Source of the DNA: Raillietiella orientalis
Taxonomy: Eukaryota
Length of the DNA: 64,000 nucleotides
Assembly (NCBI GenBank): GCA_036172245.1
Contig: JAYWIR010000007.1
Coordinates: forward strand, 3,534,001 to 3,598,000
Direction of reading: 5' to 3'
Position 1 is the stretch's first letter, and the number at the start of each line of letters is the position of its first letter. The position numbers and the translations under genes were made by a program. The notes under the pieces are model-generated. The model was not told the DNA's origin. It saw nothing but the letters and a program-made list of their open reading frames with translations, and ran no database searches. This document shows, piece by piece, positions 1 through 64,000 of this stretch.

Positions 1-1000
1 CGAACTCCGCGATCTTTTGCTTGCATTCCTCGATGGCGCGGCTTTCTGCCTCCGCTACTGGAGGAGATGGAAGTCATCCACAGCCAACTGCTTTCTTCCC
101 TCTTGGGGCTTCTTCTTCTGCTGCTGCTTGTCTAGGAGGCTTGTGTCGCTGACTGTGGAGGGAAGGGGGAGCTCCGCTTGTTGCTCCGCCTGCCTCCTGT
201 TCGACTCCACTTCGGGAAGCGGAGGCAGTCCTCGGGTCACGAGCAATCCTTCTTCACGTAGCCCGAATTTTGCAGTAGTAACACTGCGAGAGTCTGGAGC
301 AATCCTTGATAAAATGGCCGATTTAGCCGCAATTAGAGCATCGCGCCTTGGGGCAGGAGCCCACGCGGTGGCCGAACTCCTGGCAGCCCGTGCAAAAAGT
401 GGGCTGCAGGCAGTACCGCATCTGCACATCCTGGGAGTGCTCGTCGGAGGCGGCGACGACTTCCGGGGTCCTCTCGTCAGGGAACAACTTCATTTACACC
501 ATGGCCTCCCCGGAAAAGATCTCTTCGATGTGGTTGCGGAATGCAACCTTCTTAACTTCACCGTATTGAGAGGAAAAACTCCCACACGTCTTCCTAGTTG
601 GTATCGCAGTGTATAACGGTCCGGTAAAGAGGGGCCGTTGACAGTTCCACGAGGAACTCCAGCGGCTCCTCGTTCCTAGTATACACGGCAAGTTCTCTCG
701 CTCATGGAACGATGGCTTTGATTTTCTGGAAATCAACGTCCTCTTTATGGAATGCCACGTAGACGTCTCACATGTTGACGAGTCGCAGCAATCCCGTTCG
801 GAACGTGATTTGTTTGGCTTCCTCTTCAACTTCCTCCACGGTTTTCTTCACTTGTTCAACTTCAAAGGTGGTGGCTCTCGTCGGCCTCGCCATTGTCACC
901 GCCGCCGTGTTCCGTGTTGTTGGCTGCGAAACTTCCACGGCCACGTAAGACAGCGGCGGCTGCGTCGTCGTCATTGCCAGCGGTAGCGCGTCACCTCCCT
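1..1000 (-). mobile_element. Degraded ORF1 (gag-like, three CCHC zinc knuckles) of an L1/Tx1-type LINE
   Basis: Minus-strand translation of ~250-420 reads CTGCQEFGHRVGSC (CX2CX4HX4C), CSNCG*IGHFIKDC and a frameshifted CYYCK..GYVKKDC. These follow an RRM-like stretch (FSSQYGEVKKVAF...SGEAMV). In-frame stops and frameshifts are present. Confidence 0.75.
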
Positions 1001-1284
1001 GAAGGTGCCGGGCTGGCATACCTTTATTGGCTTGGGGATCGCCATACAGCGTACGGTCCCTGAGAGAGAGGGAGCTTGCATCTTCAAGTCCTCCACACTT
1101 GAAACTGTCCGGGGACAGTCCAAGGTTCTGGAGAGCGAGGGCAGTGTTCACGGGCGAGGAATGTTCACTCCACACACTCGGAAAAACTGCTCTTCGAACC
1201 TTTTGGCCGGAGTCCGCGCGAACGCAGTCTCCCAGCCTAAAAATTATGCTTCTGAGTAACCCACGTGTGGGGTTGTCGCAGAGG

Positions 1285-2640
1285 TTTCTCATCCGGATTT
1301 GCCGGTGCATTTATTATAAAAAATTATAATAAAAGTCATGATGCTTACAGAATCGTGGTAGAACACTTGGTAATATCACGGGCGAAGGACTTGCCAAAAA
1401 CCGGTACTCAGACCGGTGAGGTCCACTCCAGAGGCAAAGGAGGAGGGAAAACCAAATAAAAAGACAAAAAAAGGGGGGGAGGAGTTTTTCGGGGAAAGGG
1501 GACGGGGAAGGGATCATTGTTCTTCTGGAGACGTCCTCTGCATCCTGCTCACGATGCTGACAAGTTCTGTATTCTTTGGTTTCAGTTGATACCATCGGGA
1601 AGCGGTCTTCAAGAAGATTTCCGTCCAATGGATGGCATCCCTGATACTGTGGCCTCTTCTTCTGGCGTTCCAGATACCCACAATTCCACACATCAGAGAA
1701 TTGCTAGAGATGCGGCTGGCGGCAGGGCGTCATGCATGAAGAGGCTCTGGAAAATGTACTTAGGGTCGCCTACCGGGATTTCAAGGATTTACGAGAGTCG
1801 ATCCCAAAGGTCTCAGAGGCCGACAGTATATTGGCAAGTGCGGGGAGGTCTCCTTCTCTCCGCAACTTTCGCAATTGGCATCCACATTCTCAAGTGTTCA
1901 ATGCATGGGATTTCTCAATGCAACAATTGCAGCGCCACCTCTTGCCACTTCAGAGGGAGGGTGCCAACACGCTGGAAGCCACTTCACCTCCTCCGGAGGT
2001 TTCATGAGCAGCTCGCCCCAGCGCAGATGTACTTTTGGCGAGACACTCGGGGTCGCAGCGTCTGCTAGTTGCCGAGTTGTCCACCCGCTTAAAAGTTTTT
2101 TCCTGCCTTCGATGCAGAATTTGACTTCCTAACTTGCTGAAATTACTCTGCCCCTTTTGTCCTTTAGGGAGGGCAGCACTGGGGCAAGAAAGGTGAAAGG
2201 TCACAGCATTTTCCATGGGCTACAGACGATCCCCCACAGGGGCTGTCGAGCGTATCTTCCTTTCCGGAGGCACGAGTACTCCTCCTCGCTCGAGCCGTGG
2301 ATCATTCCCCATGCTGAAACTGACTCCTGAAGCCAGGCAGTGCACTTTGCAGGGAACCAGGAGATCCAGGTGTTTTCCTGCACCGAGGCAACCATCTCAC
2401 GCAGCTGATGGCTACAATGTCTCAGGCTGCAGTCGTAAGCTGCGAGGATCGAGGTCAATCTTTCGCAGCCGGTCGCTCTTCTGGCGAGGAGGCGAGCGGG
2501 CGCGCACCAGGCGTGTTCCATAGCCTTGCCGCGAGGGCGAGTCTTCTAATCTGAAGCTGACTCTCCACCTCTCCAGCGTAAGGAGGCGTAGTCCATCATC
2601 CTTATAGCTGAGGTCAGCCCAGTCGCAGTGCAATGATCGA
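1285..2640 (-). mobile_element. 5'-truncated L1/Tx1 LINE: ORF2 C-terminus (zf-RVT), 3' UTR and terminal hairpin
   Basis: Reads KDDGLRLLTL (GGLG motif equivalent) near 2600 and CESCGEKETSPHLPIYC near 1825-1875. Clear nucleotide similarity to 34950-36100. AATAAA plus hairpin at 1285-1315. Confidence 0.75.
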
Positions 2641-3599
2641 GCCTTATTCTGTAGTGAGGTCCATCGTGACCAGCATCTCCTCGAAGCCAGGTAAGCATTC
2701 TCAAAACCCTTCTACATTATTCCCAGTTCCGACAAGCGGTGGGGTGAATTTGTTTAACACACTTTGAACAAACCACAACTAAAGCAAAACTTCACTATTC
2801 AACACACTATTCATCCAATCGCATCTTTTTCAAGGGTGGATGAAGGATCGTCCCGTTTGTCGAGATGTAATCGTCAATTTTCTTCAGTCAGTTTTCTTCT
2901 AGGCAAATCTTGAATTGGTGAAGTCTCGCCAGTGCCTGTTTCCTCTCCCACGTGAGGTCGATGTTTACCCACTCTTCTGTTGCGTCTATGGGGAGCAGAC
3001 ATCAGACATGTCGAGTTGTTCAGCAACTTTTACAATATTTCTGCATTTTTCAAGGTTTTTCGCATCTTATTTTGCGGCTTTCATATATAGATGCAGAATT
3101 CTTTTCTCCAGTCTGACAAGCTGTGGGGTGAATTTATTAAACAAGCAACAAACAAACAAACGATTAGTGTCATTTTGGCGATTCGTCGGTCATCGTCGTG
3201 TCACTGCCACCCGCGCGGGCATGTCCTGGCCTCTCAGTCCTGGAGTATCCTCAGGCAGTGCTGGAGGGTCCAAGATGGTACCCTCTCGCACGCACGAATG
3301 CCGATTTCTTTCTTCCAAGTCCTTGCAGAACGCCCCTAGCGTTGCACTAGATGAAGGGTTGTTTGCAGCTGCTACTCCACTATAAAATCATATGCACCAG
3401 CCACTGGCACCTTTTATCTCAACTCACTGCATGTCCGTTTCAAATATGCCTGCAGGTCACAATTTTGGTAGAAACGCATGGCAATTCCTCACCCTGTACT
3501 AGTTTTTTTTTTTTTTATATTTGATTTCTTTTTTTTTTTTTTTGCATATGTGCCCTTTAATTTCTCTGGTTTCCCACTATTAGGTTTGTTAGGTCTTTC

Positions 3600-3900
3600 G
3601 AGTTCAGTGCTAAGGATGGACTCAAACCGAATGAGTAGAAGTGATGGAAATACAGAACTTTCATTAAACAACGGTTACATTGATAGAACATGCAATCAAA
3701 CGGTTATATGAGGAAGAGGAAAGATTAAAACGCTGATTGGCAGTAACCACCCTCTTGTTCAGTGGCACGTTTTCCATCCTTAGTACAGATTTATAAGGAC
3801 CTAGTTACGAAAAAAAGAGGGAGTGCAACCCCAAAACATAGCTTTATCATAACCACCACATCCTTGAATCTCCAATTTCGCAGATGCTTAAAGATTAACC
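3600..3900 (+). mobile_element. Possible CR1/L2-type LINE 3' ORF relic
   Basis: Degenerate KRLYEEEERLKR...LVQIYK resembles the recalled CR1/L2 motif L.YEERL..L...DLI..YK. Short and decayed. Confidence 0.3.
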
Positions 3901-5659
3901 AAGACAGATAGGAATCACCTGCGATATTGTGCACCAACAGTTTCTATGCTGTTGCATGCATACTGGAAAATCTGGAGGATTCCTACATCGTACCTATGGG
4001 AATTTTAGTTGGTTCCCCATTTTCCTAATACAGTTTCGTATTTTTGAATTCGTCGTCAGAAGGTGCGTGCATACATTGCTCTTAAGCAGAGAAAAAGGAG
4101 AGCGTCCCGGCAGTGCACATTTGCCAATGGTGTTTCCACAATTAATGGAATGTAACACAATTCCAGAGTGGGGACGCCGTTTCGATCCAACCCCCTCAAT
4201 GAACGCAAAGAATGCAGTCTTTTCTGTCTGTAGCAAGCATGCTTCCTTGACTTGTCCAGACTTGGACACTGGTTTTAGTATCCACCTTATCCACCCTCAT
4301 CTTTTCATGGATAACGCTCTTTCTCAAGAGAAATCGGATACTCTTAGCGGGCTGCTCTGTTTCATCAACGTGGCACATTTGCAAATGAACACTATTATAT
4401 GTGTTTTCGACATTCGTGTGACTGTTTCAGTGAATCCATTCAGACACACGTCTTTTTCAGCAGCAACGCGCAGTGAAACAGCAGATGGCTTGTCTGCTGC
4501 ATGTTTTGAATAAGCAAAACACTGATTTCGTTTCTGTTGTATTGGAAATTCGCACTGCTCTTCCTCGGAGATACATAAACTCGAAGGCGATTGAGAAACT
4601 CCAATGAAACGTGAGGAGCACACGGATTGCAAAAGGAGGAGTCGCTTTCGCACCTCTACTAGGAAAACATCAGAAAGTGGAAAAGGCAAAAACCGAATTC
4701 TGTTATTTTACAAGTTTCGCGCTCTCATGCAGGATTCAAGGCACATAACCGGAATCACCCACTATTCAAACTTGCTCAAGGGAGTGGGTGGCCAGTGGTC
4801 TCCTTGTCGAGCTTCTCGTTACAAAACTTGTCTATTCAACCAAATTATGTTACATGAAGCAAGTGTTCAATGAAAAGTATTTACCACCGGAAGAATTCAT
4901 TTTAGCACACAGAAAATGAAATTCGCCTTGTGCCATTCGATTGGCTAAAGTGTGAGGATAACCAATACGGAAAAGGCATCGAAACCCAGCAGTAAGAATT
5001 TCTGCTCTAACAAGTCAAACGAACAAATAGCCATTTGCACACATGGGAGGCAGGTCAAAGTTCAGCCATATGGAAAGTACTGCACTGTTATGCACATAAA
5101 AATATGCAACCGTAGAAAATGAAAACAAAACAAGACAACTTACTTTCTACGGCCATCTATCCAAATACAGAAACAGGAAGTATCAACAGTTAATAGGTTG
5201 CACAATGAACAACGAACTAGGGTGTGCACTCAAGAGTGGGAACAGCGTCAGCTGAAAGAAATGAACACGGATAAAAGCAAGATGCAAGATGACCGAATCC
5301 TGCAGTCTCCAAATGGAACAAGCTAACTTCAGAGAGTACACATGCTGATTGCAGACTGTGGGATATTACTAAAAGTATTCGAAGCACAAATACATTCAGC
5401 AGAATTGGATGGAAAAAACGATTCAAGATGCACATGGAAAATATTAAGATGATATGTGAAAGAATTCAAGAAACATGGCGCTCGAATGGAACAACGGGTA
5501 TGAATACCAAGTTCTCCATTATGATTGGCAGCACGGCTCTGTTAAAACCAAATTTAAACTTTCCGCTGAGAGCGAAGAGTTTTGTTACAATCATTTTTTT
5601 TAGCCAAGAGCAAAACCATCGAAATGAAGATGAGAAGGTATCAATAGGAAAAGAGGGTT

Positions 5660-7325
5660 CCTGATGGCAGCGATCGCTTTCGAGCTTGGAAGATGGGGTG
5701 CTCCAGTATCGATGATTCGGCAGTGCAGATTTGCATGCTGATCGAGAATGCACGAGAAACCTGCGTTGTTGCACTCTGCAGAAGACACGGCCTCTCTCGA
5801 AAAACCAGTAGAGCTCGACTGTGGATGCAGAGGAAATGGCTTTCCAGTGGCGCGGGAGCACGTGAGCCTGGTTTCGGTGAATGCACTTTCCCATCGGAGG
5901 TTTGATGTCCTCTGTGCCTTCTTGGAGAATGGCACCTCCAGCGCTCAGAGCACCGAGCACAAATCGCTCCGGGGTGTTCGGTGACTCGAGGCGATAACTC
6001 AGCTTGAGGATTGGCAATGCGAAAGTGGAAATTATTTCGATAGTCTTCCAGAATCAGCATCCTGGAGTTCGACAGAAAACATTAGAAAATCTCGAAGGTT
6101 CTCTCGAAGGCAGTGCTTCGCGGATGAGTTTGCGTTAGCGGCTGGGCAACGGAACGACGCACTTTGGCCACCGCCTCCTGCTGGTACGCATTCATCGAGA
6201 AAGCCAGGTGAGTTGTTTCAAACGCAGGGGTTGAGGGAGTCAGCAGTCAGGAAGCTCGTGATGCGGGTGATAGCAGCAGAAAGAAACCAGGAAGAAGAAA
6301 GCTGTCCGTACCTGGCTTCAGATTTGCGCTTGCGTGGACGTTCGGTATGATGAGCGGTCCTCATGCCCCATTCCTGTTGTGAGAGTGCTGCGCTGTGGGC
6401 TTGGTGCCACGCAGCGTACTCACGTGCTGAGTCCTGCTGTGCCACATCTTCCGTTCGTGCACTTGCCGCGTTTGGCAGCAATCGCTGTGCATCACCTCGT
6501 ATCCCTTCTGGGATCGGTCAGTGCAGGGTGCCGGTCATGCGGGTCGCGTTCCGAACAGAGTAAAGCAGCGAAGAATGGCACCGAATGCAAAGGACCGGAA
6601 TCGGATTCTCCTGCACCCGACGTGGCCGACGTTCTGCCTGCGGCTGCCAGCCGATACGGATGCCTCCAGGTGAATTTGCTGGCGGTTGGAACCACGGTCT
6701 GGAGGAGCGATTTACCACCCGACACTCGGGATGAACTCGTGATGTTTTATCACGGAGGCATCCTGAGCGGCATGAGGAAGAGGTACTGGTCAGGCAACGC
6801 GCAGGACGAGATGTGCAAGACGTGTGGAGCCAGGGATACCCAACTCCACGTACTCACCTGCCTGACGCTGTGCCGAAAGGGGGCCAAGCTGAAGGAGGTG
6901 GCAGGCCTGCAGCGGGAGAACAACATGGAGATCCTGGCAGGGATGTTTGAAGGGAACGGCAACATTCCTCGATACAACCCAATGGTCCGCATCACCATCG
7001 CCTTCTTTATCACGAGCATCTTGATGAGAAGGGTAAAAACGCGGACTGGAATAAACAGTATGCTAGCTGTCCAAATCTTCAAAGGATTAGTGAAAAGGGA
7101 AATTGGGATAAGGAGCTGTGGACGTATTCCCATCTGGACGTACTATTATATCCTGCGAAGGATTCAGCAACATTGTCGAGTGAATTCTCCACACAAATTC
7201 AATGACTGGATGTCCGCAGACTAATCCTGAAAGTGAAAAACAGTAAAAACCAGTGACATTGGCCAGCACTTGCATGAATGAACGTAGAAAATAAATTCAC
7301 CCCACCGCATGTCGGACTGGGGAAA
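5660..7325 (+). mobile_element. 5'-truncated L1/Tx1-like LINE: decayed RT, open zf-RVT C-terminus, 3' hairpin
   Basis: ORF 6334-7224 contains VWRSDLPP...FYHGGIL...CKTCGARDTQLHVLTC. Upstream degenerate RT-like words (GVLQ, HSAEDT). Ends in AATAAA (7290) plus hairpin (7300-7322). Confidence 0.7.
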
Positions 7326-10300
7326 GGTGCTGATGTGTGAAATCATCTTCAGTGGACACATACTAATTTGTTTTTTGCTACTTCCATTTCTGCATTTCTT
7401 TTACTGCTGGATGAACTTTTTCGGAGGGCTTCATCCTTGATGTGATCCTTTAAGAACAGTAGGACAGAAACTTCTAGAAACAAGATTACAATATCTTGCT
7501 ACTATTGCCTTTCTCAGCTCCGTTGCTGTCGTTCTTGATTTATACCGACAGCAAAACAAGTAGATTCGAATAGGGATACTCTGAAGAATCATCATCCCAC
7601 CTTCTAGAACTGCAATTTCATTGACTGAGAATGAATTTTTACTTTGATTCGATCTCACGAGCGTGGTGGAATAGAAATAACGTCTCTAAGTTTGCCGTGA
7701 GCTGCGGATCCATGTCGAATGGGCTCGGCCTTCATAACGTTCAAGTCATGCTCTTGGTGCTAAACAGATCGGAAAGAAGAAAAACAAATCGAGAAAACTG
7801 ATCGCTTCAAATCTCTTTAGGACTAACAGAAAAAAAAACTCATCTGGAGTTTCGGAATAGAGAAAGTCTGGACGAAATCGAATTGCTGGTGTTGATCGTT
7901 TTTGAAGTGGTGCGAGTGGAAGTCGCTGGCTGTTCAAATCGTGACCTGGAAACCAAAAAAGACAAGCTTGTGGCAATCCTGGTTAGTAGTACCTGAATGT
8001 CCATTCAGTCAGCTGTGCGAAGAAGATTACGGTGATATATTAAAGGCTCTTTGGAAATACTGTAATTGACGTTCATCAAGGAGTGTAAGACGTAGTGGTC
8101 TCTTAATTAGACAAAGCAGATAATTGTTCGCTTAAGTGTGTGCCTATTAACAGTCTCCGGTTTCAATTTCCTTCTCATATCTTCGTCCACACTTTTTCCC
8201 ATTCAACGGAGTAGCCGATCTTCTGTCTCTTTCAGCGTCCCTCTCATGTGCTTAACTTGAAAATTGATTGAAAGAACAATTCCTCATTTACGGGTGGGTC
8301 ATGAGCACTGGTCGTGCTCTTGATCCACCCGTGTTTGCCGTGGAAGTACTGCATCTTGGTGCTGTCTCTCACTAGCTCTTCACCTTGATTGAAGTCTTAT
8401 GTTCTACCTACTTATCACCCGGGTTTTCTAACCTAAACTCCCCCTTTTCATGGTGTTGGCTGATGTAACGGTTATGTGCATCTCGCAAGCTTATTGCCAT
8501 GGCATTTTGTATGTAAAAGTGGGAGTACATTTCGAATAGTAGGGAGGGAATCGCGTGAACGTTTATTGATCCTGAAGTATGTACTGTAAAAAGGTGAAAC
8601 CCATGAAGCTCATGATGTTTGAGATGGAAATGAAGTTCCGAGTATACTAAGAAGTGTGCACATGTTAAGCATAAACAGTATGTGTTTAAATGTAGCATGA
8701 TAAAACTCAGATCTTACAAATGCTAGAATGAATCTGAACCTCCTTGGCCACTGATTTCACTTGAATTATTGTTGCGATTTTTATCGACTCTTGATACGCA
8801 GCAATCATGATCAAATAAAATACTATCATCAAGAGATGGTTTCTGCATCCTGCTATGATAAATCAAGGCTCTTTCATCTCGCCTTACTCACATGAAGCAT
8901 TGGATGCTATTTTCTAGTAGTGTTGTGATGCTCCGTAGAGTCTTTTTCTTTACATGCCCTCTTAATTCATGGAGATGAGATGCTGTTTGCTCCATTATCA
9001 GCACCTAAATATATAGTTGTTGACTGGTTTTAAACGTTAGGATAAAAGATAATGGAATACAGTATCATAATTCTATTCCCAGGCAGGCAGTCTGACAATA
9101 ATTTATGCATAGTAGCATCGTTTTCAGTATTCATTATTATCATTATATATCATTATTATTATTCAGTTATTTAATTATTATCCTAAGGTAGAGGGTTAGC
9201 ATGCATTCCGTTGACATGACCATTATCCAGAAAATCAGATGAATATTGCAATTAGTTCAACAGAAAGCATGCAGCAAGACCCTATCCAGGAATCAGAACA
9301 ATATAAATGGCAGAAAAGGCAACTGTGTTTTCAGTGGAATAGATTTGCAGGGTGCTTACAGCAGTGATGAAGTGAATAAGAGAGAATTATTTGTTAGAGG
9401 GAAGTTGATTATGACTTTCGCATTCTATCTTAGAATTGAGTAAGTAGATTTGTTTAATAAACAGAACTGTTACTCCTGTGATCAAGAGGTCTTTGACTTA
9501 TCGTGAAACTCCAGGCTAACAGCTGGGAAGAGTATCATATGAGGAAGAGTGTTGGGCATAAGAGGATAGGAAAACATGTATACAAATGCATGTGTTGTAT
9601 TGAAATTTAAATGCATGCAGTAAAACAGACATTTTGCATTCAAGTAATGAAAAAGAAAAGCATTTCATGCACTCACAGAGTGCAAGAAGGATGAGTGACT
9701 TCCGCTCATACTGGAGTTCACTTCAGTGGGTCTGTACACATTCTTTGTACAGCTCACTCTGCTCATGAGAGTTATCTCTGTGAAGAATTTCAACAGCTGC
9801 AAATAAGTTTTCATGCCATGATATGGGTTTTTACCTGAATGAAAATTTACCTAAAGGATTCGATTTCATCATGTAAGTTATTGATAGAGGCTTTTGCTGG
9901 GTGGGAAAAAGTAGGAACTTGGAAAAAGACTAAATAAATGTGAAGTAGATAGAAAATTAGTTGCAGAATAACTCTCGATAGTAAAGAAAATGCTCATAAA
10001 ATTGATAACATATAGTGTAGTTTGGTGCTGTATTGAAGATACAATTAGGGAATTATGGAACTATCTTTCAATATGATTGTTCTTAATCAATCCTATAAAG
10101 TCCGTCAGTCAGAATCATGCACTTTATAGAAGGAAATTATGATTATTATGATTGTTGATATCAAGGTACATCACCATAATCCTATTTTCTTGCCCGCTAT
10201 TCAGGCAAGTTGAGCAAAGAGTTAAAAATGAAAGATCCCAATCTGATGAATGTCTAATGATGGGCAAACAGGTGCAAGCACCTACAAGCAGTATCATATG

Positions 10301-10422
10301 CAGATAAAAAGGGAGCACTGCTAACAAACACAACGATCAGGAAATGAGTTGTTAGACAGCCTGAAGAAAACATAAGAATTTTGTTAAAAAGGAGAGCACC
10401 ACCGATTCTCCTCCTCGACGAA

Positions 10423-10640
10423 TTTCCCCTCGAAAGAGTTGTGGGTGAATTTAAAGTCTGGGCATGCAAGACCTGTTCAAGGGAAGCGTGGGTGCACACA
10501 GAACGGACCATCCCGTGCGGACTGCCCACAGGCCGAGGCAACCTACAGACGATGGGCGGAATCGCCGGGGGAATTCAACCTATGGGACCTACTGCCCAAC
10601 GCGCCAGAACGCTTGCTGTGGCAAGCTTTCGAATAAACGG
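10423..10640 (-). mobile_element. Short LINE-related fragment homologous to the 642-bp array unit, ending in a degenerate 3' hairpin
   Basis: ASVLARWAVGPIG*IPPAIPPIVCRLPRPVGSPHGMVRSVCTHASLE aligns with array-unit ASVLVHLEVVPVGRVAPAIPPVVCGPPRPAGSPRSMLRFVSSHVSLE. Confidence 0.55.
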
Positions 10641-10643
10641 AGA

Positions 10644-12580
10644 TTTCTCACCCGGTCACGCCGGGGCGTTTATTCCATATAATCATAAAGTAAAAATTAT
10701 ATAAAATAAACCAGTTGGGAACCAGGCTCCCAACCGACGACTGGACAAGGATCAAGAGAATTTTCCTGGAACGCAGGCCGGAATAACAGAGTTCGGAACG
10801 GTGTGTGGGGTCGGGGAAAAGAAACAGATAAAAACAAAAGAAAAACAATGAATGGGGGAGATCGGGACAAGGGTCTTTGGACTTGCTCTGGAAGGCACCG
10901 GGATATAAGTAATAGCACCGGGAGTTCAACAGAGCGAACGGGGATGGGATATAGGTGGGCGAGAGGTCACAGGGGTCACCGGATTACGACGGTCTGAAGA
11001 GTTTGTAAACCGGCGATGGATGCAGGCGATGTCCTCTTTCACCTCGTCACGAAGATGAGGCCGCCTTGCAGCCTTCTCCATGTATTCAGCTGCAAGCAGG
11101 TGTGCCTCCCTTCGCTGCGCTGACAACTCCAGGGCGTAGCGGCGGGCCTTGACGATGGCGCGAATGCAATACATGGTTGCGACAATCACGCCTACCGAAA
11201 GTCCATTCCTGCTGAAGAAGTGTCGCAGCACATCCATGGCGGTGCCTCCCTGCGGCATGATGGCTGAAATCGGCCTTCGCCGCAGTTCACGGAAGTTACC
11301 GCAGTCCAGCAAGAGGTGCGGAAAAGACTCGATCTCTCCGCACCTCAAACAGTTTGGCGAAGCAGCTCCCCCGGAAACGATGCTTCGCTGCCGATTACAA
11401 TGGAATCCCCCGTGTAAAAACAGCAGCACATCTTGTTTCCATTTTAAAGGGAACACGGAGCTGTCCAAACAAACATAGGGAACCACTACCTCTTCGGGGG
11501 CGCACTTAAAAGATCGCTTCACCGAAGCAGGCCCTTCTCCCGATTTCGAGGAGTGGCAGGTTGCACCAGCTCCTTTGTCGTCCAGCCACCAAGGAGCTTA
11601 GAAACTCCTGCAATTGTGAAGGAGAACTCCCATACTGCCGGTTGGCAACTGTCATTGCTTGCCCTAAGGGCAGACAGAGCTGCGGCGAGGGGTGTGGCGG
11701 ACAGACTTCTTGTCCTGCATGACTACGCCGAGGGGATCGCTCAAGAGAAGTCGCAGGCGTCGAAGATCTTCCTGGCGCATTCCTTCGGAAGCGGCCCACG
11801 ATGCAAAAGATTTCTGCCGCCATGCATTAATGTTCATGGGGCGGCAGGAAATCCAACTTTGGGCTTCCATCAGAGAGGACAGCTGCCTCAGCGGGAAGCC
11901 AAACCCTTTCCTGGTGTGCCGAAAGTGGGGCAGCAACGAAAGTAGTCCATCGCTGTCCGTGCAGCGTCTTAGTAGAAGGCGCGCGGGTAAGCACCACGGC
12001 GTACACCAGAGCTTGGCACAGAGCCGCAGCACACGAAGCTGCACCTGCAGCTCGCTGCTGTTCATGTCGAGGATGCCTGCATCCTGACGCGGCGTCACCA
12101 AGTCTGCATCCTGACGCGGCGCCACCAAGTCTTTCAGTCTGACCCGGGACCTTGCAGCACCCCACAACGTTTTGCGTAGAAACCGCTGCGCCCAGTTCTT
12201 GACTTCCTGGGGAAGTGGGCAAACAAAAAACGGGGGGCGGAGGAGGGGAGCACCGAAGGTGTTCCATATACTGGCCGGTTCCGGCAAGACGAACTCGCCA
12301 CAGGCGGATCCAGTCGGGCTGCCCCAATAAACAGAGATCGAATGGAGGAAGACGGGAACTTCGTCCCTTCGGGACGGGAAGATTCTTCGCTTTCCGGAGC
12401 CAGGGAAAGGAAGAAAAGGCTCGCCATCTTGCGGCAGGCCCGCCCGGTGATGGCGGGCACTTCACACACGAAGACGTCCGCAAAAGGCCTGCCGAGCGGT
12501 GCAGCGCGTCAACCGGTAAGAGGGGCGCCAATACGGTTGTCCAAGAAGCAGGTGGACGGCCGCAGATGCAGGGGCTTTGA
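10644..12580 (-). mobile_element. L1/Tx1 LINE derivative: post-RT region, zf-RVT, 3' UTR and hairpin; no RT core visible
   Basis: FLRKTLWG..RVRLKDLVAPRQDA (with a 27-bp tandem duplication at ~12077-12132) and FLHGGFHC...CLRCGEIESFPHLLLDC in ORF 10926-11522. Paralogous to 38300-39430. Confidence 0.75.
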
Positions 12581-12599
12581 ACTTGAAGTAATGATTGCG

Positions 12600-14200
12600 T
12601 GATTGATTGAACCCTAATTTAGCGGGGGTGATGCGAGTGATTCTTCTTTCGGGGTTGTAGTGCAGCACAGCATTTACAGTGAGCGGGCGGAGCAGTGGGC
12701 CGCGTGCCTCGAACCTGAGGATGGTGGAGCAGAATGAACGAATGGTCCGATTTCGAAGGAATGGTATTCATTCTTTAGGCACTATTTTCATGGGTTGTGT
12801 GAAGTTGCTCCGAAAGGACTGCTGCCGATTGTTCAACAGCGGAAATTTGTTTTGCACCATATATGCTAGAAGGGTACGATCAGGATGATTAAGAGGAATA
12901 GTTATGGAACACCTGTGAAGTGCCCATCTCAAAAGGAAGATTAAAGCAATCGAGTGAATATTTGAAATAGGGAGTCAGATAAGGCCAGCAAAGGCCATGG
13001 AGTATTGCGTCAACAAGCGCGGTGATGTAATGGGGAATTGAAGCAGGAAACATCCTCGTGAATAGGAGACAGATGGGGACGGTAATGATTAGGGAAGTCA
13101 AATTAAAAAGGAACATCTCTTTTAAAAAAAGGGGAACACGGAATTTTGTGATTTCTCTGCAGCATTCGCTCCTAACAAACCGATTGCGTTGAGGCGGGGT
13201 GCTGCTTCGGTGTGCAATACGGTTTTGTCAACGGGGTTTGAGTTAAAGCCGGATTGTGAGTGAGCCCGGCACGGGAAGAAATGAACAGAAGATGAAAGCG
13301 AGTTAGAAGCCTTCTGGGAAGAGAAATGCAATGATTGGAAATTGGAAAATTTTTAGTATTCTTGTGAAAAGGGTACTTGGAAATCGATACTCTCGTTTCG
13401 ATTCTTTCTCTTCCAGGCAACACATCAACGCAGATACCCTGAAGAGTGCAAGTTGGGTGTGTTTCCTGCATGCGTAACAGGTCAGGGAGAGGGGTATGGA
13501 TGGCGGTTAGGGAGAATGAAGGATGAATCATGGATGCTCATTGGTGGAGGAGGAATGGTTGGTGGATTGGTATTGCATCGATATTTTCATGTACTTACAG
13601 GTTCTGTAAGTGAAGTTGTAAGTATGGATGAGGACCGTGGCTAATTTATAAAGATCTGCTTGAAAGGGATAGAGATGAGCTTTGGGTATTGGAGAGTGTA
13701 AGAATTTGGACACATATGCCAGTTAAAGTGGTCACATGCGACTGAATCTCAGAGGGATACCCGTTGAATGATGGATGTTCAGGTTTCGAAAAGTAGAAGG
13801 GGAGACATAGGGTCAGTATTTTCTTTTTCTTGGTATGTGGAATGGTATGTGAGATGAATGTTGAATGCTTCAGCAAGTTTGCATGGAAAGTGAAAATGGA
13901 AGGATGCAAAAAAAAGAGCAGATGATGGGAATGCATACGGGGCAAATGTGGCTTGATTTTAGATAATGATGAAAACTAGTGCAATGAAGATGGTGATTGA
14001 AAGGGCGTTGGAAGAGCCAACTTAGTTAATGCGATGGTTTTCGATAGTGAATGGATTCTAGTTACGAGTCTGCACAGAGGGCCTTTGTGTAGGGATAGTA
14101 AAAGTTTTGAGGACTGAAGTTTGCATGGACGGATGATAATGGATATAGGAAGATGGAATATACATATATATGTATATACATATCTGGTGGAGGGATGAAA
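12600..14200 (-). mobile_element. Highly decayed non-LTR RT fragment, possibly a different clade
   Basis: Frameshifted YRP-ICLL near 13060-13090 and LLNNRQQSFR near 12810-12850 resemble RT YRPISLL and Q.GFR motifs. Confidence 0.35.
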
Positions 14201-14399
14201 CATGGACAGCGAAGAAGAGATGGAGTACATCATGAGTTTTCTGTTCCAATGTGCGGTACGCAGGCAGACGTATTTACGAAACGGGATGTGAAGAGCATGA
14301 TTAGATGGAAGATGGCAGCTCTAGAAAAGCGAAGGACATAAAGCCAACCTGTGGGTACTAGGTGTGGAATAGAATCACTTACATGACTGTCAAAATTTC

Positions 14400-15660
14400 G
14401 GTATTCCCACTCGAGAAGGTTTGTTTCTTTGCAGCCATCTGTTTGTGGTACTCGTTTAGGTTGTTGAGGTCACAGGTTTCACTAGGGCCGAGCTGAGTAG
14501 GTACGAATCTGTGCCGCATGCCGCAGAGCATCTTCGAAATAAAATTCCTCGTTTAGCTGAGGTGGTAGATTGTCGGATCCACAGAGAGAGCATCGATCTG
14601 GATTCCAAGGAAGGGGCTAGCTCGTTAGTGCAAGGCGTCTTCTTTTGACGCGCTGACCATGCGATTCGTGCTGGGAATTGGTACGAGAACAAAAGCAATT
14701 GCGATAAACCATGTTCTCCATCTCGTATCGTAAGTGGATTGAATCATCAGTGTCCGTGTTCCTAAATAGGGGATGCAGTTCTGGGGGTAACCGGGAACAG
14801 CAAAGTGGAACGTTCGGAAGTGCCTTTCATGCTCCTGTGCGCAGTCTCTGAGAGCCAAAGTTGAACTGCTCTTTGATTTCTGGATGATTAATAAAGCTGC
14901 AAAGCAAAAGTCGAAATTCCGATCCAACGAACTATTCAGCGGATCATGCACAGGAAGAAAATCGCCTATGTCTTCACCAAGCACAGCGTGAGAGTATTCT
15001 TCCCCTTTGCGGCATTTGGAACACGAGATGGTGGAAGAAAGAGCGCGTCGTGATTCCTGCAATTTCGCAAAGAGTCCCAGTCGAACTCGGGTCGGACTCT
15101 TCGCCGGGATGCCAACTACGGTGATGCCCAAACCTACTGAACCCCATAACCTCACGTACCAGCGCAAACCGTTGATAGATGGGTGAACGATAGATTTCAC
15201 TGCATCCATGTGCAGAAATCCAAGTGCATGCGGCTCGAGCGAACAACGTTGACGTCTTCGTTCCGATCGAACAGCCCTCGAAATGGAGGCAACGGAGATG
15301 GGAACCTCCTGTTTGTCTTTTGAATTTAGCGCAGGGAATACCGGAATGTTGAGGGGAGCTTCCTGCCTTGAACTCCGTCATGAATCCAAGGAGGCGCTGA
15401 CCGTTGTGTGCAGCTTCATTAGCATCGGGCAAGTTTCTATTCGTTCAAGGCCCCTCTGACAAAACGAAGGGCGTCTCACGATTCTTTCAAGGAAGCTGCA
15501 GACTGTTCCCTGTAGAGTGCTTGTCGTTGCGCCAGAGGTTCGAAGACCTGTGCTAGAGGAGCCTTCATTTGAACTGCTCAGCTCCGACAACAGACATTTC
15601 TCTTGCAGAGGATAGAAGTGGTGGACGTTCACATAAGCAGGAAGTGCGCGTGTGCACACT
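14400..15660 (-). mobile_element. Decayed L1-clade ORF2 C-terminal relic
   Basis: WGSVGLGI (GGLG-like) near 15130 and PWNPDRCSLCGSD (zf-RVT-like) near 14570-14610, in the expected order. Confidence 0.45.
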
Positions 15661-16249
15661 TTGGGAAAGCATGGAGGAGAGAATTTTTAGTAAAGGGTCA
15701 CGAAAATTTGCTGCTTTTCACTGAAGGAAGAAAGGAGTTACGGACGGTAAAGTATTCTATATGAGAAATGCACGCCTCGTGCAAGAGTGCAAGGTACAGT
15801 ATTGCAGCGAAGGAGATTCTTTGTTTTCAAGCTGAGGTGCAGATAGCTGAAACAAAATGGCATGTATGTCACTTTCAGTGTCATCCCCCCAAACTATCAT
15901 ATTTGAATGTGTCGAGGAGTGATGGGCGATGTATGAGATTTCCGATATGGTAAGGACACCAAAGATGCAATGCAGCGCAGCAAATTCTTACGACAGCTGT
16001 GTTCTGTGCATGGGAGCTGAATTGCGTTTTTGTCCTTCGTTGTCTTTTTGCTTCATGTTTTTATTTTTTTTGGTGAGGTTTCCTTTGCACCACCTGCTCT
16101 TTTCTCATTTCATCATCTTCAGGTTTTCGAATGACTTCTTGATTTTCTCTTTGACAAGTTTTTCGCATCCAGTGAGCCCACTTCCGTAAGTACATTTCTG
16201 GTTTCCACTTATCTCCTTAGATCTGCCGGCATTTTCAAGATTGGCTGCT

Positions 16250-17000
16250 GCATCTCGTCCGTTGTTTGCGCATTCGGACCACTGCAGTTATTTTTTATGC
16301 TCGAGCTTTCGATACCCCGGTATTGTGCAGACATTCCGTGGATGGCTGCATTTGTTGCAGCGTGCAGCTGGACATGCATCCACTCGATGTCTGCAGTTGC
16401 TGCCTACAAGACAAAAGTGGGGACTGCTTGCTATGCAGGACTTGAAAGTCGTGCGAGTAGGTCTCCCGTTGGTAGTGGCGTATAGTTTGATCTTGACAAG
16501 CGCTTCACCCGAGGTGTTTCCGAGCAAGTCTCCCGTTTGCTTCGATTTCCACGCAAACGGAGGTGCTCTCAGACGGTGTTTCGCTCCATCTCAGAGCTGA
16601 GGCCGAAAAAGTGGGCCGTCGTCGCATTTCCTTCATTCATTTTCTTCAACAAGCAACCGCTTAGGGAGATATCATCATCATTGACAGGACCATCGAGCAT
16701 TCTATCCTATGATCACAGTCTGCGTAAATGGTGAGTTTACCTGCAAGAGGGAATATCGTTCCCCCATCCCCCTCAAATCCACATTTTTTTTATAATGGTA
16801 TATATTTCTAGGTGGCGTGCCTTTGTCCTAACAACGCGACCGTTGACCGCATTTGGCGCAGTTATGGTCACAGTTTCGTAGAAGCTGCGTCCTGCTGCTG
16901 CAGGCGAGTTTACGTGCCTAACCATATGGTATGAGGCTTTGGGTGGCTCATCTCTTTCGCGGGCTGTCTCACTCTGGGCGTGTGTCTGATGAAGCTCTCT
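16250..17000 (-). mobile_element. Decayed LINE ORF1 relic related to 1-1000
   Basis: SGEALVKIKLY...PHFC...HRVDACPAARCNKC matches SGEAMV.MKLF...PTFC...HRVGSCPKARCSNC at 1-1000. Confidence 0.6.
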
Positions 17001-17691
17001 GCATCGACAGGCACTGCCCATTCTTCACTACATGGAAGGGTGGAAGATGTAAAGTTCACCGAGTTCTAGTGGCACAAACAGTAGAAAAACTGCCCTCAGA
17101 TGCACTTTAGTAGTTTGCACCTAACCAGTTTCAACCTAAACATTACGCTTCCCAGTAATGCGGTTTAGGGCCATCGCAGAGGTCAGCCTTTGGTGCAACA
17201 GCCGAGCATCACTCCGTCGTGATCAGGATCTCGAAACCAAGGTCGAGGGACCACAAGCTACAGAAGAATGCTCCAGAATACGGAATCTATAATGCGAATC
17301 TGTAAAACCTGCATAACGAATCATGGAGAGGCTTATACTTAGTGCCCGAAATGAACAGTAGGAATCCTCGACTATCGATTCAATCGTGCACACAAAATAC
17401 TAAACCGCGTGCACAACCCATGAATCCATTTCTTCATTCCCACTTTGTTTACAATTTGCGTGATTTCAGACCACCGTTCGGATGTTAATGAAATGATGAA
17501 TAGTAGAGTGAATTACGTTTACGGAGGCATACATTCGGGCTGTCGATGTAGCACCAGTCAGATGCAGCATCTCGTGCTGAATACGTGGTTCACGTACACA
17601 CGTACAGTCCTGTTCTTAAACTTACTAAACACAGGTGATCTGTTTTGCTGCCAAGTAAGCTGATTCCACATTCCTTCAGAATTACCATTTT

Positions 17692-18237
17692 TCATATTCC
17701 TAAAATCTTCCTCCTCTCCGGGATTCGTCGCAACAACATAGTTATTCTAAATATATAGTCTCCAGCTATTTCAGAATCCAACACAACCGACTCCTTTTGA
17801 TCAGCAAAAGTGTCCGCAAGAGGTTCCAAAGTTATCCTCACACCATACAACTTTACATACTTCAACATACTGGACTTTCCAGTCAGATTCCACAGTCCCA
17901 GCAACGTGCCCATCGTGCGGTTACGGAGATCGGTATGATACACAAAGCAACCAACATAATAACCTTCACTGCCAACAAGCCTCAACTCTTGACTAACAGT
18001 ATAAGCAGGCTTCGTAAAATCAAAATCCCTAAACCTAATACGCGCACCGGAATGCAACACCTTCCCAATCCAAGAGGAAGCACGTCCTAAATTGAGACGA
18101 TCATTAACACGCCTCCCAATTGAATTACGCTTACGATAATTACCAACAGAATGCAATACACGACGTCTACGACGTTATTCACGTAAAGAAACATTCCTGA
18201 GATCAGCACGATGACGTGCACGCGTAGCAACAGGCAT
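17692..18237 (-). pseudogene. Endogenous CRESS-DNA virus putative capsid gene (disrupted)
   Basis: ATG at 18237 gives MPVATRARHRADLRNVSLRE*RRRRRVLHSVGNYRKR (Arg-rich N-terminus, in-frame stop at 18175-18177), in frame with ORF 17692-18156. It contains KYVKLYGVRITLEP, similar to the Y.KI..VK....P motif of circo-like capsids, and is divergent from Rep. Confidence 0.6.
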
Positions 18238-18357
18238 CCTCACACCGCAACCTCTTGTATCCTAATGCATTCCAAAATGAAGAGAACAAAGAGAATACGA
18301 ACCCCCTGACCCCCTCACATTCCGCCAATTTGACACCGACTACGCAAAAACCACTTG

Positions 18358-18407
18358 GAAAGTGCAGAGGGTGACCCGAACCTCGGCACTTTCAAAACCG
18401 TATAAAA
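18358..18407 (+). promoter_or_regulatory. Intergenic stem-loop (candidate origin region) and TATA box upstream of viral rep
   Basis: GAAAGTGCaGAGG-gtgacccgaa-CCTCgGCACTTTC (13-bp stem, one mismatch), followed by TATAAAA at 18401-18407 and ATG at 18441. Confidence 0.5.
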
Positions 18408-18440
18408 CCAAAACACACACACACACCAAAGAGTTACAAC

Positions 18441-19415
18441 ATGCCGTACGCAAAGTGCACGCAGCGGTGCTTCACCTCCAACAACTGGACAACCGCAGAA
18501 GAAACAAGTACACAGGGAAGGTCACTTCGAAAAGAAAAACACGCAATCCTCGGTGAAGCAGGAAGCTCAACCGCTCATCTCCAGGGATGCTTCCAAACAG
18601 CAATACCTTCCACGATACCTCAGATAAAACGAATCCAACGTTTCTCAAGAGCTCCCGCCGAAACCGCCAAAGGAAATCCTCACCACAAAGAGACCAGCAA
18701 CCATGCGAAAGAGGCAGACTAGCTCCTGCTATACAGATCAAGTACATCGATTACAAGGACAAATGAACACAATGCATTTCAGATCATCGCATACAGAAAA
18801 AAAGGAAAGAACAGAAAAATATTTACGGGAAAACCAACCACAACCATTCGAAAAACAGAAAGCCTTCAACATCGACAGCATAAGACTCGGAAAATCCTAC
18901 TCTACAAACAATCCAATGATCCTCAAAAGATTACAACTATGGCAAAGAAAAACCTACATAGGCCTCATGCAAAGAGAACCCGACCACCGAAATACACTTT
19001 GGTACACCGACTACCAAGGAAGCTGGGGAAAAACCACAGCAGCTAAACATATCAAATGCGACGCACCGTACTTAACCAATCGCAAAAAGAGCGGCGCCGC
19101 CCACACGCGGAAGGGAGAAAAAATCATCATGCTGGACCTCCTCACACGACCACATCAACTACGGAATTATGGAAAGCCGATAAAACGGAATGCTGCGCTT
19201 CACTAAAACATCAATGTCACCTTAAATTACACGATCCACCTCGCTTCATCATCTTCCTCAACATGGACCGCTACTACGAGAAAATGGCAAGCGACCGCTG
19301 CACCATCCCTTATTCCACTGAAGATTTATTGGAACCAATGTCACCTGAGAATGGTATTTCACATGCCACTGCGCTGAGCATTTACGCGTTGAATCGAAAC
19401 CACGCTGCCGAATAA
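18441..19415 (+). pseudogene. rep: Endogenous CRESS-DNA virus Rep (HUH endonuclease + SF3 helicase), nanovirus/alphasatellite-like, frameshifted
   Basis: Motifs in the correct order across three frames: RCR I CFTSNN, RCR II HLQG, AETAKG..NHAKE (decayed RCR III), LWQ...PDHRNTLW.DYQGSWGKT (Walker A), IIMLDL (Walker B), INYGIMES.*NGM (B'), IIFLN (motif C), SDR (Arg finger). Confidence 0.9.
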
Positions 19416-19449
19416 TTGTCCACGAAAATCTCCCAGAAATCTTCCATTC

Positions 19450-20400
19450 AGTCTTTCTAAACGAGATGCCGGTGAGGATGCTCCACGCTCCTGAAGCAAT
19501 GTTCTGTTGCACCGTCTGACTTTGAAGTAGCACAGCTATTTCAACATGTTCCTGTCATCCACACCATCCACTTCATCCTTAGCTTTTGCAACATGGAAAA
19601 AAGGACAGATTGCACTGATGCGCAGCACACATCGGATGCACGCGCCTGAGCTGTTTTGTGCTTTGACAAGACACACGGATGCTCAAATATGCAGGTTGTC
19701 ATCACTTTGGGACTGCAGGAAGTGTTTCTCATCTCAACAACAGTATTCCTGTAAAACCATGCAGTCAACTATTAGGGAGACCTTCAGACGAGCAGACCGT
19801 GAGCAGCAAGCATACTGACGTTTCCCATCCCAATGTCACGACACCATGCAGTTTTCTAAAGTTTTGTCGCAAGCTGACACTTGAATTCTTGTCAAACACC
19901 TTTTTCTTTGTGAATGTCATCATGCATACGTAGATCAATCCCCATAAAAAATGAAAATGCTACCCATTTCAACTGTATCTCACTCTTCAATAAAAAACTT
20001 GGAAAGCCAAAATTGTTCGAAAGAATTTATTCATCTTGCAGCATCTAGTAAACACAGCTTTTCATTGACCAACATTCCAGTTCTACACAATCGACACGGA
20101 TAAATAACCATCAGCAAATCCAGATCAAAACACCATGAAGACGATTTCCTTTTCCTTTCCAGAACTTGACATTGGTGTTTAACATCTCCTCAAAATTCTT
20201 CTGGATTCATCTTAGGTACGGAAACGACGGGTTTCAAAAGCAATCTCCCAACTTTATTATCTGGCGTAGCATTTCCTCGAATATCTTTTTCCACGTAATT
20301 GAGCACTATGTCCAGCAGGATTTCCAAAGATAATGTGACATGTGCAATGTGGGTCAACTCAGACTGGCATTTCGTGGTCCTTTCCAAAGAGCGTTTGCTT
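19450..20400 (-). mobile_element. Possible decayed LINE ORF1-like relic
   Basis: HVTLSLEILL...GNATP weakly matches array-unit HVSLEESL...GTATP. CIRC...CP near 19600-19640. Confidence 0.3.
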
Positions 20401-20769
20401 TTCTGCGCTTGACCTGCGAAAAAAGGAAACCGAGACTAATCAATGTCTTTCAGTTCCTGGAAAGAAAATTTCAAACAACATGAAGTTCTGCAACAAAATG
20501 AAGTAAGTACGTTTGCGATGAATATAATTCCTTGAAAATACTCCCACTTACCACAAAACATGAGATTTTTGTTTTCTATCACAAAACCACATTTACAAGT
20601 ATTTAAATGAAAATCAACTAAACTAAACATCAAGGCAATGAGACAAGCATCAGAAACAACTCACCACCAACAACTTCCAAGAATTTTCAGCAGCAGGTCC
20701 TTCAGAATCGATGCTCCATATGTGCCAAAGCTCTTCTCCAGGAGTGATCCACAGTAAAAAAATCCTTCC

Positions 20770-21450
20770 CATGTTGATGGATCAAAAAAATCAAAAAAAA
20801 AAAGGGACGGGGAAGAGGGACAAGGGAAAACAAAAACCAAGGGAGGGCACAGAGAATGAGAATGAGGAACAACAAAAACAATTCAGCAAAACCAAAAAAA
20901 AAAGTGTCAACAGCAGACACGGGGACAGCCAAAACGTCACATGGGTAGGCATTCAGCCAACCATGCACAAGAAAAAAAAAAAACAGACGTAGCCATCAGA
21001 TCACAACCACGTAATGCAGAAAGCTCACAGTCAGCCACCGAAACAACCAGGCTGAAGAGAAGACAAAATAAAAAAATCCCAAACACTTTGGAGAGCAATC
21101 AAAACAAAAATCACCAAAAAGGAGACCCAAAGGAAAACAAATCCAAATCCACAAAAACCATGAGAACATCACCAAACACACAAAAAATTCGGGTGAGCAA
21201 AACAAAAAAAAAAGCAAATCACCCGAGAAAAGAGCATTGCAGTCTGTGCTTAAGCACACAGACAAAACAACATCCAAAAACGAAATCCACAAGGACGAAC
21301 TCAGGTAAAACCCGAGAAAAACAGCACCCATGACACCACAGACACCACTGCAGAAAAATCAAGCGATCAGTCCAAAAAAAAAGCACAAATCAAAGCAAAC
21401 AAACCAAAAACCAAAGCAGCAAAGAACTTCAAAGCATCGAAACAGGAAGG
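20770..21450. repeat. A-rich low-complexity tract flanking the array
   Basis: Dense A runs. Faint similarity to the LINE 3' UTR at 10740-10980 and 38100-38140. Confidence 0.6.
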
Positions 21451-21505
21451 CAGGAACCCACAACGACCGCTGCCCCTTGGCAAAGAACGTGGTCGCCAAG
21501 ATAAA

Positions 21506-24500
21506 CGAGCCCGCTGGCCGTGGCGGCCCACAGACGACCGGGGGAATCGCCGGGGCAACTCGGCCGACCGGAACTACTTCCAGATGAACCAGAACGCTTG
21601 CACTTTCACGCTTCAGACAACGAAGTGCGGAATGGGAAGCAAGGGAAGTGGGAACTTGCAAGGTGGGGAAGTATCCTAGGATTGAGGCTCGAGAAACAGG
21701 AAGGAAAAGCTCGCCTTAGAGCAACAGGCCCGCTCGGCGGTAGCGAGCGCTGAGCTCAGCAGGACGCACGGAAGAGGCGTGCCGGGGCAAACAGCGCCTC
21801 AACCGTCAAGAGGAGCGGTAACCTGGCAGCGGCATGTTCCGATGGGGGATCAGGGACCAAGCTGCGCATCCAGAAACTGGGAATTCCAATGTTGGGTGGT
21901 CGATCGTAGTGACTTCGAAGCTCACTCCACTTGGCACGCCAAGTGCAACTCTGGAGGAGGGAAAAGGAGAAAAGCGCATCACGGACTTTCGTCGAGGAGC
22001 TTCCTCGGGGGGAAGGTTAGCTCCCGAGGGGTCGCCGTGCCTGCGAGGACAGATTCGTCGAGATGTTCCTATAATGGTTTTTTGGCCAACTGAAGCGACT
22101 CTTCAAGGGACACGTGGGAAGACACAAAGCGAAGCATGGAACGCGGAGAGAGCCCGCGGGCCGTGGCGGCCCACAGACGACCGGCGGAATCGCCGGGGTA
22201 ACTCGGCCGACCGGAACTACTTCCAGATGCACTAGAACGCTTGCACTTTCACGCTTCAGACAACGTGAAGTGCGGACAGGGGGAAGCAAGGGAAGTGGGA
22301 ACTTTGCAAGGAGGGGAAGTATCCTAGGATTGGCTCGAGAAACAGGAAGGAAAAGCTCGCCTTAGAGCAACAGGCCCGCTCGGCGGTAGCGAGCGCTGAG
22401 CTCAGCAGGACGCACGGAAGAGGCGTGCCGGGGCAAACAGCGCCTCAACCGTCAAGGGGAGCGGCAACCTGGCAGCGGCATGTTCCGATGGGGGATCAGG
22501 GACCAAGCAGCGCATCCAGAAACTGGGAATTCCAATGTTGGGTGGTCGATCGTAGTGACTTCGAAGCTCACTCCACTTGGCACGCCAAGTGCAACTCTGG
22601 AGGAGGGAAAAGGGAGAAAAGCGCATCACGGACTTTCGTCGAGGAGCTTCCTCGGGGGGAAGGTTAGCTCCCGAGGGGTCGCCGTGCCTGCGAGGAGAGA
22701 TTCGTCGAGACGTTCCTATAATGGTGTTTTGGCCAACTGAAGCGACTCTTCAAGGGAAACGTGGGAAGACACAAAGCGAAGCATGGAACGCGGAGAGCCC
22801 ACTGGCCGTGGCGGCCCACAGACGACCGGCGGAATCGCCGGGGCAACTCGGCCGACCGGAACTACTTCCAGATGCACCAGAACGCTTGCACTTTCACGCT
22901 TCAGACAACGAAGTGCGGAATGGGAAGCAAGTAGAAGCGGGAACTTGCAAGGAGGGGAAGTATCCTAGGATTGGGGCTCGAGAAACAGGAAGGAAAAAGC
23001 TCGCCTTAGAGCAACAGGCCCGCTCGGCGGCGAGCGCTGAGCTCAGCAGGACGCACGGAAGAGGCGTGCGCCGGGGCAAACAGCGCCTCAACCGTCAAGG
23101 GGAGCGGCAAAATCTGGCAGCGGTATGTTCCGATGGGGATCAGGGACCAAGCAGCGCATCCAGAAACCTGGGAATTCCAATGTGGGGTGGTCGATCGTAG
23201 TGACTTCGAAGCTCACTCCACTTGGCACGCCAAGTGCAACTCTGGAGGAGGGAAAAGGGAGAAAAGCGCATCACGGACGTTCGTCGAGGAGCTTCCTCGG
23301 GGGGAAGGTTAGCTCCCGAGGGGTCGCCGTGCCTGCGAGGAGAGATTCGTCGAGATGTTCCTATAATGGTTTTTGGCCAACTGCTGACTCGGGCGGAAAC
23401 GTGGGAAGACACAAAGCGAAGCATGGAACGCGGAGAGCCCGCTGGCCGTGGCGGCCCACAGACGACCGGCGGAATCGCCGGGGCAATCCGGCCGACTGAA
23501 ACAACTTCCAGATGCACCAGAACGCTTGCACTTTCACGCTTCAGACAACGAAGTGCGCGGAATGGGAAGCAAGAAGGGACCGGTGTAAGGAGGGGAAGTA
23601 TCCTAGGATTGGGGCTCGAGAAACAGGAAGGAAAAGCTCGCCTTAGAGCAACAGGCCCGCTCGGCGGTAGCGAGCGCTGAGCTCAGCAGGACGCACGGAA
23701 GAGGCGTGCCGGGGGAACCAGCGCCTCAACCGTCAAGGGGAGCGGCAACCTGGCAGCGGCATGTTCCGATGGGGGATCAGGGACTACAGCGCATCCAGAA
23801 AACTGGGAATTCCAATGTTGGGTGGTCGATCGTAGTGACTTCGAAGTCGACTCACCTGGGCGCTGGGTGCAACTCTGGAGGAGGGAAAAGGGAGAAAAGC
23901 GCATCACGGACTAATGAAGAGCTCTCTCGGGGAAGGTTAGCTACTGAGGGGTCGCCGTGCCTGCGAGGAGAGATTCGTCGAGACGTTCCTATAATGGTTT
24001 TTTGGCCAACTGAAGCGACTCTTCAAGGGAAACGTGGGAAGACACAAAGCGAAGCATGGAACGCGGAGAGCCCGCTGGCCGTGGCGGCCCACAGACGACC
24101 GGCGGAATCGCCGGGGCAACTCGGCCGACCGGAACTACTTCCAGATGCACCAGAACGCTTGCACTTTCACGCTTCAGACAACGAAGTGCGGAATGGGAAG
24201 CAAGGGAAGTGGGAACTTGCAAGGAAGGGAAGTATCCTAGGATTGGGGCTCGAGAAACAGGAAGGAAAAGCTCGCCTTAGAGCAACAGGCCCGCTCGGCG
24301 GTAGCGAGCGCTGAGCTCAGCAGGACGCACGGAAGAGGCGTGCCGGGGCAAACAGCGCCTCAACCGTCAAGGGGAGCGGCAACCTGGCAGCGGTATGTTC
24401 CGATGGGGGATCAGGGACCAAGCTGCGCATCCAGAAACTGGGAATTCCAATGTTGGGTGGTCGATCGTAGTGACTTCGAAGGTCACTCCACTTGGCACGC

Positions 24501-27500
24501 CAAGTGCAACTCTGGAGGAGGGAAAAGGGAGAAAAGCGCATCACGGACTTTCGTCGAGGAGCTTCCTCGGGGGGAAGGTTAGCTCCCGAGGGGTCGGCGT
24601 GCCTGCGAGGAGAGATTCGTCGAGATGTTCCTATAATGGTTTTTTGGCCAACTGAAGCGACTCTTCAAGGGAAACGTGGGAAGACACAAAGCGAAGCATG
24701 GAACGCGGAGAGCTCCGCTGGCCGTGGCGGCCCACAGACGACTCGGCGGAATCGCCGGGGCAACTCGGCCGACCGGAACTACTTTCAGATGCACCACAAC
24801 GCATGCACTTTCACGCTCCAGACGACGAAGTGCGGAATGGGAAGCAAGGGAAGTGGGACCTTGCAAGGAGGAGAAGTATCCTAGGATTGGGTCTGGAGAA
24901 ACAGGAAGGAAAAGCTCGCCTTAGAGCAACAGGCCCGCTCGGCGGTAGCGAGCGCTGAGCTCAGCAGGACGCACGGAAGAGGCGTGCCGGGGCAAACAGC
25001 GCCTCAACCGTCAAGGGGAGCGGCAACCTGGCAGCGGCATGTTCCGATGGGGGATCACGGACCAAGCAGCGCATCCAGAAACTGGGAATTCCAATGATGG
25101 GTGTTCGATCGCAGTGACTTCGAAGCTCACTCCACTTGGCACGCCAAGTGCAACTCTAGAGGAGGGAAAAGGGAGAAAAGCGCATCACGGACTTTCGTCG
25201 AGGAGCTTCCTCGGGGGGAAGGTTAGCTCCCGATGGGTCGCCGTGCCTGCGAGGAGAGATTCGTCGAGATGTTCCTATAATGGTTTGTTGGCCAACTGAA
25301 GCGACTCTTCAAGGGAAACGTGAGAAGACACAAAGCGAAGCATGGAACGCGGAGAGCCCGCTGGCCGTGGCGGCCCACAGACGACCGGCGGAATCGCCGG
25401 GGCAACTCGGCCGTCCGGAACTACTTCCAGATGCACCACAACGCTTGCACTTTCACGCTCCAGACGACGAAGTGCGGAATGGGAAGCAACTGAAGTGGGA
25501 ACTTGCAAGGAGGGGAAGTATCCTAGGATTGGGTTTGGAGAAACAGGAAGGGAAAGCTCGCCTTAGAGCAACAGGCCCGCTCGGCGGTAGCGAGCGCGGA
25601 GCTCAGCAGGACGCACGGAAGAGGCGTGCCGGGGCAAACAGCGCCTCAACCGTCAAGGGGAGCGGCAACCTGGCAGCGGCATGTTCCGATGGGGGATCAG
25701 GGACCAAGCAGCGCATCCAGAAACTGGGAATTCCAATGATGGGTGTTCGATCGTAGTGACTTCGAAGCTCACTCCACTTGGCACGCCAAGTGCAACTCTG
25801 GAGGAGGAAAAGGGAGAAAAGGCATCACGGACTTTCGTCGAGGAGCTTCCTCGGGGGAAGGTTAGCTCCCGAGGGGTCGCCGTGCCTGCGAGGAGAGATT
25901 CGTCGAGATGTTCCTATAATGGTTTTTGGCCAACTGAAGCGACTCTTCAAGGGAAACGTGGGAAGACACAAAAGCGAAGCAGAACGGAGAGCCCGCTGGC
26001 CGTGGCGGCCTACAGACGACCGGCGGAATCGCCGGGGCAACTCCGGTCAGGACCGGAACTACTTCCAGATGCACCAGAACGCTTGCACTTTCACGCTTCA
26101 GACAACGAAGTGCGGAATGGGAAGCAAGGGAAGTGGGAACTTGCAAGGAGGGGAAGTATCCTAGGATTGGGGCTCGAGAAACAGGAAGGAAAAGCTCGCC
26201 TTAGAGCAACAGGCCCGCTCGGCGGTAGCGAGCGCTGAGCTCAGCAGGACGCACGGAAGAGGCGTGCCGGGGGAAACAGCGCCTCAACCGTCAAGGGGAG
26301 CGGCAACCTGGCAGCGGCATGTTCCGATGGGGGATCAGGGACCAAGCAGCGCATCCAGAAACTGGGAATTCCAATGTTGGGTGGTCGATCGTAGTGACTT
26401 CGAAGCTCACTCCACTTGGCACGCCAAGTGCAACTCTGGAGGAGGGAAAAGGGAGAAAAGCGCATCACGGACTGTCGTCGAGGAGCTTCCTCGGGGGGAA
26501 GGTTAGCTCCCGAGGGGTCGCCGTGCCTGCGAGGAGAGATTCGTCGAGATGTTCCTATAATGGTTTTTTGGCCAACTGAAGCGACTCTTCAAGGGAAACG
26601 TGGGAAGACACAAAGCGAAGCATGGAACGCGGAGCCCGCTGGCCGTGGCGGCCCACAGACGACCGGCGGAATCGCCGGGGCAACTCGGCCGACCGGAACT
26701 ACTTCCAGATGCACCAGAACGCTTGCACTTTCACGCTTCAGACAACGAAGTGCGGAATGGGAAGCAAGGGAAGTGGGACCTTGCAAGGAGGGGACGTATC
26801 CTAGGATTGGGGCTCGAGAAACAGGAAGGAAAAGCTCGCCTTAGAGCAACAGGCCCGCTCGGCGGTAGCGAGCGCTGAGCTCAGCAGGACGCACGGAAGA
26901 GGCGTGCCGGGGGAAACAGCGCCTCAACCGTCAAGGGGAGCGGCAACCTGGCAGCGGTATGTTCCGATGGGGGATCAGGGACCAAGCTGCGCATCCAGAA
27001 ACTGGGAATTCCAATGTTGGGTGGTCGATCGTAGTGACTTCGAAGCTCACTCCACTTGGCACGCCAAGTGCAACTCTGGAGGAGGGAAAAGGGAGAAAAG
27101 CGCATCACGGACTTTCGTCGAGGAGCTTCCTCGGGGGGAAGGTTAGCTCCCGAGGGGTCGCCGTGCCTGCGAGGAGAGATTCGTCGAGATGTTCCTATAA
27201 TGGTTTTTTGGCCAACTGAAGCGACTCTTCAAGGGAAACGTGGGAAGACACAAAGCGAAGCATGGAACGCGGAGAGCCCGCTGGCCGTGGCGGCCCACAG
27301 ACGACCGGCGGAATCGCCGGGGCACCTCGGCCGACCGGAACTACTTCCAGATGCACCAGAACGCTTGCACTTTCACGCTTCAGACAACGAAGTGCGGAAT
27401 GGGAAGCAAGGGAAGTGGGAACTTGCAAGGAGGGGAAGTATCCTAGGATTGGGGCTCGAGAAACAGGAAGGAAAAGCTCGCCTTAGAGCAACAGGCCCGC

Positions 27501-30500
27501 TCGGCGGTAGCGAGCGCTGAGCTCAGCAGGACGCACGGAAGAGGCGTGCCGGGGGAAACAGCGCCTCAACCGTCAAGGGGAGCGGCAACCTGGCAGCGGC
27601 ATGTTCCGATGGGGGATCAGGGACCAAGCAGCGCATCCAGAAACTGGGAATTCCAATGTTGGGTGGTCGATCGTAGTGACTTCGAAGCTCACTCCACTTG
27701 GCACGCCAAGTGCAACTCTGGAGGAGGGAAAAGGGCGAAAAGCGCATCACGGACTTTCGTCGAGGAGCTTCCTCGGGGGGAAGGTTAGCTCCCGAGGGGT
27801 CGCCGTGCCTGCGAGGAGAGATTCGTCGAGATGTTCCTATAATGGTTTTTTGGCCAACTGAAGCAACTCTTCAAGGGAAACGTGGGAAGACACAAAGCGA
27901 AGCATGGAACGCGGAGAGCCCGCTGGCCGTGGCGGCCCACAGACGACCGGCGGAATCGCCGGGGCAACTCGTGGATGCCAATCTACTTCCAGATGCAATT
28001 CAGGAACGCTTGCACTTTCACGTTTCAGACAACGAAGTGCGGAATGGAAGCAAGGGAAGTGGGAACTTGCAAGGAGGGGAAGTATCCTAGGATTGGGGCT
28101 CGAGAAACAGGAAGGAAAAGCTCGCCTTAGAGCAACAGGCCCGCTCGGCGGTAGCGAGCGCTGAGCTCAGCAGGACGCACGGAAGAGGCGTGCAGGGGGA
28201 AACAGCGCCTCAACCGTCAAGGGGAGCGGCAACCTGGCAGCGGTATGTTCCGATGGGGGATCAGGGACCAAGCTGCGCATCCAGAAACTGGGAATTCCAA
28301 TGTTGGGTGGTCGATCGTAGTGACTTCGAAGCTCACTCCACTTGGCACGCCAAGTGCAACTCTGGAGGAGGGAAAAGGGAGAAAAGCGCATCACGGACTT
28401 TCGTCGAGGAGCTTCCTCGGGGGAAGGGGTTAGCCCGAGGGTCGCCGTGCCTGCGAGGAGAGATTCGTCGAGATGTTCATATGGTTTTTTTGGCCAACTG
28501 AAGCGACTCTTCAAGGAAACGTGGGAAGACACAAAAGCGAAGCATGGAACGCGGAGAGCTCCGCTGGCCGTGGCGGCCCACAGACGACCGGCGGAATCGC
28601 CGCCGGGCAACTCGGCCGACCGGAACTACTTCCAGATGCACCAGAACGCTTGCACTTTCACGCTTCAGACAACGAAGTGCGGAATGGAAGCAAGGGAAGT
28701 GGGAACTTGCAAGGAGTGGAAGTATCCTAGGATTGGGGGCTCGAGAAACAGGAAGGAAAAGCTCGCCTTAGAGCAATAGGCCCGCTCGGCGGTAGTGAGC
28801 GCTGAGCTCAGCAGGACGCACGGAAGAGGCGTGCCGGGGGAAACAGCGCCTCAACCGTCAAGGGGAGCGGCAACCTGGCAGCGGTATGTTCCGATGGGGG
28901 ATCAGGGACCAAGCTGCGCATCCCGAAACTGGGAATTCCAATGTTGGGTGGTCGATCGTAGTGACTTCGGTGGTCACTCCACTTGGCACGCCCCACGTCG
29001 TCTGAGGAGGGAAAGGAGAAAAGCGCATCACGGACTTTCGTCGAGGAGCTTCCTCGGGGGAAGGTTAGCTCCGAGGGGTCGGTGTGCCTGCGAGGAGAGA
29101 TTCGTCGAGATGTTCCTATATTGTTTTTTTGGCCAACTTACGCGACTCTTCAAGGGAAACGTGGGAAGACACAAAGCGAAGCATGGAACGCGGAGAGCCC
29201 GCTGGCCGTGGCGGCCCACAGACGACCGGCGGAATCGCCGGGGCAACTCGGCCGACCGGAACTACTTCCAGATGCACCAGAACGCTTGCACTTTCACGCT
29301 TCAGACAACGAAGTGCGGAATGGGAAGCAAGGGAAGTGGGACCTTGCAAGGAGGGGAAGTATCCTAGGATTGGGGCTCGAGAAACAGGAAGGAAAAGCTC
29401 GCCTTAGAGCAACAGGCCCGCTCGGCGGTAGCGAGCGCTGAGCTCAGCAGGACGCACGGAAGAGGCGTGCAGGGGGAAACAGCGCCTCAACCGTCAAGGG
29501 GAGCGGCAACCTGGCAGCGGTATGTTCCGATGGGGGATCAGGGACCAAGCTGCGCATCCAGAAACTGGGAATTCCAATGTTGGGTGGTCGATCGTAGTGA
29601 CTTCGAAGCTCACTCCACTTGGCACGCCAAGTGCAACTCTGGAGGAGGGAACAGGGAGAAAAGCGCATCACGGACTTTCGTCGAGGAGCTTCCTCGGGGG
29701 GAAGGTTAGCTCCCGAGGGGTCGCCGTGCCTGCGAGGAGAGATTCGTCGAGATGTTCCGATAATGGTTTTTTGGCCAACTGAAGCGACTCTTCAAGGGAA
29801 ACGTGGGAAGACACAAAGCGAAGCATGGAACGCGGAGAGCCCGCTGGCCGTGGCGGCTTCACAGACGACCGGCGGAATCGCCGGGCAACTGCCGACCGAA
29901 ACTACTTCCAGATGCACCAGAACGCTTGCACTTTCACGCTTCAGACAACGAAGTGCGGAATGGGAAGCAAGGGAAGTGGAACTTGCAAGGAGGGGAAGTA
30001 TCCTAGGATTGGGGCTCGAGAAACAGGAAGGAAAAGCCTGCCTAGAGCAACAGACCCGCTCGGCGGTAGCGAGCGCTGAGCTCAGCAGGACGCACGGAAG
30101 AGGCGTGCCGGGGGAAACAGCGCCTCAACCGGCTTAAGGGGAGCGGCAACCTGGCAGCGGTATGTTCCGATGGGGGATCAGGGACCAAGCAGCGCATCCA
30201 GAAACTGGGAATTCCAATGTTGGGTGGTCGATCGTAGTGACTTCGAAACTCACTCCACTTGGCACGCCAAGTGCAACTCTGGAGGAGGGAAAAGGGAGAA
30301 AAGCGCATCACGGACTTTCGTCGAGGAGCTTCCTCGGGGGGAAGGTTAGCTCCCGAGGGGTCGCCGTGCCTGCGAGGACAGATTCGTCGAGATGTTCCTA
30401 TAATGGTTTTTTGTCCAACTGAAGACACTCTTCAAGGGAACCGTGCGAAGACACAAAGCGATGCTTTGCTCGCGGAAGGTCCTCTGGCCCTGTCGGCCCT

Positions 30501-30530
30501 CAGACGACGAAGGCAATCGCCCTTCTGGTC
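21506..30530. repeat. Tandem array (macrosatellite) of ~14 units of ~642 bp, LINE-related
   Basis: The word ggcccacagacg (or a close variant) recurs at ~21525, 22168, 22813, 23454, 24086, 24729, 25372, 26007, 26650, 27292, 27934, 28575, 29213 and 29855. Units are nearly identical. Confidence 0.97.
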
Positions 30531-30879
30531 CAGATCGTCTGCTGGATAAGTTGGAACGACTTCACTGTTACGCTTGAAAGGAATCCAATTTAAGGCAATG
30601 CAAAGATCCTCTCTAGTGGAAGGGGCGTGTGGGTGGTTGTGGGTTGCCAAGAAGAGAAACGGATAGGTTGCATGGGAGGGGTTGGCCCGCCAGTGGAAAG
30701 GGGCGCTTTTGTTGTGGAAGGATGCGGAAGCGATGCTATGTCTTCATGGGTGCGTCTGCGCACTCCATGAGGGAGTGCAGTGGAAGCAAAAGTAGGTTTG
30801 TCGTAAAGATCCAAAATTCGAGGGTTCATTCCCCATGAAAAAAGGGCTTTAAAAAAAAGGTGGGGATGTCTGTAATCGG

Positions 30880-31190
30880 TGGGTTTCTTTTTTTTTTCTT
30901 TCTTTCTGTTTTTTTTCTTTTCTTTTTTTGTCTTTTCTTTTTTTGTCTTTTCTTTTTTTGTCTTTTCTTTTTTTTTCTTTTCTTTTTTTGTCTTTTCTTT
31001 TTTTGTCTTTTCTTTTTTTTTTCATCGATTTTTTTTTCTTTTCGTATCTTTTTTTTCTTTTCTTTTCATTTTTTTTCTTTTTTTTGCTTTTGATTTTTTT
31101 TCGTTGCTTTTGATTTTTAATTCGTTTTTTTTTACGTTTCTATATTTTTTATTTCTGAGATTCATTTTTCCATTTTCTTTTGTTTAAAAA
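30880..31190. repeat. T-rich simple repeat (~TTTTTTTGTCTTTTC)n between the two arrays
   Basis: Directly visible. Confidence 0.85.
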
Positions 31191-31489
31191 TTTATGTGAC
31201 TAAGTTCCCGATAAAAATTCAAATCCCTACAGCAATGGTCAATTGGTGAGCGAGTTGCAGATTGAAGTTTTCAACAACATGCCATTCCAACAGAATCAAT
31301 ATTTGCAAAAATCTCAAAAAAGGCGTTGCGAAATTGCAATAACATTCAGATCCCCGTGAAAAAAGTGAAAAAAAGTGGGGAATTCCAGCAAAAATGGAGG
31401 GCCATGCCTAGGGGACAAAATTCAAGTGCACAACGAATAGGACACTTTGGGCAAATAAACCGGAAAAGAATTCCTGACATCGAAGAGGA

Positions 31490-34410
31490 TGGGGGGAGAA
31501 GGGGAGGACATGGGGATGTTCATTTCAAATAGTCATGAACGGGGTGGACTGCTCCTGGAGGGAGCAGCGGGTGCGAAACCGCGTGGTCGTGGTTGACAGA
31601 TCGACTGGTGTGCTGGATGGATCCAGAAGTGAAGCGAACGAACCAACTGTTTCAAGTGGCCTACCTTCACGACCGGTTGTCGTCTTGTGGCTGTCTCCAG
31701 GGATGGATGTATCCTGATCCCGCAGCTTCCAGAGGTGGATGAGGCGTGTTTTTCTTTCTGTTGCTTTTTTTTTTTGTTTTCTCCCTTTTCTTTTTTTTTT
31801 TTTTTTTTCACCTGGAAATGTTGAGGGCACCCATGTAAAGAAAGGCACGCCAATCGTTCCCCAGACAACCGATGCTGTGTGCAATTGGGAGGAGCACGAA
31901 GATCTCCCATATGCACAATCATGATTATTTCTTAGATCCCCTTCCTTCCGGAGAACCGATCGAAATCTTTAAACCATGAAATGACGTTGTTGACCGCTGG
32001 CTGGAATGCTTTCCGGGCCTTGGGATACCGCGGGGAAAAAGGAGGCAGAAACTGTGTAATATGATGCCAGAGGGATCGCAATGCCGCGTCCACAAAGTCG
32101 AACTTCATAACAAGAAGACAATTTGGGGAAATCGAAACGAAATAAATTCGGAACGTCCACGTGGATGGGGGGAGATGGGAGGACTTGGGGATGTTCATTT
32201 CCGATGGTCATGGAGGGCAAGGATTGCTCCTGGAGGGAGCAGCGGGTGCGAAACCGCGTGGTCGGGGTGGACAGATCGACGGGTGTGCTGGATGGATCCA
32301 GAAGTGAAGCGAACGAACCAACTGTTCCAAGTGGCGTACCTTCACGACCGGTTGTCGTCTTGTGGCTGTCTCCAAGGATGGATGTATCCTGATCCCGCAG
32401 CTTCCAGAGGTGGATGAGGCGTGTTTTTCTTTCTGTTGCTTTTTTTTTTTTGTTTTCTCCCTTTTCTTTTTTTTTTTTTTTTTCACCTGGAAATGTTGAG
32501 GGCACCCATGTAAAGAAAGGCACGCCAATCGTTCCCCAGACAACCGATGCTGTGTGCAATTGGGAGGAGCACGAAGATCTCCCATATGCACAATCATTGT
32601 TTCAAGAAAATCCCCTTCCTTCGGAGAACCGATCGAAATCTTTACAAAACCATGAAATGACGTTGGTGACCGCTGGCTGGAATGCTTTCCAGGCCTTGGG
32701 ATGCCGCGGGGGAAAAAGGAGGCAGAAACTGTGTGATATGATGCCAGAGGGATCGCAATGCCGCGTCCACAAAGTCGAACTTCATAACAAGAAGACAATT
32801 TGGGGAAATCGAAACGAAATAAATTCGGAACGTCCACGTGGATGGGGGGAGATGGGAGGACTTGGGGATGTTCATTTCCGATGGTCATGGAGGGCAAGGA
32901 TTGCTCCTGGAGGGAGCAGCGGGTGCGAAACCGCGTGGTCGGGGTGGACAGATCGACGGGTGTGCTGGATGGATCCAGAAGTGAAGCGAACGAACCAACT
33001 GTTCCAAGTGGCGTACCTTCACGACCGGTTGTCGTCTTGTGGCTGTCTCCAGGGATGGATGTATCCTGATCCCGCAGCTTCCAGAGGTGGATGAGGCGTG
33101 TTTTTCTTTCTGTTGCTTTTTTTTTTTGTTTTCTCCCTTTTCTTTTTTTTTTTTTTTTTTCACCTGGAAATGTTGAGGGCACCCATGTAAAGAAAGGCAC
33201 GCCAATCGTTCCCCAGACAACCGATGCTGTGTGCAATTGGGAGGAGCACGAAGATCTCCCATATGCACAATCATTGTTTCAAGAAAATCCCCTTCCTTCG
33301 GAGAACCGATCGAAATCTTTACAAAACCATGAAATGACGTTGGTGACCGCTGGCTGGAATGCTTTCCAGGCCTTGGGATGCCGCGGGGGAAAAAGGAGGC
33401 AGAAACTGTGTGATATGATGCCAGAGGGATCGCAATGCCGCGTCCACAAAGTCCAACTTCATAACAAGAAGACAATTTGGGGAAATCGAAACGAAATAAA
33501 TTCGGAACGTCCACGTGGATGTGGGGAGATGGGGAGGACTTGGGGATGTTCATTTCCGATGGTCATGGAGGGCAAGGATTGCTCCTGGAGGGAGCAGCGG
33601 GTGCGAAACCGCGTGGTCGGGGTGGACAGATCGACGGGTGTGCTGGATGGATCCAGAAGTGAAGCGAACGAACCAACTGTTCCAAGTGGCGTACCTTCAC
33701 GACCGGTTGTCGTCTTGTGGCTGTCTCCAAGGATGGATGTATCCTGATCCCGCAGCTTCCAGAGGTGGATGAGGCGTGTTTTTCTTTCTGTTGCTTTTTT
33801 TTTTTTTTTTTCTCCCTTTTCTTTTTTTTTTTTTTTTTTTCACCTGGAAATGTTGAGGGCACCCATGTAAAGAAAGGCACGCCAATCGTTCCCCAGACAA
33901 CCGATGCTGTGTGCAATTGGGAGGAGCACGAAGATCTCCCATATGCACAATCATTGTTTCAAGAAAATCCCCTTCCTTCGGAGAACCGATCGAAATCTTT
34001 ACAAAACCATGAAATGACGTTGGTGACCGCTGGCTGGAATGCTTTCCAGGCCTTGGGATGCCGCGGGGGAAAAAGGAGGCAGAAACTGTGTGATATGATG
34101 CCAGAGGGATCGCAATGCCGCGTCCACAAAGTCGAACTTTATAACAAGAGGACAATTTGGGGAAATCGAAACGAAATAAATTCCGAACGTCCACGTGGAT
34201 GGGGGGAGATGGGGAGGACCTGGGGATGTTCATTTCCGATGGTCATGGAGTGCAAGGATTGGTCCTGGAGGGAGCAGCGGGTGCGAAACCGCGTGGTCGG
34301 GGTGGACAGATCGACGGGTGTGCAGGATGGATCCAGAAGTGAAGCGAACGAACCAACTGTTCCGAGTGGCCTACCTTCACGAGCGGTTGGCTTCTTGTGG
34401 CTGTCTCACT
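31490..34410. repeat. Tandem array of ~4.3 units of ~677 bp, resembling a LINE 3' region
   Basis: ggggatgttcattt recurs at ~31512, 32187, 32864, 33542 and 34222. Each unit has a poly-T tract and a hairpin. Confidence 0.95.
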
Positions 34411-34849
34411 TGGATTCGGTAGTTTCGCTGTAGTGGATGGGAATGGGAGGTTGTGTTTTTTTTTGGTGACCTCCAATGTATGCTTCCCCACTTTGTGGAC
34501 TGCTCTTCTGCTTCTGCGTTGCTCTCATGTCTTCACTATTCAGCGCACTTCGTGTCCACTCTTTTAAATGTTGTCTATTGAAAATGAGGTGATAACTGAT
34601 GGTGGGATATGTGGTTTCCATGGTTGTGTTTTTGTTGGGCCTTCTTTTGCGCATGATTCGCCCTTTGCTCTGTTGATCCTCATATTGTGATTTTTTTTTT
34701 TTATCTGAGATTGTCATGGTTTCTTTCAACAGAGACTTTGATCATGCATATTTTCCGTGGCATTCTTTGTTGAAATTGAAAACACATGGGAATTCCACAA
34801 TATGGTCGTCATATGGTTTTCGTGGTTGCACATTTGGTGCTGCCAGTTT

Positions 34850-37800
34850 CAGGAGAGTTGCCATGAACGAGTGCAGAGACTGGTGAGGTCCTTTCCTTCG
34901 CCTAAACGGAAGGGAGAACCGAAAGGAAAATAAACCAAAGGAATGGAAAATTGGGTGGAAGGGGTTGTTTCTTGGGGAATGGAGGTATGGGAGTGGACCA
35001 CTGTTTGCCTGGATCGGACCTCGACATCCTGTTCAGGATACTGACGATGGCTGCTTTGAAATTTCTCCGTTGTGGTGATGATTTTGACACGCTCTCGAAA
35101 AAGATCGTTGTCGAGTGCATTGCATCCCTGCTTTTTTGTCTTCTTTTTTGGCGTTCCACGTTTCCACTTTTCCGCGTCCACAGCAGAGATGTGCTAGAGA
35201 CGCAGCGTAGGGCAGAGCATTACGTTTGAAGAGGGCGGTAAAATATTTTAAGGGCCGCCTGCTGGAAGATTCACAATGGACAAGAATCGATCGCAAAGTT
35301 CACGGTGAACGACGCAGTCGAATACGAGATGCGGGAAGGTTCCCCTTCCACCACACTCTGCATAACGGGCAGCCTCGCTCCCTACTATCCAGTGCGAGAG
35401 GCTTGCTCTGCATAGGATTCCCCCATGCAGGAATAGAAACGCCATCTCTTGCCACTCCATTAAAAGGGTGCTACTGTGCCAATATGCTGGGGGTCACTTC
35501 ACCTCCTCCGGTTGTATTCCGAGGAGGTCTCCTCAGCGCATGTGTTCTTTAGACGCGATACTCGGGGTCGCAGCGTCCACTGCCTGCCGTGTTGTCCATG
35601 CTTTCGTTAGTTTTTTCCTGCTTCCAATAAGGCAGGACACTTCCCACGATGCTCGTTCGTTTCTGTCTCTGGCGTACCTGATTTAGAGCAGCACGGGAGC
35701 AAGGGGGATGGATTAAGGCCACAGGAATTTGCGTGGGTTGTTTACCATCTCCCGCAGGGGCTGTCGAGTGCAAGGGCCTCGTCGGAGGCAGGGGGTATCC
35801 GCCTCGCTCGAACCATCGAGTTTTCCTCATGCGGAAACTGACACCTGAAGCCAGGCAGTACAGTTGGCAGGGAGGCAGGAGTTCCACGTGTTGTTCCTTA
35901 TGAGAACTATCATGTGGTGCAGCTGATGGCCGCATTAACCCAGGCTGCGTTTGTATGTTACGACGATCGAAGACAATCCTTCGCAGCCGGTCACTCTGCT
36001 GGCGAGGAGTCGTGCGGGTTCGCACCATGGCGTTGTCCACAACTTCGCCGTAAGGACGAGTCTTGGAGATTGGAGCTGTCGCTCCATGCACCCCAGCGTA
36101 AGGAGACCCAATCCACCGTCCCGGCGTGGAGAGTACAAGTCATTGAATCGGATGAGGTTCCTCGCTGTTCCCCACAGCCCAGCGGCGCAGCAGCTCGAAG
36201 AAATCGTCGAGCTCTGATGCCGGGGTGGACCCGGGGAGCAGGAGCAGAAGGTCTTCGGCATAGGCCGACACGGCAGGCGTGCCGGGACACGAGCTCGGCA
36301 GGGTTGCCAAAGTTTCCCCGTATGCTCTCGGCACCAACTCAAAGCAGATGCTGAAGAACAGGCGGCTCAGGCTGTCACCCTGCCTTATGCCTACTACAGC
36401 TCCGTCTCTACTTCAGGAATGCCGAAGACTGGCGGAACGCAGAGCAGGGGCCGAAAGGCAGACCTGACAATCCGGGTCGGCCAGCTTGCTGGACGCCCAA
36501 GGCCGGGAATGCAAAGTCCCGTTGCTCCTGGAGCCGAGCCGGCACGCCGTACACGTGCCGGCCGCTGAAACGAATATGTATGAGCGCGAAGCGCCAGCAG
36601 GATCGCAGATAGGCCAGGAAGACGGTCGGAAATCCCATGCGTTCCAGGAGTTCCAGAATGAGTTCCTGGGGCTACCTGGTAGCTAGCAAAGACTGGCTCT
36701 ATTTCACGGGCTAGGAGTTCCAGAAGGAGTTCCTGGTCGAAGCAATGGAATGCTTTACTCAAATCGACCGCGAATGCAAGGGCTCCAGACGCGGTTCTTC
36801 GTCCTTGGCCTTCCTTTCTCTGGTCAGAGGAAATTCGAGGATCCTCTTGAGCTGTCTGACCTTCGCGCTGGAGCGACTGCCACCATGGTTCGTTCAAGAA
36901 CAGCGTAGGTCTGGTCCGGACTGACCACGGATTCCACCAGCCGTCCAGGTCGCTCACCCCACAATTTGGCAAGCGAATTCGCGTCCACATTCAGTAGAGT
37001 GATGGGCCGCCAGTTGCCTATGTAGCGTAAGTCTCTTCCTTTCGGAAGAAGACGTACTTTAGCAGACCGGAACGAGTTGGGAACGTCCCCTCGTTCGCGG
37101 ATCAGCATGCCTACTTTGAGCACCAGAGGGACCAGCTCTGCCGCGAAGCATTGGTAAAGCTCCGCCGGCAGGCCGTCTTCCCCTGGTGCCTTTATTTTTT
37201 TGAACTTTTCGATGGCAGAGATGATCGCCATCGAGAAAGGCTCCTGGAGGTGGTTCCTATCCCCATCCCTCAACGCTGGGGTGCCCTCTGGCAGCAATCG
37301 CTGCGCAAAGGCGCGCTCGGGTGTTGCTCTCGCGCAAAGTGAGGAGTAAAAAAACACGCAAGATACGGCTTACCTGCGCTGGGACTTTGCATTCCCGGCC
37401 TTGGGCGTCCAGCAAGCTGGCCGACCCGGATTGTCAGGTCTGCCTTTCGGCCCCTGCTCTGCGTTCCGCCAGTCTTCGGCATTCCTGAAGTAGAGACGGA
37501 GCTGTAGTAGGCCTTCTGGTTCCTGAATCCTTCGCCAAAACCCGGAGGAAGACGGTTCAGAAGTATCTGGTCGTAGAGCTCTCGGACTCTTCATTTGAAC
37601 TCTTCATTTCGTCCCAGTTCGAGATTGTCCACGGTTGGAATTCTCGCAGAAGCGCGCGGAGATCCTCCGCTGGTCCTGAGAGGCGCAACCAGTCCCCTGG
37701 CAGGCGCCACGTTCCAAAGGTGGACCTCTTCCGAGCGGGTATATCTCGAGCACAAGACGCGGGTGGTCGGACAGCTCTGATGGGAGTGCTCCACGATATC

Positions 37801-37960
37801 GCACCCGTGCTCACAGGTGGTCGTCGAGGAACATGGGATCAATGCTGTAGGTCGCCTTGGCATCTCCGGCCAACAAATTGCGCGTGTGCATGGCTGCGCC
37901 CATCTCGGTGACCAGGCGCGCTCGTATATCGGGCGTATCTGCCAGCAGGCGGACGTTAAA
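34850..37960 (-). mobile_element. L1/Tx1-clade LINE ORF2 pseudogene (APE C-terminus, RT, zf-RVT)
   Basis: APE LSDHPRLVL and WRLPGDWL. RT KAPGEDGLPAELY, LLPK...NWRPITLLNVD, DLSKAF, GIRQGDSLS, AYAEDL (YADD variant). An internal deletion follows, then PRRDGGLGL and ECGGRGTFPHLVFDC. Many frameshifts. Confidence 0.92.
36389..37512. repeat. Perfect 132-bp inverted repeat (36389-36520 and 37381-37512)
   Basis: gcctactacagctcc...gcaaagtccc is the reverse complement of gggactttgc...gctgtagtaggc. Confidence 0.93.
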
Positions 37961-37961
37961 G

Positions 37962-39430
37962 TTTTTCACTCGGTCACGCCGGGGAGTTTATTTTCATAAA
38001 CCAATAGGGAAGAAAAGTTCCCAACCGCAGAATACTAAATGCAAAGGGCCTCCGCTTTGTCCGACCACCGACAGGCAGGCCGGGAAAACGAGATGTCCGG
38101 AACGGGTGAGGGACAAGGGGACAAAAAAAAACAAAAGAAATGACATTGGGTTGGTTGTGGTAGGGATCTTGGGACTCGCTCCGCACACACCGGGAACCAG
38201 TCAAAGAAAGAAAAAATACCGGGAAATTTGCGGAGCGATCAGGCACAGGGAATGAAGAAAAAAAGGAATTCAATGAATAAGGGAAGGTAGGGGGCTAGGA
38301 TCACCAGGATCCACCGTTCCTACTCACTTGAAAACCGGCAATCTATGCCGGCGCTCTCCTCATTCGTTTTCTCGTTAAGCTGATGCCAGCTAGCAACTGC
38401 ACCGATTTAGGTGGATGCCATCTCGGTGACATCCCTTCGGCGCCTGGTGGTCTCCAGCACATTTCCGTCTGTGACGATGGCGCGTATGCAACCTATGGAT
38501 GCGATCACCGCGCCAGTCGTTTGTCCTTTCGGTGCGAAGAACCTCCGCAGCACATCTCGAGCGGTGTCCTCCTGGTGCAGCAGTGCTTCTGCCAGCCTCC
38601 GCCATGGTTCATGAAGGACACCGCAGTCTAAAAGCAGGTGCGGGAACGACTCCAGCGACCCGCACCTGCCACAGTTTGGGGAAACCATCCCACGGGAAAC
38701 ACGATGCCGTCGCTCGTTGCAATCCCCAGTGCACGAACAGCAGCACGTCCTGTTTCCAACTAAGTGGAAACACTGATGTGTAAACACAGTTTGGCGGGAT
38801 CAATAACACGTCCGGGGCAATGTCTAACAGTTCGCCCCACCGAACAAGCAGTTGTGCGTGGAGTAGCAGCATCGACCAACTGGCGCGTGTTCCAGCCACA
38901 CAGGAGTTTTTCAGTTCCTGCTATAGTGTAGGGAATCTCCCATCTCGCAGGTAGGCTTACTGTCTTCTCTTGCCCTGAGGGCAGACAGCGCTGCGGCAAG
39001 GGGGGTGGCGGCTATGGTGGACCACTTCGCGACGTCCCCGGTTATCAGGTGCGCCCTTCGCACGTCTGCCTCGTCCAGCCAATCTCGCTGCAGGCCTTCG
39101 AAGAACGCAGTGGGTACAGCGACGTACAGACCCAAAGCGAGAGCGACCCTCGGCGATGGTTGCTTATTGACCGGGGCTGTTTCCCGTGTTCGGGCTGCTC
39201 GCCTGTCTCCCATTCATTGCCTGACTCGCGGTCTCGTACGAATCCGGTGACCAGGAGCTTCCATTGCCTTGCTTGCCCGCTTTGGGAATGGGTGCTGCAG
39301 TCTGGCTGCCGCTTTTCCGTTCCAGGAAGCGGGAAACCGCGTCTTCCTGTACTCTGCCTTGCATGAATTCCGAGCACATTTCATGGAATCGTGGGGGCTG
39401 CCTTCCCTCGTACGCGTAATCATTCCTGTG
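37962..39430 (-). mobile_element. L1/Tx1 LINE 3' part (zf-RVT, 3' UTR, hairpin) abutting the APE of the next element
   Basis: VFPLSWKQDVLLFVH...CGRCGSLESFPHLLLDC, paralogous to 10926-11522. Terminal AATAAA plus hairpin at 37962-37992. Confidence 0.8.
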
Positions 39431-41233
39431 TGAAGAGAAGCGCAGTTTCAGTTTCCATCCGCCACCAAGAACGTGCGCGCTCTTGGAACAGGAGGCACCG
39501 CTGCAGCTGGAATCGGTGACCCCGTTGGAAACGGAGCTCCGTCTTTCAGTTGCTCTTCCTGGTTTGCATCTGGCTGCCTTCCTCGTGCGAGATTCGTGTC
39601 CCGTGCATTTTCATTTTTTGCCATTTCGTTGCGTGCAGCTTGCTTCCTGAGAGGAATGTCCTTAGCGATGCGCATCTCTAGCAGTGCTCGTCACTTCCTG
39701 GACCTCTGTTGCACGAGCCCGAATTTTTTCCGATGTTTTCCCTTTCTTGCACACAGTGTTCGCCATGTTCCCTTTTGCGACACGCGAGCTTTTCGAACCG
39801 TGACACGCGCCCTCACCTCCGTTTGCGGATATGTTGCGGGAATCCGGATGCTGGCAGCAAAGAAAGCATTTGCGGGAAGCGTTCAGGGAACCGCGCAACC
39901 GCTCCAATGCGTGCAGAGGTCAGGCGTGTTTTCGACGCCGGATGAACGAACGAAAATGCGAAACGAAGGTCGTGGGAGATGAGACAGGCGTCATCACGTC
40001 CTGCAACCCATCGACGTTCCGATCTGGCTGTTTCGGAGGATATGTTCGTGGCTTCGTGCGAGCAGTCCCACCCCATTCGTCTATCCCCCACACAGCAAGA
40101 AGAATTTCTACCATCAGTTCACCCACCATTATGTGATTCACGTGCTTAACTATCTACTCCTTGAAAACATCCTCAACGATGCGCTCCATGGAAGTTGAAA
40201 ATCATCCAAATCGCATTTTGGATGACGATATCTCTTTCGCAAGAAGAAATTTTTCATTTTAATTAACAGGAAGTATCAATTTCCGTGATTCACTTACCTA
40301 TCAAGATAGCTTCACTGACCTCTCATTCTTGGCCAGTGACGTTACCATTTCATGTTTCATGTCTTCTTCAAAGAAAGATTCTGTTTCCTCCTCTTTCGGC
40401 TGTTGTATCAATTTCTACAGTCGTCGTTTTCGTTAGACCTACACTGCTATTTCACTACAATACTTCGCTCCCTTCCCCTTTCGAATTTGATCTCGATCCC
40501 AAAATCAATGCACGCTTCCCATTTTTCTGTCCCATTCTCCTTTACCACTAAAGATTTCTTTATCTTTGATAGTGAACTGTGTGCTATCCTTCCTCTGCCT
40601 TGTTCACCCTTACCTTATTCGCTTCCCATGGACATTGCACTGACATCATTAGTCTTCCTTCTGATCCCGAGATCGGAAATCCAATTCTGTAACGGACCTA
40701 TTCCATCAGAGTTCAGAGACATCGAGTGAGGACGCGAATAATTGGCACTTCAGGTTCAACCTACGTCTTCCTCAACCAGCTCTGTATTTGAAATTTGAAT
40801 CAGCAACAATCCAATAAAAAAAATTTTAGATGCGGAAGTAATGATTGCAGGGAAATAAACATCGAGATTTTTAATGGATGTTGAATTTATTCAATACTCA
40901 CCGAAAAAGTGGAGTTTCACGAGGTGAAAATTCTGCTGCTACCCTAAATCATTCCGACAACACAGTAAACGGGTAGTGGGGTCACAGACATCACTTTGTT
41001 CAAGGCTAGTTGTCTCGAAAGAATCTGCAAATTCCAGTCGTGGAAACACCAAAATGACAGTCCAAACTATAAATGCTCACCGAATCATCTCACAGCAAAT
41101 ATATTCTTATGGTTATGCGATTTTTCGTGAATGTGAAAGCACACGCCAAGCCTGCTGCGGAATCTGCAACGTGTTGTGCTGGTAACCCTGAAAATCACCG
41201 AGTGAATTTCGGAAGAGCATCTTGAAGAGTAAA

Positions 41234-42382
41234 ATGGCTATAAGGAGTCAATTCGAAAACAGCTCAGAAGTTGGAGTTTTTTCTAAATTGACTTCCACGT
41301 ACTGCCTGGTTGCAATAGCAGGATCTGAGCACTATTTTAGGTACGTGTTTTTAGGTACTATTTAGGTACCGCTTTTTTCTTCCTCCTCAAAAAGCCTCTT
41401 TCAAGTGTAATGGCGTTGCTGTTTGTAGCACGTTGGAGGCCGAACTGGCAGATGTTATTCCTGTTATTCATGCGTCTATTGCAGGCTGCCGAATAATTGG
41501 GAGGCTGGCAGTTGGTAACTTTGATCCTATATGAAGCAAAAGAATCACATTTCAGGTAATCGGCGTGGTTTGTTGGTACCCAATGGTACTACGGACCAAG
41601 AACTGCAACATCTTAGGAATTCACTTCCCGATGACGTCAAAATTCAGCGAATTGAGGAAAGGTTATCGGCCCTAGGAAACGTAATCGCATGTAATGATTA
41701 CGTAGCCTTGGTTCATCCCGATATCGACAGGGTACGCTTTTGTCAAGAGAAAACGGTTGAATTTGTTTTGCCTAACTTGCTATCGAATGCAGGAAACTGA
41801 AGAGATACTAACGGATACCCTCAGTGTGGAAGTGTTCCGTCATTCGCTTGCTGACCAAGTACTTGTGGGTTCATATTGTGCTTTGAGCAATCAAGGAGGA
41901 TTACTGCACCCACGAACATCAGTTGAGGACCAAAATGAATTATCCGCTTTGTTGCAAATACCATTGATAGTAAGTATGAGAACCTTCGGTGTTTTCAGCC
42001 TGCCAGGGAGCAGCAGCATCGGATTAATGATGCCATGCTACTTACTGTTCTCTATCACTGTGCATTACATGTGTACTTTTGTTGTTTACATATTGGATTT
42101 TGCATAGTTTCTTTTTTGAAAAAAACCTGTGTGCATTCAGGCTGGAACAGTAAACAGAGGTTCCGAAGTGATTGGAGCAGGTATGATCGTTAACGATTGG
42201 TTTGCAGTTTGTGGTATTGATACTACTGCCACCGAGATATCAGTCATTGAGAATGTATTTCGATTGAGTGAAAATCATCCCACAGCAATAACCACCAAAA
42301 TGAGATCTTCTCTCGTTGAAAGGTAAAAAAGAAAAGCTGAAATTTCTACTCACACGTGCACTGGTTGCTTAGTCTTGCTTGA
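41234..42382 (+). CDS. EIF6: Eukaryotic translation initiation factor 6, 245 aa; exons 41234-41340, 41429-41514, 41556-41731, 41793-41969, 42141-42322, 42373-42382
   Basis: Spliced translation [28 protein letters not shown]...GNRRGLLVP...[25 protein letters not shown]...[14 protein letters not shown]...VESLA*. All introns are GT-AG and the exons total 738 nt. Confidence 0.97.
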
Positions 42383-42547
42383 GCAACAAATGGAAGTTCC
42401 ACTTTCATAAGGAAGTGTCTGTTAATGGAGTACAGTGAGACTCCAGGTGATCATACTTAAAATGGCACCAAAGGATGGCAACTTTTATTCGGTAATCAAT
42501 CATTCAAACTAAGAATAAAGTGCTTTCAAAGCATACACGTAAAAATA

Positions 42548-43573
42548 TTAAGTGAAATTGAATGGAGAACGAGAAAAATGTTGAGAGCCAGCTGCACGTA
42601 ACAAGGGGAAAGTGTGGACCACCTGAAAATTTGCTGTGGAAGGAGTTATTCCCTTTGCTGATGGAATTTGTTGATTGAAAGCAAGGGGAGAATGTTGGTT
42701 TGAGGTGGGAGGAGTTTTGATGAGAGTAATGCGCCCAGGAGTGAGAGCATCTGCATGGGTACTCTACAACAAGCATTACAGGAATTCTTCTTTCGAGACA
42801 TCAACAGTTACCTGCATCTTCATTGCTGATTCAAAACTAGTGTGACAGGATAATGGTTTGGGAGAACTAGCTGGATGGCAAGGACTGATTTGGGAAGGTG
42901 AAATGTCTTGTTTCTCGAGAAGACCCTCAAGATGCTTGGTGTAAGAAGTCAGTTTATCGAGTAGTTGCTTCATCTTTTGGTACTCTCTAAATTTGAGTGG
43001 TCAGTTGAAGTCGACAGTACTACTACTCTACCTTTCTAATTGCTGCTTTTCCTTCTGAATGCGCTCATAACTTTGCAGGATAAGATCGAATTTTGATTTC
43101 TACAAAGACAAGTCTGTGATTTGATAGAGGATCCTTGTAAATATTACTTGTTCTTGTTGACACTTCATGAGTTTATTTCTGTGTTGCTGCTGGAATTCCA
43201 GCACCTGCTGAATCTGTGGGAGATTGGATTTTAACAAATCCAGTGGTGAAGTGAAGAAGGTTTTTACTTTAGGAAATTTCTTTTTGGGAGTGCGTGAAAA
43301 GGAGGAGCAGCGTTCTCAATACTCACAGTGAGATTGTCTTTGTTAAGTACAATGAAAGTACATTTGGAATTACATGCTAAGCAGCTTTCCGATTTATTTG
43401 CTGATGGATGATGATAATCAACATATTAAAAAAAAGCATTCAATTTACGCCAATCACACACCTTTGCTTAAGCAACCTTCACAAAGTATGTGACCACAGC
43501 TGGAAAACGAATATGTCACCGGTTGCCCTCTTAAAGACTGGACACCACATTTATTACAGTGAACCCAATCCAT
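42548..43573 (-). CDS. RNF212: RNF212/RNF212B (Zip3-family) meiotic RING ligase, ~258 aa; exons 43573-43462, 43400-43327, 43279-43148, 43099-43032, 42986-42812, 42763-42548
   Basis: MDWVHCNKC...SSCGHILCEGC...CLAC RING, then FFTSPLDLL...QVLEFQQQHRNKL, a coiled coil, and an S/P-rich tail with PGRITLIKTPP. These match recalled RNF212-family features, and splice phases are consistent (777 nt). The exact paralog is uncertain. Confidence 0.85.
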
Positions 43574-43805
43574 TTCAATGTGTCCACCAAACCGTTAGAT
43601 TTCAAATGTACCTCTGTAAGGCATCAGCAAGTAAATAACACATGGATTAGGAAAAACACATGGATTTTGGGAAACTAGCTAACAAATGCATAACGTTCTC
43701 CGCTTTCAGAACATTTCCTTTGTAGATTTAGGACACATGGCATTTGGGCAACACAAACTAAAAGGCAAAATGAAACTGGGCAATCGAAAATGCCAGTTTT
43801 ATTTA

Positions 43806-44962
43806 TCATATCTCGGAAGGGCACTTACTGATATACGAGGAATCAAAGAACACAATAGTGATTGTGATGTCATCTCGAAATGCTCTCACTAAATCTTCTG
43901 GAAAGCTTAGGAGTTGTGAAACTCTCGCATTGTCTAGTCCATAATCTGTGGAACTCAAAGCATGACGTATCAGATGTGTTGCTGCATTAGCATCAATTGG
44001 TTTTTTTTGTAAGGCTTCTTGTCTTTGCACCAAGAGTTGTTCCACTTGTTTCAGCGTCAAAGTTTTCTGAGGTAAGACTAGGGGGTTGAGAGCTGTTCTG
44101 CCACACATGTGTTCTCCAATCAGAGCCACCACTTCTGCAGGTGTGAGAAATTCCCAAAAACCATCTGTTCCCAATATGAGAAATTTATCTTTGGCAGTTA
44201 GTCGATGATAGGTAACTTCAGGTTGTGCACTCAGATAAGGAGGTGTGTGGTAATGTGGTGGTATGATGCTTGGACTGCACATTGGCACGAACAATTTATT
44301 TTGCAAATTCACATTCCACTTATATCGGAAATCACCAAAGGCTCTCAGAGGACTCAACTGACCAAGTAATCTTCCATCATGAATGATTGTATGACTTTCT
44401 GATGCAGGATGTTCATGAAACAGGCGATGCATTTCTTTGGCATTTTCGTGATTATGCTCATTGGTTAATTTTTTTGCCACCCAGTGATTCGCATCAGTTT
44501 CCTGGCCAAGCACAGCTTGGCAATCACCCACATTACCTACATGCAAGTGGGTACCATCAATGTGTGCTACACAACCAACACAACCAGACAAGGCCACAGC
44601 CATGGGAATCATCTGATTTGCTGCTTCTCTAGAGAGGTCATCATCCAATCTCAGAAATGCCTTCTCAAATGCATCCTGAGTGCTTACATTGCTGAACTTT
44701 GTTCTTAATTCTTTTAAATATGCATGAAAACTTTTTTTGTAAAGGTTTTCCAGATGTTTATCAGTGTTGTCCATGACATAAGATGTGTACACTTCCAATA
44801 GATTCAATTCTTCTACTGAATTGACTTGATCAATTTTTCGAATGCATTCATCCAAAGCATCTTTGCAAAGCAGTGAGGCAGCAACATAGTGCATCAACCT
44901 TTTGGTAACCACTTCAACACAATTATTTCCACCATGCCCATCAAAAACTCCAAAAAGCAAAC
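43806..44962 (-). CDS. PDP1: Pyruvate dehydrogenase phosphatase catalytic subunit (PP2C family), large terminal exon; 5' part ~45000-45380 unresolved
   Basis: LFGVFDGHGG, AFLRLDDDLS, HVGNVGDCQAVLG, RLLGQLSPLRAFGDFRYKW, PPHYHTPPYL, LGTDGFW, DANAATHLIRHAL, FRDDITITI. Acceptor ttgcag ends at 44963. Confidence 0.92.
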
Positions 44963-47900
44963 CTGCAATAAACCATAATCACCGAATCCCACAACAGATA
45001 GAACCTACTAAACAAGATCAAAGCTCGGTTTGCTACTATTCTTTAACTACAACTTTGAAATTCATTCATGCTGAGGGAGATAGTCATTTTTTTCAAGAAT
45101 CCTGCTGAACTTGATTGTTCTTCAGTTTGTTTTGCAATGCACGTGTGTTAAGAGAACTAGAAAACTCACATGCACCACATGAAATGAAATGCAAAAGTAC
45201 ATCTGATGCATAAAGTATTAGGTTAGATTCTAGAAATGCATGGAAGCTCATTTTTCGCGGTGGTGATATCATCACTACAGAGCAATCAACCTGTAATACC
45301 TTTGCAATTGCACGAAAAAGCCAATCAATTGCAGAGATTCCGTCAAGAATACGAGGAACCTGCTCGAAAATATCATTTTGTGAAGGAAGGTCGAAATACA
45401 GAAAAACAAAAAGTTACGTGCGACTGTGCAAATCTTGAAACGGAATTCTGCACTCTCAGGGAGTGCATGTTTTCATCACGCTCACTGACCAATGATGATT
45501 CTGCACATCATTCATCGGAAAAAGGAATGGACATTTCGAAATCAAATCAGAATACACAAAGTGGTGGTTGTGTGCCACTCGATTCGTGCACTGTGACGGT
45601 GCCCCGACTACTAGGAATTGTCATTGCACTTCATGCAGGAAGAAACGCGATGGAGGGAACCAACGAAATACGTTCTGTACCATTTGTGGCTCGTTCAAGG
45701 AAAACAAAATGCACATACACACCTGAACACACACGAGAAAACCTCCTTACCGGTGGTATACCGACAACGGGATTCTACATGTCGATCTTCTGGGGGAATG
45801 TTGGATGGAAGGAGGTTGCTTTCGAATGATTTCACCGACTCGCAATATAAATCTTTGCTGAATTCATTGGCTGCCAGTATGTCTGTCACCTGGGAAAAGG
45901 CTCCGCTTACTGCACATGCTTGGAAGGATCACGGACAGTAAGAAACCCGATCGGGGCATACCTGACCAGGGGACAGCCTTGGTGTTGGGAATGCACGTCT
46001 GCACAAACACCTCGCACTGCCAAAGCTCATTCGAAGCCTCGCCATTCCTGAGAGACGACACTTTTCACGGACGCACCACGGCGACGGACACGATGCTGTG
46101 ATGCTGGAAATCGTGGAAAAGGAAAGAGAAAACTTCACGCTCTCGACCTTCCTTGTTGCGGGGGTCGCACGAGAAAGTGTTGACGGTGCACGTTTTCCCT
46201 CGCAAGTACGGACGCCTCCGTGTACATTCGAAGCATCTCCCTGCTTTCCGTACTCAGCCACGTCTCTTTGCCTCCCCCGTGCAAACCACTCGAAGACGTT
46301 CGTCTCCAAAGCCCGCAGTTGCCGCGTCGGCAAAAATTGCACCCGCGGTGAGGAATGATGGGAACCACCTGCATGCAGAATCCGGGTCCACCGGGATGTG
46401 CAGGGAAGCTGGAATTTGGGGGGGATAGGTCAGGTGGGAGCGCGGATTTTTCGTTCCTGGAGATCCCGCATTGCGAGAAAACCAAAGAGAAGCAAATGTA
46501 ATCCTGGAGAAGAAAAGTCTTGGACAAAGATACGGCACGGGAAGAATGCGATCGGATAAAGTACTGTGGAGAGCACATGAAAGACAGATGAAAGCAAGAT
46601 GCAACCTGGGAAAGATTTTCCAGAGTCGCATTTTGAGATGGACGACCAATCCTTCATTCCAGTTATGGCGATGTCTGAATTTTCGTCGCAAGGGAGCTGA
46701 AGTGGAAGCAGACTCCTGCATGTCGAGGGATGCAGAAAAGAGCAGTTTGAGGAATTCTGCAAGACTGCGACTCAATCGTGACTCAGAAGAAAAGAAAAAA
46801 GTGGTGGACCGAAATGCTTTCTTGTGCCCCTTGCATCATGAGTTCGAAACCAAAGAGTGTGGTTGAAAGAAGTGCATGTATTCGATGCATTTGATTTGAA
46901 TGTTTGGAAGAATGCATTTCATTACAGCTGATTGAGTTGCCGTGAGAACTATTTTAACTTTGAGATTCAACTGAGAAAAGCGACCGCGGGGAAGTTTGTA
47001 TTGCCACTGTAAATTTTTCTGTAATTTTTCTTTTTCTACTTAAGCTTTTTGCAAGGTTTGATTTTGTGTCACCCTTGTACCAGTTTTGGAATCGAGAATT
47101 TTTTCCGAAACAATTGACTTTTAATGATTTGAAAATACAAAGCTTTGACGCTTTGTGAGGACTCCTCTTGGTTTCAGGTGCTACTGCTCATTTTATTTGA
47201 AAAATTATCAGTTTATGCTGTTTGCATTCTTCAATATGTGATTTTTTATTTGTTTCTGGTAGAATAATGATCCATTCGTATTTTTCTGTGTTTGTCATCT
47301 CAACATTATTGTGATGCTCGTTCTTCTTTAGTATTCATGATTCTTTTTCTTCCTTATTATTCAAGTTGTGATTCTTCGATCAAAGGACATTTGTTTTTCT
47401 TGGCATATGTTGTAATTCTTGCAATCCATGGATTGTGCGCTTTAAAAACTTTGTTAGTTTTGATATGTATCGTGGATAGTGACTCTGTAGTACATTTCTA
47501 GGAAGATGGTTCGGTACTTTTGGATGCACATATACTCAAAACGTTCGTTTTCGATTCGCGATTATGGATTTCATTTTAAGGAAATATCCTCAAAGTAAAC
47601 CATCAAATTTGCCACACGTATGTGAATGATGTGTACCTCTTTAGTGAACAAAACGATGGAACACAGAAACTAGCACCATTAAGAAGCCGACCAATCTGGA
47701 GACACATTTATCATAAATGTAAGAACACTCTTCATACTACGTTGCCCACTGGCATTACATGTACATATTTTGACCATCCGTAGTGATACTATGAGCACCG
47801 AACCATAAGGCAAAAGGCACCCAGGATTACCGCTTCCTGTCCACTGGAAGTTCCCAAACGTATGGCGATCCTACGCATTCCTTGGTTGCGCAGCGAGATT

Positions 47901-48352
47901 CGCTCTTCGGAGAAACCAACGCAATGATCTGCAGGATGAGCATCAACTTTGGAGCGCTCACCCTTCGAGTTGGAAATCTGGCTGACCCAGCAGAGGTTAT
48001 TTTATAAGAATCGAACCACACTCATCGTGCGGAAAGAGTGCCCTAAAAAGGCGAGAAGGAACGATAGGATGAAAGAAAGCTGCTCAATTCTGTGACTGTT
48101 TCAGGGAACAGAAAGCAATTCAAGACTAGAAAAAAATGGTTTAAAGGGCACAAGAGTTTAGGTGCATCACAAGGACCGTGCACTCTGCCGGGTATACGAG
48201 GCATCGTCCAACATTATAAACTGATCACTGCAGAACGAAGTTGTCGATATGTGTGTTTCTTCGTGATGCACCACAAAAGTGAAATGATGGATATGAAGTC
48301 CGGCGCACTCTGAATAGGAAAACTCGAACGTTTAGCGTCTCACTACAGTGTC

Positions 48353-48607
48353 TCAGACGCGAAGGCTGTCTTCTACGAGCGCTTCCACGCTCATCTTCTT
48401 TAATATGATGTTATTAGCCGCTCCCTCGATCGTTTCGAAATCAACATTTGGGAAGGTTTTCCAGAATCCTGTCTTCTGGGACCACAACCGATTGTGCGGG
48501 CTTCTGATACCGTGCAGAATTCTCGCCACGTCGAATCCCGACCACGTTTTGTCCTCCATGTGCCTGTCAAGGAATTGCTTCACAGCAAGTTCAAGTTCCT
48601 TTTCGAC
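48353..48607 (-). CDS. RECQL4 C-terminal-domain-like terminal exon, no upstream exons found
   Basis: After acceptor ttttcag it reads VKQFLDRH...WSGFDVARILHGIRSP...FWK...VDFETI. This resembles the recalled RECQL4 C-terminus IRQFL...SSRAVARIFHGIGSP...FWR...LSF. Confidence 0.6.
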   Translation of the reverse strand, partial: VEKELELAVKQFLDRHMEDKTWSGFDVARILHGIRSPHNRLWSQKTGFWKTFPNVDFETIEGAANNIILKKMSVEALVEDSLRV

Positions 48608-48699
48608 CTGAAAAACGCATTGCGAATCGGACTTCTTCTCCATCCGCTTGCAAACTGGTTTCATTTGCCCTGACGTCTCGAAGAGTCGCACGCAGAAGC

Positions 48700-49164
48700 T
48701 CCAGTCGGATACTGGGAGACTCTGAAAAGAGTGACAGGGTTGCAGAACTATTCACCTTCGGAAGTCCTGGTCAAGATGTTTCAAGGAACTGGTAACGTCC
48801 CTTGTTACAATCTCATGGTTGAGACGACCATTGCCCTGCTTATTACGGTCATCCTAATCAGATGGCGGTAGATGAGGACTAGTGGAAAGGCCGTGTCTCC
48901 AATGGAAATCCTGAAAGGGATTATCCGAAAAGAGATCGGAATACGGAACTGTCGTAGAGTGGAATATGGACATACCAATATATCCTGAAAAGGATTGGGG
49001 ACAATGTCCAAACCCACTCCAGTGCAGAACCTTAGTGCAGTGACTTCCCTAAGTAAAATATCAATGGAAAAATAATAGTGAACTTTTTTCGAAGTGGAAT
49101 GAATGACACTGTAGAGTAAATGTCAAAAGAAATAAAATTACTCCACCCTAGTGGGATTGGAGAA
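48700..49164 (+). mobile_element. 3' fragment of the same LINE family as 5660-7325, with terminal hairpin
   Basis: YNLMVETTIALLIT...ILKGIIRKEIGIRNC versus YNPMVRITIAFFIT...IFKGLVKREIGIRSC. AATAAA at 49131 plus hairpin 49141-49162. Confidence 0.8.
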
Positions 49165-50971
49165 TTGTTAATTACAGTGATTTCATTCTGTTTCATTGCC
49201 TGGTGTGAAGTTTGCTGCGTAAAATGTTAGAAGGAAGTTCAGTGCTTAATTCAATTATGTGACGTTTATCCATTACAGTGATTTGGACTCATCATATGTG
49301 TTTGAATTCATTACTTTTGAGATCTTGGCGTATGATTGTCACATTATGTTTTCTACAAATAGAATCTTCAGCAATGTCCGTCAAGCATATTCGACTTTAA
49401 GAACTCATGGATAGTTAACTAAAGTTTAGTTTAGTTGTGAATTGAGTTTTGTAGTTTCTCCTGAACAAATTGCAGAATTGATGAATCCATTAAGAAGCTA
49501 AGGTAATCAGGATCCCCAACGGATACTTTCTTGATGCTTGAATTAGTGCTATAAAGGAATTAGTGCTATCCTTTGAAAAGGAAGTGTATTCTAAAGTGAA
49601 TGTTCTCATTTATGTTTGTACTTAATATCAGAAATGAAATATTTCCGTGCAGAGTCGGTATGAAGACATTGACATGCTTTCATTCGAAGTTCCTCAGAAA
49701 GCATGACACTGAAATGGAAAACGGTATTGAAAGTTTTACTCTTTAAAAACGAGGTACCAAAACGAAGTAGTTGGATATCTGTGTTCAATGATTTTAGCCA
49801 ATGCTGTAAATGAATAAATCGATAGGATTCTTTCTAAATTACTGCTTGCTCCGTTCCCATTTTTAGTATATGTACAGCCGAAGCGTGTACACATACTAAA
49901 AATGTACATATACTCCCATTATGGTTTTTAAATTCGTCTGTATCCACATGTCAGTAAGTAGTTGTAATTCCTTCGTATTCTTGGTTATCCTGGAGTTCGT
50001 AGATTGCAAATTAGTTCGTTGTAGTGTGTACTTCTCGTCACTTAGTGTGTCTAAAATTCGAAAATTCTCTCAAGGAATCCGAAAAATGAAATTACTTGAT
50101 GGTAAATAAGATCTGCTTTTTCACCGGTTGCTTACTGAAATCGACATAGCAATTCAACATAATTTCAAGTATCCTTAAGTTGGAAATCGAATGCTAGGTA
50201 ATATTTAGCATTCATGTGAACACGCTAGAGCCTTACCGAAAAACAAGAGCAAGGAAACTGGTTTATTTACATAATTGCATAGTAGAAGTTCATTGTCATG
50301 ATGACGGTTCGATAATTCACGTATGTTTTTCTTTCCTGTATGCGCTGTAGTCTGTTTTGAGAACCATCACAGAGAGGAATTTTCAATCCATGTTTTTTGC
50401 AGTTCTCTGAGTAGTTGTAATAGGCAGTTGATCAAATGTCAAGTTAACACACTTATTTTCGCCGTTTTGCAATAAAATCGCAGGGTAAACATGAACTGTA
50501 GGCCTATTGTTATTCGGTATGTATCACTTTTTTTTATTTGAAGCCTGATAAAGGAATAACATTAACCCAAACTGGAAACTGCCAGAAATTAACTCGGATC
50601 TATACCGCGCCCTGTTTGCACACTCCCGGAGATAGCACGAGAAAAGCGGTGTTTCCGTGTTTATTGTGCTTTAATGTTACCATATGCACGTTTATTGCAA
50701 AGCATAAGTAGTGTTTCTTAATTTAAGATAATTCTTAAATAACATGCGTTCAATTATTTGAGTGCATTTATGGTTGTTGTTTTTTTTTTTTTATCGTAGC
50801 AAGCTTGATATATTGATGTGAATGCCCCCATATATATTGACATTGAGTATGCTTTACACGTTTTCAAGGATTTCGAAAATGTAATAATGCTTGATACTGG
50901 ATTTCGAAGATCAGTAAGAATTTATAGCAAATTTTTTTGATACATTTGCAAAGTTTGGAAGCATATTGATT

Positions 50972-53900
50972 ATGAGTGAAGAAAATTTGGAAATTGAGCT
51001 CAAAGGTAAATGTGACCATTTGAAACAGACAGGAGTTGTTTGTATTCATAGATTCAGAGGTTAACATTTTGGAGGAAATTCTAACGGAAAATTCGGATGC
51101 ATTCGATGATTTTGTTGCAGAAGTTAGTTCAGAATCGAAAAAAGGTATGAGTATTTATATTTCCTCCTAGCATTTTGAATAGTATAAATAATTAGAGCAG
51201 CAATGCCTAGTTGTAGCTCATCAGCATAATTAAATCATATGAAAGTCAAACAAAGTCAGTTAAAACTTTATATTGCTTATGCCGCTATTTTCTCAGTAAG
51301 TTTCTTGTTGCTTCTCAAAATAACTACTAGAAATTTTTTCAAGTTATATATTTCTTATATAGGGAAATCTAGAGAATCAGGAAATACTGTTTCCAATTCA
51401 TATAAATCAGATGAGGTGAGATGCACCAAAACAACAAAAAAAAGGACAGAAGTAAGTTCGCATGTACCATTTTGTAGTATTAGAAAAGTGATTGCTGAAG
51501 TGTAAATTCACAATTGTTTCTTATGAAGTAGTAATTTTGATAAACAGACTTGGATTGTTCAGCTCATCATTAATTGCAAACGATTTTTATTTCAAGTAAT
51601 TTTTAATTCAAAGTATACAATGTTATATTTACAGTGAGACATTTGAATGTATTTACATTTCTATGTGGCACTTGACATGGTATGGCAATGAAAGTAATTC
51701 ACTATGTTAGGTCAATTCAAAATACAGAATAACCTGCAATTCAGCAGAGCTGAATTCTAATTATAAATTGTGAATAGGTGATTTGACTTTGCAACTAGCA
51801 TTCAGTCAAGAATCAATTTTATTTGTATGTGAAGTCTATTTATTTTTGTATCATTTGTATTATTCTGATGTGGAAAGTCTTATGTAAATTATGATTTCAG
51901 TTTCCAAATAAATTTTTACTGCTACAAAAAATTGCGATTGATAAAATAGTGTAGTTTCTTCATAATATTTAATCAGATTGTGAAACTATTAGTAAATATT
52001 TGATTCTTAATGTACATTATTTCTTTGGAGTTTGTTTTTTTTCTAGTATTTAGAATTTATTCCAAGTTTGGGAAATTCTAAACAATCAAAAAATTTATTG
52101 ATTATCAGATAGAGGTAACTTGATCACTACTTGATGTAAATGTAAAAATTCCAAAAATAGCATCAAATGATTAGTTCAATGAGAATTCGATTTTGTTTCT
52201 GATTGTTGTTTCTGATTTTGTTAAATACAATTTTGTGATGAATGTATGTATTAGCTCCATTATTTTGATTATCATTTTTTTAGAAAGTTGATTTTAATTC
52301 AATAGTTTTTATCATCAAACTGCAAAAATTTCTTGAAGAGATAAACATTTTATCAGCTGTTTTAATGGATGTTGAGTTTGTAATCCTATCAAAACTTTCT
52401 AATTATGGGATGCTTTGTCAGTAAACTGTTTTCCTTGTTTGGTCTTTAAAGTTTGAATAGTATATTTGTATAGTAAGTTATTTCCGGATTCTAGAATGAA
52501 GAATGCACCGTAGTTATCAGAGTCTTGTTGACACTATTTGGTTATTTATCATCTCTTGTTACACTAGCTCATGTAGAACTAGCTGCAGTTCAAAAATACT
52601 GCAGTACTGTGGATCCTAAGCAATTTCATAATGATTAATTTTTCTTCTGCATGTCTCTTTTTGTTCTTCAAAAAAAAAACTTTTGTTCTCTAAGAAAACT
52701 TCTCATTGTAAGGAACAATAAGAACATCTGACAAATGTTTTCGTATTTATTCCTTTAGTTTTATTTAATTGAATAGGTTGAATGGATTTGGAATTTTGGT
52801 TTGGAACTTAGAAGTATTTATTTGCTTTGTATTTTTTGGTTTCATTGAAACTAGATATTGCTATGGATCTTGAGATCACTTAAAAGCTTTTGTTTGGTTA
52901 AAATGTAATATTTATAGAGATTTTACTCGTCTTTTTTTTTTTTTTTTCATTTTTTAATCCATTTCACTTCATTTTCATGCTTTTTTTTTTTTCCTGGAGT
53001 TTTTAAAATTATGTTTTCCTTTCAAGGCCTGGGAATAAATAGCATAATTTTGATCACATGTTTATTTAGTGAACTTTGGATTTCTTTTGTATAAATCAAT
53101 TCAAAAATGCAGCATTTATTTTTGCCTTCTAGTATTCAATTTTTTTCAAAATTCCATCATTGAAACAATGCTTAAACATATTCATGAAATGTGTCCTGAT
53201 TTATTTACTTTAGGATTGCAAAATCGGTTCAGAAAATATGCATGCTGATGTTAGAGAGAAAGAAGAAATCTGCTCTAGAAGTGAACTGAAGCATATAAAA
53301 GTAAATATATTCTTTCATGCATAAAGACATTTTTTATTTTAATATAAATACAGGTAGCAGTGTAAATGAAAGGAAATTCAAAATCATTTGTGAACTTTAA
53401 TAGAATTAGATGTTTTTTCTTTAGATTATTATAATTAAATACCCACAGTCTCATTTGGTTTCAACTTGCTGCAGTTTTATATCATACAAGATTAAATAAG
53501 CTATTGTGATTACTATAAAATATTAAGCTGTTTATAATGTTTTATTATGTGGTTTATCACTTGCAACCATTTTGACAGTGTCCATGTGCAGTACTGAAAA
53601 ATGGATATGTGATCATTTTCATGCATCTTTTTAAAAGAATGATGCAAACTTTATTTTCTCAGCTACCCTTGTTTGAGGAAATGTGTGACCAAAGTTCGTG
53701 TTTTTTGAGTATGCTGAAAAAAGCATTATTCTGTTGTAAATAATTTTTCAAGTTTGATAATGCTCACCGGTTTTGCAGTTATTTCCGTTAGCTTTGTATG
53801 AATTATGCAGATTTTGAAACATTGCAACAGTAATGTTAATTTAAGCATAATCAGTAAAGTTCCGAGATTTGGGGGGGGGGGGGGTTTCATGTTTTTTCTT

Positions 53901-56900
53901 CAAATTTTCCTATTTATATGCTGTATTTATTTGCATATGAGTTTCTGTGCTTTTATTGCATGCTATCTTCCACATTTTGGAAGTTGCCAATTTATAGGAG
54001 GCTTGTTTTGTTGTGCAGTGATTTCTCAAAAGTTGTTAGAAGTTGGTGTATTCTAAGAAATGTTGTTTTACTACATTTACTTCTTAAACATAATTTTGTA
54101 CCATGAATAATGTTGAAGGTCATGTTCACATAGTGGGCTTTGAATAAAACTGTTTATGTTTTGAGGAAACAAGCATTGTCCTGTCTCATTTTAGCCAGTA
54201 ATTATGTTTTGGAGTGAAATTAAAAAAAAATATCTGAATTTTTGGTGAAGTGTATAAAAGAATTTCAGCACCAATAAATATTGTAGCATACTATTAGTCA
54301 GTATTTGTCAGTAAACTTGTGTTCTACATCTGTTGCAGTATTCTACATAATATGTAGGTTGCATCAGATCAGCATCTTTTTGTTGGTGCAAAACTGTGCA
54401 CAGCAATGGAATTTCTTCAGTTGCTGTATAGAATATACAGCAACCTGTTTTGTTATTCTATATAACTGAGTTTTAATCTTTTATACATTTTCCATTTTTC
54501 ACTGATTACTAAGTGAAAAACTTTGCAATCATTGCAACTTCATTTTTTCAAGTTTTTACCTACAATTTAGCATGGTAGTTATTAAAAATGCTTTAGCAAT
54601 GATTTTTATACAATGTTTGCCTGTTGCAATAATCGATATTCTAATAACATTACGAGTTCTTTCTTTTCAATTCATGTGAAGTAGGTTATTATGCCATAAA
54701 GGGACTTAACTGTGTTATTTTGTAGCATTTAAAATTTCATTTAAGAAATTTTTCACTTACAGTTGTGCTCACAAGACGCCTGTTTTTGAATCAGTTTTTA
54801 AGTCTATACTGTCTTATCGCAGAAATGCAAATATTTAGAGGCATTTGCACCATGAGCTGCAGCATGTACTAATGCAAAACTTTTTTCATGCACATACTGT
54901 AAATGCTAATTTCTAGTAGTTTTGCATTTGTTCATGGGAAAAACAATGGTTAAATTATTCTCGTAAATTCTGTTGATGATGAGATTTTATTATCATATCT
55001 TAAATGTAGGATTACTAATACCAAGTACACCTTCATGTATTGTAATAATGTGTAGCAACTAGAATAGAAGAATTAAATGAAATTTAATTCATGTACCTTT
55101 TCAAGAATCTGTGAAATATTGACAGATATATGAAAGTGTCTTTATAAAATCCACTGAAAAGCTTCTGATTAGATATTGATGGTTACAAGTATAATTTAAC
55201 ATGAAAATTGAACATTTGTGAAAAATAGATCTAATCTTCAAGATGTAAGTGATTGTAATATTATTCAGTAGTTTTGTGGAAGCAAAGCTACTGAACAATG
55301 TTGTTATTCAATGATTATTCATACATAATGTGTTTAGGCTTCACTGTGTTCTTGAGTAATGAAATCATGGTGGTTTTAAAAGTGAGTTCTGTTTGATGAA
55401 GCATGCTAACTCTATTAAACCATACTATATGCTTTAGGCATTTTATTGCTTTGTCAGTGCTACAAGTTGAGTATAGAGTGGGTGATTCTTTGATATGTAA
55501 AAATCTACAATTTGCTGATAGATATCATCACAATTGTAAAATTGGGGAATAGGATTGAAGAGGAGTTAAAAAATGTGAAGTATTTTTTTTTTTCTCTTAT
55601 ATCAGATTGGAAATTATTGCAGCTGGGTTTGTTGAAATCAAATTTGTGATTAAGTTAGTTCATCAGAAAGACCTAGTGAGATTTCAGGAAAGCATAAATT
55701 CACTGTAGTTTACTTTGATAATAATTTTCAAAACTTTACAACTTCATCTTATGTGACTTTTATATTTAATTATTAAATATGGTGTTATATAGAAATGTGA
55801 TTCATTTTGTCGCACATTTTGTCTCACATCCCTCATTTAATTTATCCCTCATTTAATCATCCCTCAAGTATAATGGTATGCATCATATAACATGATTAAA
55901 CGAGGGATGTTTATTTTACTCCTGGTATTTGTATAATTATTAAGTCTAGGTCAAAGAGAGTAATACATTTCTATTGAATCCATATGGATTCCATAGAAAC
56001 AACATATTACAGGATTCAACAAAAACAACATATTAACATTATCCATATTATCATTTGATAAGAATCTTAAAAACTTTTGAAAAGTCAGTTTTAAAGAATT
56101 AGAGTACTTTGTTGTGGCTATTCTTGTTTTTGGTAACATTCTGAATCAAAACAGTGTGAGTGCTTCGAGAAGTTCCAACTGCTTGAAACAGAAATCGAAA
56201 ACTTTCAATTTTTTCATTTTGTTGGTAATTGTTCTTTATTTTAAATTTGTTGCTGCTTATTCATTCTAAGCTGTTTAAAGTGAAGCTGCAATCAATTTTT
56301 ATCAAAAAAAAAAATCTTATCTTTATGCTTACTATAATTTGCACAATATTTGTAAGATAAGGAATAGAAGTAAATGTAGCATAAAGAGAGCAATCATTAT
56401 TAAAAGTGAAGGAAATCACTGAAATCTTAGAATGTATCTAAACTTTCATGTGTTAGTATGTAAGAGTTCTTGTCTGTAATAATTTCTGTTAGAACGAAGT
56501 AAAACTCATATTTTGTAAATGTATTCCCTAAGTACTGATTAATGTCAGTTTTTCACATATGAGCTTCTGAAAGGAGTTCTCATTTTTGATGTTATGTTTC
56601 TAGATGAGTGATAGAAAAGTAAGAGAGAAGGAAATCAGTTCCGTAATTAAGAAGCAAGATAATTCAAATATGGATCGATTTTCCGGTAAAGATTATCCTC
56701 ATGTTGCAATCATTGTTTATACTTAGTTAACTTTCAATGATAAATTTAATTTGTCTAGCACTTATGTAATTGAAAACTTTATTGTAGCACGAAACAAGTC
56801 AGATAAAGCATTGCCACGAATGGAAAAATCTGTTTACAATAAAGGACTTATTTTGGACACCACAAAAAAAACTGATTTGAAAGATAGTTCTTTGGGCAAG

Positions 56901-58159
56901 TTGCCAGCTTAATATTAGTTTTATTGAAGTGAATAGGTTTTCATATCAGGCCATTATCTCATACAGAATTTGTTGCAAAAGAGGAAGAGGAAGATGATAA
57001 CGAATATGGCACTCGTTCAGAAGCAAGTACTTCAACTAGTGATGAAAGTGATGCCAGTGATTCTAGCAAGCTCACAGCAAGTTCCCATTCTTCATCAATG
57101 GATCCTAATGATAGAGGTATGCAGAGATGATGGGAAATAGTAAACTATATGTGTTTTAGGTGGTCGGGAAGAGTCTTGCCCCTCCAAAAGAGGATTTTCT
57201 CCTATTGTCTTTAGAGACAAACGTAAGTGTTAATGGAACTGATCTTGATGTATATACTGTGCATTTAGGTTCTAGTCCATCTCAGAACTCGAGAAGCAAA
57301 TCATATGGTAGGAATGATGCTTCATGTGCAAATAATCAATATGTTTTGAAAGATTATTTCACTAAACTCAGCTATTTATTTCGTGATGCAAGTTTCTTTC
57401 TGATGAAAAGCAATAATCCGGAGAATGTAACATTATCAAAAGCTAAAGGAGTGTGGTCCACTCCTCCACAGAATGAGTCAAAACTGAATAAAGCTTTCCG
57501 AGTTAAGATAAAATGGCCTTTGCTAGCTCTAATACTAAGCATATTATTGGGTTTTAGGAATACAGAAATGTACTGCTTATTTTTTCCGTTAAAGAGAGTG
57601 GCAAATTTGCAGGTGAGATTTCTGAACAGTGTTCTTTCTAAGTTATCCATTGTTATTGCAGGATTTGCACGTTTGGCTAATGAATCAAGGCATGATGTAC
57701 CTCCAATTTCTTGGGTTCTACCTCCAGGTTTGTCTGCTAGAGCGTTAGGAGGAGTTTTTGAAGTGGACTGGATTTGCCGGTAACTCAGAGCTCTTGTTTC
57801 GAATTTTTTTTAGTATCTGTTCAGTAAGGATTTGCATTTCACCAAAGTTCAGCATTTGTATAATCCTTGGAATGAAGGTAAACCTGTGAAAATCGGCCGA
57901 GATGGTCAGGTTAGTCATGTTCACATGTATTCATATGTATACAATTAATTTAGGAAATTGAGCCACACGTGGCAGAAGAATTGTGTCGTTGGTTTCCTGT
58001 AGATGAGGGCGTTGATCTCGTTCCTATATTGTATAAATCGAAAAAATCAATCCGGGTACTGACTCCAGGGCAAGGATCTGATTCTACATATAGAAGAATT
58101 CAACAGCGATCTCATAGAATATCTGGAAGCCATAGTCATGGGAGAGACACATGGATTAG
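50972..58159 (+). CDS. YTHDC1: YTH domain-containing protein 1 (nuclear m6A reader), multi-exon, 3' end unresolved; proposed exons 50972-51005, 51052-51144, 51363-51415, 53214-53300, 56604-56685, 56788-56895, 56967-57116, 57160-57222, 57269-57307, 57353-57501, 57558-57612, 57662-57779, 57825-57909, 57954-~58159
   Basis: N-terminal [21 protein letters not shown] and RGFSPIVF match recalled YTHDC1 motifs. YTH domain [21 protein letters not shown]...[16 protein letters not shown]...WVLPPG...[19 protein letters not shown]. The low-conservation middle exons are less certain. Confidence 0.92.
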
Positions 58160-61100
58160 GTATTACCTCTGTTTCATCACAGACCTATTCCAATCATTGA
58201 AAATGAGTGATCCGTTTCCCCAAAAACTTGCATTGTGAACTTGGCCATGCCTTAGGGTGGGTGGCGGAATGAACAAGGAAGTGAAAGGCTGTGGTGTTGG
58301 CCCTCAGTCCTCAATAGTTCATTTTTTCCTTTTATTCATCTTATTTAATCTGAGTACTTGATAATCATGTGATGCTTAGCAGAGTTGGACTAGTAAGCTT
58401 TCCTTGGAATTGATTGAAACATCACTAAAAACTTTTGAGTGCTTTTTTGTGTCAATTGCCAAGGGTCAAAAGGACAGGTTACATGTGCAATTGACCTAGG
58501 TTCTTCATTGAACAGGATTGTTTTGTTTCTAGTGTGGAAAGTGACATTCAGCACGAGTAAGTCGATCATTTCATTTTTTTATCATTCCATATTGGGAGTA
58601 AGGTAAGTTATTTCCTGCTGCCATCGTTTCTTTCTGCAAACTTGCTACTTTAGTGCAATTGTTAATTTATGTAAAAAAAAAAAAAACAAAACAAAACCCA
58701 AAAAAACAAACAGACTGGGTAAAGTGATAAATTTCGAAACCAAATCGCAGTTGCATTATGTGATTGTTTGGATGATTAAAAATTTTGTGACACTTAGAAA
58801 TTTTTGAAGAAGTGTGGCCTTGTAAGTTATTAAGATTCCAGAAAAGTTTACTGTTTATGTATTATATTAAGCACTGTGTGGCGCATATAAGTATATCTAA
58901 TTTGAAGAACTATGTTTTCAGACAACAAAGTCATTACATATTTTCAAATAGTTTTTTGATTAATACAAGCCTATTCCATAAACGAAAATGTGATTCCTTT
59001 GATCTTTGAATATTGTTGGTGATTTGAAATTGTTTTTCAAGTTTTCTAAGCATTTAAGTTATTCTATTATTTAAATAATTGGAAGTTGCCAATTTATATG
59101 CCTTCAAGAACACTACGTCTATTATTTAAATAATATAATAACTTAAATATCGAAACTTGGACAGTTGGAATTGTCTGCTGCCTAACATAAATGTGTTTTC
59201 TGAGAAGTTGCTCCAAATTGCATTGCACCTTGTTGTTGGTAGGTTCAGCTTTCAAAGTTCGTATGGATTTGTCTAACTTTTTCGTCCAAGTCACTATTAG
59301 TTGCTTTCAAACAGGGTTTCGGGCTCTAAAATGCATATGCCTCGATGTATTTAAAAAACACTGAAGTCGGGACTTTGCTACTGTGGTATGCACATCTAAA
59401 ATGATTACTATATACATGCCGATGCTAATAAAAGCCCTTGAATCTCCCAAATATTTTTTAAAATTAGAAAACGTTTTGTGATATCTCTAAAAGCAAAGTA
59501 TGTGCCACAAAATCGTGAAATTGACATCAGTATTTCTTGGCACTTCAGCTTCAATTAATCCGTGTTTTAGTAACACATGTTTTTCCGCATGCACTGTATC
59601 CTGACTGTCGCGTACGTCTCGTTTGCTTTTTATTGTTTTTTTTTGTGCAATATTGGGTAACTCAGTGGTCGTGAACAGGTTTTCTTGCGAATAGGGTTTA
59701 GCAGCTGGTTTGAGATTTGTAGGATGTATTCAGAGGAGTAGAAGTAAACTGGTTGATCGAAAATTCAGTCTTTCTCAAGCAAAAAAGAAAAGAAAATGAG
59801 CAACACACCATGCAGCCAAATGGCCGAGCTGAAATATTAGTCGAACCTTGTAACAGATGTTTTAAAGGCAATTTCTTATATAGCAGAATGATCCACATGT
59901 ATGAAGAGAGAATGATAACATTGGTAAGCAGTGCTGCTGACTTGGTCAGAGCAGCATTTAATGTTTATAAGTCTGTGAAGAGGCAAGCAGTGAATATGCG
60001 TGCTAAAGTTGGGAGAACACTTAAAATGCGCTTTCGAAGATGAAACAGGTTTTCCGTGTTGGCTGTTAAGAGAACGAAATGTGTTTTCTGCTTAAAGCGA
60101 CGCGCACTATGGACGGAATTCCCTCTAGGTTTCGATTTTTTTTTTTTGGACCAGTACCATGAATAGTAAAATAGCAAAACATTGTGAATTATAGCTTCTA
60201 AGTGATCACCAGATTATTCTGCTTCGTGTTATGCTCACAGTACAAAACTGTGAGCATCACGAAAACGGTATAAAACTGTTTCCGTGATTACTTTCCGTTT
60301 GTTCCGAAACAAGTCAGCTAAATTAAAAAATATGATTGCTTCAATCTCTGAATATTACCAGCGATTTAAGGTTGCATCACAAGTTTCAGAGTTATGGAAC
60401 GTTAGCAGAATAATAGATCTAAGTGGGTGTTGAAAATTATGAGGCTCACGTACGTTCCTTCTGGAAATGAGTTACTTGACATTTCCTACGGAAAAAATCT
60501 TTCAGAGTTTAAAATTTTTATTCATTTTCGTTTCTGCCATTGATTCCGCAAGTATTGGGTTATGCCCATACTTCAGAGGCAAGTGGGTTCTTCAAGATGG
60601 GAACTCTTTCAGTTTGATGGTTCAGGCCGCATATCCGAAGCAGCGCAAACGGGCGTGACGTACTCAGTAAATATATCAGTAAGTAATCTCACATGGTCAT
60701 ACCAGCGTATCGCAAACATTAGGGGAACTGCTTCCGATGTCCAGCTTGAGAGACATAGACAAAACCGATAGGGGCTACAGATCATGACTAAGCACCAACA
60801 GTGAGTGAACCAAGCCACAGTTTCAAAAGTGGATACGGAATAGTGACAGTTAATTGGACACACAGCATTTGAAAATTCTGCTGTTACTCATACAATAGGC
60901 TGTGGTGAAATGGAGCAGGAACAGTGATTATGTACACCATAGTACCCGTAAAAGTGAATGTCATTGATGACGGGAAAAAAACGTTCAGCATTCAGTAAAA
61001 TTATTGTGTTGCCCTAGTGCTTTAAATTGTTTTTGTTCCAGAAGAAATGGTGAATCAAAATGTTATTATGTATGCCTTGCAGTATTTTTGTTTTCTATGA

Positions 61101-64000
61101 TCTTGTTACACCTTGATACCCATTACGTTTTAAAGCCTGGAAAATACGGGTCATTGGTGTTCCCCATTTTAGGATAAAAGTCCCAAGTAATGTGCTTTCA
61201 ACTTTTAAGACGAAAAAGTGGACCGTAAATAAAGTATTAGAATTCTACTTGATCCTTTGAGGAATAATTTTGCGTAGATGCTTTTTTTTCTTCACGCAAA
61301 TGGCGTGTTCAAAATTCATTTTCATATTAGTATTATTTTCCCTTTGGATTCATACAAATGGTGGTTCTTTTGATCTCTAAGAATTCAGATGAGAATAATT
61401 CTGGAATTTTGTTCGCAAAGAAAGATGCAGTCTTTATTTTCTAAAAAAATATTGCTTTATTTACATTCAACGGTGAATGAGATTTCTTCCCGGGTGTACA
61501 TATATGAAAATACATTGAAAAATTTTGAGCGAATTCTGTGTAGTTGTTTCGAATTTTCGAATTTTTCTTTCAATTAGTTCAGTTAGTCTTTAGTTGGATT
61601 CGTGCTTGGATTTATCATTGAACTCTTCATTTGATAATGATATTTTCTAAATCTCATAGTACGCATTCTCATATGTCGTGTGGTTCCTTGTGGTGTTCTT
61701 CAGCACAGAGCAACGTTTGCGTTTAAGAAAATGTTTGTCTTCCTTCAAGAAGGCATGTCTTTTAAGACATGCCTTCAAGACAAGTCTTTAATGCCTATAT
61801 CCTGATTTTTCTACACTTGTAGACTCTGTGCTTCGACTGCCTGCCTGCATCAGTTTTTTTTATGCAACAGTTTTCGTATTTTTATTACTTTTTATATTCT
61901 GGCACAATTTTGTCTAGTCTTGTATCGTAATTAAGACAGCTGAGACATTTCAAACTTCGCTATTATGCAGTCGCTTCATGTTTATTTATGTATACGTATA
62001 CGTCGTTTCCTGAAGTTTCTGAATTGGATAGTTTCTAAATTTCCCAAGTTGCATTAATACACTGGCTGTCCAAATTATTGTAGGTGTACATTGTTTTTTG
62101 GAATCTACCAAAATGTTTGTAATCCGAGATCACAACACCAGATCTTTCCATTTTCCGTAGAAAAAAATGCATAGTAATCAGTAATTAACATGCGACTAGA
62201 AATCATAATTTTTGCACACGAATTTGTAAATTTGTGCGATAACCTTCACTAATTCGTGCTTTCTTTATTTAGTATGGCTTGCGTGGTCTTTAGCTTTTTA
62301 TTCATAGATGAAGAGTAATGAGGTTGATACACTGTCTCATTAAAATTGGTGACTTACCTACCAAAATGAAAATTTATCTATGTGGCGTAAAAAAGAAACT
62401 CAAGTGTTAATTTAAGTTTCAATTTCTGCAGAAATTGTAAAAGAGGCTTATTTTTCCGTTTGTAATCATTCACGAATTTGTTTGAGTTGATGATTCCGTT
62501 GATTCATCTCATCGAAAACATCCAGCAAACTTAACGCAATTTTGCCAAATGCCACGTACACTCCAATGTTTATTGGTCAAACACCAAAATATTCATCCGG
62601 TAGGAGTTTAGTTATGCCTTTTACCTGGTATTGGAATCGAGCATTTCATCTTATAATACACGAGTGTACTTAATTATTTGAGCAATATTTTTTCAACATC
62701 AGGATGCTTATATAAAAACAGTTCTATATAGGATCAGTCAGAATCGTACGTTTCCAAATCGTGTTTTGATTTAAAAGTAGGTTCTGCCATGAGAAAATCA
62801 TGATGCTTCCAAGTGATTTTCGGAGAATGTAAGTAATAACTGCCGTCATTGATTGCAATTATGGCAAATTAAGGATCGGTTCTACAACCTTAAAGTACAG
62901 AAGTGTGATTCAATTTCGATCAGCATTGTATCGGACACATATATGCGCGAGTTCACGTCCGGAAGCTGAAAAGTAATCAGAGTGAGCATCCTTGTCATCT
63001 TTCACTGAATGCAAAATCGGATTCCGAATATCATTCGTGTACATTTGCGCATCACTTGCCTAAAGTTTTGCTACATACGATGTGCCGATGTGCTTTTTAG
63101 TGTGTGCTATTAGATTGCCATTAGTAAGCTATGTGCATCATGTATTTATTCATATGGAATGTTTGTATATACAGCACGTGTATTGGGTCGTTTCGTATGG
63201 TTCGTTTTCCGTATGCACATATTTGATCTGGTGTTTTTGCTAGGGTCAAATATTAATCCGTCCCCATAGGCAATGCTCAGGTCGACAGTCCGAACTTTCA
63301 ATTTGGATTCCCCAAAATCAATAAGTAGAAGTATGCAAACATATGGATATGTGCTGAATTTAATGCACAATTCTTTAAATTGTGGATATGGTCGATTCCC
63401 AAGAAGAAAAAATAACGCGTCGTATGCGTAGAAGGAATGCTCCTGGTTGGAGCTTGCGACACTCTTAATATCCTGTTTTTTTTTTTCCCCCCTGTAGGTG
63501 TCTGTGTATTCTGCATCTGTTTAGCCGTTTTTTTAAATGGAATTTTAACTTTTATCGTGAACTAGTCCTTTATTCCTTAGGGAACCGTGTCACATCAGGA
63601 ACTGGAAGTGCATTCTAGTTACGTTTGCAAAGGAATTTTCATTTTCCTACTCCTCGGGTTCTTTGATGACGCCTTTTTTTTTTTTTTTTTTTAATAGATA
63701 GTTGTTTTCCTTTTGGACAGTGACGCAAATTCATCAGTGTTTCTAGTTGTTTAAAGTGATCTATAACTACTAAACAGTTCGAAATTACATAATTTAGGGC
63801 GTGCACGTTTCTCGGAGGCACTCATATATATTGCTGCAAGCACTTATTCGAAACACATTCATCATTATTTCTTACATCTTTGCCACAAATTTGGTAGTTT
63901 GTTTCTGGTTTGAGATTGGGGACTGTTCTTATCCGCTCACATAAATTTTCCCGCGATAATTCAATTCAGATTCGGCTTTAAAGATTAAGATTTCGCGAAG

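Follow-up and report, generated by a model that had tools for sequence, protein, structure and literature searches.

Nearly every intact copy of a host-specific L1 clade (families A, B and C) in the genome of Raillietiella orientalis ends with a short hairpin, beyond which the element has no further structured part. Judging from the sequence, we propose with a probability of roughly 0.55 that this hairpin is a cis-acting 3' RNA tag of the stringent type, setting the start of reverse transcription. The sequence-only reading of the window (the whole 64,000-nucleotide stretch of DNA analysed here) had suggested a structured 3' tag recognised by reverse transcriptase (RT) or used in 3' processing; of that suggestion a start-positioning tag is retained as the best reading, while its novelty within the L1 clade is given up.

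Classification of the elements

The ORF2 of families A and B carries an N-terminal AP endonuclease (PF03372) and an RT domain (PF00078), both above the cut-off. Among PDB entries, the RT matched just two clades, L1 ORF2p (E 1e-51) and R2 (E 5e-25), indicating L1-superfamily identity as originally assigned. The named database matches of the RT are also L1-like, and a separate ORF1 with zf-CCHC, 5' truncation and target-site duplications (TSDs) are present. In an RT tree, families A, B and C formed a branch of their own (SH-aLRT 99) among 62 database matches, none of which is labelled Tx1; the family C RT is 37% identical to that of family A. A Pfam search of 19 broken frames of the window gave no LINE domain, and full-length relatives served as queries in their place.

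Element ends in the window

Eight stretches of the window had been listed as LINE 3' ends beginning with AATAAA (Table 1). The letters of all eight are as described, except for the hexamer, which is AACAAA at 2721-2754 and TTTAAA at 10423-10455. Seven are supported as element ends by the ORF2 of the matching family upstream, and a loose motif scan of the window returned exactly these seven. The remaining stretch, 10423-10455, was missed by the scan, gave no LINE match upstream and folds at -4.4 kcal/mol (z -0.3).

Several of these ends adjoin other elements. The family A end at 3102..3138 (minus strand) adjoins the next family A piece head-to-tail, and the family B end at 37962..37992 directly adjoins another B-type ORF2 at the endonuclease region, this host ORF2 starting from 37963. 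The complete family B copy at 10631..12338 is flanked by a TSD of 14 bp (10631-10644 and 12325-12338, 2 mismatches). Derivation of a 640-bp satellite from ORF2 was considered and dropped, no tblastn match being obtained at E < 0.01. The window also includes a U1 snRNA head, absent from the sequence-only reading, which is split by the family B copy ending at 1285; U1 nt 85-97 are present on both sides of that copy.

Table 1. LINE ends and associated pieces in the window
Feature	Position	Strand	Description
Family A ORF1, broken	269..1022	-	tblastn 32-47%
U1 snRNA from nt 85 onwards, with 3' flank	1171..1285	-	Runs into ORF1; Rfam U1 E 4e-4, under gathering score; blastn 86%
Family B 3' end, variant	1285..1315	-	1.3-kb 5'-truncated copy inserted in U1 head of family A element; B ORF2 C-terminal part at 2559-1544
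U1 snRNA nt 1-97	2602..2698	-	5' half of the U1 head of the family A element; blastn 86% to U1 of L157
Family A 3' end with AACAAA	2721..2754	-	Upstream sequence matches A ORF2 and A loci
Family A piece, internally deleted	2755-3101	-	Upstream of the 2721..2754 end
Family A 3' end, decayed, tail AAAA	3102..3138	-	Inner stem broken, outer-stem C.A mismatch; ORF2 C-terminus at 3314-3210
Family A ORF2, C-terminal part, 5'-truncated copy	6589..7224	+	tblastn 53% to full-length A ORF2, E 9e-60; frame closes at 7224
Family A 3' end	7290..7325	+	AATAAA, 4 nt, 5-bp outer stem, 3-bp inner stem, 5-nt loop, 2-nt 3' bulge, AAA; ORF2 C-terminus immediately upstream
Listed site without support as element end	10423..10455	-	TTTAAA, weak fold, no LINE upstream
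Family B copy, complete, 5'-truncated, including TSD	10631..12338	-	ORF2 69% at 12299-11001; in satellite-related sequence
Family B 3' end	10644..10674	-	AATAAA, 3 nt, 5-bp stem, 5-nt loop, TGAG, AAA
Family B 3' end with C.A mismatch	37962..37992	-	ORF2 C-terminus at 38954-38314
Family A ORF2, C-terminal piece	48713..49032	+	tblastn 61% and 50%
Family A 3' end, tail AA	49131..49164	+	Sole window copy with T-A at outer position 2; fold z -2.2

Conservation of the motif in the genome

The type-A pattern gave 303 matches in the genome and the strict type-B pattern 1,284, versus 0 for the reversed-pattern controls in both cases; with the stem letters left free, the loose type-B pattern gave 2,298 matches versus 50 in the controls. 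Some variant copies were picked by a pattern giving 58 matches versus 27 in the controls. When ends were located by the ORF2 protein search, the motif was present at 18 of 20 sites, 16 detected by pattern and 2 by eye. It also persists across 3' UTR clusters, 38 in family A and 36 in family B.

In both families the stem lies at a constant 3-4 nt from the hexamer, and AATAAA is conserved alongside it. The A and B stem sequences are unrelated to each other. The loops vary in letters and in length, while both stem arms remain; in family B, 26 different loop sequences accompany a fixed stem. The choice of many loci through patterns with fixed stem letters inflates the stem conservation. The tails are as short as the 2-5 A noted in the window: 51 of 62 family A ends carry 3-5 A and none carries more than 5, and all 66 family B ends carry TG(A/G)-N followed by 1-3 A, partly by pattern construction. 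Non-templated addition of the trailer base N was ruled out, this base being identical among copies more than about 92% alike.

Folding and covariation of the stems

Compared with dinucleotide shuffles, one of the eight window copies (49131) folds better at p <= 0.05. The inner stem of family A is paired at 82.8%, versus 70.6% in shuffles, and its covariation score is 0.271, versus 0.122 in shuffles; none of 500 shuffles reached this score, and slid controls gave at most 0.120. Two measures counting pairs or pair types failed to reach significance (170 and 266 of 500 shuffles). Family C keeps the layout with an outer pair changed from C-G to T-A (fold z -4.0). In family B, no covariation was found, and the single double change is attributable to CpG decay.

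Of the compensatory changes claimed for both stems of family A, those at the inner pair stand, inner pair 3 occurring as G-C, C-G and T-A. The outer change from CCCCA/TGGGG to CTCCA/TGGAG does not, since outer pair 2 among 83 ends is mostly C-G (69) or a C.A mismatch (10), with T-G and T-A in 2 each; 3 of 30 family A clusters had been removed as chance matches before pairs were counted. The inner G-C/C-G swap corresponds to 1 change on the ORF2 tree, which was built by a quick method for 65 of 87 ends, 22 being dropped for fewer than 110 aligned residues (L239 among them). In total, about four compensatory events were counted, all in families A and C, and the broad covariation described at first, extending over both stems and the two families, is thus not borne out. 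A conserved structured 3' segment, one criterion of the stringent type, is present, with covariation limited to these events.

The same data bear on whether the palindrome might be incidental or secondary to a linear sequence motif read by ORF2p or by a host factor. The compensatory changes at inner pair 3 and in family C argue against such a motif, as do loops that are free in letters and length between two arms that are both kept. It would be in agreement with the nearly invariant family B stems, with the frequent C.A mismatch at outer pair 2 and with unpaired positions, such as the trailer TG and the A preceding the family A stem, that are conserved as strongly as the paired ones. On balance we regard a purely linear motif as unlikely.

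Insertion sites and target-site duplications

TSDs of at least 11 bp were found for 17 of 40 family A ends (controls 0) and for 10 of 38 family B ends (controls 5), with lengths of 11-19 bp. They begin just behind the motif, at a distance from the stem of 0-6 nt for 16 of the 17 family A cases and of 5-6 nt for all 10 family B cases, indicating that the hairpin is borne by the element, as the sequence-only reading had assumed. The start of the TSD holds 0-2 A in 25 of the 27 sites, and none of the 27 is a TT/AAAA target. The mammalian-type relaxed L1, with variable poly(A) and a TT/AAAA target, is therefore not the type represented here.

Many copies are nested in LINEs or lie in arrays, LINE coding sequence following 35 of 51 family B ends, and this is what would be expected if the motif were a host target sequence. 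However, the TSDs start after the motif, the 5' side is without it and the downstream flanks differ from copy to copy, so that a host target is largely ruled out. Decay or assembly error as the source of the short tails is opposed by young copies, which are short-tailed too (for example L061, whose ORF2 is open and whose 16-bp TSD is perfect), and by the 92 A/T runs of at least 10 that survive elsewhere in the same loci. We consider an explanation by host target, decay or assembly error very improbable.

A preference for target sequences, which is a criterion of the Tx1 clade without being unique to it, is present: one family B subfamily inserts antisense at the same endonuclease-coding site of another LINE, and family A subfamilies insert into snRNA sequences in the vicinity of nt 20. 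Many further copies lie scattered. Insertion right behind older hairpins is unsupported as a general rule, as TSD-flanked copies sit in unrelated flanks.

snRNA heads and 3'-end formation

Family A elements bear whole U1, U4 or U5 snRNAs together with their 3' flank as 5' heads, one of them in the window. At 28 of 30 U4 loci, the snRNA is followed by ORF1/ORF2. Among 19 head/tail pairs, 5 have a TSD that lies at most a few bases from U4 +1, and 11 of the 19 have the A-type end of that element. An autonomous LINE therefore has snRNA-derived sequence at its 5' end, enclosed by the TSDs, which is the criterion of the Tx1-Mar type. Arrays are joined through the snRNA, beginning at about its nt 20, and a common upstream motif precedes some of the heads. 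That U4 might instead form the tail of the element was ruled out, because TSD-flanked copies begin at U4 +1 and end at the hairpin.

Copies other than LINEs were also found. Among 3'-truncated U1 copies, 5 of 11 have TSD-like repeats of 12-16 bp and no hairpin (controls 0 of 11), indicating that some RT of this genome primes without it. No clear case of a SINE sharing the tail was found. A 1.55-kb U1-headed unit keeps the tail, contains pieces of other repeats and gave no tblastn match to the ORF library; the copies of this unit may have arisen by segmental duplication.

Transcription of family A seems to begin at snRNA promoters, and such promoters are normally coupled to a different 3'-end pathway. 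The hairpin could accordingly act in 3'-end formation or protection, fixing cleavage or stopping trimming, with the RNA ending after 2-4 A and RT starting there. The location of the stem between the conserved AATAAA and the end, its constant spacing from the hexamer and the hairpin-less U1 retrocopies fit this possibility, which we consider less likely. Yet a REL-type LINE in this genome has AATAAA and an A run at its end and manages without a hairpin, which is thus not a host-wide need. Family B shares the design, yet an Rfam search of 122 kb of mostly B loci gave 0 matches at the gathering score. From the general geometry of cleavage, moreover, a folded stem would leave less than about 10 nt between hexamer and end, which appears short, and the unrelated A and B stems would suit an element-encoded reader better than one host factor.

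Proposed role of the hairpin

For a tag that positions the start of reverse transcription, the order of events may be as follows. Pol II transcripts would be cut about 21-29 nt after AAUAAA and perhaps polyadenylated, ORF2p would bind the stem-loop and the cDNA would start downstream of the stem, at 3-4 nt in family A and 5-6 nt in family B; with the start at a set distance from the stem, a longer tail would remain uncopied and a T-rich primer would be unneeded. Because hardly any change is seen in the stems, in contrast to the loops, the stem letters may be read as well as the stem shape. Recognition of the hairpin is probably a preference and not an absolute need.

A wider scheme, which we regard as doubtful in its entirety, would be an L1 lineage without poly(A):T-tract priming that uses the hairpin as a ruler (3-6 nt from the stem). 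One branch would be transcribed from real U1/U4/U5 promoters by read-through past the snRNA end and would re-insert near nt 20 of snRNA genes, rebuilding the gene with its own head and maybe supplying much of the host U4. The hairpin would then close a transcript that comes from an snRNA promoter and is never given a long tail.

The clade bears on whether ancestral L1 recognised its own RNA stringently and on the route by which mammalian reliance on poly(A) arose; the prior evidence of stringency in the L1 clade concerns one plant and one algal lineage and was inferred from sequence, according to the text of PMC3472496. The present data suggest that the copying enzyme of an L1-like LINE finds its start by a hairpin, as in many LINE groups, in contrast to the long A tail of human L1. 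This animal L1 clade, which has thousands of copies and open reading frames together with two distinct 30-nt tags and a fixed start register, offers a compact test system. Developers of retrotransposon insertion tools may also be interested in an L1-type RT that is independent of poly(A) and has a short cis tag. The finding extends a known principle and overturns none.

Comparison with known systems

A literature search, with most subscription papers, Repbase Reports and supplements outside its scope, gave neither an AATAAA-hairpin-short-A end in an animal L1/Tx1 element nor a U4-headed LINE. That an L1-clade element has a structured 3' end is not in itself new, contrary to what had been implied. 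Conserved 3' hairpins with compensatory mutations are described for a monocot L1 lineage (LINE1-1_ZM, 'monocot 1a'; pictured in Figs S7 and S10) and for Chlamydomonas L1-1_CR (Ohshima 2012, PMC3472496; review PMC3747384). As described in the text of PMC3472496, these likewise belong to the L1 clade, and within otherwise divergent sequence they keep a short conserved 3' segment, with a hairpin interpreted as stringent recognition. In those elements, however, the stem letters vary while loop and flank are conserved, and partner SINEs share the tail; here the stem is fixed, the loop varies and no partner SINE is shown. Plant L1s nearly all end in poly(A), whereas the present elements, in an animal host, have the hairpin right after AATAAA and a tail of at most 5 A.

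Heads derived from U1 or U2 are described at the 5' ends of crocodilian Tx1-Mar and SINEU and ascribed to template switching (Kojima 2015, PMC4494074). Like family A, Tx1-Mar is an APE-type LINE with snRNA heads, a preference for other transposons as targets and tandem insertions. Unlike the crocodilian heads, those found here comprise whole U1, U4 and U5 plus 3' flank, with arrays joined from about nt 20; the tails of SINEU are poly(A), where family A has short tails with a hairpin. The article text of PMC4494074, the supplement of which figures the Tx1 ends, does not contain 'U4 snRNA', 'stem' or 'AATAAA'.

According to the text of PMC4014453, priming by human L1 works best when 4 T's are paired to poly(A); for R2, pairing is not required. 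The present elements share with human L1 an APE-RT ORF2, AATAAA close to the end and TSDs of about 11-19 bp, but have fixed short tails and no TT/AAAA sites in place of poly(A) paired to a T-rich nick (PMC4014453).

For the L2-clade elements ZfL2-1, ZfL2-2 and UnaL2, binding of the 3' stem-loop and mobility were demonstrated experimentally (Hayashi 2014, PMC4176376). These belong to another clade and lack the AATAAA-hairpin-short-A layout in the account of PMC4176376, and the elements described here are known from sequence alone. The bulge in the stem, which matters in UnaL2, has a counterpart in the 2-3 nt bulge of family A. In the zebrafish L2 model, recognition of the stem is general and that of the loop family-specific (PMC4176376), and the fixed stem and varied loops of family B resemble this arrangement.

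Protein-coding content of families A, B and C

The full-length family A copy L061 carries an ORF1 with CCHC knuckles, followed by an open frame of 1,185 residues with AP endonuclease and RT, and the B copies share this layout. The best relative of solved structure was human L1 ORF2p (E 1e-51; R2 at 5e-25). Of the L1/Tx1 assignment proposed in the sequence-only reading, membership of the L1 superfamily was thus borne out and the Tx1 part was not shown, because none of the 62 database matches bears a Tx1 label. The RTs of A and B are about 31% identical and that of the third family, C, is 37% identical to A; in a quick tree, all three formed one branch (SH-aLRT 99) set apart from the 62 database matches. 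A two-unit C array lies at the end of contig C30 (L124-L125), and C is also found at the end of C331 (L249). The outer C unit ends at AATAAA without a hairpin, at a unit boundary matching the start of the contig, which may be an effect of the assembly.

Hairpin sites and their position in the element

All eight hairpin stretches listed from the window are present, and AATAAA, claimed for each, is replaced in two of them. ORF2 of the matching family lies upstream of seven, and a loose whole-window scan recovered these seven and no others. The site at 10423-10455 was set aside as an element end, having no LINE upstream and folding no better than shuffles. Across the 210-Mb genome, 303 matches were obtained with the A pattern and 1,284 with the B pattern, with 0 for the reversed-pattern controls of each; with the stem left free, the B pattern gave 2,298 against 50 for controls.

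Target-site duplications (TSDs) of at least 11 bp were detected at 17 of 40 A ends and, for B, at 10 of 38 (controls 0 and 5, respectively), many 5' junctions lying outside the fetched DNA. Sixteen of the 17 A duplications start 0-6 nt past the stem, and all 10 B duplications start 5-6 nt past it; the remaining A match, at 9 nt, may be due to chance. Owing to tandem insertion, three B matches continue into the 5' end of the element itself. The motif was present at 18 of 20 ends located through the ORF2 C-terminus, and in 36/39 A and 19/21 B rows (some duplicated) from loci not chosen by pattern. Since the TSDs begin behind the hairpin and protein-located ends carry it, a host target sequence was rejected as its source.

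At five loci (L216, L217, L222, L227 and L228) one B subfamily is inserted antisense at the same endonuclease-coding site of another LINE family; its TSD and 5' end restore the target site, giving tandems.

Features of the window and of one further locus
Feature	Position	Strand	Remark
Family A element	1171-2698	-	starts with whole snRNA; positions are those of the split head
Split U1 head	2698-2602, 1285-1171		split by B copy ending at 1285; leads into ORF1
Hairpin site	2721-2754		AACAAA in place of AATAAA
Hairpin site	10423-10455		TTTAAA in place of AATAAA
B insertion	10644-12324		flanked by diverged copy of the 640-bp repeat
U1-like piece	17132-17188		extra, short; nt 80-137, 81%
Frame	18628-19206	+	GSWGKT and IIMLD stretches, reminiscent of the Walker A/B motifs in Rep-type helicases; no Pfam match
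Tandem repeat	about 21500-30000		unit about 640 bp, about 13 units, about 59% GC; no match to LINE ORF library under E 0.01
Second tandem repeat	about 31400-34300		unit about 677 bp; each with AATAAA, then a differing weak hairpin, at 32141, 32818, 33495, 34175
B-type ORF2	34855-37963	-	long, broken; hairpin-bearing 3' end missing
Inverted duplication in this ORF2	36389-36520, 37381-37512		132 bp, perfect
eIF6 exons (host gene)	41706-42380	+	
Pyruvate dehydrogenase phosphatase (PP2C; host gene)	43806-44978	-	best named matches in insects, only about 50% identity, pointing to an animal host that is most likely an invertebrate
REL-type (Utopia-like) element	L123:7115-7292 and upstream	-	further REL-type frames in L126

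Covariation of the stems

The A-type set comprised 83 ends in 38 clusters and, like the B set, was partly chosen by patterns fixing stem letters. The third pair of the A inner stem is C-G in 49 ends, G-C in 19 and T-A in 2; among cluster representatives it is Watson-Crick in 29 of 38, against 13.7 after shuffling. Across 42 aligned rows, pairing in the inner stem reaches 82.8% (70.6% shuffled), with a covariation score of 0.271 against 0.122, reached in none of 500 shuffles, slid controls scoring at most 0.120; the counts of covarying pairs and of pair types were not significant (170 and 266 of 500 shuffles, respectively). The C-G copies form one clade on the ORF2 tree, indicating that the G-C/C-G swap was a single event. 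T-A represents two further events, one on a deep branch (L241) and one in L239, a copy grouped with a G-C copy in the clustering. In family C, outer pair 3 has become T-A (fold z -4.0). In total, about four compensatory events are counted. The compensatory changes claimed for A therefore hold for the inner pair; the outer change cited with it does not, being C-G in 69, C.A in 10, T-G in 2 and T-A in 2 of the 83 ends.

In B, 58-65 of 66 pairs are canonical at every stem position, with 26 loop sequences and a single double change, which is explained by CpG decay; the covariation claimed for this family was not borne out. These data support a putative RNA structure in A and C, and in B solely through the contrast between stem and loop. 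That a linear motif is read, and not a structure, ranks third among the explanations and appears improbable.

Tails and insertion sites

The short tails were confirmed: none of 62 A ends has more than 5 A (51 have 3-5 A), and B ends consist of TG(A/G), one subfamily-specific base and 1-3 A. Decay or assembly was excluded as the cause, because L061, whose ORF2 is open and whose 16-bp TSD is perfect, has a tail of only 4 A, and 92 A/T runs of at least 10 survive within the same loci. Of 27 TSDs, 25 start with 0-2 A, and a TT/AAAA target was found at 0 of 27 sites.

A possible role in reverse transcription

The observed position, conservation and fixed register of the hairpin, with no A-rich target, suggest that it is a tag positioning the start of reverse transcription (probability roughly 0.55). 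The RNA would be cleaved 21-29 nt past AAUAAA, ORF2p would bind the stem-loop, and cDNA synthesis would start 3-6 nt beyond the stem. The main rival, that the hairpin acts in 3'-end formation or protection, is rather unlikely. The REL-type element of L123 ends in AATAAA and an A run directly inside U2 snRNA without a hairpin, indicating that a hairpin is no general requirement of the host. Two observations speak against a strictly stringent tag: 5 of 11 truncated U1 copies have flanking repeats of 12-16 bp (controls 0/11) and no hairpin, and no clear partner SINE was found. The 3'-truncated U1 retrocopies of L166, L173, L175, L183 and L186, with flanking repeats of 12-16 bp, end near the Sm site and have no tail.

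snRNA-derived heads of family A

Family A elements beginning with a whole U1, U4 or U5 were observed at L127, L128, L157 and L269 as well as in the window, with a 3' flank that resembles a 3' box. ORF1 or ORF2 follows in 28 of the 30 best U4 loci and 15 of 30 U1 loci. Of 19 head/tail pairs fetched, 5 have their TSD no more than a few bases from U4 +1. In head-to-tail arrays with units of 5.0-5.7 kb, the junctions consist of the tail and a partial snRNA, which starts at about nt 20-30 for U4 and at nt 23-27 for U1; a whole U4 opens one array. U5 behaves likewise. Arrays of differing A subfamilies occur at L111-L122 (contigs C71, C114, C26, C150 and C189), with either snRNA pieces starting at about nt 20 or a fixed target sequence at the joints.

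The sequence ACT(A/G)C(G/A), first spotted by eye in U4/U1 flanks before the U5 loci were fetched, was present in 7 of the 42 different upstream flanks (4/4 U5 loci, 2 U4 and 1 U1), 53 to 57 nt before the snRNA (-53 to -57), and is a candidate PSE, labeled from position alone. Some heads that follow this motif, at about -54, may be genuine snRNA genes from which the element is expressed. Among the U4 loci fetched (L127-L156, 30 of 42 Rfam matches) and the listed U4 flanks, which look alike by eye, none had a 3' flank clearly outside LINE sequence; every U4 gene of the host may be tied to a LINE. A search of 122 kb, mostly of B loci, gave no Rfam family, indicating that the heads are a trait distinct from the hairpins.

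Comparison with known elements

Stem-loops at human L1 and Alu 3' ends are reportedly the topic of a published study (PMC5135761). Among sources other than subscription papers, Repbase Reports and supplements, no report was found of a U4-headed LINE or of an animal L1/Tx1 element ending in AATAAA, hairpin and short A run. Crocodilian Tx1 elements have U1 and U2 heads (PMC4494074). Among snRNAs, a 2015 paper lists only U2, U1 and U6 as transposon targets (PMC4640811), though U5 is mentioned in a figure legend of the crocodilian study. A structured 3' end is not new in the L1 clade, since a conserved hairpin with compensatory changes is described for monocots (PMC3472496). Unlike human L1, which primes best with four T's paired to poly(A) (PMC4014453), A and B copies have neither a poly(A) tail nor TT/AAAA sites, and in this they resemble R2, for which no pairing is needed (PMC4014453). 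With a stem that stays constant and a loop that varies, the hairpin is reminiscent of the model for zebrafish L2, in which the stem is read generally and the loop specifically (PMC4176376).

Follow-up and report, generated by a model that had tools for sequence, protein, structure and literature searches.

Positions 17692–19415 of the window (the whole 64-kb stretch of DNA analysed here) form a unit of 1,724 bp, made up of a Rep pseudogene, a 203-nt spacer and a divergent Arg-rich ORF. The following features can be defined in it, listed from left to right:

17692–18237, minus strand: capsid-like ORF (181 codons and a terminal stop) with an Arg-rich N-terminus, in divergent position
18238–18440, no strand assigned: intergenic region of 203 nt between the two divergent start codons
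18355–18396, plus strand: hairpin with 16-nt arms and a 10-nt loop, candidate remnant of a replication origin
18401–18407, plus strand: TATA box (TATAAAA), with the ATG of Rep 34 nt downstream
18441–18908, plus strand: Rep pseudogene part 1 (HUH nuclease and linker), frame nt = 0 mod 3
18910–19140, plus strand: Rep pseudogene part 2 (SF3 helicase with Walker A and Walker B), frame nt = 1 mod 3
19139–19195, plus strand: Rep pseudogene part 3 (INYGIMES, stop, NG), frame nt = 2 mod 3
19191–19415, plus strand: Rep pseudogene part 4 (motif C region, KMASDR and C-terminus), frame nt = 0 mod 3

The element still has every part of the coding arrangement typical of ambisense CRESS viruses, from the capsid-like gene on the minus strand through the intergenic hairpin and TATA box to a full-length Rep on the plus strand. 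Both reading frames are broken: Rep by two in-frame stops and no fewer than three frameshifts, the capsid-like ORF by one in-frame stop. In its present state neither gene can be functional, and the element as a whole most likely serves no function today. In a six-frame translation of the 64 kb, Rep profiles match only the element locus, the runner-up scores being negative. General family searches returned no matches: no Pfam family was found at E ≤ 1 for six ORF pieces of the element, no Rfam family was found anywhere in the 64-kb window, and a PDB sequence search at E ≤ 10 gave nothing for the capsid-like ORF or for either piece of Rep (nuclease and helicase).

Nuclease and helicase domains of the Rep pseudogene

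The seven Rep peptide words that the initial annotation had picked out were all confirmed, at their places and in their order, in frames of the sequence. Part 1 has motif I (CFTSNN) at 18468–18485, motif II (HLQG) at 18576–18587 and an in-frame stop at 18720–18722. No Tyr is present in the window where the Y-C-x-K of the profile (motif III) aligns, as is expected of a decayed copy. When the nuclease part was compared with 1,835,955,588 proteins, four of them reached E ≤ 0.001, and the sole genuine, single-stretch match was P0003, a CRESS Rep of 299 aa (E 2.3e-4; 41% identity across query residues 9–81) with Viral_Rep (1.3e-21) and RNA_helicase domains. The other three (P0001, P0002 and P0004) are bacterial repeat proteins without a Rep domain, matched in 4–7 short stretches, and were set aside as artefacts. 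P0003 is a circovirus-like Rep whose named relatives include Circovirus species, and in a tblastn search it matched nt 18468–18677 (E 7e-9), the remaining matches in the window having E ≥ 0.14. A profile of 120 circovirus-like Reps gave a sole match at nt 18450–18878 (E 6.2e-11; 30.5 and 38.1 bits) and left the helicase unmatched in every frame. A scan of IMG/VR with the nuclease piece confirmed no relative.

The helicase domain is spread over parts 2–4. Walker A (GSWGKT, 19018–19035) and Walker B (IIMLDL, 19123–19140) share the frame nt = 1 mod 3; INYGIMES occupies 19154–19177, with an in-frame stop at 19181–19183 and NG after it; and the motif C region PPRFIIFLN, in which IIFLN lies at 19248–19262, is followed by SDR at 19290–19298 and by the terminal stop at 19413–19415. 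The first Rep frameshift falls somewhere between about 18880 and 18955, the second between 19140 and 19154, and the third near 19195–19206. Against a profile of 331 positions, for which 31 Reps carrying the nanovirus-type helicase were used, the pseudogene gives four matching pieces: nt 18447–18908 (profile positions 22–170, 20.2 bits), nt 18754–19173 (positions 121–262, 36.9 bits, E 8.3e-13), nt 19139–19195 (positions 254–272, 5.7 bits) and nt 19191–19349 (positions 271–323, 6.8 bits, E 0.0012). These pieces are collinear over three frames and span positions 22–323 of the 331, and GSWGKT, IIMLDL and IIFLN align with Walker A, Walker B and motif C of the profile. Since the comparison set was fished with the word NYG..E..KNG taken from the window, agreement at this word is built in, which does not apply to the Walker A, Walker B and C-terminal matches. 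Against single Reps the helicase piece reaches E 1.8e-6, and its identity to 13 Reps is 27–33%; among 5.8 billion proteins, word seeding with the same piece brought up three candidates, none of which scored.

Scanning IMG/VR for NYG..E..KNG yielded 67 stretches, about 37 of which belong to CRESS Reps (34 true flags and three recognized by eye), and 13 of these about 37 word-bearing Reps lie on contigs of 997–1111 bp. The scan bears out the earlier view that NYG..E..KNG and PD.R...W are words of the nanovirus-type helicase. Profile and sequence comparisons, of the kind proposed at the outset as a check on the Rep, gave significant matches to both domains (nuclease E 2.3e-4 and 6e-11; helicase E 8e-13). 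Homology to Rep thus extends across the HUH nuclease and the SF3 helicase, in the correct order.

Placement among CRESS-DNA viruses

In the helicase tree, the element is found among uncultured CRESS genomes of 2–3.4 kb (support 91/91 and 91/93) and outside a nanovirus-type clade of ~1-kb contigs (100/99), a clade without named Reps that we equate with Nanoviridae from the ~1.0–1.1-kb size and single ORF of its contigs. The nuclease tree does not resolve the placement, yet its ~1-kb clade (100) also excludes the element. Nanoviridae are multipartite, with circles of about 1 kb that carry one gene each. A true nanovirid fossil would consist of the integrated DNA-R of such a virus, next to an unrelated ORF or a co-integrated DNA-S. 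Indeed, the helicase type and the C-terminal words of the element are those of the master Rep of this family (as represented by the IMG/VR contigs of ~1.0–1.1 kb, their family being assigned as above), its helicase words are common to the Reps on the 13 contigs of about 1 kb, and pairwise helicase scores are slightly highest to contigs of this size (38.5 bits for L062, versus 35.0 for L015 and 33.5 for L001). Against this stand not only the two trees but also the cost of forcing the element into the ~1-kb clade, which amounts to 13.6 log-likelihood units (AU p 0.047, a borderline value), and the neighbourhood of Walker A, which reads W.YD in the element and the 2–3 kb set and W.YG in the ~1-kb set. 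Furthermore, whereas Nanoviridae distribute their genes over separate circles, Rep and the capsid-like ORF are here 203 nt apart and share a single intergenic region with promoter and hairpin, which implies a monopartite layout. We therefore regard descent from a nanovirid as very improbable. The Rep had initially been described as nanovirus-like; this holds for the helicase type only, and not in the sense of descent from the family.

The uncultured genomes of 2–3.4 kb, which are the IMG/VR contigs behind L060, L048, L019/L031 and L001/L061/L032/L029, have the helicase words PD.R..W, G..GKT, NYG..E..KNG, P..v.vfaN and S.DR in common with the element, to which they display 27–35% identity in the helicase. 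In L060 and L040, Rep and an Arg-rich ORF are divergent as in the element, whereas in L001 and L029 Rep and Cap lie on the same strand. The lineage, initially suspected to belong to an orphan virus group, is no orphan in sequence space, as these ambisense relatives with the same helicase type (L060 and L040) are already present in IMG/VR. The uncultured genomes differ from the element in having a canonical TAGTATTAC-type hairpin, of which none occurs in the window, in their capsids of 190–300 aa, which display no detectable likeness to the ORF of the element, and in being 0.3–1.6 kb longer than its 1,724 bp.

Genomes of Circoviridae are ambisense, measure about 1.7–2.1 kb and carry two genes, between whose 5' ends a hairpin lies (PMC6069186). 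The element resembles them in its ambisense order of Rep and Cap-like genes and in the hairpin of its 5' intergenic region, but it has no circovirus-type helicase match, no Circo_capsid match (none at E ≤ 1 with the Pfam family in the element) and no nonanucleotide. We also considered a chimeric Rep. The circo-like profile scores higher on the nuclease (38.1 bits versus 20.2 for the nano-type profile, or 28.6 for the same 1.1-kb region), while the helicase is detected by the nano-type profile alone; the nuclease tree, however, lacks resolution, and chimerism of the Rep is thus not established. It would be unremarkable here, given the 71% of unclassified CRESS Reps described as chimeric (PMC5923481). 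As to its source, the element would derive from a monopartite virus akin to the uncultured genomes of 2–3.4 kb, and not from Nanoviridae or Circoviridae proper.

Divergent ORF, intergenic region and strand bias

The capsid-like ORF begins with an ATG at 18237–18235, is interrupted by an in-frame stop at 18177–18175 and then stays open for 160 codons up to the terminal stop at 17694–17692. When the element was shuffled 2000 times, 83 of the shuffled sequences contained a frame of at least 160 codons, and the openness of the ORF is hence by itself weak evidence. Its position, its Arg-rich N-terminus and its language-model look-alikes suggest that it is probably a capsid gene. The N-terminus has 16 Arg in the first 52 codons, a number equalled by two of the 12,772 windows of 52 codons in the six frames of the 64 kb. 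In the Atlas language-model comparison, the look-alikes of the ORF are Cressdnaviricota plus Circo_capsid clusters and other clusters of jelly-roll small-virus coats (0.92–0.94), also when the Arg tail is left out; these are to be taken as a lead only, as the recognition value of 2172 is too low for a high score to be good evidence. Alignment-based searches of Pfam, PDB, IMG/VR, protein libraries and fetched loci found no relative of the ORF. None of the 22 candidates from a word-seeded search reached E ≤ 10, and a comparison with the fetched loci and 58 non-Rep ORFs of small contigs gave best E values of 0.003–0.008 among 58 queries, none of which survives multiple testing. A metagenome scan with the helicase alignment recovered three loci and no capsid resembling that of the window, and an AF2 single-sequence model of the ORF was unusable (pLDDT 33.8). 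Of the initial description as a divergent, Arg-rich capsid-like ORF, the ORF and its Arg-rich character are thus substantiated, while its capsid identity gained neither an alignment match nor a usable fold.

These negative results would also be expected if Rep alone were viral and the minus-strand ORF had stayed open by chance in DNA of decayed or host origin; frames of such length do arise in the shuffles. Moreover, fossils with Rep only are the common case: the survey of Liu et al. 2011 counted 302 Rep-derived against three capsid-derived fossils (3/305) (PMC3198968), and the survey of Dennis et al. 2018 found no new capsid-derived element (PMC6069186). A chance frame, however, would have to start at a distance of 203 nt from the ATG of Rep, in the same divergent arrangement as in L060 and L040, to encode an N-terminus with a rarely equalled number of Arg and to come close, with or without the Arg tail, to coat-protein clusters in its Atlas features. 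The strand bias described below is a further argument, as it spans both the ORF and Rep and ends near the end of the ORF. We consider a fossil of Rep alone unlikely, and favour an element in which Rep and a capsid-like gene were both kept.

The intergenic stem-loop with TATA reported in the initial annotation is present. The arms of the hairpin (18355–18370 and 18381–18396) are 88% complementary and make up the best inverted repeat of the region 17300–19800. Folded as DNA, the hairpin has an energy of -10.6 kcal/mol, which is matched by none of 500 shuffles and by 24 of the 10,661 windows of 36 nt in the whole window; the fold of the entire intergenic region has a z of -1.93, with 10 of 200 shuffles folding equally well. 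The canonical nonanucleotide has no exact match in the element, including the hairpin loop, and near-matches to it are at chance level (21 seen versus 22.9 expected), none of them inside the loop.

Across both opposed genes and the spacer, the plus strand is G-poor and A-rich. The left flank lacks this bias; in the right flank, the GC skew is weaker than in the element and the AT skew is absent. The strand bias of the element exceeds that of all 13 related genomes compared. Amino-acid changes of the G-to-A type, scored against the nano-type profile, number 28 versus 15 in the reverse direction, which is a weak signal. A more far-reaching reading is that an uncultured monopartite CRESS group with the nanovirus-type helicase is hereby tied to an animal host, and that the bias may be a footprint of cytidine deamination on the viral minus strand. 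In that case, an APOBEC-like host restriction would have acted on single-stranded DNA before or at integration, and its trace would be preserved in the fossil. This combined reading we hold to be rather improbable.

Chromosomal setting and significance of the element

The element is embedded in eukaryotic DNA with PP2C/PDP-like, eIF6 and YTH exons, the host exons being 22 kb away. Compositional breaks near 17.7 kb and near 19.4 kb coincide with the ends of the two ORFs. Host repeats collinear with the element had been reported as a sign of old integration, but none adjoins it: the left flank (14500–17691) has no non-self matches in the window, and repeats in the right flank start only at 21507, with a satellite. 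A likeness between the two ends of the element was set aside as evidence for terminal redundancy or for an opening at the origin, since its score is no better than expected by chance (equalled in 198 of 500 shuffles). The end pair consists of 18 nt (17694–17711 and 19428–19445) with 78% identity, and a nonamer-like word is found at 17677–17685.

The element is single-copy within the 64-kb window, an observation that bears on two further explanations. One is an assembly artefact, in which host contigs were wrongly joined to DNA from a contaminant or a free virus, and the frameshifts are long-read indel errors; single-copy status would be in line with it. The sole sequencing run found (X1; DNA-type, 0.14 of words) gives low-depth contigs and may be the assembly's own sample; none of its contigs bridges either host junction by at least 31 nt, the best reaching 12 nt past the left end, which would also fit a misjoin. 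The run X1 contigs do repeat parts of the element, with 0–1 differences and no gaps. In particular, a short contig reproduces 18994–19195 without a gap and with one other letter, including one frameshift site and one stop, and these breaks are therefore not errors of this assembly alone. Speaking against an artefact are also the three in-frame stops that occur besides the frameshifts, and the missing Tyr at the aligned place of motif III. Identity to every known Rep is low, and no close relative was found in 5.8 billion proteins or in IMG/VR, which fits an old decayed copy and not a live contaminant. We accordingly regard an artefact of assembly as very improbable.

The other explanation is a Rep-bearing mobile element or a host gene domesticated from a CRESS Rep. 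Rep-like genes co-opted by eukaryotes or carried on transposons have been described (PMC3198968). Here, however, the Rep frame is broken, which is incompatible with a working gene, the window holds no second copy, and terminal inverted or direct repeats flanking the element are not found beyond chance. We give this explanation hardly any credence. The element is, in our view, very probably a dead endogenous CRESS-DNA viral element with a capsid-like ORF and Rep, which decayed inside a eukaryotic, animal-like chromosome. The initial proposal of a disabled CRESS-DNA virus copy, whose Rep and capsid-like ORF diverge (ambisense) from either side of a hairpin, is supported. The insertion would have taken place in the germ line, and may have proceeded through host end-joining of a linearised replicative form.

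Rep fossils, the nanovirus-like clade included, have been described in many animals since 2010–2011, and the present element leaves the knowledge of CRESS fossils as a kind unchanged. It belongs to a known type of viral fossil, and its uncommon trait is that Rep and a capsid-like ORF are both kept, although it is not the first such case. Indeed, a nematode fossil carrying both Rep and capsid has been reported. As in other CRESS-like fossils of animals (PMC3198968, PMC6069186, PMC6186406), for which a 'nanovirus-like' clade was previously described (PMC3198968), the Rep is chromosomal, falls outside established families and displays the stops and frameshifts that are often seen in them; unlike them, it is accompanied by a capsid-like ORF in native ambisense order with a hairpin.

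Few firm connections exist between the thousands of CRESS genomes known from metagenomes and actual hosts, and CRESS-DNA fossils provide some of them. The element would assign a host to the uncultured genomes of 2–3.4 kb, which have the nanovirus-type helicase and are not multipartite plant viruses. Furthermore, gene order, spacer and hairpin are preserved in it, unlike in fossils of Rep only, which makes it usable for dating via orthologous sites and for learning how such genomes open and insert.

Layout of the disabled element

The element, now disabled, retains the whole CRESS layout with its two genes; the opening lies between the genes' 3′ ends. The initial annotation had placed Rep words, a divergent ORF, an intergenic hairpin and a TATA box at 17692-19415, and all are present as it described. 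The region is found in one copy only within the 64 kb.

Features of the element
17694-17692, minus: terminal stop of the capsid-like ORF (181 codons)
18177-18175, minus: in-frame stop of the capsid-like ORF
18237-18235, minus: ATG of the capsid-like ORF
Between the two start codons: 203-nt spacer, holding the inverted repeat and TATAAAA
18355-18370 and 18381-18396: arms of the inverted repeat, the strongest of the neighbourhood, with a 10-nt loop
18401-18407, plus: TATAAAA
18441, plus: Rep start ATG, first frame
18468-18485, plus: CFTSNN, first frame
18576-18587, plus: HLQG, first frame
18720-18722, plus: in-frame stop, first Rep frame
19018-19035, plus: GSWGKT, frame shifted +1
19123-19140, plus: IIMLDL, frame shifted +1
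19154-19177, plus: INYGIMES, frame shifted +2, followed by a stop (19181-19183) and NG
19248-19262, plus: IIFLN, first frame again
19290-19298, plus: SDR, first frame again
19413-19415, plus: terminal Rep stop, first frame

Rep carries two in-frame stops, and its frame changes at ~18880-18955, at 19140-19154 and near 19195-19206. At 19154-19170, the N-Y-G codons are present twice, 8 nt apart, in two frames; since the +1 and +2 frames both read NYG there, the exact site of the second frameshift is blurred. A single sequencing run was found (0.14 of sampled words, depth ~2), which may come from the assembly's own sample. One of its short contigs spans 18994-19195 gap-free with one differing letter, and thus the frameshift site and the stop in this stretch are not errors peculiar to this assembly.

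Folded as DNA, the hairpin (18358-18393) reaches -10.6 kcal/mol, which is equalled by none of 500 shuffles and by 24 of 10,661 windows of the 64 kb, and it is located where circovirus-like genomes keep their origin. Its loop holds no nonanucleotide, and near-matches to the nonanucleotide are about as frequent in the region as chance predicts (21 seen, 22.9 expected). A decayed origin would fit these features, though they do not prove one.

Over the capsid-like ORF (antisense), spacer and Rep (sense), the plus strand is G-poor and A-rich, with GC skew of -0.21 to -0.39 and AT skew of +0.18 to +0.41. Both skews are ~0 in the left flank; in the right flank, AT skew falls to ~0 and GC skew is still moderately negative (-0.17). 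Composition, through this change of skew at the flanks, marks the element ends. All 13 related genomes compared have a weaker bias (GC skew -0.12 to +0.20, AT skew 0.02 to 0.21). C-to-T change on the minus strand is one process that would give both skews; amino-acid changes of the G-to-A type exceed the reverse (28 vs 15), a weak signal in the same direction as the bias.

Affinities of the Rep nuclease and helicase

Piecewise Pfam searches gave no family for the Rep pieces, PDB sequences gave no match to the nuclease or helicase pieces, and a search of IMG/VR gave nothing close to the nuclease piece. An exhaustive HMMER search with the 93-aa nuclease piece against 1.84 billion representatives returned four proteins at the cut-off of E <= 0.001. 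Three are long bacterial repeat proteins without a Rep domain, aligned over 4-7 short stretches each, and were rejected as artefacts. The fourth, P0003, is a 299-aa CRESS Rep from contigs of 1.8-2.2 kb with Viral_Rep (1.3e-21) and RNA_helicase domains. It aligns in a single stretch (query 9-81, protein 10-84, 41% identity, E 2.3e-4) and, searched back against the window, matches nt 18468-18677 only (E 7e-9). Among its 848 relatives are named Circovirus species as well as Rep-like genes from the genomes of lancelet and fish. From the best 120 of these, a circovirus-like Rep profile was built; run against the window translated in all six frames, it matches one place, nt 18450-18878 (30.5 bits, E 6.2e-11), with the runner-up scoring below zero. 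The alignment continues past the 18720-18722 stop and reaches the linker, implying that the first frame comprises nuclease and linker. The same profile gave no helicase match in any window frame.

A word-seeded protein search with the helicase piece returned nothing. IMG/VR was scanned for the window's own word, NYG..E..KNG, written as a degenerate DNA pattern, which yielded 67 stretches. About 37 of them (34 rule-flagged and three recognised by eye) are CRESS Reps in which the shared C-terminal words P..v.vfaN......S.DR follow; the remaining stretches, on large phage-like contigs, were set aside as chance matches, and the rule's flag on one stretch, L027, was false. Among the Rep contigs, 13 are 997-1111 bp long with one ORF (the ~1-kb set) and the others 2.0-3.4 kb. 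The former match nanovirus component size, and the family name for them is inferred from this size. A nanovirus-type profile was built from 31 Reps (331 positions), leaving out L027 and Reps with <120 residues upstream of the word, and it matches the window in four collinear pieces.

Matches of the nanovirus-type profile
18447-18908, plus: piece 1, profile 22-170, 20.2 bits
18754-19173, plus: piece 2, profile 121-262, 36.9 bits, E 8.3e-13
19139-19195, plus: piece 3, profile 254-272, 5.7 bits
19191-19349, plus: piece 4, profile 271-323, 6.8 bits, E 0.0012

Piece 3 coincides with the word used for the scan, so its match is circular; the Walker A/B and C-terminal pieces are independent of the word. 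The nanovirus-like words initially noticed in Rep are thereby borne out for the helicase (E 8.3e-13). Collinearity of the four pieces implies that Rep extends over its full length (975 nt), with at least three frame changes required. At motif III, both Rep profiles find no tyrosine at the aligned place in the window.

The helicase tree comprised 46 rows, namely the 31 nanovirus-type Reps, the window with its breaks written as X, and an outgroup of 14 circovirus-like Reps. In it, the ~1-kb set is a single clade (100/99); the window falls in another clade (91/91), made up of contigs of 2-3.4 kb, and there in an inner group with the scan stretches L048, L019, L031 and L060 (91/93). Constraining the window to the ~1-kb clade costs 13.6 log-likelihood units, with a borderline AU p of 0.047. 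The Walker A neighbourhood of the window, W.YD..G..GK, has the form of the 2-3 kb set; the ~1-kb set has W.YG. The best identity of the window helicase in the tree set is 35% over 119 columns, and its exact sister is unsure because its branch is long (1.43), as expected for a pseudogene. The nuclease tree (45 rows; L002, L006, L029, L042 and the protein P0047 omitted, having no motif II anchor) is without resolution, except for the ~1-kb clade (100), which excludes the window. A circovirus-like nuclease fused to a nanovirus-type helicase is possible. Such a chimera, if real, would be nothing unusual; PMC5923481 reports 71% of unclassified CRESS Reps as chimeric and also describes groups basal to Nanoviridae.

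In the scan stretches L060 and L040, Rep and an Arg-rich ORF are divergent, in the same order as in the window, whereas in L001 and L029 both genes lie on one strand. All four have a hairpin with the canonical nonanucleotide, unlike the window. In L001 (IMG/VR contig, 2168 bp), this hairpin is present at both ends (positions ~58 and 2105), and thus the contig overlaps itself, as expected for a circular genome of ~2.05 kb.

The minus-strand ORF

No alignment method (Pfam, PDB sequences, IMG/VR, word-seeded protein search, related loci) gave a relative of the capsid-like ORF, and AlphaFold, run on the single sequence, gave a model too poor to use (pLDDT 33.8). Length by itself is not unusual, as 83 of 2000 shuffles contain an open frame as long. 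The first 52 codons hold 16 Arg, a richness found in 2 of 12,772 windows across the 64 kb, and the position and orientation of the ORF agree with those of relatives. In the Atlas, a language-model look-alike comparison of protein clusters, its nearest neighbours are Cressdnaviricota clusters (0.94, 191 shared features), with two further clusters carrying Circo_capsid on 29-31% of members. Without the Arg tail, the nearest (0.90-0.93) are Cressdnaviricota, Circo_capsid (16% of members), tombusvirus-type coat, astrovirus and anellovirus coat clusters, along with one bacterial cluster. As the recognition value is below the Atlas's own trust level, this likeness is a lead and no proof. We consider the ORF quite probably a capsid gene.

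Host context and origin

The window is eukaryotic nuclear DNA.

Host exons
41706-42107, plus: eIF6 exon (Pfam 1.4e-16)
43806-44978, minus: open 390-codon PP2C exon, matching mammalian pyruvate dehydrogenase phosphatase 1 (PDP1) at full length (E 1e-90)
57160-57783, plus: YTH exon (2.9e-11)

These exons and a satellite fit an animal chromosome. The satellite is a tandem array of a ~640-bp unit at 21500-30140 (GC ~0.59, constant positive GC skew), with copies 91-98% alike at 22150, 22795, 23435, 24068 ... 29837; the tandem-repeat tool, whose longest period is 500, missed it. Directly ahead of it, at 20700-21500, the plus strand is very A-rich (AT skew 0.56-0.72). Further on lie a T-rich low-complexity array (30884-31169) and a second repeated unit (31500-34450), in which one long ORF text is repeated on the minus strand at 31969-32601, 32208-33278, 32885-33562 and 33563-33958. 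Long ORFs at 36394-37369 (minus), 10926-11597 (minus) and 6274-7224 (plus), in GC-rich stretches and retroelement-like by eye, have no Pfam family at E <= 0.001.

Contigs of the sequencing run match pieces of the element and of its left flank; none bridges a junction, and the closest stops 12 nt beyond the left end. At the element ends, neither terminal repeats nor target duplications exceed chance. The broken frames favour a fossil over a live contaminant. The most likely source of this fossil is a monopartite ambisense CRESS virus, whose replicative form or rolling-circle product would have been linearised within the 3′ intergenic region, taken up into germ-line DNA during host repair of a double-strand break, and left to neutral drift. 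The element is without working Rep or capsid and most likely has no present function.

Animals, fungi, plants and protists have long been known to carry Rep fossils of circular ssDNA viruses, and a nanovirus-like clade of them outside known families has been described (PMC3198968, PMC6069186, PMC6186406). Capsid-keeping fossils are reported as uncommon (3 of 305 in a 2011 survey, PMC3198968), and a 2018 survey had no capsid-derived fossil among its new elements (PMC6069186). A nematode element with both Rep and capsid has been reported (PMC6186406), and thus capsid-keeping fossils are not new. The present element is of value in that it preserves gene order and may link an uncultured group to a host.
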